Of a stretch of 64,000 bases of DNA, positions 1 through 64,000 are shown piece after piece. Numbering within the stretch: position 1 is the first letter of the stretch; every line of letters begins with the position of its first letter. Position numbers and translations under genes: made by a program. The notes beneath the pieces were generated by a model that was not told where the DNA came from, did no database searches, and saw nothing but the letters and a program-made list of their open reading frames with translations. Origin of the DNA: Nitrospirota bacterium (GTDB taxonomy: Bacteria; Nitrospirota; UBA9217); NCBI GenBank assembly GCA_963818475.1, contig CAWFSF010000006.1:1056001-1120000 (forward strand), in the 5' to 3' direction.

Positions 1-428
1 TGGTCCGGTAGTCGGCTATTTCGATGACTGCCCAAGGGTTCCTTGAGATAGGAGGTGAACGCATTCTTCACAGCAGATTGCGCCTGATCCAGCGTGAGGC
101 CGGCCACCCTGACGCTGCCGACGAAGGGAAGATGGAGATTGCCCGCGCCATCCACCCTGCTCCCCTTGCCACCGGCGACTGTCGAGAACTCCGGCTTTCC
201 TGATACGTTGACGAACAGGATGTCTCCGGGTCCGAGCAGATACTCATCACGCATCACCACGGTTCCTGTTTCCTGTGAAGTGAGGCTTACGGTTTCCTGC
301 TCGACAACAGGATTGATCTGTTTGACCGTGCCCGGAGGATAGGTGCTGTAGGGGGCGCAACCGGAAAAGAGCAATAAGAAGAAGCTGCAGGAGCAGAGAA
401 CAAATCTAAAGGACAGATCACGTTTCAT
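1..428 (-). CDS. wza: Polysaccharide export outer-membrane lipoprotein (Wza/Poly_export family), truncated by the window edge
   Basis: Manual translation, not in the ORF track: MKRDLSFRFVLCSCSFFLLLFSGC (lipobox) ... EYLLGPGDILFVNVSGKPE ... RVDGAGNLHLPFVGSVRVAGLTLDQ. Probable 1-bp indel near nt 35. Confidence 0.85.
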   Translation of the reverse strand, partial: MKRDLSFRFVLCSCSFFLLLFSGCAPYSTYPPGTVKQINPVVEQETVSLTSQETGTVVMRDEYLLGPGDILFVNVSGKPEFSTVAGGKGSRVDGAGNLHLPFVGSVRVAGLTLDQAQSAVKNAFTSYLKEPLGSHRNSRLPD

Positions 429-470
429 CAATAATGGTTACCTTTTTATTAGAAAGCGTTAAGATGTTGA

Positions 471-499
471 TTTATAACTCTTTGCAGAGAATAAGTCAA
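471..499 (-). promoter_or_regulatory. Putative sigma70 promoter for wza
   Basis: TTGACT-17bp-TATAAA on the minus strand. Confidence 0.45.
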
Positions 500-744
500 C
501 AAAAGAGCCATCAAACATACGAGCGTAAAAGTTCACATGTTTTTTGCAGAAAGCCGAGATCTTGATGGTCGTCTGAAACCGGCTATCCGTAATACTTTAA
601 GTTGTGGTATTATAAGGCAATAGGGAGGCAAAGTAAAGGTTGTTGATGGGGTATTTTCAGGGTATTTGTTTTTGGAGTGCGGCAACGATCAGCGTCTCTG
701 TAGTTGGCAAAGATGATGTAATGCCTGATGATAGGGCTGATTCC

Positions 745-1341
745 CTACTTCTTCCCTATCTTCGATTCCGTCCCCGCGATGAGCCGTTTGATGTTATCCC
801 GATGCTTGGCGTAGATCATGCCAAAGAGAAAGAGCGAGAGCAGACGGAGGTCTTTTGAGGGATAGAGAGTAAATGTATACAGAGGATAGAGTGCAAATGC
901 AGTGAGTGCAGCAAGAGAGGAGTAGCGCCAGATAAAGGCGGCGACGGCCCAAGTGATGAGGCTTGCGAGCGCTGCCAGCGGCGTGAGCGCCAGAGCAACG
1001 CCGAAACTGGTGGCAACGCCCTTCCCGCCTTTGAACCCCAGATAGACCGGGAAGGTGTGGCCGAGCAATGCCGCAACTCCTGACAGCATGGAGGTGTAGT
1101 CGTTGTTCAGCAGCACCCTGATCGCAAGGACCGGCAACAGGCCTTTGAGGCAGTCGGCAAGCAGCGTCAGGAGCGCGGCCTTCTTTCCGGCTGCGCGCAG
1201 AACATTGGTTGCGCCGATATTCCCGCTTCCCACGGTCCGCACATCGATATCGGAGAACCAGCGGGTGAAGAGCAGCCCGAAAGGTATTGCCCCGATGAGG
1301 TAGCAGAGGATGATGGCGGCGATATGAAGTGCAGTGTTCAT
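745..1341 (-). CDS. plsY: Glycerol-3-phosphate acyltransferase PlsY
   Basis: YLIGAIPFG, GSGNIGATN, GHTFPVYLGFKGGKGVAT, HRDNIKRL motifs. Confidence 0.96.
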   Translation of the reverse strand: MNTALHIAAIILCYLIGAIPFGLLFTRWFSDIDVRTVGSGNIGATNVLRAAGKKAALLTLLADCLKGLLPVLAIRVLLNNDYTSMLSGVAALLGHTFPVYLGFKGGKGVATSFGVALALTPLAALASLITWAVAAFIWRYSSLAALTAFALYPLYTFTLYPSKDLRLLSLFLFGMIYAKHRDNIKRLIAGTESKIGKK

Positions 1342-1363
1342 AGGAGTATAACCCAGGTATTTT

Positions 1364-1418
1364 AGGCTGAAGACGGAAGGCTGATCTAAAAACCTTCAAC
1401 TTCAGTCTATTCACCTGA
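1364..1418. repeat. REP-like imperfect hairpin built from (A/G)CTGAAG heptamers
   Basis: AGGCTGAAGACGGAAGG ... CCTTCAACTTCAGTCTATTCACCTGA; a related inverted copy lies at 15036-15060. Confidence 0.55.
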
Positions 1419-1424
1419 ATAGTT

Positions 1425-1976
1425 TTAGCTGTTCAACTTGTTCCAGTAGGTCCTGAAATACTGCACTGCCGAGTATACGGCGAGGATCATGGCGACCCAG
1501 AGCGCGATTATACCGAGATCGGTCATCCAGTCCTGGTCGAAATACTGATACAGGAGCAAAGAGAGGACGGCCGTGATCTGCGCGCCGACCTTGTACTTGC
1601 CGACCGTCTCGGCAGGGATGACGACGCCGTCACTTGCGGCGATCGCGCGAAGGCCGGTCACGGCAAATTCCCTGCCGATGATCAGGATCGCGATCCAGGA
1701 GTGGACCACGTCGGGTTTCAGCTCGACCAGGACCACCAGGGCGGCCATGATCAGGATCTTGTCGGCAATGGGATCGAGCAGTTTCCCCACCTTGGTCACC
1801 TGCCCCCATTTTCGCGCAAGGTAGCCGTCCAGCCAGTCCGTGGCGGATGCAATGGAGAATACGACGCCGGCTGCAAGGGCGCGCAGGGGGCTCGGATCGA
1901 GCATGAGGACGATGAACACGGGGACAGCCAGGATTCTGCTCATTGAGAGAAGGTTCGGGACATTGAATATTTTCAC
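1425..1976 (-). CDS. pgsA: CDP-diacylglycerol--glycerol-3-phosphate 3-phosphatidyltransferase
   Basis: NVPNLLS..R and TDWLDGYLARKWGQVTKVGKLLDPIADK; GTG start at 1976 overlaps the upstream TGA. Confidence 0.93.
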   Translation of the reverse strand: MKIFNVPNLLSMSRILAVPVFIVLMLDPSPLRALAAGVVFSIASATDWLDGYLARKWGQVTKVGKLLDPIADKILIMAALVVLVELKPDVVHSWIAILIIGREFAVTGLRAIAASDGVVIPAETVGKYKVGAQITAVLSLLLYQYFDQDWMTDLGIIALWVAMILAVYSAVQYFRTYWNKLNS

Positions 1977-2872
1977 GGTTGCTTCCTCCACCTTCGGTGC
2001 ATCCAGACCCATTGCTCGGGCTCACGCATGATGCATTCCTCGATCTTCCGGTTGAACAGCGCTGTATTCGTTATGATGTCCTGTTCGATATTACCCGTCC
2101 TGACCAGCTCCAGAGGGCCTTCAACGATCACGGTGTGCCGGTTGTCCTTTCCCCGCCGCGTATATCCGAAGACGACGGGAGCGTTGAATTTGAGCGCCAT
2201 GGAAGCCGCGGCGGTCGGGGTCCAGGCCGGCCGTCCCATGAAATCAACGAAGGCGCCCTCGACATCGGTATCCTGGTCAATGAGGATGCCCAGGATGCGG
2301 TTTTCCTTGAAAATGCGTATCAGCTGGCGGGAAGCGCCCGGTTTGCCGCGCAGGATGACCTTCATGCCGACCCGTTCGCGCAGCCGGACAAGCAGGTCAT
2401 TCAAGGGCTCGGGCTTGATCGGCGCCGCTACAACGCTGAGCGGGAAGTGCTGCGCAACGAACCCGCCGCAGAGTTCCCAGTTCCCGATATGACCCGTCAT
2501 ATACACGACACCCTTGCCTGCTGCGAGAGCAGTGCGAAGGTTGGCTTCGCCCGGAAAATCGGCTATCGTGGCCAACCGCTCCGGGGTCATCAGCATGAAC
2601 TCAAGCATGGACTTGCCGAGGTGCATGAAGCTTCTGCGGGCCGTTCGTTTGATCCAGGCATCACCGCGGTCGGCGAAGACCGAGGTCAGGTGCGTCAGCG
2701 CCCTTTTTCGTTCCCGCGGGAGAATATAGTAGCCCAGGAACCCCAGTGCCGCGCCTGCCTGAACGCCGAATCCATAGGGAACCAGACGTGAGATGATCCA
2801 GATAAGCCTGATCGACCAGAGCAGAGAAATGCGGCTGAGCGTTTTTCTCAATGTGATCAGGCGGCGTTTCAT
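1973..2872 (-). CDS. Lipid A late acyltransferase (LpxL/HtrB family)
   Basis: HIGNWE, LIDQD, FMGRPA.T, PEQWVWMHRRWR motifs; located in the Kdo cluster. Confidence 0.9.
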   Translation of the reverse strand: MKRRLITLRKTLSRISLLWSIRLIWIISRLVPYGFGVQAGAALGFLGYYILPRERKRALTHLTSVFADRGDAWIKRTARRSFMHLGKSMLEFMLMTPERLATIADFPGEANLRTALAAGKGVVYMTGHIGNWELCGGFVAQHFPLSVVAAPIKPEPLNDLLVRLRERVGMKVILRGKPGASRQLIRIFKENRILGILIDQDTDVEGAFVDFMGRPAWTPTAAASMALKFNAPVVFGYTRRGKDNRHTVIVEGPLELVRTGNIEQDIITNTALFNRKIEECIMREPEQWVWMHRRWRKQP

Positions 2873-3387
2873 GCAGTCGGGTGATTACCCTGTTTTTTGA
2901 GGATAAGGTTGATGAGCTCGCGGACGGCCCCGCGGCCTCCTGATGCCCTGGTGACCAGGTCGGTGAAGGGCTTCACTGCCGGATCAGCGTCTGCAACGGT
3001 TACGGCGAGAGCAGCCCGTTTAAAGATCGCAAGGTCGACAACGTCATCGCCCATATACGCGACTTCGGCATCGCGGAACCCGTATTTTTTCAGGATCTGG
3101 TCGTACACGGCGATCTTCTCGTGTGCGCCCTGATGGACCTCGGTAATGCCCAGTTCCCGGGCACGGATGTTCACGACCTCGGATTTCCTGCCAGTAATGA
3201 TGCCGATGGTGATGCCGGCCCTTTGCGCCAGTTTGATGCCGTGGCCGTCGCGCACGTGGAACGCCTTCAGCTCATTGCCCTGGTTGTCCAGAATGATCCT
3301 GCCGTCGGTCAGTACGCCGTCCACGTCGAGCAGGAGCAGTTTGATGTTTTTCGCTTTTGTCTGGACGCTTGTTTTGGTTTTTCGCAT
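2869..3387 (-). CDS. kdsC: Kdo-8-phosphate phosphatase
   Basis: HAD motif LDVDGVLTDG, F.VRDGHG, GDD..D, GGRGAVRE. Confidence 0.95.
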   Translation of the reverse strand: MRKTKTSVQTKAKNIKLLLLDVDGVLTDGRIILDNQGNELKAFHVRDGHGIKLAQRAGITIGIITGRKSEVVNIRARELGITEVHQGAHEKIAVYDQILKKYGFRDAEVAYMGDDVVDLAIFKRAALAVTVADADPAVKPFTDLVTRASGGRGAVRELINLILKKQGNHPTA

Positions 3388-3443
3388 AATAGGTGAAGGT
3401 TATTCCGCGTATGTTGAACTTCTCACTTCTCACTTGATTCACT

Positions 3444-4411
3444 TCAAACCACCCCGGCCTTCAGCAGATCATGCAGATGGATGACGCCTTCCGGTCTTTT
3501 TTGCGCGTCAGCCACGATCAGGCAGGTGATGGAATTCTTTTCCATGATGGCCACGGCCTCCGCTGCCAGAGAGTCCTTGTTGGCCACTTTCGGGTTTTTG
3601 GTCATGATCTCCCCTGCTTTTTTCGCAAGCAGGTTCTCGCCCGTTTTCTCGGTCTTTTCCATCCAGCGCCGCAGGTCGCCATCGGAAATGACGCCGACCA
3701 GTTTGCCTGCTGCATCGAGGACAGCCGTCACGCCCATCTTTTTCGAGGAGATCTCAAAGATGGCGTCCTTGATCAGCGTCTTTTCGCTGACAGTCGGTAT
3801 ATCATTTCCACTATGCATAAGGTCGCGCACGCGCAGCAGCAGTCGTTTGCCCAGCGCGCCGCCGGGATGGAAACAGGCGAAATCCTCGGGCCTGAACCCG
3901 CGTTTGTCCAGCAGCGCCACCGCCAGGGCGTCCCCCATGGCAAGGGCCGCGGTGGTGCTTGCCGTCGGCGCAAGCCCCAGGGGGCAGGCTTCCTCCTTCA
4001 CCCCTACATCGAGCACTACGTCGCTGTTCTTGGCAAGGGTGGATTCTTTGTTGCCGGTCAGGGCAATGATCTGGATCGCGAGTCGTTTGAGCGACGGGAG
4101 CATGCGGGCGATCTCTTCGGTCTCTCCGCTGTTCGAGAGCGCGATCACCACATCGCCCCGCATGACCATGCCGAGGTCGCCGTGGACGCCTTCCGCAGGA
4201 TGCAGGAACAGCGCCGGCGTGCCTGTGGAAGCCAGTGTGGCGGCGATCTTTTTCCCGATCTGGCCGGACTTGCCCATGCCGGTGACGACCACTCTGCCTT
4301 TGCTGTCCAGCACCATAGCGACTGCCTGCTCGAAGGTCGCATCGATCCGGTCGATCAACGCAGCCACGGCATCGGCTTCGATCCTGAGCACCCGTTTTGC
4401 CTGTTCGATCG

Positions 4412-4415
<4 letters not shown>
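3444..4415 (-). CDS. kdsD: Arabinose-5-phosphate isomerase (KpsF/GutQ; SIS plus two CBS domains)
   Basis: GMGKSG, HGDLG, SNSGET, EACPLGLAPTAST, HPGGALG. Confidence 0.95.
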
Positions 4416-7667
<3,252 letters not shown>

Positions 7668-7873
7668 AGGATTTATTTGGACTGCATTAAAGAATAAAAA
7701 ATCTTTGACACGGATAAAATCTGATAACGGCTATGATAACGTCGGATACATCAAGGCCGTATCATGATTCTTCATAATTTAATCCGCCGTCGCTTAGAAG
7801 CGCCTACTTCTGGGTTCAGTGTCAAAGGTTCTTTTTCTTGTCGTAAAATCTGCGGACAAAAAAATCCGGTTCG

Positions 7874-8808
7874 TCAGGCCGACAGCTCTTTTTTGAAGTA
7901 TTCGATCGTTCTTTTCAGACCGTCATCCACCGATACGCGGGGCTTCCAGCCGAGCTTTGTCGCCTGCGAGAGTAGATGTCAGGCTGACGCTGCGTCGGGT
8001 CGTCCGATGGCAGTGGCTGGTGAATGATCTTCGACTTCGACCCGGTCATGGCAACGATCTTTTTTGCAAAATCCAGGATGGTATACTCCTCGGGGTTTCC
8101 CAGGTTCACGGGGCCGATAAAGTTCTCGCTGTCCATCATCCTGACCATGCCATCGACCAGGTCGTCAACATAGCAGAACGAACGGGTCTGGGACCCCTCT
8201 CCATAGACTGTGATGTCCCGGCCTTTGAGCGCCTGAACGATGAAGTTGCTCACCACCCGGCCGTCATTCTGCAGCATGCGCGGGCCGTAGGTGTTGAAGA
8301 TCCGAACGATCTTGATGTCCACGTGGTTCTGGCGGTGATAGTCCATCATGAGGGTCTCGGATGCCCGTTTACCCTCGTCATAGCAGCTTCTGATGCCGAT
8401 GGGGTTGACGTTGCCCCAATAGGCCTCGGTTTGCGGATGGACGATGGGATCACCGTATACTTCTGAGGTTGACGCAAGGAGGATCCGGGCCTTCGTCCTT
8501 TTCGCCATGCCGAGCATGTTGAGCGTGCCGAGGATGTTCGTTTTGATGGTTTTCACCGGGTTGTACTGATAATGTATGGGCGAAGCCGGGCAGGCCAGGT
8601 GATAGATCCTGTCCACTTCCAGCAAAATGGGAAACACTATATCGTGCCGCACCAGTTCAAAGGCGGGATTTCTTAAAAATTCCGTAATATTGTTCTTTCT
8701 GCCGGTAAAGAAATTATCCAGGCAGAGCACCTCATGTCCTTCCTTGAGCAGGCGCTCGCACAGGTGTGACCCTAAAAATCCAGCGCCGCCGGTAACCAAT
8801 ATTCGCAT
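7874..8808 (-). CDS. UDP-glucuronate decarboxylase (UDP-xylose synthase type); apparent frameshift near 7965
   Basis: [29 protein letters not shown]. The conserved C-terminus ([20 protein letters not shown]) continues in another frame to TGA at 7874. Confidence 0.92.
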
Positions 8809-8809
8809 G

Positions 8810-10144
8810 CTATCTTCTCCCGATGCCGTAGTAGGTGAATCCCATCTTCTTGAGCTCTTCCTGGTTATAGATGTTCCTGCCGTCGAAGATGACCGGTTTT
8901 TTCATGAGCTTTTTTATCTTCTGGAAGTCGGGCTTCCGGAACTCGTTCCACTCGGTCACCACAGCGAGCGCATCGGCTCCCCGGAGCGCGTCATAGCCGT
9001 CCTGCATGATCCCGATCCTGTTCTTGAAGATCTTGCGGGCCTCAGGTTCGGCTATGGGATCGTGCGCTCTGATGGCGGCCCCGGCGCGAAGCAGGCTGTT
9101 GATAATGACGACCGACGGCGCCTCGCGCATATCATCGGTGTTCGGCTTGAATGAAAGGCCCCATACCGCGATCACTTTGCCTTCCAGCGGTTTTTTCAGG
9201 GAGGCTGCTTTTTTGGTCCCTTTTTCTGCAAAGTGCCGGAGTATCATGGTCGATAACTGCGACTTCTGCCGTTCGTTCACCGCTTCGACCGACCTCAGTA
9301 CTTTCGCGTCAACGCCATAGTCTTTGGCGGTCTGGACCAGGGCTTTGACATCCTTGGGAAAGCAGGATCCGCCGTATCCCACGCCCGGGAAGAGGAATTC
9401 GAATCCGATGCGCCGGTCGTACCCCATCCCCTTGCGCACGTTGTCGATATCGGCGCCGAGGCTGGCGCAGATGACCGCCATTTCGTTGATAAAGGATATC
9501 TTCGTGGCGAGCATGGCGTTCGATGCATACTTGGTCATCTCTGCGCTTCTGATGTCCATGATCAGGATCGGCTTTCCCGTGCGCACGAACGGCGCATAGA
9601 GCTCCTGCATCAGCGCTGCCGCTTTGGGGCTGTCGACGCCGATGACGACGCGGTCGGGCTTCATAAAGTCCTCGATGGCCGCACCTTCTTTCAGGAACTC
9701 GGGATTGGAAACAACATCGAATTTCTGTTTGGTTCTGCCCGCAATGGCTGCTCTGACCTTGTCGCCGGTGCCGACCGGGACCGTGCTCTTGTTGACGACG
9801 ACCGTGTATCCGGACAGATGCGCGCCGATATCGCGGGCTGCGCCGAGCACGTATTTAAGGTCTGCAGAACCGTCCTCTCCCGGCGGCGTGCCCACGGCAA
9901 TGAAGATGACGTCCGCTTTCTTAACGGCGGCACGGATGTCGGTGGTAAAGCTCAGCCTGCCGTGGGCCACGTTCCGCTTGACCAGTTCTTCCAGCCCCGG
10001 TTCATAGATCGGTACGCTGCCTGCATTGAGCAGGTCGATCTTTTTTTTATCGATGTCCATGCAGATGACATCGCTGCCGCTTTCAGCAAGGCAGGTGCCG
10101 GTAACGAGGCCGACGTAGCCTGTTCCGATTACTGAGATTTTCAT
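8810..10144 (-). CDS. ugd: UDP-glucose 6-dehydrogenase
   Basis: [40 protein letters not shown]. Confidence 0.95.
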
Positions 10145-10183
10145 GCGAGTTTCCCCTTCTGTATTAACCGATAAACGAAGTTA

Positions 10184-10300
10184 GCCACATAAAGCACATA
10201 AGTCACATAGACAAAACAATAAAGCTGAAATGACTGAAGTTATCGCCAAGTCAGAAAGCGCACGCACTGATTATTTTGTGAATTCTGTGCATTTTGTGGC
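10184..10300. repeat. 117-bp MITE-like element with 27-bp terminal inverted repeats made of 9-bp units
   Basis: Left end GCCACATAAAGCACATAAGTCACATAG; right end reverse-complemented GCCACAAAATGCACAGAATTCACAAAA; TTA on both flanks. Confidence 0.65.
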
Positions 10301-10361
10301 TTAACCCGTTTTTGAGGATTAATGCTCCGGCCCGGTGGTTCACCGGGTTGTCCGCGGACGG

Positions 10362-11383
10362 TCAGACCTTTTTCGACCGTTTCTCCAGCGTGCTGTCCGC
10401 GGTGATCTTTTGTTTTAGTTCTTCGGGCTTCACGGTCGCGGTCCCGACAATGCCGACCACGATACCGGCAGCGAAATTCGACAGCCGTGCCGCATCGCCG
10501 AGGCTGGCGCCGGCCGCCATCGCCAGGGTGAGCACGCTGATGACCGTATCGCCGGCCCCGGTGACGTCGTAGACCTCGCGTGCGACCGTCGGAATGTGGG
10601 TGATCCCGCCCCGTTCGAAAAGGCTCATGCCGTGTTCACCGCGCGTGATGAGCACTGCGTTGCATTTGAGGCGGTTCAGCAGCTGTTTGCCGGCCCTGAG
10701 CAAGCTCTTCTCATCATTGATATCGATCTTGGAGCCCAGCGATGCTTCCTTGGTGTTCGGGGTCAGGATGGTGACGCCGCTGTAAATGTTGAAGTGACTG
10801 ATCTTGGGGTCCACGGACACGACGACCTTATGCTTCCTCGCCAGGGTCACGATGTCGCGCACCAGGCCTTTGGTGACGACCCCTTTGCAATAGTCGGACA
10901 ATACGATGGCATCCAGTCCGTCCAGGACCTGCTGCTTCACGTACGCGTAGATCTGTTGGTGGGTCTCTTTCTCGATGCTGCTCTTCGCCTCGCGGTCGAA
11001 GCGCACCACCTGCTGGCTGTGGGCAATGATCCGTGTCTTGATCGTCGTCGGCCGGTTGTGCTCGACAATGAGGCCGTCGGTATGGATGCCCTGCTGCCGC
11101 AGCATATGCACGAGCTGCCTGCCTGCATCGTCATTGCCGATGACGCCGCAGACGTCGACATTGCCGCCGAGGGCGTGGATGTTGTTCACCACGTTGGTCG
11201 CAGCGCCGAGAAGCAGGTTCTCCCGGTGACGTTCACGACCGGTACCGGCGCCTCGGGTGATATGCGGGACACGCTGCCCCAGATGTAGTGGTCGAGCATG
11301 ACGTCACCGACCACGAGCGTCCGTGTCGCGGGAAATTTATCAATGAAGGCTATGAGGCGTTTGGTTTCGCTTTTCGTGGTCAT
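10362..11383 (-). CDS. rfaE1: D-glycero-beta-D-manno-heptose-7-phosphate kinase (stand-alone HldE kinase domain); apparent frameshift at about 11190-11225
   Basis: [22 protein letters not shown] in ORF 11186-11383, then [24 protein letters not shown] in ORF 10362-11192. Confidence 0.92.
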
Positions 11384-12174
11384 TTCTTCTGTTCTCCGAA
11401 TTTCAGGTCAACAAGGGTGGAGACGATGGATCCGATGCTGATGACACTTTTCATGAGCACGGGTATCCTCCGGGCATCGTCGGTGAGCCAGAAGTAGATT
11501 TCGCCTTTGTGCTGAAAAACCCCTTCATATTTGGGATAGGTCCTGAGCTTGATCGTATTGATCTCGCCGAAGATGGTCGTGATCTTTTCCCGCCCCAGCA
11601 CCTGCACGTCTACCTTCCAGGTCTTACCATCGTCGTGGACATTGAAGGTGATCGTTTTTCCGTTGGCAAGGTCTGGTCTCGTCCTCAAGTAGTACAGGGC
11701 GGAGAGCGCGTCCTGCGTATCGGCCGGAACGGGATAGGTGGCCTCTTGCCCGTCAGAACGCACGACAACGGTACGATCCTTAAGGTTGAACGTCATGTCC
11801 CTTTTCTTTTTGCGTTTGCCGTGGCTTTGATCAAGGTGAAAGGAAAGACTGGCGAGCGTTTCGCCGTCGACCGTGCTGTCGATCCGGTCTGCAACTTTAT
11901 AGAACTTGTGGACGATTCCCGCCGAACGCGCCGTTGAGGTAAGATGATAGATTGTTCTACCATCGAGCGTCTTTTCTTCATTCACTTTCATGACAGCCGT
12001 GCCTGCATGTATGATATCGGACCACGCGATGGTATACGTAAGCGTTTCTCCTGCCTTGAAGGCATGGTTGACGGTCTTCGTATTATGTCCGTCTTCTGCC
12101 CGTATGTTCCGGGTGGAGAGCAGAAGCACGCACATACCTATCATGAACCACAGGCGCGCATGTGTTGTCTTCAT
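11380..12174 (-). CDS. Exported DUF3108-type protein
   Basis: Signal peptide; F..GE.L.Y...W....AG.A, D.LSA.Y.LR, WLTDD.RRIPV pattern. Confidence 0.75.
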
Positions 12175-13173
12175 GGTATCCAGTTCCGCACTGCCTCAAA
12201 TACGTCGTTTACCGAGATCGCTTTCATGCAAGCCATGGTATTGAGGGGACAGTGCTTTTTTTCACAAGGAATGCATGGGAGCTGTTTGGCCAGTACAATA
12301 GTATTCCTCCCTACGGGACCGGTCCTGCGGGGATCGGTCGACCCGTAAAGACCGACGGTCGCCGTCTGCACAGCGGTCGCGAGGTGCAGCGGACCGGTAT
12401 CGGAGCTTACAAGGCATCGGCAGCGTGCCAGGAGCGCAGCGGACTCAGCGAGGTCGAACTTGCCGACCGTGCTAATGGCTTGCGTATGCATCGCTGCCAT
12501 AACTCCTTTGACGAGCTCGCGGTCTTCGCTTCCGCCGATAAAGATCACGAGGGCTCCGAGCTCTTTGGCCAACCGGTCAGCCAGCTCCGAGAATCGTTCC
12601 GGGAGCCAGTTCCGCGATGGCCGGGCAGCCCCGACACTGCAGTTTAGTGCTACCAGAGGTTGCTGCTGAGTAATCCCCTGCTCTGCCAGGAATCGGTCGA
12701 TCTTCGCTGCTGCCTCTGGCATGATCGGAAGGTCGATGCGGTCGATCGCTTCGCTGATCCCGAGCGGCTCCAACGTTTTCATGAAATTCTCGACAGCATG
12801 CAGGCGGCGTGCACCGGGGTCGACCCGCTTCTGTTTGCGATAGACGACGATGCGGCCGGCGCCGGAAAACTTTCGCAGGACCCATGAACGGACCGATGGC
12901 TGCATATCGACAAAGAGGTCAACATGCTTCCGGCGCAATTGCTAGACAGAAGGACAGAAAATCCGTCACGTTCCTTTTTAGATGGGCTTTGTTATATACA
13001 AGTACTTGGTCTGCAATGGGGGTCCCCTGCACCAGCCGTTCCTGTCCCGGGGATACTACGACCGTGATCTGCGCAGTAGGAAATGCACGTTTCAATGCTT
13101 TGAGCGACGGCAGGGTATGAAGAAAATCACCGATCGCGCCCGGTTTGTAAAATAGTATTCGTTCAATGCCCAT
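12171..13173 (-). CDS. GT9 family (heptosyltransferase-like) glycosyltransferase; apparent frameshift near 12935
   Basis: GAIGD.L..LP.L.ALK..FP in the 5' part; W..ERF..LA, DTGPLHLA.A, LYGSTDP.RTGP in the 3' part. Confidence 0.88.
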
Positions 13174-13409
13174 GATAATTTGGTACATTATATGCAAACT
13201 GTTCGTTTTTGTAAATATAATTATAAGGTGAGCGGTTTCAAAAAAATAAGAGCACGCAGCACTTCTATGGCCTGCATCAAGTATATTCGCTCATACCCAC
13301 AATGTGCTTGCAATGAAAAAGAGTAGCAGGTATGATTAAAAAGAGTATGATTGCGGTGAGTGATCAACGGTTTTTTCACCCGTCAAAAACGATAAGGGAG
13401 GTACTGATC

Positions 13410-13592
13410 ATGGCCACTCCGAAGGTTGACATGGACACCTGTATTGGTTGCGGTTTATGCGCTGAGCTCTGCCCCAAGGTTTTCGAACTCCGGGATGACA
13501 AAGCATGGGTCACCAACCCCAATGCATGCGATAGCTGCGACTGCCAGCAGGCCGTGGATAGCTGTCCGGTAACAGCAATCAGCATGGAATAG
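13410..13592 (+). CDS. Small single-cluster ferredoxin (60 aa)
   Basis: CIGCGLC..LCP ... SCPV.AI; SD GGAGG upstream of ATG 13410. Confidence 0.92.
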   Translation: MATPKVDMDTCIGCGLCAELCPKVFELRDDKAWVTNPNACDSCDCQQAVDSCPVTAISME

Positions 13593-13604
13593 GCAGCCCC
13601 CTAA

Positions 13605-13634
13605 TCCTGCGCCGCTTGACAATGCGGCGCAGGA
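13605..13634 (+). terminator. Hairpin downstream of ferredoxin
   Basis: TCCTGCGCCGC-8nt-GCGGCGCAGGA perfect 11-bp stem; weak U tract. Confidence 0.55.
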
Positions 13635-13688
13635 CATTTCCCTTGACAAAACCAGCTGTTTCTATATTATTCCCCTACGATATTCGAT

Positions 13689-13777
13689 GCCGCTGTGGCG
13701 AAATTGGCAGACGCAAGAGACTTAAAATCTCTCGACGGGCAACTGTCGTACCGGTTCGATCCCGGTCAGCGGCACCA
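13689..13777 (+). tRNA. tRNA-Leu(TAA)
   Basis: GCCGCTG/CAGCGGC acceptor stem, AGAGA-CTTAAAA-TCTCT anticodon arm, long variable arm, GGTTCGA T loop, encoded CCA; TTGACA at 13643 upstream. Confidence 0.97.
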
Positions 13778-13779
13778 CA

Positions 13780-13812
13780 AAAGGATTGGCTATTTTGCCA
13801 TTCCTTTTTTTA
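13780..13812 (+). terminator. Intrinsic terminator after tRNA-Leu
   Basis: AAAGGATTGGC-TATTTT-GCCATTCCTTT followed by a T run. Confidence 0.7.
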
Positions 13813-13953
13813 CTGATGTAGCTTTTTATGCACAGGTCTTTCGGATCAGGCGTCCAGTCCAATCGGTGGCCACATGATCGCTCATTCATCGACCATAGTG
13901 GGATGCACTATACTTCTAACACCTGTCCTGGGCCGTTCCATCCCAACAAATCC

Positions 13954-13982
13954 TTGACAATACAGCCTCAATATCCGATAAT
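13954..13982 (+). promoter_or_regulatory. Putative sigma70 promoter for accA
   Basis: TTGACA-17bp-GATAAT. Confidence 0.55.
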
Positions 13983-14056
13983 ATGCCCTCTTAATTGAAT
14001 AAAGAATATAGTCTTGCTGGTGCGCCCTGTTTTTAACCGGGTTGGAGGAGTACGAT

Positions 14057-15016
14057 TTGGCGCAGGAATACCTCGAATTTGAAAAACCGATCGCTGAACT
14101 TGAAAAGAAGATAGAGGAGCTTACCCTTTTTACCTCGAACGGGAACATCGACCTCGAGGAAGAGATCCTCAAGCTTCACAAAAAGTCGGACCAACTGCGC
14201 GCCGAGATCTACTCCCGGTTGACTCCCTGGCAGAAGGTCCAGATCTCCCGCCATCCGAACCGACCGTATACGCTGGATTACATCGAGGCGATGCTCACGG
14301 ATTTTGTCGAGATGCATGGTGACCGTGGTTTTGCCGATGATCCCGCTATCGTCTGCGGCATGGCGAAGCTTGACAACATGCCGGTCGTTATCATCGGCCA
14401 CCAAAAAGGCAGGACACTGAAGGATCGGATGTATCGCAACTTCGGCCAGCCGAATCCCGAGGGCTACCGCAAGGCGCTGCGGCTCATGGAATTCGCGGAA
14501 AAGTTCAGGAAGCCGATCATAACGCTCATCGATACCCAGGGCGCGTACCCGGGCATCGGCGCCGAAGAGCGCGGACAGGGTGAATCCATCGCCAGAAACC
14601 TGCTGGTCATGTCGAGTTTGAAGGTCCCGATCGTCACGGTAGTGATCGGCGAAGGCGGGAGCGGCGGAGCGCTGGCATTGGGAGTGGCCGACCGGGTGCT
14701 CATGCTGGAGCATTCAACCTACTCGGTCATTTCTCCGGAAGGCTGCGCCGCGATCCTCTGGAACAACGGCTCAAAAGCAAGTGAGGCCGCGGAGCTGCTC
14801 AAGATCACGGCACAGGACCTTTTTCAGATGAAAGTGATCGACGAGGTCGTGGAAGAGCCTATCGGCGGCGCACACCGCGATCCCCGGCGGGCTGCCGAGC
14901 TGTTAAAGGACGCGGTCACGCGAAATATGGCTGAGATCAGGAACGTGCCTCCGGACGAGATCGTGAAGATGCGCTATGAAAAGTTCAGACGGTTGGGGAC
15001 CTTCGATCAGATATGA
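14057..15016 (+). CDS. accA: Acetyl-CoA carboxylase carboxyltransferase alpha subunit
   Basis: YLEFEKPI, RHPNRPYTLDY, PEGYRKALRLM, IDTQGAYPG, YSVISPEGCA; TTG start after GGAGGAG. Confidence 0.98.
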   Translation: MAQEYLEFEKPIAELEKKIEELTLFTSNGNIDLEEEILKLHKKSDQLRAEIYSRLTPWQKVQISRHPNRPYTLDYIEAMLTDFVEMHGDRGFADDPAIVCGMAKLDNMPVVIIGHQKGRTLKDRMYRNFGQPNPEGYRKALRLMEFAEKFRKPIITLIDTQGAYPGIGAEERGQGESIARNLLVMSSLKVPIVTVVIGEGGSGGALALGVADRVLMLEHSTYSVISPEGCAAILWNNGSKASEAAELLKITAQDLFQMKVIDEVVEEPIGGAHRDPRRAAELLKDAVTRNMAEIRNVPPDEIVKMRYEKFRRLGTFDQI

Positions 15017-15035
15017 TCTTTGTCGGAGGATTAAT

Positions 15036-15157
15036 CAGGTTGATAGACTGAAGGCTGAAATCGGTAAAGAATAAACATTGGCATATAAAGCAATAAGTAC
15101 TAGACAACCGAGAAGTAAAATCCAGTTGACTTTCTCAAAAACCTTCAGTCTGCAGCC
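15036..15157. repeat. Second copy of the heptamer-based REP-like element
   Basis: TCAGGTTGATAGACTGAAGGCTGAA is close to the reverse complement of 1395-1418; AAAAACCTTCAGTCTGCAGCC at 15137-15157 resembles 1388-1408. Confidence 0.55.
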
Positions 15158-15170
15158 GAACAATTGATGG

Positions 15171-15524
15171 TCAGGAAATTTCTACGATCAGTTCGTTGGT
15201 AGCGATCTTGAGGCCGACCATGGCGTTCTGCAGGTTGGCGTAGGGAGACAGCAGGAGCAGCAGGCAGTAGTCGTTTAAAACCGGAGCGATCAGTTGGTTC
15301 CCCTCGTCCAGCGAAAAAAGCACGGCATGGACGCTCCCCAGCCCGAGCCGGCCGGTGATCTCTTTGATATGGTCAAGATGTATCTCCTTCCACGCGCCGA
15401 GCAGCTTGACATCGATGGCAACCTCCCCGGACTGTGCGATCGATTCCCCGTCATTATCTAGAAAAATTGCAGCCTGCGCCCCGTCCACTGACATAATGAG
15501 CCTGCCCAGGATCTTTTCCAGCAA
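15171..15524 (-). CDS. Roadblock/LC7 (MglB-like) domain protein
   Basis: 117 aa: IL..L...VDGA.AAIFLD.DGE.I ... Y.L.L.L...ANL; TTG start after GGGGAG. Confidence 0.7.
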   Translation of the reverse strand: MLEKILGRLIMSVDGAQAAIFLDNDGESIAQSGEVAIDVKLLGAWKEIHLDHIKEITGRLGLGSVHAVLFSLDEGNQLIAPVLNDYCLLLLLSPYANLQNAMVGLKIATNELIVEIS

Positions 15525-15562
15525 GATACTCCCCTTTCGTTCTTCACGGCTTCGAACGGATA

Positions 15563-16270
15563 TTAACTGAAGATCACAAAAAATATCGCGGTCAAACCGG
15601 CCCCGATGGCCGCCCCGGCAAACACTTCGACCGGACGATGGATCCCCGAAGACCACCTGCTCCAGCTGACCATCAGGGCAAGGATGAATGTGAGCACGCC
15701 GACCGGCACACTTCTCGTCAGATAGACCGCCGCCGCCCATATCGAAAAAGATACGGCCGCGTGTCCGCTTGGCATGCCCCCCCGGAGCGGGTCTCCCTTG
15801 CCGAGCAGCGCCTTGATGAAAATGACGACGATGACGACGACCGCGAGCGATACAAATGCGATAACATCACTCGGTGCTTTCCGCGGGTGCCATTCACCCT
15901 GTGCGATGGCGGCCGTCAGGGCCGGGTACAGGATGAGGTATGCCAGGGTGAGCGCCCCGAATGACGCCAGAAGCACTACCCCGGCCGCGATGTCCTTGGC
16001 GATCTTGGCGAGCGGATGGTAGGTGTCCGAGATCATGTCGACGGTGACCTCGATGGCGGTGTTCAGCATTTCCATGGCCAGGACAAGGATGATCGCCATG
16101 CACAGCAGAATGAACTCGGTGCGGGTGATGTTCAAGCCGAGGCCCAGGACAAGGGTGCCCAGTGCCGCGAACAGGTGGTAGCGCATATGGCGCTGCGTCT
16201 TGACCGAGTAAATGATGCCCTCGATAGCCAGGTTCGCGCTCTGCACCCATGACCGTGGCCGCCATTTCAT
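15563..16270 (-). CDS. dgkA: Diacylglycerol/undecaprenol kinase (DgkA) fused to a PAP2 domain
   Basis: EMLNTAIE..VD, AKIAKDIAAG, then GGMPSGHAA and SR...GIH...EV..GA. Confidence 0.88.
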   Translation of the reverse strand: MKWRPRSWVQSANLAIEGIIYSVKTQRHMRYHLFAALGTLVLGLGLNITRTEFILLCMAIILVLAMEMLNTAIEVTVDMISDTYHPLAKIAKDIAAGVVLLASFGALTLAYLILYPALTAAIAQGEWHPRKAPSDVIAFVSLAVVVIVVIFIKALLGKGDPLRGGMPSGHAAVSFSIWAAAVYLTRSVPVGVLTFILALMVSWSRWSSGIHRPVEVFAGAAIGAGLTAIFFVIFS

Positions 16271-16704
16271 GTTCGCAGTCCCTTGAGCAGGTTCTGTTCC
16301 TTCATCCGCATGCTTCGGGCATCGGCCGCACCGCGCTCATGGTCGTAGCCGACCAGATGCAGGAGGCCATGGACCAGCAGGCGTTCCAGTTCCTGCTGCA
16401 GTGTAAGGCCCGCGTCAACAGCCTGTTGCCGTGCCACGGGCACCGATATGACGATATCCCCGAGCATGTCCGGCTGGACCCCGCCGAAACGCCCTTCGCG
16501 GAGCGAGAAGGAAAGAACGTCGGTGGTCCTGTCCTTGCCCCGATACTCCCGGTTGAGCGTTCGCATGGCTCGATCGCCGATAAAAAGCACGCTCAATTCG
16601 GCATCAGGAAGGTTGAGATTCTCCAACAACTTCGTGAGCAGCGCTTTTAACTTTGCCGCCGCCAGCTTTTGCTTCTTCTGGTTGTTTTTTATCCGGATGA
16701 TCAT
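16267..16704 (-). CDS. ybeY: rRNA maturation RNase YbeY
   Basis: LNREYRGKD.TTDVLSF, LGDIVIS, HGLLHLVGYDH. Confidence 0.97.
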   Translation of the reverse strand: MIIRIKNNQKKQKLAAAKLKALLTKLLENLNLPDAELSVLFIGDRAMRTLNREYRGKDRTTDVLSFSLREGRFGGVQPDMLGDIVISVPVARQQAVDAGLTLQQELERLLVHGLLHLVGYDHERGAADARSMRMKEQNLLKGLRT

Positions 16705-18399
16705 TTCGTTTTCTTTCTCCCGGGAATTCCATGCCGGGATAGTCTATCCGATGATGGAAGATCCCATTGAGGGTGAGGTTGAAGCTCTTCGAGATCTCCC
16801 GCAGGTTCTTGAGCGTCAGATCGCATGAGCTGAGCTGGTCATCGAGGAAAATGCGGGTGATGACGCTGTTCGTCAGCGCCTGGATGCGCTGAGGCGTCGG
16901 GTCGTCGAGGGTCCGTGAAGCCGCTTCGACCGCATCGGAGAGCATCACGATGGCCGCCACTTTCGTGCGCGGGCGCGGACCGGGATAGCGGTAGTCCTCC
17001 TCGGCGATCTTGGCATAGGGCTGCAGCTCTTTTGCCTTCTGGTAAAAATAGGTGATGAGCGAAGTTCCATGATGCTGATGGATGATGTCGATGAGGGCAG
17101 TGGGCAGGTTGTGCTCACGTGCCACATCGATGCCGTCCTTCACATGCGATGCGATGATGAGGCTGCTCATGGACGGCATCAGCCGGTTATGTTTGTTGTC
17201 CTTGGGGTGCTGGTTCTCGATGAAATATTCGGGTTTGCGGATCTTCCCCACATCATGGTAATAGGCGCCGACGCGTGCAAGAAGCGGATTTTCGCCGATG
17301 GCCTCGGCTGCCGCCTCAGCCAGGTTGCCGATAAGAATGCTGTGATGATAGGTGCCGGGAGTAGTGTAGACCAGCTTCTTGAGGAGCGGCTGGTTCGGTT
17401 CCAGGAGTTCCAGGAGCTTGATGTCGGTGGCGATATCGAAGACCGCTTCGAAAAAAGGCAGGGTAGCCGAAACGATCATGGCAACGGCAATGGCTCCCAG
17501 GAAGCCGGCGCTCATATCGTACAGGCCGCGCGTCATAAGCTCCCCTTTATAGAAATCGATCCCGGCGATGGCGGTAATGTTCACCAGCGCCGTCAATGCC
17601 CCTGCCCTGAGCACCGCAGTCCGTTTTTTGCATTGGATGACCGAAAGTGCAGCAACAATGCTTCCCAGAAAATAGTACAGGGGGATAAAGGGGTCGCCTT
17701 GAAACGAGATGCCGAGCAGGATGCTGATCATGAAAGAAAAACCCAATGCCAGGTGGAAGTCCAGCAGAAGGCTCACCAGCATGGCTCCGGCCGTGACGGG
17801 CAGAGCAAACCCGATCGTGGCAGTTTCCAACTGCAGCTTGTCAGCCACGAGGAACAGGATATGTTTTGAGAATTGAGCAAGGATCACGGTCGCCAGCAGC
17901 AAAAAAGCGAGCAGAAACATTTTCCTGGTGTCTGCAATAAGGGCCGGGCGGTACCGTTTGATATCGCGGTAAAAAAGGTAGAACATCAGCAGGAACAGCA
18001 GGCTGAGGCCTCCATAGGCGTTCAGTCTGACCCTCCTGCTCCTCACGGCGGTCGATCTCTTCCAGTGCCCGAGCTGCATTTTCGGACACCCGGTGGCCGG
18101 CTTCGACAAGGACTTCACCCTTTTCCACTGAAAAAGAGAGCAGGGTCTGGTCAGTGCCCTGGTATTCAATGGACAGGGCACGGGGTGCCACGATATCACG
18201 CTCGGCGATGTCCCCTTTCTGGAGGTGCGGGACACGGGGGATCAGTATGATCGCGAGCAGCAGGGCGGTAACGAAGGCGATGCTGATGTTCGGAAAGCGC
18301 ACGGACCGCTTGAGGTCCTGCGGCGCAGTCGTCCTTTTCCGTCTCCTGGATAGGGACCTTCGGGATAAGTTTTAGGTTCGTATCATGCTTGGGATTCAT
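16604..18399 (-). CDS. 7TM-HD phosphohydrolase (PgpH/YqfF-like); two apparent frameshifts (about 18300 and 18020)
   Basis: [50 protein letters not shown]; N-terminal TM and periplasmic pieces are in adjacent frames. Confidence 0.88.
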
Positions 18400-19359
18400 C
18401 GTCAGCCTCGTATTTCTCGTATGCTTTGATGATCTGCTGGACAAGGCGGTGACGCACAACATCGCGGTGCGTAAAATAGACGAACCGGATGCCCTCGACG
18501 CCTTCCAGAATTTTTTGCACTTCGATCAGTCCCGAGTTCTTGTCGTTCGGCAGATCTATCTGGGTGACGTCTCCGGTGACTACGGTCTTTGAGTTGAATC
18601 CCAGGCGGGTAAGGAACATTTTCATCTGCTCGGTCGTGGTGTTTTGCGCCTCATCGAGGATAATGAACGAATCGTTCAGCGTGCGGCCGCGCATGAAGGC
18701 GAGCGGAGCGATCTCGATGTCCCCCCGCTCCACCAGTTTATTGGCTTTTTCGGTCTCGATCATGTCGTAGAGCGCATCATACAGGGGGCGAAGGTAGGGA
18801 TTGACCTTTTCATAGAGATCGCCGGGCAGGAATCCCGAGCTTTTCCCCTGCCTCGACGGCCGGACGTACGAGAATGATCCTGCTTACTTCCCGCCGCAGC
18901 AGGGCGGAAACAGCAGTGGCCATGGCGAGGTAGGTCTTTGCCGGTTCCCGCCGGTCCGATGCCGAAAACAATATCGTGTTGTTTGATTGCCTCGACGTAG
19001 GCGCGCTGGGTCTCGTTCTTCGGAGCGACCGGCCGTTTTTTATTCGACACGAGGATGGTCTTTTGAAAAATATCTTTCAAGCCTGCGGATGGATTGGCGG
19101 AAAAAGCCCGGATAGCGGCATGTACATCATCGCGATGAACGATGACTCCCCTGGTGAGCATATCGGCAAGCTGTCTGATAAGGAACTCGACCTGTGCGAC
19201 CGGCTCCTCCTCACCTTCGATCTGAAGCTTGTTCCCCCGGGCTGTCAGGACCACGCCATAAGCATTTTCGATCAACTTGAGATTTTTATCAAGATCTCCG
19301 AAAAGGCTCGGCAATGACGTTACGTCATCTATGACTACATGTGCTGCTGTATTTTTCAT
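18383..19359 (-). CDS. phoH: PhoH-like ATPase (YbeZ); two apparent frameshifts (about 18938 and 18835)
   Basis: [45 protein letters not shown]. Confidence 0.93.
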
Positions 19360-19415
19360 GAGGTTCAGGGTTTCGGTCGATCGCACCAAACTGCAGTCCC
19401 GCGCCATCTGATATG

Positions 19416-19444
19416 ATTGTAACATTCTGAAAAATCAAAGTCAA
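19416..19444 (-). promoter_or_regulatory. Putative sigma70 promoter for the phoH operon
   Basis: TTGACT-17bp-TACAAT with extended TG. Confidence 0.6.
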
Positions 19445-19462
19445 TTTCACTTTATTGTCCAC

Positions 19463-19993
19463 TTAGAAGTCAATGCCGCGCTGCGCGGGAACACCATGGT
19501 CATAGGGATGTTTGATGGCACGCATTTCAGTCACGAGGTCTGCGGCAGCAATGATGTCAGGGTGGGCGTTACGGCCCGTCAGGACCAGGTGAAGTTTAGC
19601 CGGTTTGCTCTTTACCAGTGCCATGACGTCCGCAAGGTCCAGCAGGCCCATGTTGACGGCATTATTGATCTCGTCCAGGATAAGCAGATCCCACGAGCCT
19701 GCATGCATCCGCTGCCGGGCAAGGTTCAGCGCTTCTCCGGCCGCCTGTTGATGCTCGGACCGTGTCGATGAGCCCGGGGGGCCGGAAACGAATCCTTTGC
19801 CCAGGGAAATAAAATCAATTTCCGGCGCAAGTCGTTCCACGGCACGGGCTTCTCCTGCGGCCGCCGGGCTCTTGATGAACTGCACCACGGAAACGTACAT
19901 TTTGTGACCCGAGGCACGCACTGCCATGCCGATGGCCGCGCTCGTTTTCCCCTTGCCGTCCCCCGTGAAGACGATGACCAGGCCGTTGTCCAA
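19463..19993 (-). CDS. cobO: Cob(I)yrinic acid a,c-diamide adenosyltransferase (CobO/BtuR)
   Basis: GLVIVFTGDGKGKTSAA.G, VQFIK, ILDEIN, LVLTGR, KHPY..G..AQRGIDF. Confidence 0.93.
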   Translation of the reverse strand: MDNGLVIVFTGDGKGKTSAAIGMAVRASGHKMYVSVVQFIKSPAAAGEARAVERLAPEIDFISLGKGFVSGPPGSSTRSEHQQAAGEALNLARQRMHAGSWDLLILDEINNAVNMGLLDLADVMALVKSKPAKLHLVLTGRNAHPDIIAAADLVTEMRAIKHPYDHGVPAQRGIDF

Positions 19994-20142
19994 ATTATTC
20001 CCCTCTCTGCGTGCATCAGGCACTAGCACGGCAAACATCACAGATGAAGATTACCACGTCTTATGAAGTGATGCACCAAAAAAATGAGAAAAACGCAGGA
20101 CACGCTTTACTTTTTATCGGCCCGGGATGTATAATGGCCGCA

Positions 20143-22159
20143 ATGTTTACTAGGAAATCCTTCATGCTCTTTATCTTACTCGCTTTGACGGCCGGACTCA
20201 TAGGCGGAGCATCAGGGTTCATTGTCTTTTCTATGTGGGACCTTCCCGAGATAGAGATGCTGGAGGAATATCGTCCGAGCATCACCTCCCGGGTCTATAC
20301 CGATACCAACCGGATGCTGGCGGAGTTTTACCTCGAGAACAGAACGCCGGTCGAGCTCACCGACGTCCCGGAAATGCTGACAAAAGCCCTCTTGGCTGCC
20401 GAGGACGCACGGTTTTATCAACACCACGGTCTTGATGTGCGCGGCATCGCGCGGGCACTGTACCGGAATCTGCGGGCGCACCGGATCCTGGAGGGCGGCA
20501 GTACGCTGACGCAGCAGCTTGCAAAGGTCCTCTTTCTCTCTCCGGACCGCACGTTTTCGCGTAAATTCAAAGAAATGGCGCTGGCGCTCCGCATCGAACA
20601 GCGCTATACAAAGCGGGAGATCCTCTCGCTCTATCTCAATCAGATCTATTTTGGGAACGGCGCCTACGGCGTGGAGGCTGCTGCACGTATCTATTTTGGC
20701 AAGCCAGCCAGGGACCTGAACCTTGCCGAATGCGCCATGATGGCCGGTCTTCCCCGGTCACCGAAGCGGTATTCACCATTCAAGGCGCCTGCAGCGGCAC
20801 TGGATCGCCGGGCCTATGTCCTGTCCCGCATGGCCAGAGCAGGCACTATTACGCAGCTCCAGGCTGATGAAGCTGTAAACGAGCCGCTTCCAGCAAGTCC
20901 CACTACTACGGTGCGCGGGGCTGATTCCTATGTCGTCGAATACATCCGTCAGAAGATCGAGGATCGCTTCGGTTCCAGCATTCTCTATTCGGGCGGCCTC
21001 AACATTTATACCACTATCAATGAACAGTTCCAGGAATATGCAAAACAAGCGGTCAAGGCCGGCCTTCCGCAAGTGGAGGCCCGCCACCGTCAGCTGTCTA
21101 AGCATCTGCAGCCCCCGCTGCAGGGTGCGCTCATTGCCATCGAGCCCTCAACGGGCCATATCCTTGCCATGGTCGGCGGCAGGGATTACGCGGAAAGCCA
21201 GTTCAACCGGGCCTGGCAGGCAGTTCGGCAGCCCGGTTCGGCATTTAAACCTTTGATCTTTGCCGAAGCCATCGAACGCGGATTCGGTCCATCGGACCTG
21301 CTCGATGATTCTCCCTTGACGGTCAAGCTCGATCGCAACAGGAGTTGGACTCCTGAGAACTTCAGCAGGAAGTTTCAGGGCGCAGTGACCCTTCGCCGCG
21401 CTTTGACAAAGTCCCTGAACGTGCCTACCGTTCGGCTGCTCGACAAACTCGGCATTGATCAGACGATTCAGTTCGCCCGGAACATGGGGATCGTGAGCCC
21501 GGTCGCTCCTTACTTGTCCATGGCGCTCGGCAGTTCTGACTGTGACGCTCCTTGAGTTGACGTCGGCATACTCGGTGCTGGCCAATCACGGAGTCCGGAT
21601 CGATCCCGTTGCCATTCTTCAGGTTACCGACAGCACTGGACGCGTTCTGTTTGCCGGTGACGCCGTTCCTGCTCAGGTGGTAAGGCCGGAAACAGCCTAT
21701 ATTATGACGAACCTTCTTCGTGGCGTCGTAGAGCGGGGAACGGCATGGAAGGCGCGTGAACTCGGCAGGCCTGTCGCTGGAAAAACCGGCACGGCAAACG
21801 ATTACCGTGATGCGTGGTTCATCGGTTATACTCCTGGTATCGTTGCTGGCGTTTGGGTAGGGTATGACGACCATCGAACCATCGGCCCCCGAGAAACGGG
21901 CGCACGCGCAGCCCTTCCGCTGTGGCTTGATTTCATGAAAAAAGCTCTTGACGGAAGAGAGCCTGAGGAGTTCACGGCCCCTGAAGGGATCGTTCTCAGG
22001 CAGATCGATGCCGCCACGGGATTACTGAGTACGGAAAAATGCAAGGACATCATCAGGGAAGCATATGTACCCGGAACAGAGCCGAGAATATATTGTCCTG
22101 AAAATGCTGCAGAGAGCGAGATGCCGGTGCAGGAGGATGAGGCTCCGGAAATACCATAA
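20143..22159 (+). CDS. Class A penicillin-binding protein (PBP1A family); apparent frameshift near 21541
   Basis: Transglycosylase motifs EDARFYQHHG, GGSTLTQQLAK, RKFKE; transpeptidase motifs SAFK, SLN, KTGT. Confidence 0.95.
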
Positions 22160-22164
22160 TATTA

Positions 22165-22193
22165 TTGACACCGGTAAAAATATTTGTTACTGT
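22165..22193 (+). promoter_or_regulatory. Putative sigma70 promoter for the GGDEF-lipoprotein pair
   Basis: TTGACA-17bp-TACTGT with extended TG. Confidence 0.5.
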
Positions 22194-22205
22194 TGGTGAA
22201 AAAAG

Positions 22206-23609
22206 GTGAGCATTTCTATCACATCCATGAAGATACCTATTTCTCAAACAATACTGGATAAAATAGTACCTACGAAGCTTTTTGCCAGGCTCAATATCGC
22301 CAGCAAGATGCTGCTCGGATACATGACCCTCGTACTGCTTACGGTCATCGTGGTGGTCTATGCGTTAGTCAGCCTTCAGCGGATCAACAACCTGAACAAG
22401 AGCATTGTAAAGACCGACATCCCTACCCATGAAGCCGCCGATAAAATGCTTGACACGCTCCTTGCTCAGGACACCTATGAAAAGCGCTTTCTTATATTGA
22501 AGAGCGAGGACATGAAAAAGCTCTTTGCAAAGCGCGGTGATGAGTTTAGATCATGGCTGCAGGTGCTCAAGGACCTTCCCGGAAAAAATACGGCTCCGAT
22601 CGAAACCCTGGAGAGGCTGCATGGCAATTACACCGAGCTGTTCGCCCGAGAAATCAAGCTGGCTAGGGCAAATAAGAACGAAGCCGCATATGCCATTTCA
22701 AATTCCAGCCTGAAACGCAATCTGGATAAACTCCTCGACACGTTGAAGACGGTGTCCGACCGTGCCCGGGATTCTCAGGACATTAAGATGCGGCAGATCA
22801 GTTCAGTAGGCGACCGGGCCTTCATTACGACCGCCATATTGTGCCTGGTCAGTATTCTTGCGGGAGCCCTTGCCGGCCTCATCGTGACCCATCATATCTC
22901 GTCGTCGATCAATAAATTGAAAGTTGCAACCGAACATATTGCTGATGGTAATTTCGATTACGACCCCGATATCCAGACGGAAGATGAGATCGGAGCGCTG
23001 TCAACGTCATTCCTGAGCATGGGAAAGCGCCTTCGGAAATTGGAGGAGATGTATCTGGATGCCAGTCCGCTCACGCGGCTGCCCGGCGGGATCGCCATCG
23101 AGAATGTTCTGAAAAAGAGGATCGATTCCGGACAACCGCTGGCATTTTGTGTGCTCGATCTCGATAATTTCAAGGCGTTCAACGATCGTTACGGATATGC
23201 CAACGGCAGCGAAGTGATCAAGGAAACGGCGCGCATTATTGAGAAGGCGGTCAAGACGAAAGGCACCCCTGATGATTTCATCGGGCATGTTGGCGGAGAT
23301 GACTACGTTGTTATTACGGTTCCCGATGCCATGAGAGAAGTCGCAGGTGAGGTCATCGCCCAGTTCGACCGAAGGATTCCCGAGTTTTACGAAAAAAGCG
23401 ACCGGGAAAAGGGATACATCCACGGCAAGACCAGACAGGGCGTTGATATGAAATTTCCGCTCATGACTATATCGATCGCCATCGTCACGAATGAGCGGAG
23501 AAAGCTCGCCAATGCACTGGAAGCGTCCGAAATCGCTGCAGAATTGAAGGATTATGCCAAGACCATTGCCAAAAGCGTTTTTGTCGTCGATAAGAGGAGA
23601 AATAATTGA
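22206..23609 (+). CDS. Membrane diguanylate cyclase: TM, helical periplasmic sensor, TM, HAMP, GGDEF
   Basis: Two TM helices, HAMP (DEIG.L...F..M), DASPLTRLPG, DLDNFKAFNDRYG, GHVGGDDY; start may instead be ATG 22227. Confidence 0.9.
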   Translation: MSISITSMKIPISQTILDKIVPTKLFARLNIASKMLLGYMTLVLLTVIVVVYALVSLQRINNLNKSIVKTDIPTHEAADKMLDTLLAQDTYEKRFLILKSEDMKKLFAKRGDEFRSWLQVLKDLPGKNTAPIETLERLHGNYTELFAREIKLARANKNEAAYAISNSSLKRNLDKLLDTLKTVSDRARDSQDIKMRQISSVGDRAFITTAILCLVSILAGALAGLIVTHHISSSINKLKVATEHIADGNFDYDPDIQTEDEIGALSTSFLSMGKRLRKLEEMYLDASPLTRLPGGIAIENVLKKRIDSGQPLAFCVLDLDNFKAFNDRYGYANGSEVIKETARIIEKAVKTKGTPDDFIGHVGGDDYVVITVPDAMREVAGEVIAQFDRRIPEFYEKSDREKGYIHGKTRQGVDMKFPLMTISIAIVTNERRKLANALEASEIAAELKDYAKTIAKSVFVVDKRRNN

Positions 23610-24079
23610 ACAAGCTGGCGCTGTTATTTCTATGCTTTTTAATAAGCCTCTCCGGATGCGCCCGTCTATCTGCTCCGAGGGGCCTTCCGCCAGTGCAGGA
23701 GGCTGAACTGCAGAATGCAGAAAACCTGTTCAATCAACGAAAATACAGTGATGCGGTGAACTCATATCGAAAAATACTGACAGCCTCCCCTGCTCCATCG
23801 CGCGTTGTTGCTGCCAAAGCGCAATATGGTATTGCTTTTGTCTTTGCGTACTATGATAATCCTCAGCGCAATTATGCGCAGGCGATTCAGGAACTCGATG
23901 AGTTCCTGTACTTGTATCCTGACAACGGCAGAGTGCGCGATGCACAGAACTTGCGGTTCATTCTCAAGGCGTTTATCGATGTCAAAAAGGAGAATGAGCA
24001 TCTGAATAAGAGCATCGAGCAGCTGAAAAACCTCGATATCAGGCACGAGGAGCGGCGGGGGGGAAATAACGGCAGTTGA
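23606..24079 (+). CDS. TPR-like lipoprotein with C-terminal coiled coil (QseG/YfhG-like)
   Basis: Lipobox LSGC; helical TPR-like repeats; ENEHLNKSIEQLKNLDIRHEERR; TTGA overlap with the GGDEF gene. Confidence 0.7.
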   Translation: MNKLALLFLCFLISLSGCARLSAPRGLPPVQEAELQNAENLFNQRKYSDAVNSYRKILTASPAPSRVVAAKAQYGIAFVFAYYDNPQRNYAQAIQELDEFLYLYPDNGRVRDAQNLRFILKAFIDVKKENEHLNKSIEQLKNLDIRHEERRGGNNGS

Positions 24080-24331
24080 GGTTGAGCCAAAATCGTTCAG
24101 TTGGCCGTTATTCTGATCGATGCTAGAACAAAAAATGAACCGAGTGGATCACCGGCATTTGATGCTGAATGGAAACAATCACGTGCTTCATTGAAGCGCT
24201 TGAGGCCATAGTAAGACGTCTGAGAAACGAATTTTTGTATGATGATGGTAAATGAGGGATTCTCATGCATGACTACTGATAATCGGTAATTTCAGTTGTA
24301 ATAATAAATAAATTTCTTACGAGCGGACATA

Positions 24332-26302
24332 ATGAAAAATTGGGACCGTTTTTTTTGTCAATTTCAAAAAGATGTTAAATTGTGGCTTTTCTGCTTTTTT
24401 TCTTTCGGCGTTTATCGCGGTGGTTTCATTTTTTACTTCAGGAATAAGATCGACAACGTGACTTCCGTGACAGACTTCCAGCAGGTATTTGTAAACGGTA
24501 TTCGTTACGACTCCATGGCAGCAACGGCATGGGTGATCCTCCCATTTTTGATGAGCGTTGGAAATGGCTTTTTCGATCTGGAACGGCGAACAGACGGTTT
24601 TCGTCGCAGTTGGGGAGAAATTTTCAGCGTTGTATTCGCAGGTGCTTGTGTTGTAACCGTCAACTATTTTAAAGAATTTAATGACCAGTTCAATCATTTT
24701 ATGGCAAATCTGCTGTTTGATGACCCAACTGCCATTATACGGATTATCTGGTCAGACTATCACGTTGTCGAGAATTTTTTTATCATTAGCGTGTTGACGG
24801 TGGTCTTAGTTGTGATTGTAAGACGAATGGTGAGCAAGGGTTTCCTGTCCCCAGAGATACTACAGAAGTACCCGTTAAATATTGCTACGCGAACACTGAT
24901 CTCTTTAATTATAGTAGTTTTTTTCTGCGCAGGGATACGAGGTTCTCTCAACCGTCATCCGCCCCAGCGAAACGATACCATCGTAACCGATGATGACTTC
25001 CTTAATAAAGCTGTGATGAATCCCTTTCTGGCATTCTATCTCACGGTGAGAGATTACATTCATCAGAACGATGTTGCTTCAGGTCTCGACGAATTTCTGC
25101 CGGACCATGACGTAAGGCGTGCGGCACAAGCAGTGTTCTTGAACAGCGCCACTTCAGATAATCTTGATGACTACTTCGAGAAAATTGCACCGGGAGCAAA
25201 AAATCCTCCAGCGCGCCATATTTTTTTCGTGGTGATGGAAAGCTTTGACTCATGGCCACTTTTGGAAAAATATGAGTTACTGCATCTTGCAGATAACCTC
25301 ACGCGGATTGCTCGTGAGGGTCTCATCGTGAAAAATTTCATTCCATCTACCGATAGTACGGGACATTCGCTATCCGTAATCATAACGGGATTACCCGTCT
25401 CAACCGTAAACATATCCGCTTCGATAAGGACTTTTCCAACATCTATAGCGAAAGCTTTCAAGCGACTGGGCTATAAAACAAACTTGTTTTACGGCGGTAA
25501 CGATAGCTGGTTGAATCTGAGTAAATTTGGGCGGGCGCAGGGCTTCGACGAGGTCTACGGCGCTAATCATATGCGGAGCAAAGATACATCCACAGCATGG
25601 CACATTCCTGATGAATATCTTTTTGACTTTGTTTTGACCAAAGTTGACGATTCCCATCCGAGTTTTAATGTGATCATGACGACCAGTTATCACCCGCCCT
25701 ACATTGTAAATGTCTATGAAAAAGGATTCCCGCTCAAAAGTATCCCCGAGAAATTCGACCCAAATCATGACAACCCCATAAATCTCAATGAATTGGGCCA
25801 CCTCTGGTATTCTGATAAGTGCCTCGGGTCTTTCGTTCAAAAGGCAGAGCAGCATTTAACGAGGGCTCTTTTCGCCATTACCGGCGATCACTTCAGTCGT
25901 CGTTTCATCAATTCCCATCCTGATTTCTACGAGCGGTCGTCGGTGCCGTTCGTTCTCTACGGCAAAGACGTACTCAAGGAAGTTCAGCTGCCGAAAGATA
26001 TCGCTGGCAGTCATATCGACATCGGCCCTACCTTGGTCGAGTTATCTGCACCAAAGGGATTCCGCTATTATTCTACAGGCACCAATTTACTTACGGCTGA
26101 TCAAAACCATGTCGGTATCGGCAGCTATAAGATCATGGGCACTGATTTCATGATCGACCTATCCTCTTCAGCCAAAATCCATCCACTGCGTGATTACCCA
26201 CTGCCTAAACAATTTCCCGATATTGACCAAATGAGAACCTTATTTAATCGCATGAGCGCCATTTCCTGGTGGAGGGTTGTCAATGGCTCTCAGTTGAAAT
26301 AA
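24332..26302 (+). CDS. LTA-synthase/MdoB-family membrane sulfatase-fold phosphotransferase
   Basis: About five N-terminal TMs (G.RYD, GIRG), VVMESF, candidate Thr nucleophile, TTSYHPPY, YSD..LG.F, TGDH, SHIDI.PT. Confidence 0.85.
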   Translation: MKNWDRFFCQFQKDVKLWLFCFFSFGVYRGGFIFYFRNKIDNVTSVTDFQQVFVNGIRYDSMAATAWVILPFLMSVGNGFFDLERRTDGFRRSWGEIFSVVFAGACVVTVNYFKEFNDQFNHFMANLLFDDPTAIIRIIWSDYHVVENFFIISVLTVVLVVIVRRMVSKGFLSPEILQKYPLNIATRTLISLIIVVFFCAGIRGSLNRHPPQRNDTIVTDDDFLNKAVMNPFLAFYLTVRDYIHQNDVASGLDEFLPDHDVRRAAQAVFLNSATSDNLDDYFEKIAPGAKNPPARHIFFVVMESFDSWPLLEKYELLHLADNLTRIAREGLIVKNFIPSTDSTGHSLSVIITGLPVSTVNISASIRTFPTSIAKAFKRLGYKTNLFYGGNDSWLNLSKFGRAQGFDEVYGANHMRSKDTSTAWHIPDEYLFDFVLTKVDDSHPSFNVIMTTSYHPPYIVNVYEKGFPLKSIPEKFDPNHDNPINLNELGHLWYSDKCLGSFVQKAEQHLTRALFAITGDHFSRRFINSHPDFYERSSVPFVLYGKDVLKEVQLPKDIAGSHIDIGPTLVELSAPKGFRYYSTGTNLLTADQNHVGIGSYKIMGTDFMIDLSSSAKIHPLRDYPLPKQFPDIDQMRTLFNRMSAISWWRVVNGSQLK

Positions 26303-26423
26303 CGAGCCACTTTCATGCCCGATCGGCTCTCGTCAAGAGTGAACAGGCTGGATTTAAGTGGGTAAACTTTTGTCGAGGGTGACATTCCTATTCACAAACC
26401 AAGATGATCATGCACGCCACCGG

Positions 26424-27566
26424 CTAGTGAAAGGTTTTATTGTATCTTTCGAGGGAACAGGATGAACCGAATTTTTGTAATTTTGCGATATCGAACGTAA
26501 AATCTTTCTTTCTGATTGTGGCTATCTTGACTGCTATATCAACAGAATTCCTTGGTTCTACCAAGGCACCGAAGCCCGTCTCAAGAACTACGGTACGAAC
26601 ACCCGGCAGGTCAGATGCGATCACCGGCGTTCCGCAAAGCATTGCCTCAACCTGTACCATGCCGAATGATTCAAGAGGGTCGATGCTCGGCAACACTAAT
26701 ACGTCGATCATGCTGTAAAATTGAACCAATTCCCTGTCCTGCAAAAAACCTGTAAATACTATTTTAGTTGGATATAATTTGAGGTACTTGCTCAAGTCGT
26801 CTTTAATCGTTCCGCCGGCAATGTTTTTATCTTCTCCAGCTACGATGATAACAAAATCACCGATCTGGTCCTCCAGATAAGGGATCGCATCAAACAAGAA
26901 TTTGAGGCCTTTCTCATAAACTAGTCTTCCGACAAAACCGATTTTGTAGCTCTTGGGGTTAATGGAAAATTTTGTTAGTAAATTCTGATAATCCAAATTT
27001 TGCTTTTGTGCGTGGCGTATTGAGCGTATTGGCGGATAAATTTCTACAGCTTTTTGAGAGTATTTTTTCATGCGAGAATGGTGAAAGTAATCCAAACTGT
27101 TCACGACCACAACTCGAGATTTATTTAGGACTAAATCCATCAGCCGATAAGATATTGTCTCAAGAATATTATTTAACATACCCTTACCGAGATTCAAGTC
27201 GCAATGGTATGTTGTAACGAGCTTTTTTGTTTTAATAAAAAGACATGCCAATCCCGCGTCAATCATAGGCAAGTGAAAATTAATTATGTCATTTCCTCTT
27301 GAGAGCCGTATGATGTTCAGCCAAAAAGTAGGTGCTATGACCCCCTTCCCCATGTGGGCGATCACTGGCACCCGGACTACATTAACTCCGTTAATGCAGG
27401 AAGACCTCGGTAGCATAGCATCATATCTCGTGGTCAACACTGTTACAGAATGACCTTCACGCGACAAACCTTCGGCCAATTCCTTTGCATAATTGGAAAG
27501 ACCGCTGACGTAGGGGTGATAATAATAAAGAACGATCAAAATGGATTTTTTCAATGGTGTATTCAT
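26424..27566 (-). CDS. GT4 glycosyltransferase
   Basis: FVGRLVYEKG, VLPS...ESFGMVQVEAM.CG.PVIASDLPG. Confidence 0.92.
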   Translation of the reverse strand: MNTPLKKSILIVLYYYHPYVSGLSNYAKELAEGLSREGHSVTVLTTRYDAMLPRSSCINGVNVVRVPVIAHMGKGVIAPTFWLNIIRLSRGNDIINFHLPMIDAGLACLFIKTKKLVTTYHCDLNLGKGMLNNILETISYRLMDLVLNKSRVVVVNSLDYFHHSRMKKYSQKAVEIYPPIRSIRHAQKQNLDYQNLLTKFSINPKSYKIGFVGRLVYEKGLKFLFDAIPYLEDQIGDFVIIVAGEDKNIAGGTIKDDLSKYLKLYPTKIVFTGFLQDRELVQFYSMIDVLVLPSIDPLESFGMVQVEAMLCGTPVIASDLPGVRTVVLETGFGALVEPRNSVDIAVKIATIRKKDFTFDIAKLQKFGSSCSLERYNKTFH

Positions 27567-27587
27567 CGATTTCGTGATCTACAGTCT

Positions 27588-28937
27588 TCAGTTGCCGTCA
27601 AGAACATGTTCTTTTTTACCTGTCAACACCCGATCCACCGCCTCGACCCCCTGCATGAAAGAATGGTCCATATTGCCGACCTCGTATTTCCAGGCTCCGA
27701 AACGACCACGAGAATACACACCGTGCGATTCCAGGTAAGGCTGAATCACCGCGAGTGCCGCATCCCTTCCGAGAGTGGGAACAGGGTAAGAGTACGGTAT
27801 ATCGATGACATACCGGGACAGGAGGTCCGTCAGCTGGTTTTCCCCGATCATGGCTGAGTTGATCAAACCTTGAATGGTTTCTTCGACTATGGTGCCTTTA
27901 TTCACTTGTTTATACGAAGAATAGGTAGTCTCGCCCATCAGAGAGAAGTGGCGGTCTATATCACCATCAGGCACATTGTAAGGAGAATAGTTGTGAAAAT
28001 TAGTGACCCGGTAAAAGGGAGCATTGCCTTCAGGGAAATACATCCAGCACTTAGAGTCCGTGCGCTTGCCGGAGAAGCCAAGGCCGACAATCAGTCCGCT
28101 GTTGTGAACCAATTCCCGTGCCTCCATTCGCACGTTTTCTGATACATCAGAGCAGAGCTGCACGAATAGGTCAAGGGGCATGGTATTAATGAGAAAATCA
28201 TACGTTTCACGACGGCCATTGGAAAACTCTATCGTTTTATCTCTGAGACTGACGCGGGTGCATTTGTGATCGTATTGGATATGTTGACCGAACGGGCGGG
28301 CGATACCGCTGAAGATTGCTCCTGTCCCTCCTCTTTTTGGAAACTTGAACTTGTTATTCGGCCCCCAATTCACATCATTCCTTCCCTCAGCGATGTTTCG
28401 TTCCACGCGGTCTACATCCACTACGCTGACGCGTTCGTTTATCCAGTTCTTGCTCAGGGAATCCAGCGGCAGGCCCCATACTTTTTTGTTATAGGGCTCC
28501 ATGAAGTACTTCACGATACCCTTGCCGAAGACCGCCTCTATCCATTCCTGGAAATTCGCCGATCTTCCGATATCTGAATTCCGACTTCGTAGACCGACCA
28601 GGCATTCGCGTAATGCACTTTCTGGGAGATGGCGAATATTGTTTTGGAATGGATAAGGCACCCACGTGTTCAGGATGCGTATCCAGCTTTCTCTTTGGTG
28701 TTCATAGTAATTTAAACCGAGGGCTTCGGATATAGCGCTGTCAAAGTAGGGATAATGAGAAAAGAGGACATGTCCACCGACGTCCCAGGTAAAACCATGA
28801 GCATCAAGGAAAGATGCAGAAAGGCCGCCGGCGTGATCAGTGCGTTCAAAGAGTGACCAGTCTTTATAGCCAAGTTTATGAAGATGATAGGCAGCGCCAA
28901 GCCCGCAGGGACCGGCGCCGATAATGAGAATTTTCAA
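27588..28937 (-). CDS. FAD-dependent protein resembling eukaryote-type UDP-galactopyranose mutase
   Basis: GAGPCGL, GFTWDVGGHVLFSHY, WVPYPFQNN, PYNKKVW, WGPN..F.FP..GGTG, FYRVT...NYSP, YSYP.P, RGRFGAWKYEVGNMDHSFMQGVE. Confidence 0.78.
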   Translation of the reverse strand: MKILIIGAGPCGLGAAYHLHKLGYKDWSLFERTDHAGGLSASFLDAHGFTWDVGGHVLFSHYPYFDSAISEALGLNYYEHQRESWIRILNTWVPYPFQNNIRHLPESALRECLVGLRSRNSDIGRSANFQEWIEAVFGKGIVKYFMEPYNKKVWGLPLDSLSKNWINERVSVVDVDRVERNIAEGRNDVNWGPNNKFKFPKRGGTGAIFSGIARPFGQHIQYDHKCTRVSLRDKTIEFSNGRRETYDFLINTMPLDLFVQLCSDVSENVRMEARELVHNSGLIVGLGFSGKRTDSKCWMYFPEGNAPFYRVTNFHNYSPYNVPDGDIDRHFSLMGETTYSSYKQVNKGTIVEETIQGLINSAMIGENQLTDLLSRYVIDIPYSYPVPTLGRDAALAVIQPYLESHGVYSRGRFGAWKYEVGNMDHSFMQGVEAVDRVLTGKKEHVLDGN

Positions 28938-29024
28938 TGTTACTTCTTCCCCTTCGTATGACTGGAAATCATAGTATGATTATCTCCATCCCTGTTAGGT
29001 TGAAAGGCTCCAGATTCGTCCGGA

Positions 29025-30380
29025 TTACGTTATTTCAAAAACGCTGCCGGACGTTTCGACCATGAGCGTTTTTATGAACTCCCGAGCGACATAATCTGTA
29101 TCGAGCAGCGTCCCGGGCGGTTCGTTGCCGAAGTTTCGATATCGCATCGGTGTGTTGACCCGTCCCGGGCTCACAACGTTCACCCGGATATTCCATGGAG
29201 ACAATTCTTCGGCCAGGGCCTGGGAGAAATTGACCAAAGCCGCTTTCGAACTGCTGTAGGCGGCATACCCTTCCCTGCCGCGGGTGTAGGAACTGGAACC
29301 GACATTGAACAATGCTCCTTCTTTCTGAGCTTTAAATATCGGAATGGCCGCCTTCGCAACGAGAAAAGCGCCCATGACATTTGTATCATAAATATGACGC
29401 CACTCGTCTTCGGACACATCTTCCACGTGCTTCCTGATCATATCTCCCGAACAGTTGATTACAAAATCGATTTTTTTCGCCTCCTTGACGACCCTGGTAA
29501 AGCCGTCCCGGATTGAGGCTAAAGATCTTACATCAACGGATGGGTCGGTAGAACGGCTGAAGGAGTATACCCGCGCAGCAAGCCCTTGGAGGTTCTCGAC
29601 AAGTTTCAATCCTATTCCGCTCGTCCCGCCGATAACGACACACACCTTGTTCTTCATTGAAGTCACATCAGCGGCCGCCTCTCCGCCTCGAGACTTCAAC
29701 TGAAACAGCTTGTCTGCAATATGAAGATCGAGTGGATAGGTTATTTTTATGTTCTGTTCGTCACCCGACACAACAAAAACCTTATGGCCAAGCCTGTGAA
29801 CGAGCGAACAGTCATCGGTTGCATTTTCAACGCTTTCCTGAACAGCGCGCATATGTGCTTTGAGAAGAAGCTTGTATTCAAATGCCTGCGGTGTTTGGCC
29901 ACGTCGAAGACGGGAGCGTTCGGGAATATTCGCGATAAACCCTTCCGGGCTCACCTCAACAATTGTATCTGCCGAAGGAATTACGGTATCAACAGCACTG
30001 TGCTCTATCACGGCATCGATCATCCTATCGATGATCACGTGCGTTATAAACGGCCTGACTGCATCGTGTGTCAGCACATATTCCGTATCGGCGCCGCAAC
30101 ATTCGATGCCTATGCGTGAAGACTCCTGCCGGGTAGCGCCTCCGACTACAACCTTGATGATTTTTCGAAAGCCGTAGTGCGAGACATATTCCCACATCTC
30201 GTCAACATACTCCTGTTGCGTGACAACCACGATGCCGGAAATGCGACGGCATGACTCGAACACTTTCAAAGTGTGGACAATGACCGGCAAGCCAGCCAGT
30301 TTCACAAACTGTTTCGGTTTCCAGTCGTTAAAACGACTGCCCGATCCTGACGCCAGGATGACCGCCTTGACGGTATGCAT
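29025..30380 (-). CDS. Bifunctional IspD/TarI-type cytidylyltransferase plus SDR reductase (Bcs1/Acs1-like CDP-polyol synthase)
   Basis: ILASG.G.R....PKQF, HDAVRPF, QTPQAF, NIKITYP.DL; then GGTSGIG, YSSSKAA, VSPGR.NTPMR. Confidence 0.88.
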   Translation of the reverse strand: MHTVKAVILASGSGSRFNDWKPKQFVKLAGLPVIVHTLKVFESCRRISGIVVVTQQEYVDEMWEYVSHYGFRKIIKVVVGGATRQESSRIGIECCGADTEYVLTHDAVRPFITHVIIDRMIDAVIEHSAVDTVIPSADTIVEVSPEGFIANIPERSRLRRGQTPQAFEYKLLLKAHMRAVQESVENATDDCSLVHRLGHKVFVVSGDEQNIKITYPLDLHIADKLFQLKSRGGEAAADVTSMKNKVCVVIGGTSGIGLKLVENLQGLAARVYSFSRSTDPSVDVRSLASIRDGFTRVVKEAKKIDFVINCSGDMIRKHVEDVSEDEWRHIYDTNVMGAFLVAKAAIPIFKAQKEGALFNVGSSSYTRGREGYAAYSSSKAALVNFSQALAEELSPWNIRVNVVSPGRVNTPMRYRNFGNEPPGTLLDTDYVAREFIKTLMVETSGSVFEIT

Positions 30381-30381
30381 T

Positions 30382-31131
30382 TCAGCTGACTCCTTTATGT
30401 CTCCTCAATGAGCTGAGAAACATTACATTAAGCATGAGAATAAGAACGAGAGCAAGAATGTTCGCTGCAACAAGGAACGGAACAACCATGTTTAGGATGG
30501 GACCGATGACAAATACCAGGCTATCCAGCTCGATATCATGATAATAGGACATCATGTTCCGCTTTGATGTAAAGTCAAACCATCGTGCAAGGAGACTGCT
30601 CCTTGTTGTTTCTCGAGCGAGCTCCATGCCCACTTTACTTTTGCCTCCTGCCTTGAGAATGGCTGTTTCCTGCGCAGCTCTCGTAAACAAGATCAGATTG
30701 TTCAAACCGAGGTAAAGGAGGAGGAAAAACACAACTGAGATGCCTCCCGAAACACTGAATTGTCCGTATGCCAGTGCTGTTGATGTCATCACAATTCTCA
30801 AGCGGTCCAACATCGGGTCAAGATAAGCACCCAACGGGCTGGCCAATCCCTTGACGCGTGCGATGGTCCCATCCACGCAATCAAAGAGGTAATTGATCTC
30901 GAAAAATATGGCTCCCAGAACAAGTCCAAGGCGACTCCCCCAGGCAAAACAGACTGCCGAGAATAAGACGAAGGCGAAAGAGCCTATCGTTATTGCATTC
31001 GGAGTGATTTTGGTTCTATTAATGAAGAAAAGCGAGAGTCTGCGTGCCGCAGGGAGAACAAAGAGCATTGCCCACCACGATTTTCGCTGAAGCTTTGATT
31101 CTATCTCTTGAAGTGTATAATTACGATTCAT
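30382..31131 (-). CDS. CDP-alcohol phosphotransferase family membrane protein
   Basis: ITPNAIT and DCVDGTIAR-x8-GAYLDPMLDR signature. Confidence 0.88.
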   Translation of the reverse strand: MNRNYTLQEIESKLQRKSWWAMLFVLPAARRLSLFFINRTKITPNAITIGSFAFVLFSAVCFAWGSRLGLVLGAIFFEINYLFDCVDGTIARVKGLASPLGAYLDPMLDRLRIVMTSTALAYGQFSVSGGISVVFFLLLYLGLNNLILFTRAAQETAILKAGGKSKVGMELARETTRSSLLARWFDFTSKRNMMSYYHDIELDSLVFVIGPILNMVVPFLVAANILALVLILMLNVMFLSSLRRHKGVS

Positions 31132-32276
31132 TGCACCTGACTCTCTGAAAGAGTAGAAAAGAGTTTTTCGTACTCGCCGACCATACGATCCAGAGAATAC
31201 CGTTCAGCCCGTAAACGGCTTTTTGACCGATAGTGGTCACGCTTGCCCGGTTGAGAAGCGACTTCCAGGATCGCAGCGGACAATGCCGTAATGTCACCCG
31301 GCGGCACCAACAGGCCGTACTGTCCATTGTCTAGAATTTCAACAGGACCATCAGATGCTGTTGCTATCACGGGCACTTTCAGCGCTAACGCCTCCAGCAG
31401 AACTGTCGGAAATGCTTCCCATCGCGATGGAAGAACAAGAAAACCAGCATGTTTCAGCATGCCAAAAGGATTCTCGAGATTGCCCGTGAAAATGACTCTA
31501 TCTTTTAATGACAAACATTGTGCCAAATCTGAAAGATACTCGCGCAGACTTCCCTCACCTACGATGACAAGTGAATGAGGTATCTTTGACGCGATATTTG
31601 CATATGCCCGAATGAGATCGGTATGTCCCTTTTCGGGCTCCAGCCTTCCAATAGAGATAATATAAGGAGATTGCGTATATGCGAATGTGACTTCTCTTGA
31701 GGCATCTTCAATTCTTCTGATGTCTATGCCATTATAGATGAGCTCAATCCTGTCCGCTGCAATTCCAAGATGCGAGCCGATCTCTTTGGCCATAAGTTTC
31801 GATATGGCAACGACCCGATCTGCTTTTCGAAATAAATAAGAGGTAATCAGTTTTTTGAAAGTTGCAAAAATATTCTTAAATGTTGATGCCTTAACAAAAA
31901 CATTCACGGGAAGATGAAACTCGACAATAAGTTTTCCTCCGTTTTTATGAATAACGCCCGCGACAGAACATCCCAGGATACCCGCAAACCAGTTATCTGT
32001 AACAACTGTGTGCGGTTTCTCGAAATCGATAATCTTCGCAAACAGAGCCGAATAGCGCAGCACCCTGAAAGGAAATTGAAAAGCGTTTCCCTGCTTACCT
32101 TGCAAGGTTTTGACGACGATATCGCTGGGAATGCTTGCGCGCAGTGGTCCTGATTCATCCAACACCACGATAAGCGCTTCAAAACGTGTTTTATCAATGC
32201 GATTCAGCATTGATAGTGTGAGTTTCTCGCCTCCGCCCATCCTAAAATCGCGCATGAGAAAGAGTATCTTTTTCAC
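31128..32276 (-). CDS. GT4 glycosyltransferase
   Basis: GGGEK, IYNGID, GRLEPEKG, LPSRWEAFPTVLLEA. Confidence 0.92.
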   Translation of the reverse strand: MKKILFLMRDFRMGGGEKLTLSMLNRIDKTRFEALIVVLDESGPLRASIPSDIVVKTLQGKQGNAFQFPFRVLRYSALFAKIIDFEKPHTVVTDNWFAGILGCSVAGVIHKNGGKLIVEFHLPVNVFVKASTFKNIFATFKKLITSYLFRKADRVVAISKLMAKEIGSHLGIAADRIELIYNGIDIRRIEDASREVTFAYTQSPYIISIGRLEPEKGHTDLIRAYANIASKIPHSLVIVGEGSLREYLSDLAQCLSLKDRVIFTGNLENPFGMLKHAGFLVLPSRWEAFPTVLLEALALKVPVIATASDGPVEILDNGQYGLLVPPGDITALSAAILEVASQPGKRDHYRSKSRLRAERYSLDRMVGEYEKLFSTLSESQVQ

Positions 32277-33346
32277 CGGTGCCTCAATTTAGATCTTATA
32301 ATTTTAAAGCGAGGTTGAATGATTGAATATTTGGCCATGTTAAATAGAAATCTGACTATAAATGCCCCTTTCATTTTGAAATCCGCCCTTGATAATCCTC
32401 CTAGTTGCGAGCTACAGAGTAAATACCAGAAAGGGTAAAATATACCGACTGACCTTCGGCATACTGATAAGTATTGTTCCATCAGACAATATTCAAAAAA
32501 GGGCGATTTAAAATACTTCACATGCTTATTGGCTTCATATAGTTTACCAAGCCAGTCTTCGGTTTCTTTGATAAAGCTTTCATCGCTTGCGCAAGTAAAC
32601 TTCGCCATACTCCTATGTATATTCATTTCTCTCTCTGCAGGTTTAATATTAATCGATTCCAATTGAGTGCGCATAATCTCTCTGACATAAATTTCAATAT
32701 TGCTTGAATTAACAAACGAGATACTGTTCGGATGGATTCTGTACTTGACAAGGACTCTTTGTAAATTCCACACACGCGCGTTTCTTGCCACTCTCACCCA
32801 TAGATCGTAATCCTCGGCACCGGGATAATATCGGTAATGATCTTCCGGCAGGGCACTTTTTCTGATAATCACTGCAGATTGAGCAAAATAATTATGAAAA
32901 ACAAGAAGGGAGGGGATTCTGTCAGGAGGAGCAGTAAATATCTCAAATTTACCAGTCGGTCTGCTCTTCTCATCAATCATTTCTATCCATGCCCCAACCA
33001 TGCCGAAAGAGGGATTCTTATCAAGGAATGCAATCTGCTCCGCAAGCCTGTCGGGATAGGCAATGTCATCACAATCAAGTAAGGCGATGTATTCGCCTCG
33101 AGCATTTTTCAACCCCGTGTTTCTTGCAGCAATCAAACCAAGGTTAGCGCCATTATCGATCAATCTAATCCTTGAATCATTATAGGTTTGAATGATATCG
33201 AGGCTTCTGTCAGTAGAGCCATCATTAACAATCAATAGTTCAAAATCGGCAAAGGTCTGCTGCAATACGCTTTCTATTGCCTCCCGCAGGAATCTTTCGC
33301 CATTATAAACCGGCATAATGACACTTACCCTTGGTCCTATTCGCAT
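32273..33346 (-). CDS. GT2 glycosyltransferase
   Basis: VSVIMPVYN, NDGSTD, ARNTG, LDCDD, AEDYDLW. Confidence 0.93.
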   Translation of the reverse strand: MRIGPRVSVIMPVYNGERFLREAIESVLQQTFADFELLIVNDGSTDRSLDIIQTYNDSRIRLIDNGANLGLIAARNTGLKNARGEYIALLDCDDIAYPDRLAEQIAFLDKNPSFGMVGAWIEMIDEKSRPTGKFEIFTAPPDRIPSLLVFHNYFAQSAVIIRKSALPEDHYRYYPGAEDYDLWVRVARNARVWNLQRVLVKYRIHPNSISFVNSSNIEIYVREIMRTQLESINIKPAEREMNIHRSMAKFTCASDESFIKETEDWLGKLYEANKHVKYFKSPFFEYCLMEQYLSVCRRSVGIFYPFWYLLCSSQLGGLSRADFKMKGAFIVRFLFNMAKYSIIQPRFKIIRSKLRHR

Positions 33347-33379
33347 ATATTATGACCACAGGGGAAAGCTGAGAGAAGG

Positions 33380-33499
33380 CCCTGCGTCTCAGCTTTTTCC
33401 CAGTTGCAGAATGTTTGCACTATAACGCTCTTCACGGCATGAACCAGATATAATGAGCTATTATAAACAAGGGTTATGACGCTGAACTTTGGGATGCGC
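33380..33499 (-). pseudogene. Decayed 5' fragment of a GT2 gene
   Basis: RIPKFSVITLVYNSSLYLVHAVKSVIVQTFCNWE resembles a GT2 N-terminus and then loses similarity; no DxD domain follows. Confidence 0.55.
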
Positions 33500-34393
33500 T
33501 CAAACACTGGATTTTTTTTGCATAGACCGATAGCCGAGATAAAATGCGATCGTATGTAGATAATTGAGAATAAAGAATGTAAACGCCTCTGCCATGCCAA
33601 CCTTTCTGACGTAATCGAACAAAAATCTTCGAACTGAGCTTACGCCTGTAACTGTCCTCAAAAAAGAGCATTTTCGCTGGGGGAATTCCGGCCACTTACT
33701 GAGCAAGATCCCGTATCCTTTCCCATGTACGAAAAACATTCTGATCATGCTTCTTAAAGTAGTTCTGTGGGAGTGGATCACAACAGCATCCCTATCGTAT
33801 TCGAACCGATATCCTTTTTTCAGCATTCGATAACACAACTCGGGATCCTCCCCGCCGGGCCGAAGGAAATCCTCGTCAAAATAGCCCGCCCTGACCACGG
33901 CCTCCTTTGCGAAGAAGGCATTTGCTGTAACCAAATAGGAAATCTCATCGGTCCCCTTCCCAGGGCTCCATACTCCGATGTGGTCGAGATATTTTGTTAC
34001 CAAGGTCACGGTATCGGGAAAAACCTTACCGCCCACCCCGCCTAATTTTTCATCAGGAAAATGTTTAAGGTAGTAATTAACTATGCTTCTATCCACAAAA
34101 CAATCGGAATCGATGCTGAGGAGATATTTACCTCGTGCTTGCCGTATGCCGGCATTTCTGGCGGCTGCTGGCCCCCTGTTTTCCTGATAAACATAGTGCA
34201 TATTGATCTTCGTCCTGTACATCAATCGACGGACAAATTCTCCGGTCCCGTCCTGGGAGCCATCGTCCACAATGATCACCTCATAGTTTTCTACCGGATA
34301 ATCTATCGCCTCAACCGAATGCAAGTTCTTCTCAAGGCTTCTAAGATCATTATAGCTAGGGATAATGATACTCACTTGTATATTCTTATTCAT
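33500..34393 (-). CDS. GT2 glycosyltransferase
   Basis: VSIIIPSYN, DDGSQD, GPAAARNAG, IDSD, GGEDPEL. Confidence 0.92.
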   Translation of the reverse strand: MNKNIQVSIIIPSYNDLRSLEKNLHSVEAIDYPVENYEVIIVDDGSQDGTGEFVRRLMYRTKINMHYVYQENRGPAAARNAGIRQARGKYLLSIDSDCFVDRSIVNYYLKHFPDEKLGGVGGKVFPDTVTLVTKYLDHIGVWSPGKGTDEISYLVTANAFFAKEAVVRAGYFDEDFLRPGGEDPELCYRMLKKGYRFEYDRDAVVIHSHRTTLRSMIRMFFVHGKGYGILLSKWPEFPQRKCSFLRTVTGVSSVRRFLFDYVRKVGMAEAFTFFILNYLHTIAFYLGYRSMQKKSSV

Positions 34394-34429
34394 AAAATAA
34401 TTAAATTGCCCTAGATTCGGGCCATAACT

Positions 34430-35215
34430 TCACTGCACCGCAATTCTAACCAACCGAAGCATAAAAAAATATTTACGTTTAATAGCAACCTGTAATTTCA
34501 TTAGCAAAGGAAGTTGCCTTCTGTGTTTCTCAAGAGTGGCACGAAAACGCGGGCCGCATTGGCCGTTTTGGGTATCTCGTACAGTTTTAGTCCCTTCAAT
34601 CATTCGGTAATTGCCCCAAACTTCATCAAAATACTTGACATGTGCGGCCTGCACCGCCCTAGACAGAAAATCAATATCGAGCGTATAATGTTCATTAATA
34701 TCATAGGGGCCAATTTTATCATGTAGCGACTTGTGATAAAAGTATTGTGATGGATTGATTGGATAAGGGTTGATATTCCAACCCATCATCAGATCGGCTA
34801 TCTTTAACTTTGCAGGTTTGTTTACTTGAGCAATCTTCCCCTCATCATCCCATACATTGCAATTACCAACAAGTAAGGTCGGCTCCGGCAGCGTCTTCAT
34901 CAATTGTCCTATACGGTTCAACACCCTCTCTTCGCAATAATCATCAACATTGAGAAATCCCAGTATTTCTCCATGGGCCATTGCGATACCTTTATTCATC
35001 GCATCAGACTGCCCTTTGTCTTTATCCGAGACCCATCGTATATGCGAATATTCTTTAGCGTATTTTTCTAGTACCTCTACCGTACCGTCGGTAGAGCCGC
35101 CGTCTACGATGATGTGCTCGACATCAGGATAGTGCTGCTCGATTACGTTCTTTATGCAGAATTCCATAAAGCGTACGCCGTTGTAAACTGGAGTTATAAT
35201 ACTAATCATATGCAA
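34430..35215 (-). CDS. GT2 glycosyltransferase (WcaE/WfgS-like)
   Basis: ISIITPVYN, VDGGSTDGT, D.GQSDAMNKG, LNVDD. Confidence 0.92.
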   Translation of the reverse strand: MHMISIITPVYNGVRFMEFCIKNVIEQHYPDVEHIIVDGGSTDGTVEVLEKYAKEYSHIRWVSDKDKGQSDAMNKGIAMAHGEILGFLNVDDYCEERVLNRIGQLMKTLPEPTLLVGNCNVWDDEGKIAQVNKPAKLKIADLMMGWNINPYPINPSQYFYHKSLHDKIGPYDINEHYTLDIDFLSRAVQAAHVKYFDEVWGNYRMIEGTKTVRDTQNGQCGPRFRATLEKHRRQLPLLMKLQVAIKRKYFFMLRLVRIAVQ

Positions 35216-35272
35216 GCCTCATAACGGTACCAGATATGGCTCATCTCGTTATTTATTATCGCTTCTGACACT

Positions 35273-36124
35273 CTAATAATTAATTGGTATTCCATTTTTT
35301 ATTTCAGGTCGTTTTTGAGCAAAATAAACTTTTCTGTGATTTGTCGCAAGCGGCCTTTCAGATAATACGGGGGGGAATAATACATGTTTCCTAACGATAT
35401 CGTCTGGGAAATCATTTTCACTAACCGTCGTCACTGTAAATCCCTCCTTCTCAAGCACAGAGGAGAAACTGTTGCCATAAATTCGTAGGTGGTCATATTG
35501 TCCATACTTTTCTTCTCGTACCAAAGGATCGGTTATCGACTTGTCTTCATATGTCTCCTCTAATCCATCTTTTTGGGGCACAGTTATAATCGCGTAACCC
35601 CAAAATCGCAATACTCGATATATCTCATGTATTGCACTAAAATCGTCCATAACATGTTCTAAAACATCACAAGCAATGACAACATCGACGTTTTCAGACT
35701 TTACTTCCTGCATATTTGTTATGTTCAACTTCAAATCCATATCTCCCCTAAAAAGGTCAGCTGTTATATACACTCTTGCATGTTTCGATATTATAGATTG
35801 CACTGACTTTTCAGGAGCAAAATGAAGCACCACTTTTTCTTTAACAATTTTCTCAAGGGATAAGTTGTCAATACACTTCATTGCTGCTACTAATAATCTG
35901 TGTCTGACTTCTGAATTGCATTTTGGACATATCGTATGAGGATGCCAAGAGTCGCTCAAAAATGATTTTCCACTCCATCCACATAAATTACATTTTACTT
36001 TTTTGGGATATAAAAGGCATATTTTTTCAACTGATAAACGTAATTGTTGAAAGATTCTGTAATTAGAATTCAGAACAGCCGCAGTATAAATCAATATAAT
36101 ATCTTTACCTGGAAACCGTTTCAT
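35273..36124 (-). CDS. Class I SAM-dependent methyltransferase with N-terminal CxxC...CxxC
   Basis: CNLCG, CPKC.S..RHR, VLHFAPE, VLEHV.DD..A..E..RVL, YGQ.DH.R.YG. Confidence 0.82.
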   Translation of the reverse strand: MKRFPGKDIILIYTAAVLNSNYRIFQQLRLSVEKICLLYPKKVKCNLCGWSGKSFLSDSWHPHTICPKCNSEVRHRLLVAAMKCIDNLSLEKIVKEKVVLHFAPEKSVQSIISKHARVYITADLFRGDMDLKLNITNMQEVKSENVDVVIACDVLEHVMDDFSAIHEIYRVLRFWGYAIITVPQKDGLEETYEDKSITDPLVREEKYGQYDHLRIYGNSFSSVLEKEGFTVTTVSENDFPDDIVRKHVLFPPVLSERPLATNHRKVYFAQKRPEIKNGIPINY

Positions 36125-36151
36125 TATTTATTAGCTCATCATCGTAATGTT

Positions 36152-36958
36152 TTATAATTTACGGCTGCATATTTTGACAGCATCTTCATACAGAATTTTA
36201 GGAAATATTTGTAGTTTGCCTTCAACAGTAGCATCATAAATCTGACGGCCTGCTCTATGATAACTAAATTTTGCAAGCTGATAGGACAATTCAGACGCTT
36301 CTAAATCAGGCACATGCCATTGTTTGTTACTGAAATAGCAGGGATCAAAATGATTTTGATCCTCACCCGACATTAATTGCATTTCATTTGGCTTACCTTT
36401 CGCACTAAAATTGTGGTCAACGCCAATGAGATAAACTTTCGTAAAACCCATATAAAAAGCAATTTGCATGGCCACATATGTTACGGTGTAGCCTTCGAAA
36501 AGAGGTTGAGTTAAGTCCGGACAAAAGGAATACGGAATAGGGCAAATTGTATTTGTAGCAATAGGGTAGATGTGTTCAAAGTATCGGGTCAATTCATGTG
36601 CTGCACCATAAGAAAGGAAAGATGGACACTTCAAAGCTTCAAATTCCCTGATGCTTTGTTCAATGACAAGAGGGTTGACCGCAACATGATAACTGAGGTT
36701 CAAGTCGATCTTGTCAAACATGAGGTAGATCTTATTAAGCCCGAAGGTGTGATAATCTTTGAGCGGTCTCAGGTCAAGTTTATTCAAAGAGGGCCCATTA
36801 CCAATAATGAAACAGTCCTTCCCTTTATGTATATCTTTAAAGTGAACAAGACGTTTTGAATGTTTGTAATACCATTCGCGATATATGGCATTAAAGTGCG
36901 CGCGCCTGTAAACCCTGTCTATCAGTGAGAGCAGAATATGTTTTGTCAATTGATTCAC
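36152..36958 (-). CDS. DUF115 (Maf/MptE-like) protein, probable CMP-sugar-dependent transferase
   Basis: CFIIGNGPSL, FGLNKIY, TVTY.AMQ.A.YMGF..VYLIGVDH, NHFDP.YF. Confidence 0.78.
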   Translation of the reverse strand: MNQLTKHILLSLIDRVYRRAHFNAIYREWYYKHSKRLVHFKDIHKGKDCFIIGNGPSLNKLDLRPLKDYHTFGLNKIYLMFDKIDLNLSYHVAVNPLVIEQSIREFEALKCPSFLSYGAAHELTRYFEHIYPIATNTICPIPYSFCPDLTQPLFEGYTVTYVAMQIAFYMGFTKVYLIGVDHNFSAKGKPNEMQLMSGEDQNHFDPCYFSNKQWHVPDLEASELSYQLAKFSYHRAGRQIYDATVEGKLQIFPKILYEDAVKICSRKL

Positions 36959-36978
36959 TTTTCGTTCTCCAAAACCGA

Positions 36979-37725
36979 TTATTCCGAGCTAAGTTTCGCA
37001 GTTACTCCTCCGTCAACCACGAGAGTCTGCCCCGTTATGAAGGAGGATCGGTCATTATCAGCCAGAAAAAGTATTGCTTGTGCAATCTCGTCAGGTTTAC
37101 CGATTCGTCTCAATGGTGTGCGAAGTGCCAATAAATTCAATTTCTCGGTTAATCCCTCTCCTTGGAGATGGCCGCGATCAAGACCCTCGCGCAGCATGCG
37201 GGTATCTACCGCACCTGGGAGTACCGAGTTTACTCGAATATTGTCGGCAGCAAGTTCTAAAGACATTGCCCTTGTTAAGGCCACTAAGGCTCCCTTGCTT
37301 GCAGCATAAACGGCGATATTTGAGGATGTCGCGACTGCATGTACTGAGCTCACGTTGACAATCGCCCCGGCCTGGCGCATCAAAGAATAGAGAGCGCGAA
37401 CGGCCAAATAAACTGACCGCAAATTGACGGCCATTATCCGGTCCCATTCTTCAAACGTAGTCTCAATTAATGGTTTACAAATTTGGATCGCCGCATTATT
37501 TATTAAGGCATCAACGCGTATTTCTTTTGCTTGCATTTCTTCCAAAATATGTTCCCAGATCTCGGGCATTGAAATATCTCCGCGGATAAAATGATCAACA
37601 TGGGATACGGAGTCTAAGGTGATAGAATCAATGCCTATTACATGCCAGCCTGACTCGGAAAATATCTGTGCCGTTGCTTTGCCTATTCCTCCTGCAACCC
37701 CGGTAATGACCACTATTTTATTCAT
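36979..37725 (-). CDS. SDR family NAD(P)-dependent oxidoreductase
   Basis: TGVAGGIG, INNAA, YAASKGA, PG.VDT.M, ITG..L.VDGG; own ATG at 37725 overlapping the upstream TGA. Confidence 0.88.
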   Translation of the reverse strand: MNKIVVITGVAGGIGKATAQIFSESGWHVIGIDSITLDSVSHVDHFIRGDISMPEIWEHILEEMQAKEIRVDALINNAAIQICKPLIETTFEEWDRIMAVNLRSVYLAVRALYSLMRQAGAIVNVSSVHAVATSSNIAVYAASKGALVALTRAMSLELAADNIRVNSVLPGAVDTRMLREGLDRGHLQGEGLTEKLNLLALRTPLRRIGKPDEIAQAILFLADNDRSSFITGQTLVVDGGVTAKLSSE

Positions 37726-38667
37726 ACGTCGGATATCCCAAGTCCTTTCAAAAGATTTTGAATGGCCAGCTGGTTTACCCGCATGACTGCCTCGAAGAGT
37801 ATTTGAAGAATTATGCGTGCCGAATATACAGTTGTCGAATTTCCGCAACGGGCTATCTGTCGGTAAAGGCTCTTTTTCGAATACATCCAGTGCAGCCCCG
37901 ACAACCTTGCCCGATCTCAAGGCGTTCAAAAGTGCAGCTTCGTCAATAAGCGCTCCACGGCTTGTGTTCACTATTAATATGCCGCTTTTCATTAATTCGA
38001 ATTCGTGCATGCCCAGCAAATGATGGTTCTCTTTAGTAAGATTGCAGTTCAATGAGATATAATCCGATGTGCGTAACAGCTCATCCAATTGGATGGAACG
38101 CAATCCTGTTTTAGCTATAAAATCCGCGGGTATCTCTCTTGTATCATAGCCCGTGACCTCCATTCCTGAGGCTTTGGCGCGGGACACAACTGCTTTTCCT
38201 ATACTCCCCATTCCTATAATGCCCAAACGTCGTCCTTTCAAAGATCTCCCTTGAATCTGCACCCAACCGCCACTCCGAACCGAGACATCTAATTTCTGAA
38301 GCTGACGCGACAGGAGGATGATATAACCCATTACTACATCTGCCACCTCATCGGCAAACACGTCCGGAGTATTAAAGATTTTAATGCCTAATTTCGCTGC
38401 AGCATCAACGTCAATCGCATCTAAACCAATTCCCCATTTTGCGATCACTTTAAGGCGAACGCCTTTTTCCAGGACTCTCGATGTGAAATGGTCGTCACCA
38501 GCAATCACCCCGTCAAAACGGTCGATCAGTTTTAGTAATTCAGGTTCGGTCAACTGTTGAATCATCTTTGGCGATTCAACTTCAATTCCTTGTTTTGCAA
38601 GCAGATCGGCATACTGGTCTATAGTTTTCTGCAAATGTGGACAGCTGATAAGCACTCGAAAACCCAT
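37722..38667 (-). CDS. D-2-hydroxyacid (phosphoglycerate-dehydrogenase-like) dehydrogenase; apparent frameshift near 37792
   Basis: KWGIGLDAID, GMGSIG, NTSRG, ALDVFE.EP, H; natural C-terminus EAVMRVNQLAIQNLLKGL is in ORF 37722-37904. Confidence 0.88.
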
Positions 38668-38735
38668 TCTATCTCCTTAATTCTCAACCTCATACTTCTT
38701 CGATCTTTTACCTCATAGAAATGCACTTTTCTCTA

Positions 38736-39365
38736 TTAGCCATCGGTCATCAATATTACTCTGGCCGGCGCCCCTTCTGTTTCGATTATATTCAAGGGCA
38801 GCGCGACAAGGTCATATATGCCTTTTTCCACGTTACCGAGGCATAACCCTTCAAGTATCAGCACATTATTTTGGAGTAATATTTTGTGTGTACGGTTTTC
38901 CTCATCGCCAAAATTCTGAATACTCAAATAATCAATACCAACAAGTTCAATTCCCTTCCGTGCAATCCATTCCGCGCCATCCGCGCTCAAGGCGATAAAG
39001 TCTTTTCTAAACTCTGTTCCCCGAAATAAGGAATTACGCGTTTTAAACAATATCTTATTGCACCCGTCCTGAAGCGTAATCGAATCAAGAAAATCAGCGC
39101 TTATACTTCGCTCACCCATATATTCAACTACCAGCGCTTTGCCGACAAGAGTCATCAAGGGGATTTCACCAGCTCTCGTTCCCGATTCCAAATAATGATA
39201 CGGCACATCCAGGTGTGTACCTGTATGGGTATTAAAAGAGAGGCTGCTTTCGTTCACCCCGTTGTCTTTAATAGTTTTCACCCAGGTAACCCGAAACTTA
39301 TCACTTGTAGGCCAAACAGGGGTGTCCCTCGTCAGCGGCATCGAAATGTCGATTATTTTTTTCAT
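38736..39365 (-). CDS. Cyclase family (kynurenine-formamidase-like) metal-dependent protein
   Basis: HTGTHLD.P.H, VGIDYLS, H..LL.....ILEGL, EGAPAR. Confidence 0.88.
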   Translation of the reverse strand: MKKIIDISMPLTRDTPVWPTSDKFRVTWVKTIKDNGVNESSLSFNTHTGTHLDVPYHYLESGTRAGEIPLMTLVGKALVVEYMGERSISADFLDSITLQDGCNKILFKTRNSLFRGTEFRKDFIALSADGAEWIARKGIELVGIDYLSIQNFGDEENRTHKILLQNNVLILEGLCLGNVEKGIYDLVALPLNIIETEGAPARVILMTDG

Positions 39366-39369
39366 GACG

Positions 39370-40317
39370 TTATTTTATTATTGCGCGACTCTTTTTGTTA
39401 TTAAAGAGAGCCGGCTTCTCAGGATAATAAAATTTGTATCTTAGATCTCCTTGCAGCGGCTTCTTGAAATCATACCCCCGGAAAGTGCCCCAGAACTGAT
39501 AAAACCTCATCGCAGGTATTGCGATCAAATTCTTCAAGAAGACGCCGTCTTGTGCAGCATGAACGTAGTCGCTCAGCGTATTCAAAGTGAAGAGTTTTAT
39601 GAAATCAATAAAAGTGAAAGTTTCATGGGGATAAATAGTTTTCATCGCAAAGGCTTCTCTTTTATACCTTCGGAAAATTTGCGAATAGCATTCGTTATGC
39701 ACATGAATTACGGCGGCATCAGGCACGTAGTATATTGAATATCCATGCGAGATAGCATCCTTGGCCCAGTCAATGTCTTCAAGACCGGTAATGCTCTCAT
39801 TGTATCCATGGTCCCGCCAGACGTCCTTTCTGATTGCAGCATTTGCATTGTTGCAGAAAGAAGATTTTTGCGGACCGCCGCCATCATTTGGAAACCATTT
39901 TGCAAAAATACGGTGCTCCGAGTATTTGGTAGTTTCATTCCCCCGTTGTTTTCCGTAGACAAGCGCCACGTTTTTATCCGAAAAGGGAAAAATTATATTC
40001 GTGAGCCAGTTTTCGTTCTCAGGGTAGCAATGTCCGCTGATGAAGACGCAGTATTGTCCCTGTGCGGCCTCTATCCCTCTGTTTATAGAGGCGCCGAACG
40101 AGAATTGTTCCCGAGTGATATGAATAATCCTCGCCCCGAAGCGCAATGCCAATCTTACCGTATTGTCGGTAGAACCGGAATCAACCACAATAATCTCGAA
40201 AGTAAAAGGGGTCTTCTGGCAGGCAATTCCATGCAACAATCTTTCGATATGCTGTTCCTCGTTATAGACCCTGATAATTATGGAAATCGTGATATTCGTT
40301 TGCATGACCGTGTTCAC
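39370..40317 (-). CDS. GT2 glycosyltransferase (rhamnosyltransferase-like)
   Basis: SIIIRVYNEE, VDSGSTD, FSFG...N.G, NANAA, GLED..WA. Confidence 0.88.
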   Translation of the reverse strand: MNTVMQTNITISIIIRVYNEEQHIERLLHGIACQKTPFTFEIIVVDSGSTDNTVRLALRFGARIIHITREQFSFGASINRGIEAAQGQYCVFISGHCYPENENWLTNIIFPFSDKNVALVYGKQRGNETTKYSEHRIFAKWFPNDGGGPQKSSFCNNANAAIRKDVWRDHGYNESITGLEDIDWAKDAISHGYSIYYVPDAAVIHVHNECYSQIFRRYKREAFAMKTIYPHETFTFIDFIKLFTLNTLSDYVHAAQDGVFLKNLIAIPAMRFYQFWGTFRGYDFKKPLQGDLRYKFYYPEKPALFNNKKSRAIIK

Positions 40318-41000
40318 ACCTTAGCGTCCGATATTCCCACGAGTTTATAGACGCTTTCCGCGATCCTGAAATCCAGTTCCTCGTCGATGTCCACCGCCTC
40401 TTCGCGGGGGATATCGAACATCAAAGGTTTTTCACCTATCCGCCGCTTCTTCAAAGCAAAGCTACCGCGGCTGAAGACGTACAGACAGGAATTTTCCTCG
40501 TACACCGGGGGAAGGTCCTGGGTTCTTAAAAGTTCGTTGGGGTTGTGGTTTATAGGGATACCCGCTTTGTCATAGAGCCTCGTTTGCAAACGGGTGACTG
40601 AAAAAAGGGAATCGTATCCTTCCGGGAGCGCGTCGAAATATCTTTCGATAGCACGGTCAATGCTACTCGTCGTTAAGAGAGGGTTCGTACTATGGGTCTG
40701 AAGAAAATGGTCTCCCTCAATCCTCCTCAGATCATCCCCAATGATTTCATTCATGGAAACAAAGTCACCCCTGATGCGATCGGGCCGCTCATGGATTATT
40801 ATGGCGTCTTTGAAAAAACGCAGAGCGTCCTCTCTGATCCTATCGCTGTCCGTGTTGATCACTACTTTGGACACGTATCGTGAATGAAGCAAACTCCGCA
40901 TCACGGCGTGATAAAGCGGGTGGCCGCCGAAATTACGCATGTTTTTATTCGGGACCCTTTCGGAATGCCCCTTCATGGGAAGGAGGGCGGTGATCTTCAT
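40314..41000 (-). CDS. Acylneuraminate cytidylyltransferase (NeuA/KdsB) family protein
   Basis: LPMKGHSERVPNKN, QTHSTNPLL, RTQDL...YEENS..Y, DIDEE.DF. Confidence 0.88.
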   Translation of the reverse strand: MKITALLPMKGHSERVPNKNMRNFGGHPLYHAVMRSLLHSRYVSKVVINTDSDRIREDALRFFKDAIIIHERPDRIRGDFVSMNEIIGDDLRRIEGDHFLQTHSTNPLLTTSSIDRAIERYFDALPEGYDSLFSVTRLQTRLYDKAGIPINHNPNELLRTQDLPPVYEENSCLYVFSRGSFALKKRRIGEKPLMFDIPREEAVDIDEELDFRIAESVYKLVGISDAKV

Positions 41001-41079
41001 CGGTATTACCTTTCTTTCCCCCTGGAAAGTCAGTTTCAACGTGCGTTCTGACGGCCCTATTCTCAGCGGATGGACCTCA

Positions 41080-42096
41080 TTATTTCTTTACCTTAACCAC
41101 ACCGACGGGCTGATATTGTGGGTCCCATTTGCCCCACGGCATTCCGTTGGCGCCGGATTTGTAATAGACAGGCGATAGCCTTTTGTGCAGTTCATTTCCT
41201 TCTTTTTTCAGAGCATCTAAATATACGTCCTTTTGCGAGAAATTGCTCGTTATCCCTTCAGGCAGATGGAAGAGTTTTTTTATGGTCGCTTCGCTATAGC
41301 ACCATCCATTTGAAGGTTCATGAAACCAGTCATCCGAATTGGATGCGCTGACTGTCACGGCGATTCTTCCTGTTTGTTTTGTTACTCTCAGGATCTCATC
41401 GATGCAATTTTCAAAATCCGCGTGCTCGTTATGCTCAAGCGCGGATACAGACACAACACCATCAACAAATCCATCGGGAAGCAGTGGCATATCTTTAAGG
41501 TCGCAGGTGTAAAAAAAAATTCTTCCACAGCTGTCGGTTGCTTCGCCTTCCAGTAAAGGGCAGGGGGGGGCTTTCGGAATAAACCTATTTTTCTCTATCA
41601 GGGCAACAGGGGCACGGCTTCCCTCATTACTTCTCAATAACGTCTTCAGCCGTGATACTGTGCCGCCTACATATGCGGCGTTCAGATGTCTTGTATAACG
41701 ATTGACAAACGTCTTTTTTCGACTGTTCAGATAATGAGTAACCCGGCCGTAGCGTTTCTTTGTCTCAGCAGGAATGCCGCGGTCCACGAAATCAGCACTT
41801 ATGACGTTATATCCCAGTTCCGAAAGTATGAACTGCAAAAGCCCGCTTCCTGCACCTGCATCAAGGATAAGACTCCCTCTTGGCAGAGTGTTCCTCACAT
41901 CTCTGATAATCCATGCAAGGTCGAGGTAATAGTGCCATCCCAGATCGGTGTTTAAAAAATGTTTTTGGATTTGTTCGATGATTCCGATCTCCTCCTTATG
42001 GGTATCAAACAAGTCCAGGCTCAGAATTTCGATCTTTTCTAATGCGTCCTGACTCATAGTAGGGCTCTTATGGAGTTTCTCAATAACGTGCGCCAT
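41080..42096 (-). CDS. Class I SAM-dependent methyltransferase with a large internal insertion
   Basis: ILDAGAGSG, D...MP, SVSALEH, EI.RV.K..G. Confidence 0.75.
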   Translation of the reverse strand: MAHVIEKLHKSPTMSQDALEKIEILSLDLFDTHKEEIGIIEQIQKHFLNTDLGWHYYLDLAWIIRDVRNTLPRGSLILDAGAGSGLLQFILSELGYNVISADFVDRGIPAETKKRYGRVTHYLNSRKKTFVNRYTRHLNAAYVGGTVSRLKTLLRSNEGSRAPVALIEKNRFIPKAPPCPLLEGEATDSCGRIFFYTCDLKDMPLLPDGFVDGVVSVSALEHNEHADFENCIDEILRVTKQTGRIAVTVSASNSDDWFHEPSNGWCYSEATIKKLFHLPEGITSNFSQKDVYLDALKKEGNELHKRLSPVYYKSGANGMPWGKWDPQYQPVGVVKVKK

Positions 42097-42121
42097 AATT
42101 TCAAAAATGGAGAAAATGGAA

Positions 42122-42991
42122 TCAAAAGAATCTCCTTATAAGAAAACGCATCCTCATGAGCTGTCGTTCCGACCACTGGCCGAGAATTCTGCGGGCCGTT
42201 ATATATTTTCTGAAAAAGTATCTTTGAATCTCCGGCCCGTCAGGAGGTTTCCTGAACACAGCCGATATCGAAGCACACGTAAAATTCTTCTCACCGCTAT
42301 ATTTTGAATTGAGTCGGGCCAGGGTATCCCTTTCGGCGGCATCATGCGCGAAGCTCATTTTCTCTATAATTAACAGGCACGTACGGAATGCCTTTATGTA
42401 TTCCTCAAAATGACACCTGTTTATGCTCTCCCCGAAATAAATCCATTGTATGATGGGCTCAATTAGCTCTTCTGTGCACGGACCCGAAGTAAGGAACTCC
42501 CGCATTTCATCATGCGTCATTAAAAGGTGGCCGTAATCTGGTATCGGGTTTTTCCCGGGTTTCCAGAAGCGGGCTTCTTTTGGGCCGGCCACAGCGTATA
42601 CATGGTGACCTTTCGCGCTCGACCAAATCGGGGAGAATTCCGTATAGAAAACCCCTTTAGGCTTAAGCACACGGGCGACCTCGGACAGAAATATATCAAG
42701 CCCGTTGACGTGCTCCATTGTCGCAACCGAAAGCACAGCGTCAAAGGAGTTGTCTGAAAAAGGAAGCGTTCGTCCGTCAGCCCTCAGAAATTTCGCGTTG
42801 TTGAGCGCAGGGCCTATCGGCGCCGGAAACTCCACTGAAGGGTTGATCCCCACAACACGCGCCTTCGTCCTTTGAGCAATGGCCGTCGCAACCTCGCAGC
42901 CGATGTCGCTTCCTATCTCAAGGATATCCCTTGCGTCCGGGCGAAGCATCTTCAAGAATGTGTCAACTACTTGTTTCTGGTAGGGGAGCAT
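42122..42991 (-). CDS. Class I SAM-dependent methyltransferase
   Basis: ILEIGS..G, DGR.LPF.DNSFD, MEHV, E..RVLKP.G. Confidence 0.85.
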   Translation of the reverse strand: MLPYQKQVVDTFLKMLRPDARDILEIGSDIGCEVATAIAQRTKARVVGINPSVEFPAPIGPALNNAKFLRADGRTLPFSDNSFDAVLSVATMEHVNGLDIFLSEVARVLKPKGVFYTEFSPIWSSAKGHHVYAVAGPKEARFWKPGKNPIPDYGHLLMTHDEMREFLTSGPCTEELIEPIIQWIYFGESINRCHFEEYIKAFRTCLLIIEKMSFAHDAAERDTLARLNSKYSGEKNFTCASISAVFRKPPDGPEIQRYFFRKYITARRILGQWSERQLMRMRFLIRRFF

Positions 42992-42993
42992 CG

Positions 42994-44019
42994 TTAAAAC
43001 CCCTGATTAATCGCACGTTCGGTCTCAAGGCTGTCCATGCAGATGCCGCAGACCGGGTTGCTGAAGCTGTGGTTATCAAACTCCTTTTTGAGATCAGCCA
43101 TCGAACTGCCGTTCATAATGCTCTTGAAGCTGTCGGTAAGAAAGTTTCCTATCTTTGCATAGAGATGTATTCTCGGACAGACGGAAACATCTCCGTTGCT
43201 GGATATATACAACTGGCTCCATGGAGCGCGGCATTGCTTGGGCTTAACCGTATCCTCATACTTCGGGATTGAGAAGCTCATCCCGTAACCAGCGGCCCTT
43301 TTTTCCGCGCCATCCAGTATGTTGTTCACACGTTCATGGTCCCTGACCTTTTCGTCATCCATATCAAGACCCTCGTTCAATATCAGGTGGCGGCCTACTA
43401 TTCTTTCGATCCCTATACTGTGGGCCAGATCAACAAAATCGACAAGCTCATCTATGTTTGAATTCACTACGGTAAGGTTGGAGCATATTCTGGGTAGCCG
43501 GCTTTTTTTCGCACGCTTCAGGCGGTCAAGCTTCTTTATGTTCGCAAGCACCCGCTCAAATTTGCCACGCCTGCGAAGCCGCTCATAGGTCTCTTTCTTT
43601 GCCTCCCCGATGCTTACAACAAAGTCATTAACACGGGAAGTGATCAGAGCTTCAACGATATCGTCCGTAAGAATGTTGCCATTCGTATATATAGTGGTCG
43701 ATGGGATACTATATCTCCCTATCGTCCTGATGATCTCTGGCGCATTCTTCGCTATAGAGTACTCCCACGCGCACGAAAGCTGAATTGCGCTGATGTGCTT
43801 ATGTGACTTGTCAAGGATCCGCTCCAGATCTTCGGTTCTCATCTGCACGATTTTATCGTTGTTCCGGGTGCAGAACGTGCATCTGAGATTGCAACCATTC
43901 GTGATGTCGATGAAGAAGGAATAGTTTTTTTTATTTAAAATGCTGTCTATCGATACTGCAAGACTGGTCGCCCTGTTCGCGATCTTTTCAGCGATTATCT
44001 GTTTGATATGTTTTATCAT
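42994..44019 (-). CDS. Radical SAM protein with SPASM/twitch domain
   Basis: CNLRCTFC; C-terminal C.APW....I..NGDV.VC ... C..C. Confidence 0.92.
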   Translation of the reverse strand: MIKHIKQIIAEKIANRATSLAVSIDSILNKKNYSFFIDITNGCNLRCTFCTRNNDKIVQMRTEDLERILDKSHKHISAIQLSCAWEYSIAKNAPEIIRTIGRYSIPSTTIYTNGNILTDDIVEALITSRVNDFVVSIGEAKKETYERLRRRGKFERVLANIKKLDRLKRAKKSRLPRICSNLTVVNSNIDELVDFVDLAHSIGIERIVGRHLILNEGLDMDDEKVRDHERVNNILDGAEKRAAGYGMSFSIPKYEDTVKPKQCRAPWSQLYISSNGDVSVCPRIHLYAKIGNFLTDSFKSIMNGSSMADLKKEFDNHSFSNPVCGICMDSLETERAINQGF

Positions 44020-44046
44020 GTCCCATAAACCATGGCATATAAGTCT

Positions 44047-44811
44047 TTATGTCTTTGACCGGTAAATACAATGTAATTCATTAAGCCTATCGTTTTTCTG
44101 CTCTTCCACGTAGCCAGCCTTAACAAGGATTTCATTTATTTCTTCTGTAGAAGAATTAAAGTCGTCAAGGAACGAGGGGTGTATCTCCAGAAATATGGTT
44201 CTTGGTTTCTTTTTTGAGTTAAGTAATCCTTCCATCCCTTTTAATGCAAGAATCTCGGCGCCCTCGATATCCATCTTTACCACATCTGGAAAAGGAATTT
44301 CCGCCCTCATGAGAGCATTGTCAAGCGTGTCTGACTTTATGATGACAGAGCCACGACCCCCTTTTTGTCTCAGGCTCGCTGAAATGCCATCAACACCGTC
44401 TGTATAGAGTACAATATCACCTTGGGAGTCCGATACCGCCCAACTAATTATTTTTATTTTATTTTCGAGACTATTCAGCTGGATATTTGTCTCAAACCTC
44501 TTCCGGTAATAGGGGTCGGGCTCGAAAGAAATTACTCGAACCCCCTTTTTGGCAGCATGCAGGCTGACAAAACCTACGCAGGTACCAATGTCGTACAGCA
44601 CATCTGACGGCTGAATTTCTTTAATAATGAGCCGGGTAAATTCTTCCTCGCCGCCGAATTCTTCTATCCTGAACGATTCAACCGTAGTCGAGATCTCAAA
44701 TTTTACACCCTCAGGCATGAGGTTCCGAAAATTCACTACTCTTGGCAGCCTAGCATTTTTGTTAAAGAGACTGTTCGCAATTCTATTTATAAAATTCACT
44801 CTGTTATGCAT
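44047..44811 (-). CDS. FkbM family methyltransferase (XapI position)
   Basis: YDIG..VG, SFEP.P, TLD, VKMDIEGAE..AL.G. Confidence 0.9.
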   Translation of the reverse strand: MHNRVNFINRIANSLFNKNARLPRVVNFRNLMPEGVKFEISTTVESFRIEEFGGEEEFTRLIIKEIQPSDVLYDIGTCVGFVSLHAAKKGVRVISFEPDPYYRKRFETNIQLNSLENKIKIISWAVSDSQGDIVLYTDGVDGISASLRQKGGRGSVIIKSDTLDNALMRAEIPFPDVVKMDIEGAEILALKGMEGLLNSKKKPRTIFLEIHPSFLDDFNSSTEEINEILVKAGYVEEQKNDRLNELHCIYRSKT

Positions 44812-44840
44812 TCTTAACTCCTAATTTTATTTCTCCGATA

Positions 44841-46139
44841 TCAGACGACCGTTTCAATTTCTGAGGCGTTCTCCGTCTCCCAATGAAGAGGTAAGGCAAT
44901 GAGCCCGATGCGCCTTTCAGCATAACTCAAATATGTTGATGGCCTTGATATAAGTTCTACATTGAAACAAAATATATCATCAAGAATCTGGCAATTCTGC
45001 TGGTTTATAATGCCTGCTCTGAGCGTTATGGTGTAAAAGCCTGATTTAAGAAGAGGGGTTGGAAAATTAATTCTATTATTATATATTCCACGCTCCCGCA
45101 CCTCCAATCTATCGGGGTTGCTATCTGTATCAAACGAAATAAATAGAGTTGTACCATTCCGTTTAAGTTCCAAACTTAACAGCAAATTATCCATCTCCGT
45201 ATTAACAACATACGCAAACTCGAAGGTTATTTTATCAAATACATCAAAATGGCTGCGCGCTTTGCCGTCCTGCCCGATAATCCTGCCCCTTATAATCTGG
45301 ATAGGCATACGGGGGTCGGCAGGGACTTGGAAAGAAGTCCGCTCTTCTCCAGAAGAAAAGGTATTGAGATAGTTGTCAATGACCTCCCCAGTGTCACCAT
45401 TGACGGCTACCATCCCCTTATCTAGTAATATAGCTTTCCTGCACAGCGCTCTGATCATATCCATCTGATGGCTCACAAACAATACCGTGCGCCCTTGTTT
45501 CCCCACTTGCTCCATTTTCCCCAAACATTTTTTCTGAAATTGCGCGTCACCAACGGCCAATACTTCATCTATGATCAAAACCTCCGGCTCAAGGTGAGCT
45601 GCCACGGCGAAGGCCAAACGCACATACATTCCTGACGAATAACGTTTTACCGGTGTATCCAGGAACTTCTCTATTTCCGCAAAATCCACAATCTCATCAA
45701 ATTTTTTTTTAATCTCCGCACGGCTCATCCCAAGAATAGCGCCGTTAAGAAATATATTTTCCCGCCCGGTCAATTCAGGATGAAAGCCGGTACCAACCTC
45801 CAGCAGACTTGCAACCCTCCCCTTTATTCTTACGCTGCCGGTCGTCGGCTCGGTGATGCGGCTGAGGATTTTCAGGAGCGTTGACTTACCTGCACCATTG
45901 CGGCCGATGATGCCGATCCGGTCTCCCTGCTTCACCTCAAAAGAGACATCTTTAAGCGCCCAGAACTCTTCCTGCTTCGAGTCAGCTCCTGACAATGGCC
46001 GTTTCCCAAGCAATCTTCCGCCGAGGCTTTTCATGCCTTCACTGAGAACATCACGAAGAGCCACATACGTATGCCGGCCCTTTTGATGTTGTAAAGTATA
46101 TTTTTTACCAAGATTTTCTACAGTAATAACGGAAGACAT
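44841..46139 (-). CDS. wzt: Glycan ABC exporter ATPase with C-terminal carbohydrate-binding module (Wzt, XapH position)
   Basis: FWALKDVSF, GRNGAGKST, YSSGMYVRLAF, DEVLAVGD, plus an extra C-terminal domain of about 150 aa. Confidence 0.95.
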   Translation of the reverse strand: MSSVITVENLGKKYTLQHQKGRHTYVALRDVLSEGMKSLGGRLLGKRPLSGADSKQEEFWALKDVSFEVKQGDRIGIIGRNGAGKSTLLKILSRITEPTTGSVRIKGRVASLLEVGTGFHPELTGRENIFLNGAILGMSRAEIKKKFDEIVDFAEIEKFLDTPVKRYSSGMYVRLAFAVAAHLEPEVLIIDEVLAVGDAQFQKKCLGKMEQVGKQGRTVLFVSHQMDMIRALCRKAILLDKGMVAVNGDTGEVIDNYLNTFSSGEERTSFQVPADPRMPIQIIRGRIIGQDGKARSHFDVFDKITFEFAYVVNTEMDNLLLSLELKRNGTTLFISFDTDSNPDRLEVRERGIYNNRINFPTPLLKSGFYTITLRAGIINQQNCQILDDIFCFNVELISRPSTYLSYAERRIGLIALPLHWETENASEIETVV

Positions 46140-46143
46140 ACAG

Positions 46144-46971
46144 TCACACCACATCCGCAAAAGAACGTTCCATGCTTCTAAAATAGAACACACCGCCAAT
46201 GAAGATCAGCATCATCAACGACATTGAAATCAATATACCCGGCCAATATACTGGAAAAGCATCACCCAGGATCGCCCACCGAAATCCGTCTATTACCCCT
46301 GCCATGGGGTTTAAAAAGTAAAACGGCCGCCACTGTACAGGAACGATGGCACTGGTAAATCCCACCGGGGAGATATAGAGGCCAAACTGGACCATGAACG
46401 GGACGACATAGCGAAAATCACGGTATTTGACGTTAAGTGCCGAAAGCCATAATCCAGCGCCAAATGCCGTCAACAGCGTCATTAAGAGAAAGCAGGGAAG
46501 CAAGAGCATTCTGATTCCCGGAATGAAATGATACCAGGCCATCATGCCGAATAACATGACGAATGATATAAAAAAATCTACCAAGTTGACGATAACAGAG
46601 CCGGCGGGCACGATCATTCTTGGGAAATAGACCTTGGTCAGCAGGTTCGCATTATTAATGAGAGAATTACTGCTTTCACTGAGAGAATTGGTAAACAATT
46701 GCCACGGCAACAAGGCTGCGAATACCATAACGGGGTAAGGAACGCCGTTCGAAGGCAGATTCGCCAGTCTTCCGAACACAATTGTCAAGACCAGCATGGT
46801 CAGGAGTGGTCGCAAAATGCTCCAGGCAATGCCGATTACCGTCTGTTTATAGCGAACCAGGATATCTCGCCATGCCAGGAAAAAGAACAGTTCACGATAG
46901 CGCCAGATATCCCTCCAGTAATGAAGAGCGCTCATGCCCGGCCGGATTATGATCTCAGGCAGTTCATCCAT
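46144..46971 (-). CDS. wzm: Glycan ABC exporter permease (Wzm, XapG position)
   Basis: RDILVRYKQT..G..W, KVYFPR, YRDFRY, NPM.GVI.GFR. Confidence 0.95.
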   Translation of the reverse strand: MDELPEIIIRPGMSALHYWRDIWRYRELFFFLAWRDILVRYKQTVIGIAWSILRPLLTMLVLTIVFGRLANLPSNGVPYPVMVFAALLPWQLFTNSLSESSNSLINNANLLTKVYFPRMIVPAGSVIVNLVDFFISFVMLFGMMAWYHFIPGIRMLLLPCFLLMTLLTAFGAGLWLSALNVKYRDFRYVVPFMVQFGLYISPVGFTSAIVPVQWRPFYFLNPMAGVIDGFRWAILGDAFPVYWPGILISMSLMMLIFIGGVFYFRSMERSFADVV

Positions 46972-47876
46972 TAACTATACCTGAACCCTTCTTTCTTGAA
47001 CGGCGAAAGGACAACTCCGGCGAGGAATCCTATTCCGAACCTGCCCATCTCACGAAACTTTCTTATCGGGATAAGATAGAGCGGAGCATGACGAGCGCAG
47101 TTAATGATCAGCATTATCCATAGCGCGAGTGGATACCTACTCCTCAAGCGGTAAAATGAGTTACCTACGGCTTTTGGTTTATGAAAAGTTGGCATTATCA
47201 ACGGGGGGTGAAAGTATGTCAATAGTGGGGAAGGCAGAGACGACTTCCCTGCCAGCAAAAATCGAATAAAGAACTCAACATCTTCCTGCCCGATGATGGA
47301 CGAAATGAATCCTCCGAGATCACTGAGAGTCTGTCGTCGATATGCCATGCATCTGTTCGCCGGGAAATAAGAATCGAGATAACTGTATTTCCCTTTCAGG
47401 AGACAATAGCTGGCGTTCCCCAATGGAATAATCCCATCAACGTAATTGGATTTAAACTCTCTTTCCAACGTTGAAAGGAAGTTGGCCTGTAAAATGACCG
47501 TATCGTCATCAAGAAACAGAACATACTTACCCGTTGCTTTTAAAAGGCCTACGTTCCTCGAATACCCCATCATCCCGTAGTTTTCTGATAGAGCGTGATA
47601 TTTGACATTTAAGACACGGCTATACCGTTCAGCGACCTCTCTTCCTCGCTCCGTTCCTCCCCTGTCTTCTACCAGGATCACTTCAAAGCCGCTCTGAGGC
47701 ATATCCTGCCCAGCTAAGCTGCTCAAAATACCTTCAAGCAAATCGATCCTTCCGTAAAAATTGATAATGCAGGACACATCACAGCCATCATCTGCACTGA
47801 ACTCGCCGGCGTCGCCTTTCAGCGAAAAGGGGAATAACGCGTAGGCCCAAATAAGGATTTTTTTTCGAAAAGTCAT
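46971..47876 (-). CDS. GT2 glycosyltransferase (XapF position)
   Basis: FEVILVED, SRN.G, FLDDD, GGF...IGQEDVEF. Confidence 0.85.
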   Translation of the reverse strand: MTFRKKILIWAYALFPFSLKGDAGEFSADDGCDVSCIINFYGRIDLLEGILSSLAGQDMPQSGFEVILVEDRGGTERGREVAERYSRVLNVKYHALSENYGMMGYSRNVGLLKATGKYVLFLDDDTVILQANFLSTLEREFKSNYVDGIIPLGNASYCLLKGKYSYLDSYFPANRCMAYRRQTLSDLGGFISSIIGQEDVEFFIRFLLAGKSSLPSPLLTYFHPPLIMPTFHKPKAVGNSFYRLRSRYPLALWIMLIINCARHAPLYLIPIRKFREMGRFGIGFLAGVVLSPFKKEGFRYS

Positions 47877-47932
47877 ATGCCAGTATGCAGTAATTTAACT
47901 GCTCAAGATGTGTACTTCTCCACTTCATTCTT

Positions 47933-48790
47933 CTATTTATAGAGGATCATCCCGGTCATCGCAACCCAGGTGATTCCGGTTACCAGAATATGCTTATCAT
48001 GCAAGAGAACGTCTGTTGGATCGCCTCTGCCCCCTTTCACGATAAAAATATATCTAAGCAGACCATAAGCAGCAACAGGAACAGTATAAAGCATTGGATC
48101 ACGATTTTCAATAATATAGAGAGCATACGTGACAAGAGCGCAAGATGCCATCGACCAGAGCACTCCTTCGAGAAAAGTCAAAGAATAGCGATTCAAGCTG
48201 AGTCTCTGTTTTGCCGCATCTACCTCCAGTGATATGAGCTCGCTCAGCCTTTTACCGGCAGCAAGGAACAGGGCGACGATAAAGACCGTAAGAAAGAGCC
48301 ATTTCGTGACACTGACATGGGAGGCCTCACCACCTGCCAAAACTCTTATCAAAAAACCAAAAGACACAATAAAAATGTCGGCAATGACAATATGCTTGAA
48401 ATAAATCGTATAGCCGAACGTAAGCAGGGTATAAATGATGACTGATCCTTCGAAGCGTTCGGAAACCGAGGCCGATAACAGCATGGACATTAGATAAAGA
48501 AGAGCTGCAAGCAAGCCCGCTACAGGCAGGGAAACGTCACCCCGTGCAATGGCCCGGTCCTTTTTATCCGGATGTTGCCTGTCTGCCTCCCGGTCCGCAA
48601 TGTCATTAATGATGTAGCAGCAACTCGCCGCGCAGGAAAAAGACAGGAACGCCGGTATCAGCGCCGAGACCGAGGCCGGTTCCAGGATCTTCCCACCAAA
48701 AAAAGAGGGGAAGAGTAAAAGCAAATTCTTCAACCATTGATGAGGTCTGAGAATCGACAGATATTTATTTATTATTTTTAATACGTTCAT
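47933..48790 (-). CDS. UbiA-family polyprenyl-phosphate phosphoribosyltransferase (XapE position)
   Basis: LRPHQWLKN, YIIND..D...DR.HP.K..R.IA.G, K...I.D, GF..RV.AG, GKR..E. Confidence 0.88.
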   Translation of the reverse strand: MNVLKIINKYLSILRPHQWLKNLLLLFPSFFGGKILEPASVSALIPAFLSFSCAASCCYIINDIADREADRQHPDKKDRAIARGDVSLPVAGLLAALLYLMSMLLSASVSERFEGSVIIYTLLTFGYTIYFKHIVIADIFIVSFGFLIRVLAGGEASHVSVTKWLFLTVFIVALFLAAGKRLSELISLEVDAAKQRLSLNRYSLTFLEGVLWSMASCALVTYALYIIENRDPMLYTVPVAAYGLLRYIFIVKGGRGDPTDVLLHDKHILVTGITWVAMTGMILYK

Positions 48791-50540
48791 GTTTTTCGTT
48801 GGCAGCGAACCGGGTAATTTGTTTTCTGACGCGCAGCTTATTGGGGTCCTCCGGTCGCATGCTGTCAAATGTTTTGCGGTAAAAAGAAAGTGCTTTCTGG
48901 CTTTGGCCCAAAGACGCAGCGTCGTTGCCGATTTTAAACAGCAGGTACGGATCGTGAGTAAGGTCGTATAACTTTATGTTATACGATAGTGCATTTTCCC
49001 CGAATTTGTGTCTCTCATGAGCGTCCGAACTTTCATCCTTTTTGAATTCATACAAGGATGCCAACTTCCGTAAAGCTTCGATTGAATGCCTTTTTTTTTC
49101 AAGCACAGATGTATAGAGAGCAATAGATTCATCGATCCTGCCTTGTTTGGCTGCAATAAAGGCCCTCTTCGTATCATACGTTTCATCATAAACGCCAATA
49201 AGGGGAAAGGAGCTTCCCTCCTTTAACTGCACCAAAGCCTCGTCATATTCACCTCTTCCGATAAGCATTGACGCATACACAGAGCGCATAGCTCTTGAAT
49301 GCGGTGATTTATCGACAGTATCCTTGACTAAAAGAAAATCGTTTTGCCACACAATGCTTCTACTAAGAGTCGTTGCGAACATTACCCCGACTATGACTGA
49401 AAAAGCGACTGTCATCCCCATGATGCTGAGACCCATCAACCTCCTGCCCATATACATGCCAGCGGCTGTGATAATAAAAGCTGACGATATATATATATAT
49501 CGTTCAGCGTAAGGCGTCCATGCTATTTGGCCGAATGCTAAAAGATATGCAGGCACGGTAAGAAATATGCCGGTAATGAAAAAAGCTGATATGGTCGTTC
49601 GACGGAGTGCGATATACCCGCACAATGCTACCAGAGGAACGGCAAGTATCTGGTACAGAGGGTCAACCTCCATAATGGCTAAATTGAGAGGTACGGGCAT
49701 GACAAGTTTTTTCATATAAAAACCAAGGGCACGCAGGCAGACGAACATGCTGTGAATCCAGTCAACAGTAATGAATCTAATTGTCATGCCGATTCTGCTT
49801 GAGTTACTGGTAAAAGCCGCTGACCGGAAAATAAAAAACATAAATACTACCGCCATAACACCGACCATGACCAAATTGTTTTTCGAACGAAGATTCCAAC
49901 GGGACGATTTCATTTCTTGACAACCCGTTCTGTCCTCTTGGTCATGAGAGCTGATCAGAAAAAAAGCGCCTGGTAAAAACGCAAGAGCTGTTTCTTTGGA
50001 AAGAACCGCGCAAAAAAAAGCACCTAACGATACAGCGAGGTGCTTTTTGCTGTTATGTTCCTTATATCGTAAGAGGAAAAGCGCGCTCAGCAAGACAAAC
50101 GCTCCGGCCAGCAGATCGAATCTTCCTGAAATCCAATTTACTGATTCGGAGTTGACCGGATGCAAACCGAACAATAACGCGGTCATAAGAGGAAAGGGTG
50201 ACTTGCTGCGATCCGACGAGGATACAAGATGCAGCGTCAGCATATACACAAGAACGGCATTGGTTATGTGGATTAGAATATTTTCCAGATGCATCAGGCC
50301 GGGCTGAAGGCCGAGCAGATATTTATCAATACGAAAACTGATGTCTACTAGGGGACGGTAATAGCCGCCACCGCCATGAGACGGGAAAAAAACTGACCAC
50401 AAGTTCCAGCCACTCGACTGTTCGAGTCTCGTGAACAACGAATAATCGTCGATCTTGGAAACGCCGGCCAGGACGGCGGGATAATATACGGCCAGCACGA
50501 CGGTAATCAGGAGCAGTATTTGATACCGTCTGGTCAGCAT
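48765..50540 (-). CDS. GT-C fold, TMTC-like membrane glycosyltransferase with C-terminal TPRs
   Basis: DD in the first loop, YYRPL, LFGLHP...ESV.WISGR.D.L, LSKE.A, AERY.Y, R..VW.ND; about 11 TMs; TPR tail. Confidence 0.82.
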   Translation of the reverse strand: MLTRRYQILLLITVVLAVYYPAVLAGVSKIDDYSLFTRLEQSSGWNLWSVFFPSHGGGGYYRPLVDISFRIDKYLLGLQPGLMHLENILIHITNAVLVYMLTLHLVSSSDRSKSPFPLMTALLFGLHPVNSESVNWISGRFDLLAGAFVLLSALFLLRYKEHNSKKHLAVSLGAFFCAVLSKETALAFLPGAFFLISSHDQEDRTGCQEMKSSRWNLRSKNNLVMVGVMAVVFMFFIFRSAAFTSNSSRIGMTIRFITVDWIHSMFVCLRALGFYMKKLVMPVPLNLAIMEVDPLYQILAVPLVALCGYIALRRTTISAFFITGIFLTVPAYLLAFGQIAWTPYAERYIYISSAFIITAAGMYMGRRLMGLSIMGMTVAFSVIVGVMFATTLSRSIVWQNDFLLVKDTVDKSPHSRAMRSVYASMLIGRGEYDEALVQLKEGSSFPLIGVYDETYDTKRAFIAAKQGRIDESIALYTSVLEKKRHSIEALRKLASLYEFKKDESSDAHERHKFGENALSYNIKLYDLTHDPYLLFKIGNDAASLGQSQKALSFYRKTFDSMRPEDPNKLRVRKQITRFAANEKHERIKNNK

Positions 50541-51409
50541 TCATTTCCTTTAACAATATCCAGAAAAAACGACTCCAGGTCTTTTCGTTTCGGTTCGATG
50601 AAAACGATCTCACTTCGTGAATCAAGGATTTCTTTCATGAACTTCGGCAGATCGTCCTTCGGCACGTAACGATCAAACTGAAGCCCCGGCTCATTTCCTT
50701 GAAAACGCACTTGATACCCCATCAGTCCCTCGGCCATAATGGAGTCAATCCGTTTCACGTCGCGCAGGGAGCCTTGCAGGACGATCCCCACCCGGTCGCA
50801 GACCGCTTCCACGTCCGACGTGATATGGGTGCTGAAGAAAACGCATTTGCCTTTTGCCCGGAGATCGAGGATGATCTTCTTGATGAGCGCCCGGCCCAGA
50901 GGGTCAAGCCCGCTCATCGGCTCATCCAGAACGTACACGTCCGGGTCATGGATCAAAGCTTGAGCAAGACCGAGCCTTTGCACCATTCCCTTGCTGTACC
51001 CGCGGAGAGCGCGATCCCGGGCGTCCCACAGCTCCAGGAGCTTCAGCAATTCTTCAATTTTTTCACCCACCTGCCCTTTATTCATGCCGAATGTTCTGGC
51101 GACGAACAATAAATACTCACTGGCCGTCAAGTAGTCATAGTAGGCGGGGTTTTCCGGCAGGTAACCCACCTGTTTTCTTCCAAGATGCGATCCCGCATCA
51201 TGCCCCATGATCCTCGCCTGTCCCGCTGACGGCCTGATCAACCCCATCAAGATCTTGATGGTTGTTGTCTTCCCGGCACCGTTTGGACCCAGAAAGCCGA
51301 ACACTTCCCCTCGATCCACGGTAAGCGAGAGGCCCTTTAACGCATTGACTTTATTTCCCCTCTTCCCGGGGAACGTCTTCTCTATTTCCACAATTTCGAT
51401 CGCGTTCAC
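50534..51409 (-). CDS. ABC transporter ATP-binding protein (XapD/PilH-like)
   Basis: GPNGAGKTT, YSKGMVQR, LDEPMSGLDP, STH. Confidence 0.93.
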   Translation of the reverse strand: MNAIEIVEIEKTFPGKRGNKVNALKGLSLTVDRGEVFGFLGPNGAGKTTTIKILMGLIRPSAGQARIMGHDAGSHLGRKQVGYLPENPAYYDYLTASEYLLFVARTFGMNKGQVGEKIEELLKLLELWDARDRALRGYSKGMVQRLGLAQALIHDPDVYVLDEPMSGLDPLGRALIKKIILDLRAKGKCVFFSTHITSDVEAVCDRVGIVLQGSLRDVKRIDSIMAEGLMGYQVRFQGNEPGLQFDRYVPKDDLPKFMKEILDSRSEIVFIEPKRKDLESFFLDIVKGNEC

Positions 51410-51444
51410 AGGTTTATCACCTCACCTACAACAGGAAAAAAAAT

Positions 51445-52302
51445 TCATTTACCATTTTTATTCGCAACGTTGAAAGCGAATTTACTCGTGCTGCGCACTT
51501 TGCCCGTTGAATCAATATAAAACTTACCGCCGTAAGGGTCAACAGGAAATTCCTTGAGATATCCTTTCTGAACAAGTTCTTCCAATGACCGCGGATGCCG
51601 ATGATACTTGCCGGAAAAACGATCTGCTGCCCGCTCTATCGTTCTGACGCCCTGAAAGGCCAGCAAGCGGGTTTGCAAAGATTTTTTGACTGCTTCGTTC
51701 GAGGAGCTCTTCGCCATCAGGGAAAGATACGATATAGCCAGGTCTGTCCTTCCGGATTCATACATGTATCTGCCGGTCAGATTGATGATAAGATTGTCTC
51801 CCGTCAGATCGGCCACCCGCTTATAACACTCAGCCGCTTTCGCGTAATCCTTCAGAAAATAGGCATAGTTAAAGCCGGCAAAATACGGCAGGTAGAAATC
51901 CCATGTCCGGTACCGCATCCCGTACTCCAAAAGCCTATTGGTCGCCCTGACCTGCCTGGCATCCCATACCATGACCGCCTGGGCAAAATAATAGGCATCC
52001 ATATTGTAGGGGTCCAGTTGAACTGCTGATTCAATCATTTGCTGCATGGCGGGATATTCAGGTGGAAGAGAGACCTTGTTCGGTGCCTCCTCCACGAGGC
52101 TCCCGAAATAGGAGATCACCTTCATGAGCAGGGACGAGGCCATGAAACGGGAATGGTCGGCAGATAAAAGCCTGAGTACTCCGGGCTCGGGAGTATACCC
52201 GATCTTCTCCACGAACGGTTTGTTTTTCATGTAGTCAGTAAAGGAGGAAATAATGGCGAGATAGGACAATAGAAGGACCAGCAAAAGGGCGTATTTTCTC
52301 AT
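51445..52302 (-). CDS. Membrane-anchored TPR-like pilin accessory protein (XapA/XapC-like)
   Basis: N-terminal TM; LDPY..DAYY.A, GFNY.YFL.DY..AA; C-terminal P.SLEELV..GYL...P.DPYGG..Y. Confidence 0.7.
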   Translation of the reverse strand: MRKYALLLVLLLSYLAIISSFTDYMKNKPFVEKIGYTPEPGVLRLLSADHSRFMASSLLMKVISYFGSLVEEAPNKVSLPPEYPAMQQMIESAVQLDPYNMDAYYFAQAVMVWDARQVRATNRLLEYGMRYRTWDFYLPYFAGFNYAYFLKDYAKAAECYKRVADLTGDNLIINLTGRYMYESGRTDLAISYLSLMAKSSSNEAVKKSLQTRLLAFQGVRTIERAADRFSGKYHRHPRSLEELVQKGYLKEFPVDPYGGKFYIDSTGKVRSTSKFAFNVANKNGK

Positions 52303-53099
52303 TGCATCTCTCTTCGGGAAAAAATGATGGCGGAAATCGTCAACATACCAGCGGTATAGATAACGAAATACCCCGCCGTCAGCACAAGCCCGGAGCCTGA
52401 AAGTCCGAGCCCGTAGACCGCATTTGCCGTAAGATCGAAAGCGCTGAAGTTCGGAAGAATATAGTAGAGGCCGGCTGTGAGCTTCTTTACAAGGGGGGAA
52501 TATGCCTGGGCCGAAGGGGACCGGAGGAAGTCATATACCTGCTGCGTGGCGCTGCCTGCAAAAAAAACGGCAACGGTCCCGAAAATCGGCAGAAAGAACG
52601 AGGTGCTGACCGTGGACAGGAGGAACGAAACAGCGACCAGGAGAATATACTTGAGTGCAATGAACAAGACCGAAAAAAAGACATTTGTCCAGACAACAGG
52701 GCGCAGCGGCGGATAGATCAGGGAAACGTACCGGACCACGATGCAACCGACCGCCCCCAGCAGCGCAGCGGTGAGAAACAGATAGACCGCGATCCCGAAA
52801 AATTTCCCCAACAGATATGACGTCCTCGTTAGGGGAAGTCCCAGGACGCTATAAGTGTAACGCCGTTCCATGTCCTTCCAGAGGGAGCTTCCCCCCAGAA
52901 AAATGGAAAGGAGCAGCATGATGACCGATATCAAAGAGAGCGTCAAGGTAAGCGAAAGCTCAACGACCTGGCGCATGGAGAGCGAACTGACCGACGGGAC
53001 CAGGAGAAAAAAAAGAGCGCTCATCATGATCCCCTGGAACACGCGGTCCCGGAATATTCCTTTGACTGTTATGACTGTTATGGAAAGAAGCTGCTGCAT
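52299..53099 (-). CDS. ABC-2 permease (XapB/PilI-like)
   Basis: T.KG..RDR, D.E.R..Y..L..P..R..YL.GKF.G, YY.LPN...FD, F.RRE; six TMs. Confidence 0.85.
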   Translation of the reverse strand: MQQLLSITVITVKGIFRDRVFQGIMMSALFFLLVPSVSSLSMRQVVELSLTLTLSLISVIMLLLSIFLGGSSLWKDMERRYTYSVLGLPLTRTSYLLGKFFGIAVYLFLTAALLGAVGCIVVRYVSLIYPPLRPVVWTNVFFSVLFIALKYILLVAVSFLLSTVSTSFFLPIFGTVAVFFAGSATQQVYDFLRSPSAQAYSPLVKKLTAGLYYILPNFSAFDLTANAVYGLGLSGSGLVLTAGYFVIYTAGMLTISAIIFSRREMQ

Positions 53100-53133
53100 C
53101 CGTATGGGCCCCCTGCCGGCTTCCAAAAATCTG

Positions 53134-53168
53134 AAAAAGAAAGGGTTGATTTTCATCAACCCTTTCTT
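53134..53168 (-). terminator. Intrinsic terminator after the two pilin genes
   Basis: AAGAAAGGGTTGAT-GAAA-ATCAACCCTTTCTT perfect 14-bp stem followed by TTT on the minus strand. Confidence 0.85.
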
Positions 53169-53198
53169 AAATTGAGCAAGTTGTACTTACGAAAATGA

Positions 53199-53558
53199 TT
53201 ACTGTGACCAGGTGCCCCCTGTCACTGTCGGCATTGTATTCTCGTCTGCACACTCTGCGATTGCGCTTATACCTGCTGACGACGCGTATGAAATGGTCGC
53301 CGACTCACTGGTTGAAGCAAATTCTTTACCAGCGTCTTTCGTGAGAGCGCTGTTATGGACTGATGCCACGCAATACGAAACTGTGGAAGACTTTACCGAA
53401 ACATAAACGCCCGTGGACGGCGCAAAAATAGCGCCGCCGATAATCGTTGTTACTGCAGCTGTTTCTCCAACTCTTCCATTGAAAATTGCAGCGTGTGCGG
53501 GAACCGCCATGGCAACGAAAGCGATAGCGATGACTATGGCTAATATGCTTTTTTTCAT
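53199..53558 (-). CDS. Secreted Ser/Thr-rich PilA-C-like pilin partner
   Basis: Sec signal ending AHA; GG..F.PST.V.VS, Y.V, F.ST and terminal W.SQ recall Geobacter PilA-C; lies directly downstream of the short pilin. Confidence 0.8.
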   Translation of the reverse strand: MKKSILAIVIAIAFVAMAVPAHAAIFNGRVGETAAVTTIIGGAIFAPSTGVYVSVKSSTVSYCVASVHNSALTKDAGKEFASTSESATISYASSAGISAIAECADENTMPTVTGGTWSQ

Positions 53559-53618
53559 AATATTTTTTCCCCTTATATAGAAATTTGAATTAGTTGATTC
53601 ATGCCGATTGCCCAGCCA

Positions 53619-53822
53619 TTACATCGCGGGGTATGTCTGCGAGTCGGCCTGCTGCGCTTCCATCTGCGTCCTGAGATTCCTCAGATCACTCTCTGCTGCC
53701 GCATTGTATGCCTTAATGCGGTATGCTGCGAACTGCGGGATGGCGATGGCTGCCAGGATGGCGATAATGGCCACCACGATAAGGAGCTCGATAAGGGTGA
53801 AGCCTTTCTGGTTCTTTTTCAT
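53619..53822 (-). CDS. pilA: Short type IVa pilin (PilA-N; 60-aa mature)
   Basis: KG|FTLIELLIVVAII prepilin cleavage site with E5; IPQF..YR.KAYN.AA.SDLRNL.T..E...AD.QTYP; SD GGAGG. Confidence 0.96.
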   Translation of the reverse strand: MKKNQKGFTLIELLIVVAIIAILAAIAIPQFAAYRIKAYNAAAESDLRNLRTQMEAQQADSQTYPAM

Positions 53823-53944
53823 AATGTTCCTCCCATTAGATTGTTTAGATTTCCAGTATAACGTTTAGTCCTTAAGGCTTTTTAATGGGTTTCACCTCCT
53901 TCCAAAGGCCTCAAGATTTTCTGATCTCATATTATGCAGTATTA

Positions 53945-53960
53945 TGCAGATACTGTGCCA
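53945..53960 (-). promoter_or_regulatory. Sigma54 (-24/-12) promoter of pilA
   Basis: TGGCACAGTATCTGCA = GG-N10-GC, about 125 nt upstream of the pilA ATG. Confidence 0.85.
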
Positions 53961-54019
53961 TTGTTTATCATTGTAATTTCAACTGGTTGTGCATAAGGAT
54001 TGCGGATAATTGACCTTGA

Positions 54020-54049
54020 TTGTCACACGTAGGTGACAAAAAATGGCAC
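54020..54049. promoter_or_regulatory. Probable enhancer (PilR-like activator) sites
   Basis: TTGTCAC-N6-GTGACAA palindrome overlapping GTGACA-A5-TGGCAC, 60-90 bp upstream of the -24 box; IHF-like TTTCAActggTTG at 53977-53989 in between. Confidence 0.6.
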
Positions 54050-54118
54050 ATTCAGGGGAAGTTGATGGGAGAAGAGGCATTAACCTGAAGTTCGTCAATG
54101 AATTGAACCATTTCCCTG

Positions 54119-54983
54119 TTATCCCGCGTAATAACTGTTCGCATGATAGGAGCTTCGTACGAGCGGGCCTGCAACGACATGTTTGAATCCTAAAGACATT
54201 GCTTCTTTGCGGAAAGATGCAAATTCGTCTGGAGTGTAATATTTTTCAACAGGCAGGTGGTCCTTGCCGGGCTGCAGGTATTGGCCCAGGGTCAGAATCT
54301 GGCAATCGACACCTCGTAGATCATGCATGACCGATCTCACCTCAACTGTGTCCTCCCCCAGACCGAGCATAAGTCCGGTTTTCGTTATGGCCCCGGATCG
54401 ACGGGCGCTCGACAGCAATTCAAGGGAGCGCTCGTAAAGCGCCTGGGGCCTGACTCGCGAATACAGGGAGGGTACGGTCTCCAGATTATGATTCAGCACA
54501 TCCGGCGATGCGTTCAGAACAGTTTTGAGCGATTCAGCAGATCCGCGGAAATCCGGTATGAGAACCTCCACGCGGCAGTCAGGAGACGTCTTGCGTATCG
54601 CTTTGATGGTTGCTAGCAAAGAATTCAGCTCCGCCATCAGCCAGGTCGTCCCTGGTGACCGATGTTATCACCGCATATTTCAGGTTGAGTTCGGCTACTG
54701 CCTTCGCCACCCGCTCCGGTTCATCCCAGTCGATCCCATGAGGTATGCCTTTCGGCACATTGCAGAACCGGCAGCCCCGGGTGCAGACGTTGCCCATGAT
54801 CATGAAGGTCGCGGTTCCGGCATTCCAGCACTCGCTCTGATTCGGGCAGGCAGCGCTTCTGCAGACCGTATGCAGTTTGTTGGAATGGACCTGCTTCTGG
54901 ACGTTCTTGAAGCCGTCGCCTGTGGTGAGCCTGATCTTAAACCAGGAAGGCAGCCTTTTCCTTTTCTGCTCAGCCGGTATCAT
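54119..54983 (-). CDS. lipA: Lipoyl synthase; apparent frameshift near 54615
   Basis: TVC..A.CPN..ECW, CTRGCRFC, TSV.RDDL.DGG, NHNLETV, GQYLQP, PLVRSSY. Confidence 0.95.
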
Positions 54984-57365
54984 TTATCCTTTTTTGGCGT
55001 CAAGCGCCGCTTCAACGACCTGGTCAATGGTGTCGGCGAAGATGAAGTGCATCTCCTTCCGGAGCTCTTCAGGCACATCGTCAAGGTCATTCTTGTTCTT
55101 TTCCGGAAGGATGACGGTCTTGATCCCTGCCCTTCTTGCCGCGAGCACTTTTTCCTTTACCCCGCCGATCGGCATCACCTTGCCCCGCAGCGTTATTTCT
55201 CCGGTCATGGCCACGTCGTGCTTTGCCACTCTGCCGGTGAGCATGGACACGATCGCTGTGGTCATGGTGACGCCGGCCGACGGCCCGTCTTTTGGTATGG
55301 CGCCCGCAGGCACATGGATGTGGATATCCGACTTTTCAAAGAAATCGCGGTTTATCCCGAATGCTTCCGTCTGGGAGCGGACATAGGAAAGCGCGGCTTG
55401 CGCTGATTCCTTCATTACGTCACCGAGCTGGCCCGTGAGCGTCAGCTGCTTATTCCCCGGCATCATCGTTGCTTCGATAAAAAGGATGTCCCCTCCCGTC
55501 GGGGTCCATGCCAGGCCCGTAACCACACCAGGCCGGTCGATCATGACGGCAGTTTCAGCAAAGAATTTCGGATTACCGAGGTAATCGTGGAGACTTTGCA
55601 CCGTGACCGTGATCGGCGTGGGTTTGCCTTCAGCCACAGCTTTGGCGACCTTGCGACAGACGTTCGCGATCTCCCGCTCCACATTCCGGACTCCGGCCTC
55701 GCGGGTGTAGTCCTTGATAATGCTCCTGAGCGCTTCTTCTTCGATTACGATCTCTTCTGCATTAAGAGCATTTGCCTTGATCTCTTTTGGAATGAGATAT
55801 TTTTTTGCAATGTTCAGTTTTTCGTGCTCGGTATACCCGGGCAGGCGAAGCATTTCCATGCGGTCAAGGAGCGGCGCCGGGATCGTATCGAGCTGGTTCG
55901 CCGTGGTGATGAACATGACCTGGGAGAGATCAAAGGGCACATCCAGATAATTGTCCCTGAAATCCTTGTTCTGCTCCGGATCGAGCACTTCGAGCAGCGC
56001 TGACGAAGGATCGCCGCGCCAGTCCGCTCCGACCTTGTCCACTTCGTCGAGCATGATAACCGGGTCTTTGGTCTCCACACGCTTGATCGCCTGAATGATC
56101 CGGCCGGGCATGGCGCCGATATACGTGCGCCGGTGTCCGCGGATCTCGGCTTCATCGTGGAGGCCTCCCAGGGACATGCGCATGAACTTCCGGTCCAAAG
56201 CCCGCGCGATGGACTGGCCCAGAGAGGTTTTGCCGACGCCCGGAGGGCCGACGAAACAGAGGATGGGCTCCCGCATCTTGGTGCCCGCCTGCGTTCCCCG
56301 GTCCTGCCCCAGTTTTTTGACCGCAAGGTATTCCAGAATCCGGTCCTTTACCTTTTCCAGATCGTAATGGTCCTCATCGAGCGTGGCCCGTGCTTTCAAA
56401 ATATCGATGGGCGACGATGAGGTTTTGCTCCAGGGAAGGCCGGTCATCCATTCAAGATAGGTGCGAATGACCGAATATTCGGGCGAAGACGCGTTGAGCT
56501 TTTCCATGCGCGCAAGCTCCCGCTTCGATTCTTTTTCCGCTTCAGGCGTCATCTTCGCTTCTTCGATCTTTTCACGGAGGCTTTTTATCTCCGAGCCCTC
56601 GTCGCTCTCTTCACCCAGTTCCTTGCGAATGGCCGAGAGCTGCTGCCTCAGCAGGTACTCGCGTTCAGCTTTCTGCATCTGATCGCGGGCCTTTCCCTGG
56701 ATCTTTTTGCCGAGTTCGAGCACTTCGACCTCGCGGTTCAGATGCTGCATCAGTTTCGTAAGTTTGTCATGGACCGGGTCGGTTTCGAGGAGTTCCTGCC
56801 GCTGCGCCAGGTCCAGCCTGATGTTCGTTGCGATCAGGTATGCAAGCTGTCGGGGATTGTCGATGTTGACGGCAGCGGCGGAAAGTTCTTCCGGCATGTT
56901 CGGCGTAAGCGAAACAAGCTTCTGGAAGGTCTCGGAAAGACCGCGCATGAGCGCTTCGGTCTCTACGGTGTTGTCGATAACGTCCGGCAGCGCCCTGGCC
57001 CGTGCTCTGAGATAGGGTTCATTCTGCGTGAGGTTGAGAATGCTGATGCGTTCGATACCCTGCACGAGAACCCGGAGCGTACCATCAGGGATCTTGATCA
57101 TTTGCAGAATGCGGGCCATCGTTCCTGTCGCATAGACATCATCAAGGTTTGCAACCTCGATATCGGCCCTCTTCTGGGACGTAAGGCCGAGGATCTTGTC
57201 TCCTATCGTCACTTCATTGATAAGCTTGATCGATTTTTCCTTGCCGATCACGAGCGGGTAAACGGTAAGAGGATAGACTACCGTGTCCTTCAGGGGAAGG
57301 AGCGGAAGTTCTTCGGGTACGGTTGGCATGGTGTTGATATCGGTTTCAGGCTCTGTGGTGTCCAT
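54984..57365 (-). CDS. lon: ATP-dependent Lon protease
   Basis: LPLLPL N-domain, GPPGVGKTS, PKDGPSAG, PIGG.KEK. Confidence 0.98.
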   Translation of the reverse strand: MDTTEPETDINTMPTVPEELPLLPLKDTVVYPLTVYPLVIGKEKSIKLINEVTIGDKILGLTSQKRADIEVANLDDVYATGTMARILQMIKIPDGTLRVLVQGIERISILNLTQNEPYLRARARALPDVIDNTVETEALMRGLSETFQKLVSLTPNMPEELSAAAVNIDNPRQLAYLIATNIRLDLAQRQELLETDPVHDKLTKLMQHLNREVEVLELGKKIQGKARDQMQKAEREYLLRQQLSAIRKELGEESDEGSEIKSLREKIEEAKMTPEAEKESKRELARMEKLNASSPEYSVIRTYLEWMTGLPWSKTSSSPIDILKARATLDEDHYDLEKVKDRILEYLAVKKLGQDRGTQAGTKMREPILCFVGPPGVGKTSLGQSIARALDRKFMRMSLGGLHDEAEIRGHRRTYIGAMPGRIIQAIKRVETKDPVIMLDEVDKVGADWRGDPSSALLEVLDPEQNKDFRDNYLDVPFDLSQVMFITTANQLDTIPAPLLDRMEMLRLPGYTEHEKLNIAKKYLIPKEIKANALNAEEIVIEEEALRSIIKDYTREAGVRNVEREIANVCRKVAKAVAEGKPTPITVTVQSLHDYLGNPKFFAETAVMIDRPGVVTGLAWTPTGGDILFIEATMMPGNKQLTLTGQLGDVMKESAQAALSYVRSQTEAFGINRDFFEKSDIHIHVPAGAIPKDGPSAGVTMTTAIVSMLTGRVAKHDVAMTGEITLRGKVMPIGGVKEKVLAARRAGIKTVILPEKNKNDLDDVPEELRKEMHFIFADTIDQVVEAALDAKKG

Positions 57366-57438
57366 GGCATCGCTCCTGGTCGGTTTAGTGAGAAGTTTTT
57401 CGAAAATATCTCTGATCTTCAAAATAGTTCCCCGGTTT

Positions 57439-57840
57439 TTACAGCAGTTTTTTGAGCCTGATCTCCAGAAGACCGTTATGATACTCTGCGGTGACGCTTT
57501 CGTGGTCCACCGGGGACACCAGGCCGACTTCTGATCTGAAACTGCCGTACTTGATCCCCAACTGGTGGCAGGAATGGGTGTCAATGAATGCGGGCTGGTC
57601 CCGCTTGCCCTCAACGACCAGAAGATCGCTGAAAAGCGTGATGGTCATGTCCTCCTCCCTGATGCCGGCAAGTTCCATGACGACAACCAGGTCGAATGCG
57701 GTTTCGTATACATCGGTTGGCGGTCGCCAGATAATCGCTGATGGCGCAGGCCAGGACCCAAAGGATTCCCAAACAACGCTATAGGCATCGAATGGCTGGG
57801 ATTTTCTTGCATATTTATACGCGATATAGCGATAGCGCAA
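57439..57840 (-). CDS. Hsp20/alpha-crystallin family protein
   Basis: WRPPTDVYET, ELAG, I.YGSF, A.Y.NGLLEI.L.K. Confidence 0.88.
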   Translation of the reverse strand: MRYRYIAYKYARKSQPFDAYSVVWESFGSWPAPSAIIWRPPTDVYETAFDLVVVMELAGIREEDMTITLFSDLLVVEGKRDQPAFIDTHSCHQLGIKYGSFRSEVGLVSPVDHESVTAEYHNGLLEIRLKKLL

Positions 57841-57918
57841 TCAATGCACCTCCTTTTTATCGCCAGAATACTTCTTTTTTTCAGTATAACGCGTTTTCTA
57901 CTAATTTAAAACTTCAAA

Positions 57919-57947
57919 ATAGTATCAAAATCGGATGCCTCTGTCAA
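57919..57947 (-). promoter_or_regulatory. Putative sigma70 promoter for hsp20-lon-lipA
   Basis: TTGACA-17bp-TACTAT with extended TG. Confidence 0.6.
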
Positions 57948-58259
57948 AGAATCCAGAAAAAAGATGCTTGACAAGAACAAACCGTGCAAGGTCCAAACAT
58001 GATAAAACAATAAAATGAGAAAAAAAGTAGCGTAATATGCAGCATGATGTGTTTTTTTTGATATACTCAATTTCAAGAGAGTGAGCAGCATGTCAGAACG
58101 AAATATCCTGACAGCTTCAGCACAAGTATCAGCGTTGATCGATAGTAATACCCTGATATGTTTAGCGTTTCTCCTGCAGGCTTCGACCGGCTAGTTAATC
58201 AACGATGAATTAAGAAGCGTACATAAAGTACATAATTTCTTCACAAGGAGGGGGAATCT

Positions 58260-61200
58260 ATGGCTGTATCGCGACGGGATTTTATGAAGATCTCCGGAAG
58301 CACTGTTTTGCTCGGGTCTCTTGGCATAAGCCTCGAACCTGCAAAGGCCTATGCTCAAGGGCTGAGGATCAAGGACGCCAAAGAAACGTACACGGTCTGC
58401 CCCTACTGCTCGGTCGGATGCGGGATCATCGTCCATACCAAGGATGGAAAGGTCGTCAACACCGAGGGAGACCCGGATCATCCGATCAACGAGGGCACGC
58501 TCTGCTCCAAGGGCGCATCGCTTTACCAGATCATCAACAACGAGAAGCGCGTGCTCAAGCCCCGGTACCGTGCTGCCGGCGCGACCGAGTGGAAAGAGGT
58601 GGAGTGGGACTGGACGCTCGACAAGATCGCCCGGAACGATCAAGGACACCCGGGACCGCACCTTCAAGGCCACCTCGAAGATCACAAGGTGAAGGAAAAA
58701 CTTCCTGACGGGACCGAGCGCGAAACGGAGAAGGAGCTCACCGTCAACCGGACCGACGGAATCGCCCACGTGGGGAGCGCGGCCCTGGACAACGAGGAAT
58801 GCTACATGCTCCAGAAGATGCTCCGGTCATGGGGCGTCGCGGCCATCGAACATCAGGCCCGCATTTGACACTCGCCCACTGTAGCGGCTCTGGCAGAGTC
58901 GTTCGGACGCGGCGCAATGACGAATCACTGGATCGATATCCGTAATGCAGATGTAGTCCTTGTCATGGGGTCGAACCCCGCAGAGAACCACCCCATTTCC
59001 ATGAAATGGATCATGAAGGCCAGGGAGGAACGGGGCGCAAAGCTCGTGGTCGTGGATCCGCGCTTCACCCGGACGGCGGCCAAGGCCGATGTGTACGCGC
59101 CCATGCGCTCGGGCACGGACATCCCCTTCCTCGGCGGGCATGATCAAGTACATCATCGACAATAACCTCTACTTCAGGGAGTACGTGGTAAACTACACCA
59201 ACGCTTCGTTCCTGGTGAACCCCGATTTCAAGGGACCGGGAGAGCTGGACGGCCTGTTCTCGGGTTACAACGACAAGGCCAGGAAGTACGACAAGAAGAC
59301 CTGGTCGTACCAGGTCGGTGAGGACGGGATTCCGAAGAAGGATCGCGAGCCTCCAGAATCCGAACTGCGTATTACAGCGCATGAAAAAGCATTACTCCCG
59401 TTACACCCTTGATAAAGTCTCCAGCATCACCGGCACGCCCAAGGAGAAGCTCGAGGAGGTTTATAAGGTCTATGCCTCCACGGGGAAGCGCGATCGGGTG
59501 GGGACCGAGCTCTATGCCATGGGCTGGACCCAGCATACCATCGGCACCCAGAACATCCGGGCCATGGCCATTGTCCAGCTCCTTTTGGGGAACATGGGCA
59601 TGGCCGGCGGCGGCATCAATGCCCTCCGGGGCGAGAGCAACGTCCAGGGAAGCACTGACCAAGGACTCCTGTTCAATGTGCTCCCGGCATATAATGCCGT
59701 GCCCACGGCAACGGTCACGGACCTGAACGCCTATATCGAGAAGTTCACGCCCAAGACCAAGGACCCCAAGAGCGTCAACTGGCTCGGGAACCGTAACAAG
59801 TACATTGTGAGTTATTTGAAGGCCGTCTACGGTCCCAGCGCCACGAAGGAGAACGACTTCGGATACGCCTGGATCCCGAAACTTGACGAGGGCATGAACC
59901 TCTCGTGGCTCAACCTCTTCGACAACATGCTGAATGGGAAGTACGAGGGGTTCTTCGCCTGGGGCCAGAACCCGGCCTGCTCCGGCTCGAACGCGGGCAA
60001 GGTGCGGAAGGCCCTGGCCAAGCTCAAGTGGATGGTGAACGTCAACCTCTTCGACAATGAGACCGGCTCCTTCTGGCGCGGCCCGGGCCTGACTCCCAAG
60101 GACGTCCAGACCGAGGTATTCTTCCTTCCCTGCGCCTCGTCCGTGGAAAAGGAGGGAAGCATCACCAACTCCGGCCGCTGGGCCCAGTGGCGCTTCAAGG
60201 CCATCGAGCCCATGGGGCAGTCCATGCCGGACTCGGAGATCATGAATGAGCTCTTCTTCCGGGTGAAGGAGCTCTACAAGAAGGAAGGCGGCAAGTATCC
60301 CGGCACCCATCGTAAACCTGACCTGGGACTACGGCGAGAAGAACGCCTCGGGCAAAGTCACGAAGGTGGACATCAACAACGTGGCCAAGGAGATCAACGG
60401 GTATTACCTTGCCGACGTCTATGACAAGAAGGCCACGCCGCCCAAACTCCTGGGCAAGAAAGGCGAGCTCTGTGCTACCTTCGCCCACCTCCAGGCTGAC
60501 GGCACCACCTCCTGCGGGAACTGGATCTACAGCCAGAGCTACACTCAGAAGGAAGGCAAGGTCATCAACATGATGGCGCGGCGGGGCAAGAACGATCCCA
60601 CGGGCCTCGGCATGTATCCAGAGTGGACCTGGGCCTGGCCGGTGAACCGCAGGATCATCTACAACCGGGCCGCCGTGGACCTCGAGGGCAGACCCTGGGA
60701 CCCGAAACGTGCCGTCCTCAAGTGGGACCCGAACAAGGAAGATCCCGCGACCAAGAAGCCTGGGGCTTGGGTGGGCGACGTGCCCGATGGACCAGCGCCG
60801 CCCATGGCAAAGGAAACAGGCAAGTACCCATTCATCATGATGTCCGAGGGCAAGGGCGCACTCTTCGGCCCAGGACTGGCCGAAGGCCCCTTCCCGGAAC
60901 ATTACGAAGCGCTCGAGTGTCCGCTGGAAGAGAACCTCATGTCCAAGCAGCGGATCAACCCGACGGTCAAGCTTTTCGGCGGGAAAGATGACGCCTACTT
61001 CTCCTGCGACGTGCGCTATCCCTTTGTGGCGACCACGTACCGGGTGTCGGAGCACTGGCAGACGGGTGTCATGACCAGGCACCAGCCCTGGCAGCTCGAG
61101 ATGCAGCCCCAGGTGTTCGTGGAGATGAGCGAGGAACTGGCAAAGGAAAAGGGCATCAGGAACGGCGACAAGGCGATCGTCACCTCGGCTCGCGGCGAGC

Positions 61201-61415
61201 TCTGGGCCGTGGCCATGGTGACCAACCGGTTCAAGCCCTTCAAGATCGCGGGCTCCACCGTCCACCAGGTGGGCCTGCCCTGGCACTTCGGATGGCAATT
61301 CCCCGAGGACGGCAGCGGCGGCGAGAGCGCGAATCTGCTGACGCCGACTGTCGGCGATGCAAATACCATGATCCCCGAGACGAAGGCCTTCATGGTCAAC
61401 GTCCGGAAGGCATAG
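58260..61415 (+). CDS. fdnG: Selenocysteine-containing, Tat-exported formate dehydrogenase alpha subunit (Fdh-N type); several apparent indels (about 58640-58690, 59135, 59345, 60305)
   Basis: SRRDFMK Tat motif; CPYCSVGC...LCSKG; HQARI-TGA(58866)-HSPTV..L..SFGRGAMTNHW; ALRGESNVQG; TTYR..EHW; PETKAFMVN. Confidence 0.94.
58883..58903 (+). promoter_or_regulatory. Bacterial SECIS hairpin
   Basis: AGCGGCTCT-GGC-AGAGTCGTT stem-loop with G-rich loop, starting about 14 nt after the in-frame TGA. Confidence 0.75.
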
Positions 61416-61425
61416 GGGGTGAACC

Positions 61426-62201
61426 ATGTCGACAACACCGAATAAGAACAATCGGAAAGCGATTCTGGTCACGCCCGAGGTCTGCATCGGATGCCGCGGC
61501 TGCCAGACGGCGTGCAAGTCCTGGAACCAGCTCCGGGGCATTTCGACGAAGAACCGCGGCAGCGTCCAGAACCCGCCGGACCTCGCGCCCCATACCTACA
61601 ACATCATCCGGTACAGCGAGCTGCCGTCGGAGGCTAATCCCATGCGCTGGCTCTTCATCAGCAGGCGGTGCATGCACTGCGACGACGCGGGCTGCATGAA
61701 GATCTGCCCCGCGCCCGGCGCGCTCTACAAGACGAAGGAAGGCGCAGTAGCCTTCGACCGGGACAAGTGCATCGGGTGCAGGCTCTGCGTTGCGGGCTGT
61801 CCCTTCGACGTGCCGCGGTACGACCAGGACAACAAGGTCCAGAAGTGCCATCTCTGCTTCGACCGGATCGCTGAAGGCCTGTCGCCGGCCTGCACCAAGA
61901 TCTGCCCCACGGGTGCGCTCAAGTTCGGCGGACCGGGACGAACTCATTGCAGTCGGCTAAAAAGGCCGGCTACGCCAAGATTTACGGCGAGGCGGACCTG
62001 GGCGGCCTCGGGTCGATCTTCGCGTTCAGGGAAGCGCCGAAGATCTACGGCTACGCCGACAAACCGAACATCCCGGAAAGCGTCATCTTCTGGCATAACG
62101 TGCTCAAACCGCTTGCGGTCATCGGCCTCGGCGGAGTTGTAGCCGGCGCTTTGATCCATTATGCCGTGATCGGACCGCATAAAGATGAGGAGGTGAAATA
62201 A
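61426..62201 (+). CDS. fdnH: Formate dehydrogenase beta (4x[4Fe-4S]) subunit with C-terminal TM; apparent frameshift near 61935
   Basis: CIGCRGCQTAC, CMHC...GC...CP, CIGC.LC..GCP, KCHLC.DR, PAC.K.CPTGAL; TM tail in ORF 61947-62201. Confidence 0.92.
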
Positions 62202-62202
62202 C

Positions 62203-62811
62203 ATGGGCGAGATGGTGAGAAAAGCAACGATTGAAGAGATCATCAATCATTGGATACTGGCGGTCAGCTGTATCCTGCTGATCATTACGGGCTATGCCTT
62301 CCTTTTCAAACTCGAGCAGGTCGGTGTGGTATTCGGCGGGTTCAATGGCATGAGGGTCGTGCATAATTGGACTGGTGTGATATTCACCGTGTCCCTGTTC
62401 GGCACCTTGTTCAACTATCTTCATGAAGCGTTGGATATGAGCCGTGATGACTGGAACTGGATAAAGCTAGGGGGCGGGTATCTCACGAAGGCGCATGTAG
62501 CGGTTCCACCGATGGGAAAAATAAATACGGGCCAAAAACTGTACTACCTGGCGATCTTGGCAGCCGGGCTCGGGATCGCGGCATCAGGATTCGCCATCTG
62601 GCTCGTATCGGGCATGCGGACACTTACGATAGTATCTCATCTGGTCCACAATCTTGCCTTTATCCTGTTCGTGGTGGCCGTGCCTGCCCATATCTATCTC
62701 GGCACGTTTGCCAACCCCGGGCTGCTTCAGATCATGATCAACGGCATGGTTCCGCTTGAAGTAGCCAGGAAGAGATATCCGAAATGGATGAAGGAGATCG
62801 GAAAGCTGTAA
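62203..62811 (+). CDS. fdnI: Formate dehydrogenase gamma (cytochrome b) subunit
   Basis: INHW, VHNW.G, GK.N.GQK, VH...AHIY: four His heme ligands on four TMs. Confidence 0.92.
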   Translation: MGEMVRKATIEEIINHWILAVSCILLIITGYAFLFKLEQVGVVFGGFNGMRVVHNWTGVIFTVSLFGTLFNYLHEALDMSRDDWNWIKLGGGYLTKAHVAVPPMGKINTGQKLYYLAILAAGLGIAASGFAIWLVSGMRTLTIVSHLVHNLAFILFVVAVPAHIYLGTFANPGLLQIMINGMVPLEVARKRYPKWMKEIGKL

Positions 62812-62855
62812 TAATGTCTTTTTTCCTTGAACTGTAAGGATCGGTCAAAAAATAG

Positions 62856-62894
62856 AAAGACCCGCTTTCAGCCACAACCTGAAAGCGGGTCTTT
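62856..62894. terminator. Bidirectional terminator between fdnI and htpX
   Basis: AAAGACCCGCTTTCAG-7nt-CTGAAAGCGGGTCTTT perfect 16-bp stem with A and T runs on the flanks. Confidence 0.85.
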
Positions 62895-62901
62895 AGTTTT
62901 T

Positions 62902-62933
62902 AATTCCGAATTCCGCAATCCGAATTCCGAAAT
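62902..62933. repeat. Heptamer tandem repeat
   Basis: AATTCCG AATTCCG CAATCCG AATTCCG AAAT. Confidence 0.7.
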
Positions 62934-62937
62934 GTTT

Positions 62938-63796
62938 TTACGACCTTCCCCTCGCCAGATCATTCAGCCGCTGCACCCGCTCTTCGATGGGAGGATGGGT
63001 GCTGAAAAGCTTCATCAAACCTCCGCCGGTCAGCGGATTCACGATGAACATGTGTGCAGTGGCAGGCTTGGCGATCCGTCATCGGTATCATTTGAGATCC
63101 CTTTTCCAGCTTCAGGAGCGCGTTTGACAGCCCTGAGGGGCTTCCCGCAATGCCGGCGCCGCCTTTGTCCGCTTCGAACTCCCGTGAGCGGGAAATTGCC
63201 ATCTGCACCAGCATGGCGGCGATGGGAGCAACGATCATCATGACGATCGCCACGATTGGATTCCCTCCCTCGTCATCATCGCTCCTGTGTCCCCCGCCGA
63301 AGATCATCGACCACTGGGCCATCTGGGCGAGCATGCTGATCGCGCCGGCAATGGTAGCCACCATGGTGCCGGTCAGCATATCGCGGTGTTTGATGTGGGC
63401 CAGCTCATGGGCGATGACGCCGGCCAGCTCCTCGCGGGAAAGGATGCGCATGATCCCCTGCGTAACCGCCACGACCGCATGCTCCGGGTTGCGGCCTGTG
63501 GCAAAGGCGTTGGGTGTTTCATCAGGAATAATGTATACGGTCGGCATGGGCATCCCTGCCTTCTGGACCAATGTGTGCACTATCGCATAGAGCTCGGGCG
63601 CTTCTGCTTCGGTCACGGGCTGGGCTTTGTACATCCTGAGGACTATTTTATCGCTGAACCAGTACATCCCCACGTTCGTTATGGTGGCGATCATAAGGGC
63701 CATGATCATGCCGCCCCTGCCCCCGAGTGCTCCGCCGATAGCAACGAACAGCACCACGAGGAAAGTCATTAAACCTACTGTCTTTACCGTGTTCAT
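62938..63796 (-). CDS. htpX: Zinc metalloprotease HtpX; apparent frameshift near 63075
   Basis: [22 protein letters not shown]; conserved AHMFIVNP...LFSTHPP.EERV.RL in the other frame to TAA at 62938. Confidence 0.95.
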
Positions 63797-63892
63797 AAAC
63801 TCCGTCAACCTCCGTTAAAATGATCGTTTGACTACTGCTTCAAATTACCACAGTAGTCCCTCTTCGTCAATATAAAGGAAAATACTTTTCTA

Positions 63893-63921
63893 TTGACAAG
63901 GTAGGGCCACTTTGTTATATT
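63893..63921 (+). promoter_or_regulatory. Sigma70 promoter for tRNA-Gly
   Basis: TTGACA-17bp-TATATT with extended TG. Confidence 0.7.
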
Positions 63922-63949
63922 TGCCAAGTCAAAACGCAGGAAACACACT

Positions 63950-64000
63950 GCGGGTGTAGCTCAGCTGGTAGAGCGCGACCTTGCCAAGGTTGAGGTCACG
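63950..64000 (+). tRNA. tRNA-Gly(GCC), truncated by the window end
   Basis: GCGGGTG-TA-GCTC-AGCTGGTA-GAGC D arm, GACC-TTGCCAA-GGT anticodon arm. Confidence 0.93.

Follow-up and report, generated by a model that had tools for sequence, protein, structure and literature searches.

In the window (the whole stretch of 64,000 nucleotides of DNA analyzed here), the locus that encodes the major pilin for the host's type IVa pili probably carries a two-chain allele that was acquired by cassette replacement (Table 1). This reading is built on what was observed of gene identities and homologies, of breakpoints, of the distribution of alleles and of incongruence between trees. Two-chain pilins are commonly regarded as a Geobacter peculiarity. 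PyrG placed the host in the Nitrospirota, consistent with the original prediction of a non-Geobacter lineage, so that a two-chain pilin locus is found here in a non-Geobacter genome. The ORFs named in that prediction, i.e. a 67-aa prepilin, an exported 119-aa protein and the module and glycan genes, are all present on the minus strand, and the approximately 18 tailoring genes placed after FkbM correspond to 17 ORFs representing 18 genes, the SerA-like/SDR ORF being two genes fused by an indel.

Table 1. Features of the pilin locus and its flanks, with percent identities (L188, G. sulfurreducens-type reference locus)
Feature	Positions	Strand	Description
Whole replaced segment	24080..53675	.	29.6 kb, GC 45.5%; blastn vs congeners G003 and G005
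Conserved flank: HAMP-GGDEF gene and lipoprotein	22206..24079	+	GGDEF 88-91% to congeners
Membrane-anchored sulfatase-domain protein	24332..26302	+	PF00884; convergent; last island gene; outside congener-shared DNA
UDP-galactopyranose mutase (fungal/trypanosomal type) and GT4	26424..28937	-	4DSG E 6e-127
CDP-alcohol phosphotransferase and IspD-SDR bifunctional enzyme (CDP-ribitol-type)	29025..31131	-	PF01066, PF01128, PF00106
Methyltransferase, three GT2, one GT4	31128..36124	-	
Sugar-acid module: NeuA-like cytidylyltransferase, GT2, cyclase family, SerA-like dehydrogenase, SDR, MptE/MAF-like	36152..41039	-	Pfam
FkbM methyltransferase, radical SAM/SPASM enzyme, two class I methyltransferases	41080..44811	-	
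wzm and wzt (with Wzt_C), glycan ABC exporter	44841..46971	-	PF01061, PF00005, PF14524; 64% and 52% to L188
GT2 glycosyltransferase	46971..47876	-	PF00535; 53% to L188; conserved next to ubiA
UbiA-family polyprenyl-phosphate phosphoribosyltransferase	47933..48784	-	NF008978 220 bits (cut-off 207); 8J8J E 1e-39; 45% to L188
GT-C-like membrane protein, C-terminal TPRs	48765..50540	-	29% to L188 first gene; PMT_2 clusters among Atlas neighbours
ABC ATPase	50534..51409	-	PF00005; 57% to L188; XapD/GSU1501-like by position and identity
PilG-like/TPR-like membrane-anchored protein	51445..52302	-	52% to L188; 30-32% to congeners; Atlas neighbours hypothetical/TPR
ABC-2-type permease	52299..53159	-	52% to L188 homologue; 31% to congeners
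pilA-C	53199..53558	-	119 aa, exported pilin head domain, 28% Ser+Thr, own SD
pilA-N	53619..53822	-	67-aa prepilin, 60-aa mature alpha-1 helix; PF07963; cassette junction inside
Sigma-54 (-24/-12) promoter-like site	53944..53960	-	159 nt upstream of Phe1 codon; resident (host) part; presumed function
Conserved flank (this genus): lipA and lon	54119..57614	-	lipA frameshifted in this assembly

PilA-N is a short class III prepilin (G|F1, E5, P22) that ends after alpha-1. The alignment with G. sulfurreducens PilA-N (2M7G) gave 46 identical residues in 58 aligned, i.e. 46/60, as originally estimated, and 7TGG_A was also matched (E 2e-27). The genome encodes no other close geopilin. The window pilin carries Ala14, which is found in 30/30 pilins of the family vs Gly14 in 16/16 of the Geobacter-related order. 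A short pilin so similar to the G. sulfurreducens protein might polymerise alone into a conductive 'e-pilus', a reading that we consider very improbable. PilA-N fails the three e-pilin criteria given in 10.1101/668343 (an aromatic content of 9.8% or more, no gap above 22 residues, and an aromatic residue at 50, 51 or both), having 5/60 aromatics (8.3%), a 24-residue gap and Gln50/Gln51; furthermore, its PilA-C partner is adjacent, and the solved filaments described in the cited portion of PMC12954529 contain both chains.

Given that pilA-N and pilA-C are in the same frame, one TAA and a stop-free 60-nt spacer apart, a read error had to be excluded. A sequencing error, or recent nonsense fission of a resident one-chain pilin, would fit this arrangement and the indel errors that the assembly carries (lipA, serA/SDR, pilB), but is already largely refuted and, in our judgment, practically out of the question. 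pilA-C has its own SD and signal peptide, and the same architecture exists in 6 other family genomes; of the family genomes other than that of the window, 4 have a pilin that stops at residue 60-61, with a related PilA-C after a 30-71 nt spacer. The spacer frames among 38 split loci were 12/13/13. An independent contig (X1 record 5, 53148-54187, 32 substitutions) showed zero indels in pilA-N or pilA-C, a comparison of indels and not of stop letters. PilA-C (P0002) scored 1.2 bits against the profile of resident one-chain heads, indicating that it was not derived from those heads in place, and all of the downstream module genes are non-resident as well. The four genomes, the contig and the frames together uphold the earlier view that the pilin stop is unlikely to be a read error.

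PilA-C adjoins pilA-N downstream and is homologous to GSU1497. Its predicted signal peptide (K/K-hydrophobic-AHA) was read from the sequence by eye. Pfam models gave zero matches with window PilA-C, and direct comparison with the G. sulfurreducens-type protein was marginal (29%, E 4e-4). A PilA-C profile built without Geobacter rows retrieved 9EGP_B (1.5e-7), 6VK9_D (4e-5) and 7TGG_a (5e-5), and the same chains were the best fold matches of the structure model (pLDDT 80.7; Z 6.4/6.3, rmsd 2.8/2.7 Å over 76/75 residues; next unrelated row Z 4.5); Foldseek ranked those chains as its top three, yet with E 0.07-0.4. At 50% identity the PilA-C family forms 1059 clusters. Its homology to the one-chain head is indicated by HMM scores of 20-45 bits with 21 f1 family pilins tested (maximum of 1260 shuffles, 12.4 bits) and by hhalign (97.7%, E 1.5e-12). 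The predicted complex of PilA-N with PilA-C scored 0.55 vs 0.00 for the best control, which we graded weak: this mark was reached by 116/157 solved pairs and 2/215 mismatched pairs, and among those reaching it 18 solved pairs and both mismatches scored 0.60 or under. The runs shared at least 97% of contacts with partner pLDDT of at least 69, and the score was likely helped by resemblance to solved structures. The gene homologies bear out the Geobacter-type two-chain pilin with a xap-like locus proposed originally, and the complex model weakly suggests that a heterodimer may form in this cell.

Homology with the congeners G003 and G005 by blastn stops at 53676/53728, inside pilA-N, and resumes 29.6 kb away, at 24079. 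The acquired AT-rich block of the original prediction is real, but not its limits of 26424..54049: the far end lies beyond 26424 at ~24080, taking in the sulfatase-domain gene that had been missed, and the near end lies inside pilA-N and not upstream of it. As had been noted of the cargo, the block is AT-richer than its flanks (GC 45.5% vs 55.3% and 55.5%), and its GC is the lowest among 898 29.6-kb windows of the genome (mean 54.9, sd 2.3). No integrase, tRNA (Rfam) or flanking repeat (repeat search) was found for 24080..53675. The lipA-lon neighbours, previously thought unusual, are common to the two congeners and mark the ordinary site of the genus; the cassette content has changed, not the site. 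For the frameshifted lipA, run X1 has one base fewer at 54615. The HAMP-GGDEF/lipoprotein flank follows the cassette in most family loci. pilSR was directly upstream of the pilin in none of the family loci mapped, and L141 has a pilR-like match 5.5 kb upstream. The sigma-54-like motif recurs at -155 to -199 in 19/30 family loci, with differences at 1-2 positions in G003 and G005; it may act as a promoter.

At this site the two congeners carry one-chain pilins of 151/165 aa and a distant ABC module in another gene order, with proteins 30-53% identical vs 70-91% in the flanks. Among 36 family genomes with this pilin, 7 were split, 28 one-chain and 1 not assigned, and four genera contain both forms. 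In the module tree, five split cassettes of the family clustered together (97/94) and were nested, with those of Desulfuromonadia, in a group supported at 100/99; the tree requires at least 3 changes of pilin state, and both monophyly of the family cassettes (p-AU 4e-12) and a single clade of all split cassettes (p 7e-4) were rejected. The flank (GGDEF) tree grouped the window genome with its one-chain congeners (100), and a topology uniting the 3 split carriers was rejected (p 7e-4). The donor-direction test gave p 8e-4 with L196 and p 0.18 without it under the mixture model. Judged from these sequence comparisons, the block behaves as an exchangeable two-chain pilin allele, a known system in a new phylum; that it is one of two such alleles is the main point that the original prediction missed. 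Old polymorphism with sorting may lie behind the two forms. We give an even chance to a broader reading, in which one- and two-chain pilins are interchangeable cassette alleles that move between phyla (Nitrospirota and Desulfuromonadia hold both) when recombination takes place within the conserved helix of pilA, each allele having a matched ABC module and an optional glycan kit, the two-chain state being derived, reached more than once and not needed for OmcS nanowires. If true, the question of fission vs ancestral split would be settled for this family and the xap genes would be recast as pilin-allele accessory genes.

For the cassette replacement, we infer the recombination mechanism, control by PilR and selective benefit as follows. 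The block from mid-pilA to 24080 would have replaced a one-chain cassette through homologous recombination, for which the conserved 5' half of pilA at one end and the lipoprotein/GGDEF flank at the other served as anchors. It would have brought in a matched ABC module and a glycosylation kit, the surface-sugar genes numbering about 25. Transcription would probably start from the resident sigma-54 promoter, driven by PilR in trans. PilA-N, cut by prepilin peptidase, would supply the membrane helix on which PilA-C, exported by Sec, docks to restore the head domain; the filament would be assembled by PilB/C/MNOPQ, whose genes lie elsewhere. The benefit is likely surface variation, e.g. phage escape or adhesion. 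Pseudomonas aeruginosa pilins with accessory genes (TfpO; TfpW arabinofuranosylation) are also alternative major-pilin alleles with a lipid-linked pentose donor, and for some of them the glycosylation kit protects against phage, as stated in the cited part of 10.1101/150227; all of them are one-chain, and their variation is found within a single species. The likeness is one of analogy and not of membership.

The window pilin is two-chain as are G. sulfurreducens pilA-N/pilA-C (GSU1496/1497; 6VK9, 7TGG, 2M7G), with xap, and the G. metallireducens pilus (9EGP). The pilin chains of L188 agree with the PDB sequences wherever the two were aligned, and among the first ten genes after pilA-N in the window nine have homologues in that locus: PilA-C and all eight of the xap-type set (GT-C/TPR, permease, TPR-like, ATPase, UbiA, GT2, wzm, wzt). 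The order said to mirror G. sulfurreducens is similar but not identical: GT-C is fourth in the window and first in L188, and the FkbM-family genes that come next in both lack detectable homology. The window further differs in its Nitrospirota host, short leader, lack of an aromatic at 51, Ala14 host signature, and different and larger tailoring cargo. The xap locus specifies a matrix polysaccharide that anchors cytochromes, according to the cited parts of PMC9070056 and PMC4974642. One-chain geopilins next to an ABC-permease-PilG module, namely those of the congeners, of Geobacteraceae locus L085 and of the G. uraniireducens/daltonii type named in PMC5174107, share an alpha-1 about 70-79% identical and, in the congeners, the chromosomal site; they differ in having one gene, another module order, permease and PilG-like proteins 28-38% identical and usually no glycan genes. 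The L188 permease homologue has a weak ABC2_membrane match. We take the permease to be PilI/xap-like and its neighbour to be PilG-like, the PilG/H/I names being assigned by position. In Myxococcus pilA-pilGHI, likened by position, a one-chain major pilin also precedes a three-gene ABC module, for which the portion of PMC6060248 used here suggests ABC transport without supporting data.

The glycan genes may instead form an ordinary O-antigen/exopolysaccharide cluster that rides with the pilin cassette and leaves the pilus unmodified, a serious contender that falls somewhat short of probable. Wzm/Wzt with Wzt_C and methyltransferases are a typical polysaccharide-export set, which fits this explanation, as do the cargo after wzt, wholly different among the window, G065, G014 and L188, and the absence of glycan genes at the site, and of such a UbiA, in the split relatives G071 and G076. 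The cited part of PMC9070056 assigns the xap genes to extracellular polysaccharide, and polyprenyl-phosphoribose synthase/GT-C systems can modify O antigen, as stated in that of PMC11127046. However, GT-C, as a rule accompanied by UbiA, adjoins the split module in 3 loci of the family and in most of those from Desulfuromonadia, the GT-C/UbiA pair directly follows the pilin without an ABC module in G068 and L038, and the Ser+Thr content of PilA-C also speaks for a pilin target. The explanation can apply to the wzm/wzt cargo while GT-C/UbiA serve the pilin. The UbiA gene is present in 5/7 split vs 1/28 one-chain carriers.

The conserved pair of UbiA and GT-C likely yields lipid-linked ribose. 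By analogy with the systems in the cited part of PMC11127046, from which glycan structure, chemistry and target can be proposed, UbiA would probably make lipid-linked phosphoribose that is passed on by GT-C, a protein with no Pfam GT match. Because no DprE1 was found (no PF04030 match in the 91% complete genome, control positive in C. glutamicum), GT-C would most likely transfer ribose or ribose-5-phosphate to Ser/Thr-rich PilA-C or other surface proteins; of the TfpW-type set (phosphoribosyltransferase, DprE1/E2 epimerase and GT-C), the phosphoribosyltransferase synthase is present. The island yielded neither a flippase nor a phosphoribose phosphatase, and the genome's single GtrA gene lies on a different contig. 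Wzm/Wzt would probably export a methyl-capped polysaccharide with galactofuranose, ribitol phosphate and a CMP-activated sugar acid, and the island may plausibly make a previously undescribed glycan. The IspD-SDR enzyme, which presumably resembles Bcs1, scored 192 bits with NF001183 (cut-off 166) and also passed the IspD model TIGR00453. The sugar-acid module recurs, a cytidylyltransferase having at least one module partner nearby in 9/18 long metagenome loci. The sulfatase-domain membrane protein would be LtaS/OpgB-like.

A genome scan, proposed with the original prediction, located type IVa machinery elsewhere (pilB, pilT, pilC, pilS/R-like, pilMNOPQ, pilV, pilY1 and the A24 peptidase pilD), minor pilins away from the pilin locus and multiheme cytochromes. 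The pilBTCSR cluster lies ~137 kb from pilA-N, in agreement with the expected separation of the pilin from a pilBTC-pilSR context; its pilB is in pieces in this assembly, probably by indel error. The genome has 84 frames with two or more CxxCH and homologues of OmcS (6EF8, E 2e-106) and OmcE (7TFS 6e-29, 9YUQ 3e-34). These cytochromes would suit a two-chain pilin whose main role is that of a periplasmic piston for secreting OmcS/OmcE nanowires and which was acquired for extracellular electron transfer, the model proposed for G. sulfurreducens (as reported in the cited part of PMC10597711), and OmcS is present in 5/7 split carriers vs 0/5 other genomes of this genus. We consider this role unlikely here. 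omcS is unlinked to the pilin locus, OmcS was not found in 2/7 split carriers, and its full-length form (E <1e-70) is present in 8/28 one-chain carriers (12/28 at 1e-30), counts that include kin and are not independent. Because one-chain carriers also have full-length OmcS, the comparison does not show a special tie to nanowire secretion, to which the original prediction linked the G. sulfurreducens locus. In addition, OmcZ is still secreted by a pilB mutant (cited part of PMC4974642), and a porin-like route has been proposed for OmcS (that of 10.1101/2025.10.22.684050). The gain from the locus is limited, since an assembly is all that represents the host and some of the tests can already be made in cultured one-chain Geobacteraceae. 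Nevertheless, a two-chain pilin occurs here in a Nitrospirota genome that is rich in cytochromes and encodes homologues of OmcS and OmcE. The split and one-chain alleles that sister genomes carry at the same site are natural pairs for two debates, i.e. whether the split is derived, as argued in PMC5174107, or ancestral, a choice left open in PMC10710030, and whether nanowire secretion depends on having two chains.

The locus is of the known Geobacter pilA-N/pilA-C/xap type. Its open reading frames and their order were as originally predicted, the pilin pair being followed by ten export and glycosylation genes and then by 18 tailoring genes; for these genes we presume the labels PilG/H/I, xapA-H (given by position) and Bcs1. 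The tailoring block is AT-richer than its flanks, as had also been claimed: positions 24080-53675 have 45.5% GC, the lowest among 898 equal windows of the genome. A PDB search aligned 58 residues of PilA-N with 2M7G, 46 of them identical. The G. sulfurreducens-type locus L188, in which the pilin chains match 7TGG, has homologues of eight of the downstream genes (29-64%), the GT-C gene among them but in another place in the order.

Features of the split-pilin island and their supporting matches
Feature	Position	Strand	Basis
sulfatase-domain membrane protein	24332-26302	+	sulfatase domain
UDP-galactopyranose mutase	27588-28937	minus	top PDB matches trypanosomal/fungal-type enzymes, as we take the source organisms to be
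pilA-C	53199-53558	minus	own ribosome-binding site and signal-peptide-like start, read from sequence
pilA-N, 67-aa prepilin	53619-53822	minus	top PDB matches Geobacter PilA-N chains

Given that the assembly carries indel errors (lipA, serA/SDR and pilB) and that both pilin reading frames lie in the same frame, we checked whether the split is an artefact. Six further family genomes show the same architecture, the spacer frames of 38 split loci are evenly spread (12/13/13), and neither pilin gene has an indel in an independent contig that is ~97% alike. The split is thus real, and a stop codon created by a read error, one of the cases that would have undone the original prediction, is largely excluded. 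The spacer frames likewise exclude programmed read-through between pilA-N and pilA-C. Elsewhere in the window (58260-62811), downstream of the promoter side of lon, lies an operon riddled with frameshifts, presumably formate dehydrogenase-like from its motifs.

Searches with PilA-C as a single sequence failed, direct phmmer against the PDB giving no relevant match and a word-based protein search a single relative only, and profiles were therefore needed. With a 12-sequence profile free of Geobacter members, the matches were precisely the three PilA-C chains of known structure (E 1.5e-7 to 5e-5), followed by PilA4 of T. thermophilus (E 0.22). With the AlphaFold model of PilA-C (pLDDT 80.7), the solved PilA-C chains ranked top in two fold searches at modest scores; the one-chain pilin of a congener, modelled from its single sequence, did not model well (pLDDT 47). 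The proposed heterodimer was weakly favoured by complex prediction, at 0.55 versus 0.00 for the best control, a prediction that could stem from similarity with known structures. A 26-sequence PilA-C profile matched 1059 clusters at 50% identity, and split loci were found in Desulfuromonadia, Desulfobacteria, Syntrophobacteria, Desulfovibrionia, Nitrospirota, Nitrospinota and two Betaproteobacteria. In Accumulibacter and Azonexaceae (L086:1254-1824, L098:10022-10587), 53-aa pilins accompany a PilA-C-like gene and the same ABC module. A 2.6-kb contig titled archaeon (L033), which bears a bacterial-type split pilin pair, is probably misbinned.

From PyrG we read the host as Nitrospirota, in line with the non-Geobacter lineage suspected earlier: identity is 88% and 82% to records titled Nitrospirota and Nitrospiria, 70% to a Thermodesulfovibrio and 65% to a genome of Desulfuromonadales; a further record titled Nitrospirota matches at 64%. 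At a threshold of E 1e-16, this pilin is present in 36 of 64 family genomes. Seven of them are split and 28 one-chain (mostly 151-217 aa; two of these are frameshifted, and another was assigned by its open frame alone), and a contig end truncates the last. Four genera hold both forms. At the same site, between lon-lipA and GGDEF/PBP1a, the congeners G003 and G005 carry a one-chain pilin followed by ATPase, permease and PilG-like genes, and the glycan genes are absent. DNA similarity to these congeners extends to 24079 and restarts at 53676 or 53728, within pilA-N. The locus is host-like in its promoter and in the initial half of the pilin helix: residue 14 is Ala in 30/30 family pilins versus Gly in 16/16 from the Geobacter-related order, which was represented by 20 regions chosen for the length of their pilin frame rather than at random. 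The permease and PilG-like protein of the window are 30-32% identical to those of the congeners and 42-63% to those of Desulfuromonadia loci with the same gene order.

Trees of the three-protein module were built from rows hand-chosen among loci with all three genes (40 rows, and 22 in a mixture-model tree), loci without them being dropped. In the 40-row tree five split cassettes from the family make up a clade that sits with split cassettes of the Geobacter type. The family's one-chain cassettes mostly join their one-chain counterparts from Geobacteraceae, and one clade uniting all family cassettes is rejected (p 4e-12). In the tree of the flanking GGDEF protein the branches follow the genera, and grouping the split carriers together is rejected (p 7e-4). 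We found no integrase among the reading frames and no flanking repeat or tRNA, which speaks against a mobile element and leaves homologous replacement as the simplest mechanism by which the split cassette would have become an exchanged allele at this site. The tRNAs of the window lie at 13689-13774 and from 63950 onward. On a Desulfuromonadia donor two tree analyses disagree (p 8e-4 versus p 0.18 after removal of one odd row and use of the mixture model). Unlinked extra pilA-N copies (L124-L126, L130, L133) occur, three in G059 and three in G014, with a transposase-like frame that seems to interrupt the pilA-C of one copy, and G061 has five one-chain copies; such extra copies are possible reservoirs for variation.

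Profile comparisons showed the PilA-C family to be homologous to the head domain of one-chain pilins; the first included one unrelated frame (L130), left out of the second. The window's PilA-C alone scored 8.1 and 1.2 bits against one-chain head profiles, not above shuffles, so that the homology rests on the family. Its lack of a match to resident heads (1.2 bits) argues that it was imported and not split in place. A single clade of all split cassettes was rejected (p 7e-4). On the module tree, whose outgroup loci have one-chain pilins, the state must have changed three times or more. These results make an ancestral split less likely than repeated fission or recombination, with the provisos that the module tree may differ from that of the pilin and that long branches come together close to the root. 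Fission of the Geobacter pilin has been proposed (PMC5174107) and questioned (PMC10710030).

UbiA, a polyprenyl-phosphate phosphoribosyltransferase, is present in 5/7 split and 1/28 one-chain carriers. A search of the genome for a DprE1-type gene found none, which would make ribose likelier than arabinose as the sugar of UbiA and GT-C. The cargo further holds four methyltransferases, a gene pair of CDP-ribitol type and a cytidylyltransferase module; partners from this module turn up again in 9/18 long metagenome loci. The PDB search gave no solved relative for the MptE/MAF-like protein, and the sole one of the sulfatase-domain protein is uncharacterised. Tyr32, which we take to be the glycerophosphate-modified residue of G. 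sulfurreducens PilA, is kept in the window's PilA-N, and more speculatively the sulfatase-domain protein might attach glycerophosphate to this pilin. Two split relatives are without glycan cargo at this site, and the cargo is therefore optional. Such phosphoribosyl synthases are reported to supply GT-C enzymes whose target is O antigen (PMC11127046) or pilin (10.1101/2020.04.19.049825).

The scan proposed originally for pilus machinery and multiheme cytochromes recovered both. A pilB-pilT-pilC-pilS-pilR cluster, its pilB (at about 1.2523-1.2538 Mb of C6) broken in this assembly, lies ~137 kb from the pilin locus on the same contig, and pilMNOPQ, minor pilins with pilY1 and a prepilin peptidase are encoded elsewhere. 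A sigma-54 site upstream of pilA, found also in 19/30 family loci, fits control by PilR in trans. Most likely, the locus encodes the major subunit of a type IVa pilus whose surface is variable and probably glycosylated; in P. aeruginosa, pilin alleles and glycans block phage, according to 10.1101/150227. Sequencing runs with small shares are not taken as evidence of habitat or expression, and the contigs of the RNA run came largely from other organisms. To the extent covered, subscription literature sparsely, no publication described pilA-N/pilA-C/xap in Nitrospirota or exchange of the cassette, and the supplement of 10.1101/668343 may list Nitrospirota pilins. The parts are ordinary and the host is new, and the locus offers a useful natural experiment.

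It is possible that the two-chain pilin serves nanowire secretion. The genome has 84 frames with at least two heme motifs, and homologues of OmcS (E 2e-106) and of OmcE, the latter already noted in Nitrospirota by 10.1101/2025.10.22.684050. However, full-length OmcS is not tied to the split form (5/7 split and 8/28 one-chain carriers). By the criteria of 10.1101/668343 the window's pilin is not an e-pilin, and the part of that paper available reports truncated e-pilins only within a Deltaproteobacteria cluster. Upstream of the omcS homologue lies a PMT_2/TPR GT-C gene and downstream a 745-aa possible beta-barrel (L148:5996-10762, contig C2), neighbours that suggest a glycosylation and export route of its own. 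Near OmcE-like genes, a frame of 2817 aa contains 48 CxxCH motifs (L150, G000:C6:413969-422419, +), and a GT-C/TPR-like frame at C6:430480-432912 carries eight heme motifs. The genome also encodes a Tad-like cluster and a type II secretion system (L156, C2:646-657 kb; L153, C1:206-215 kb).
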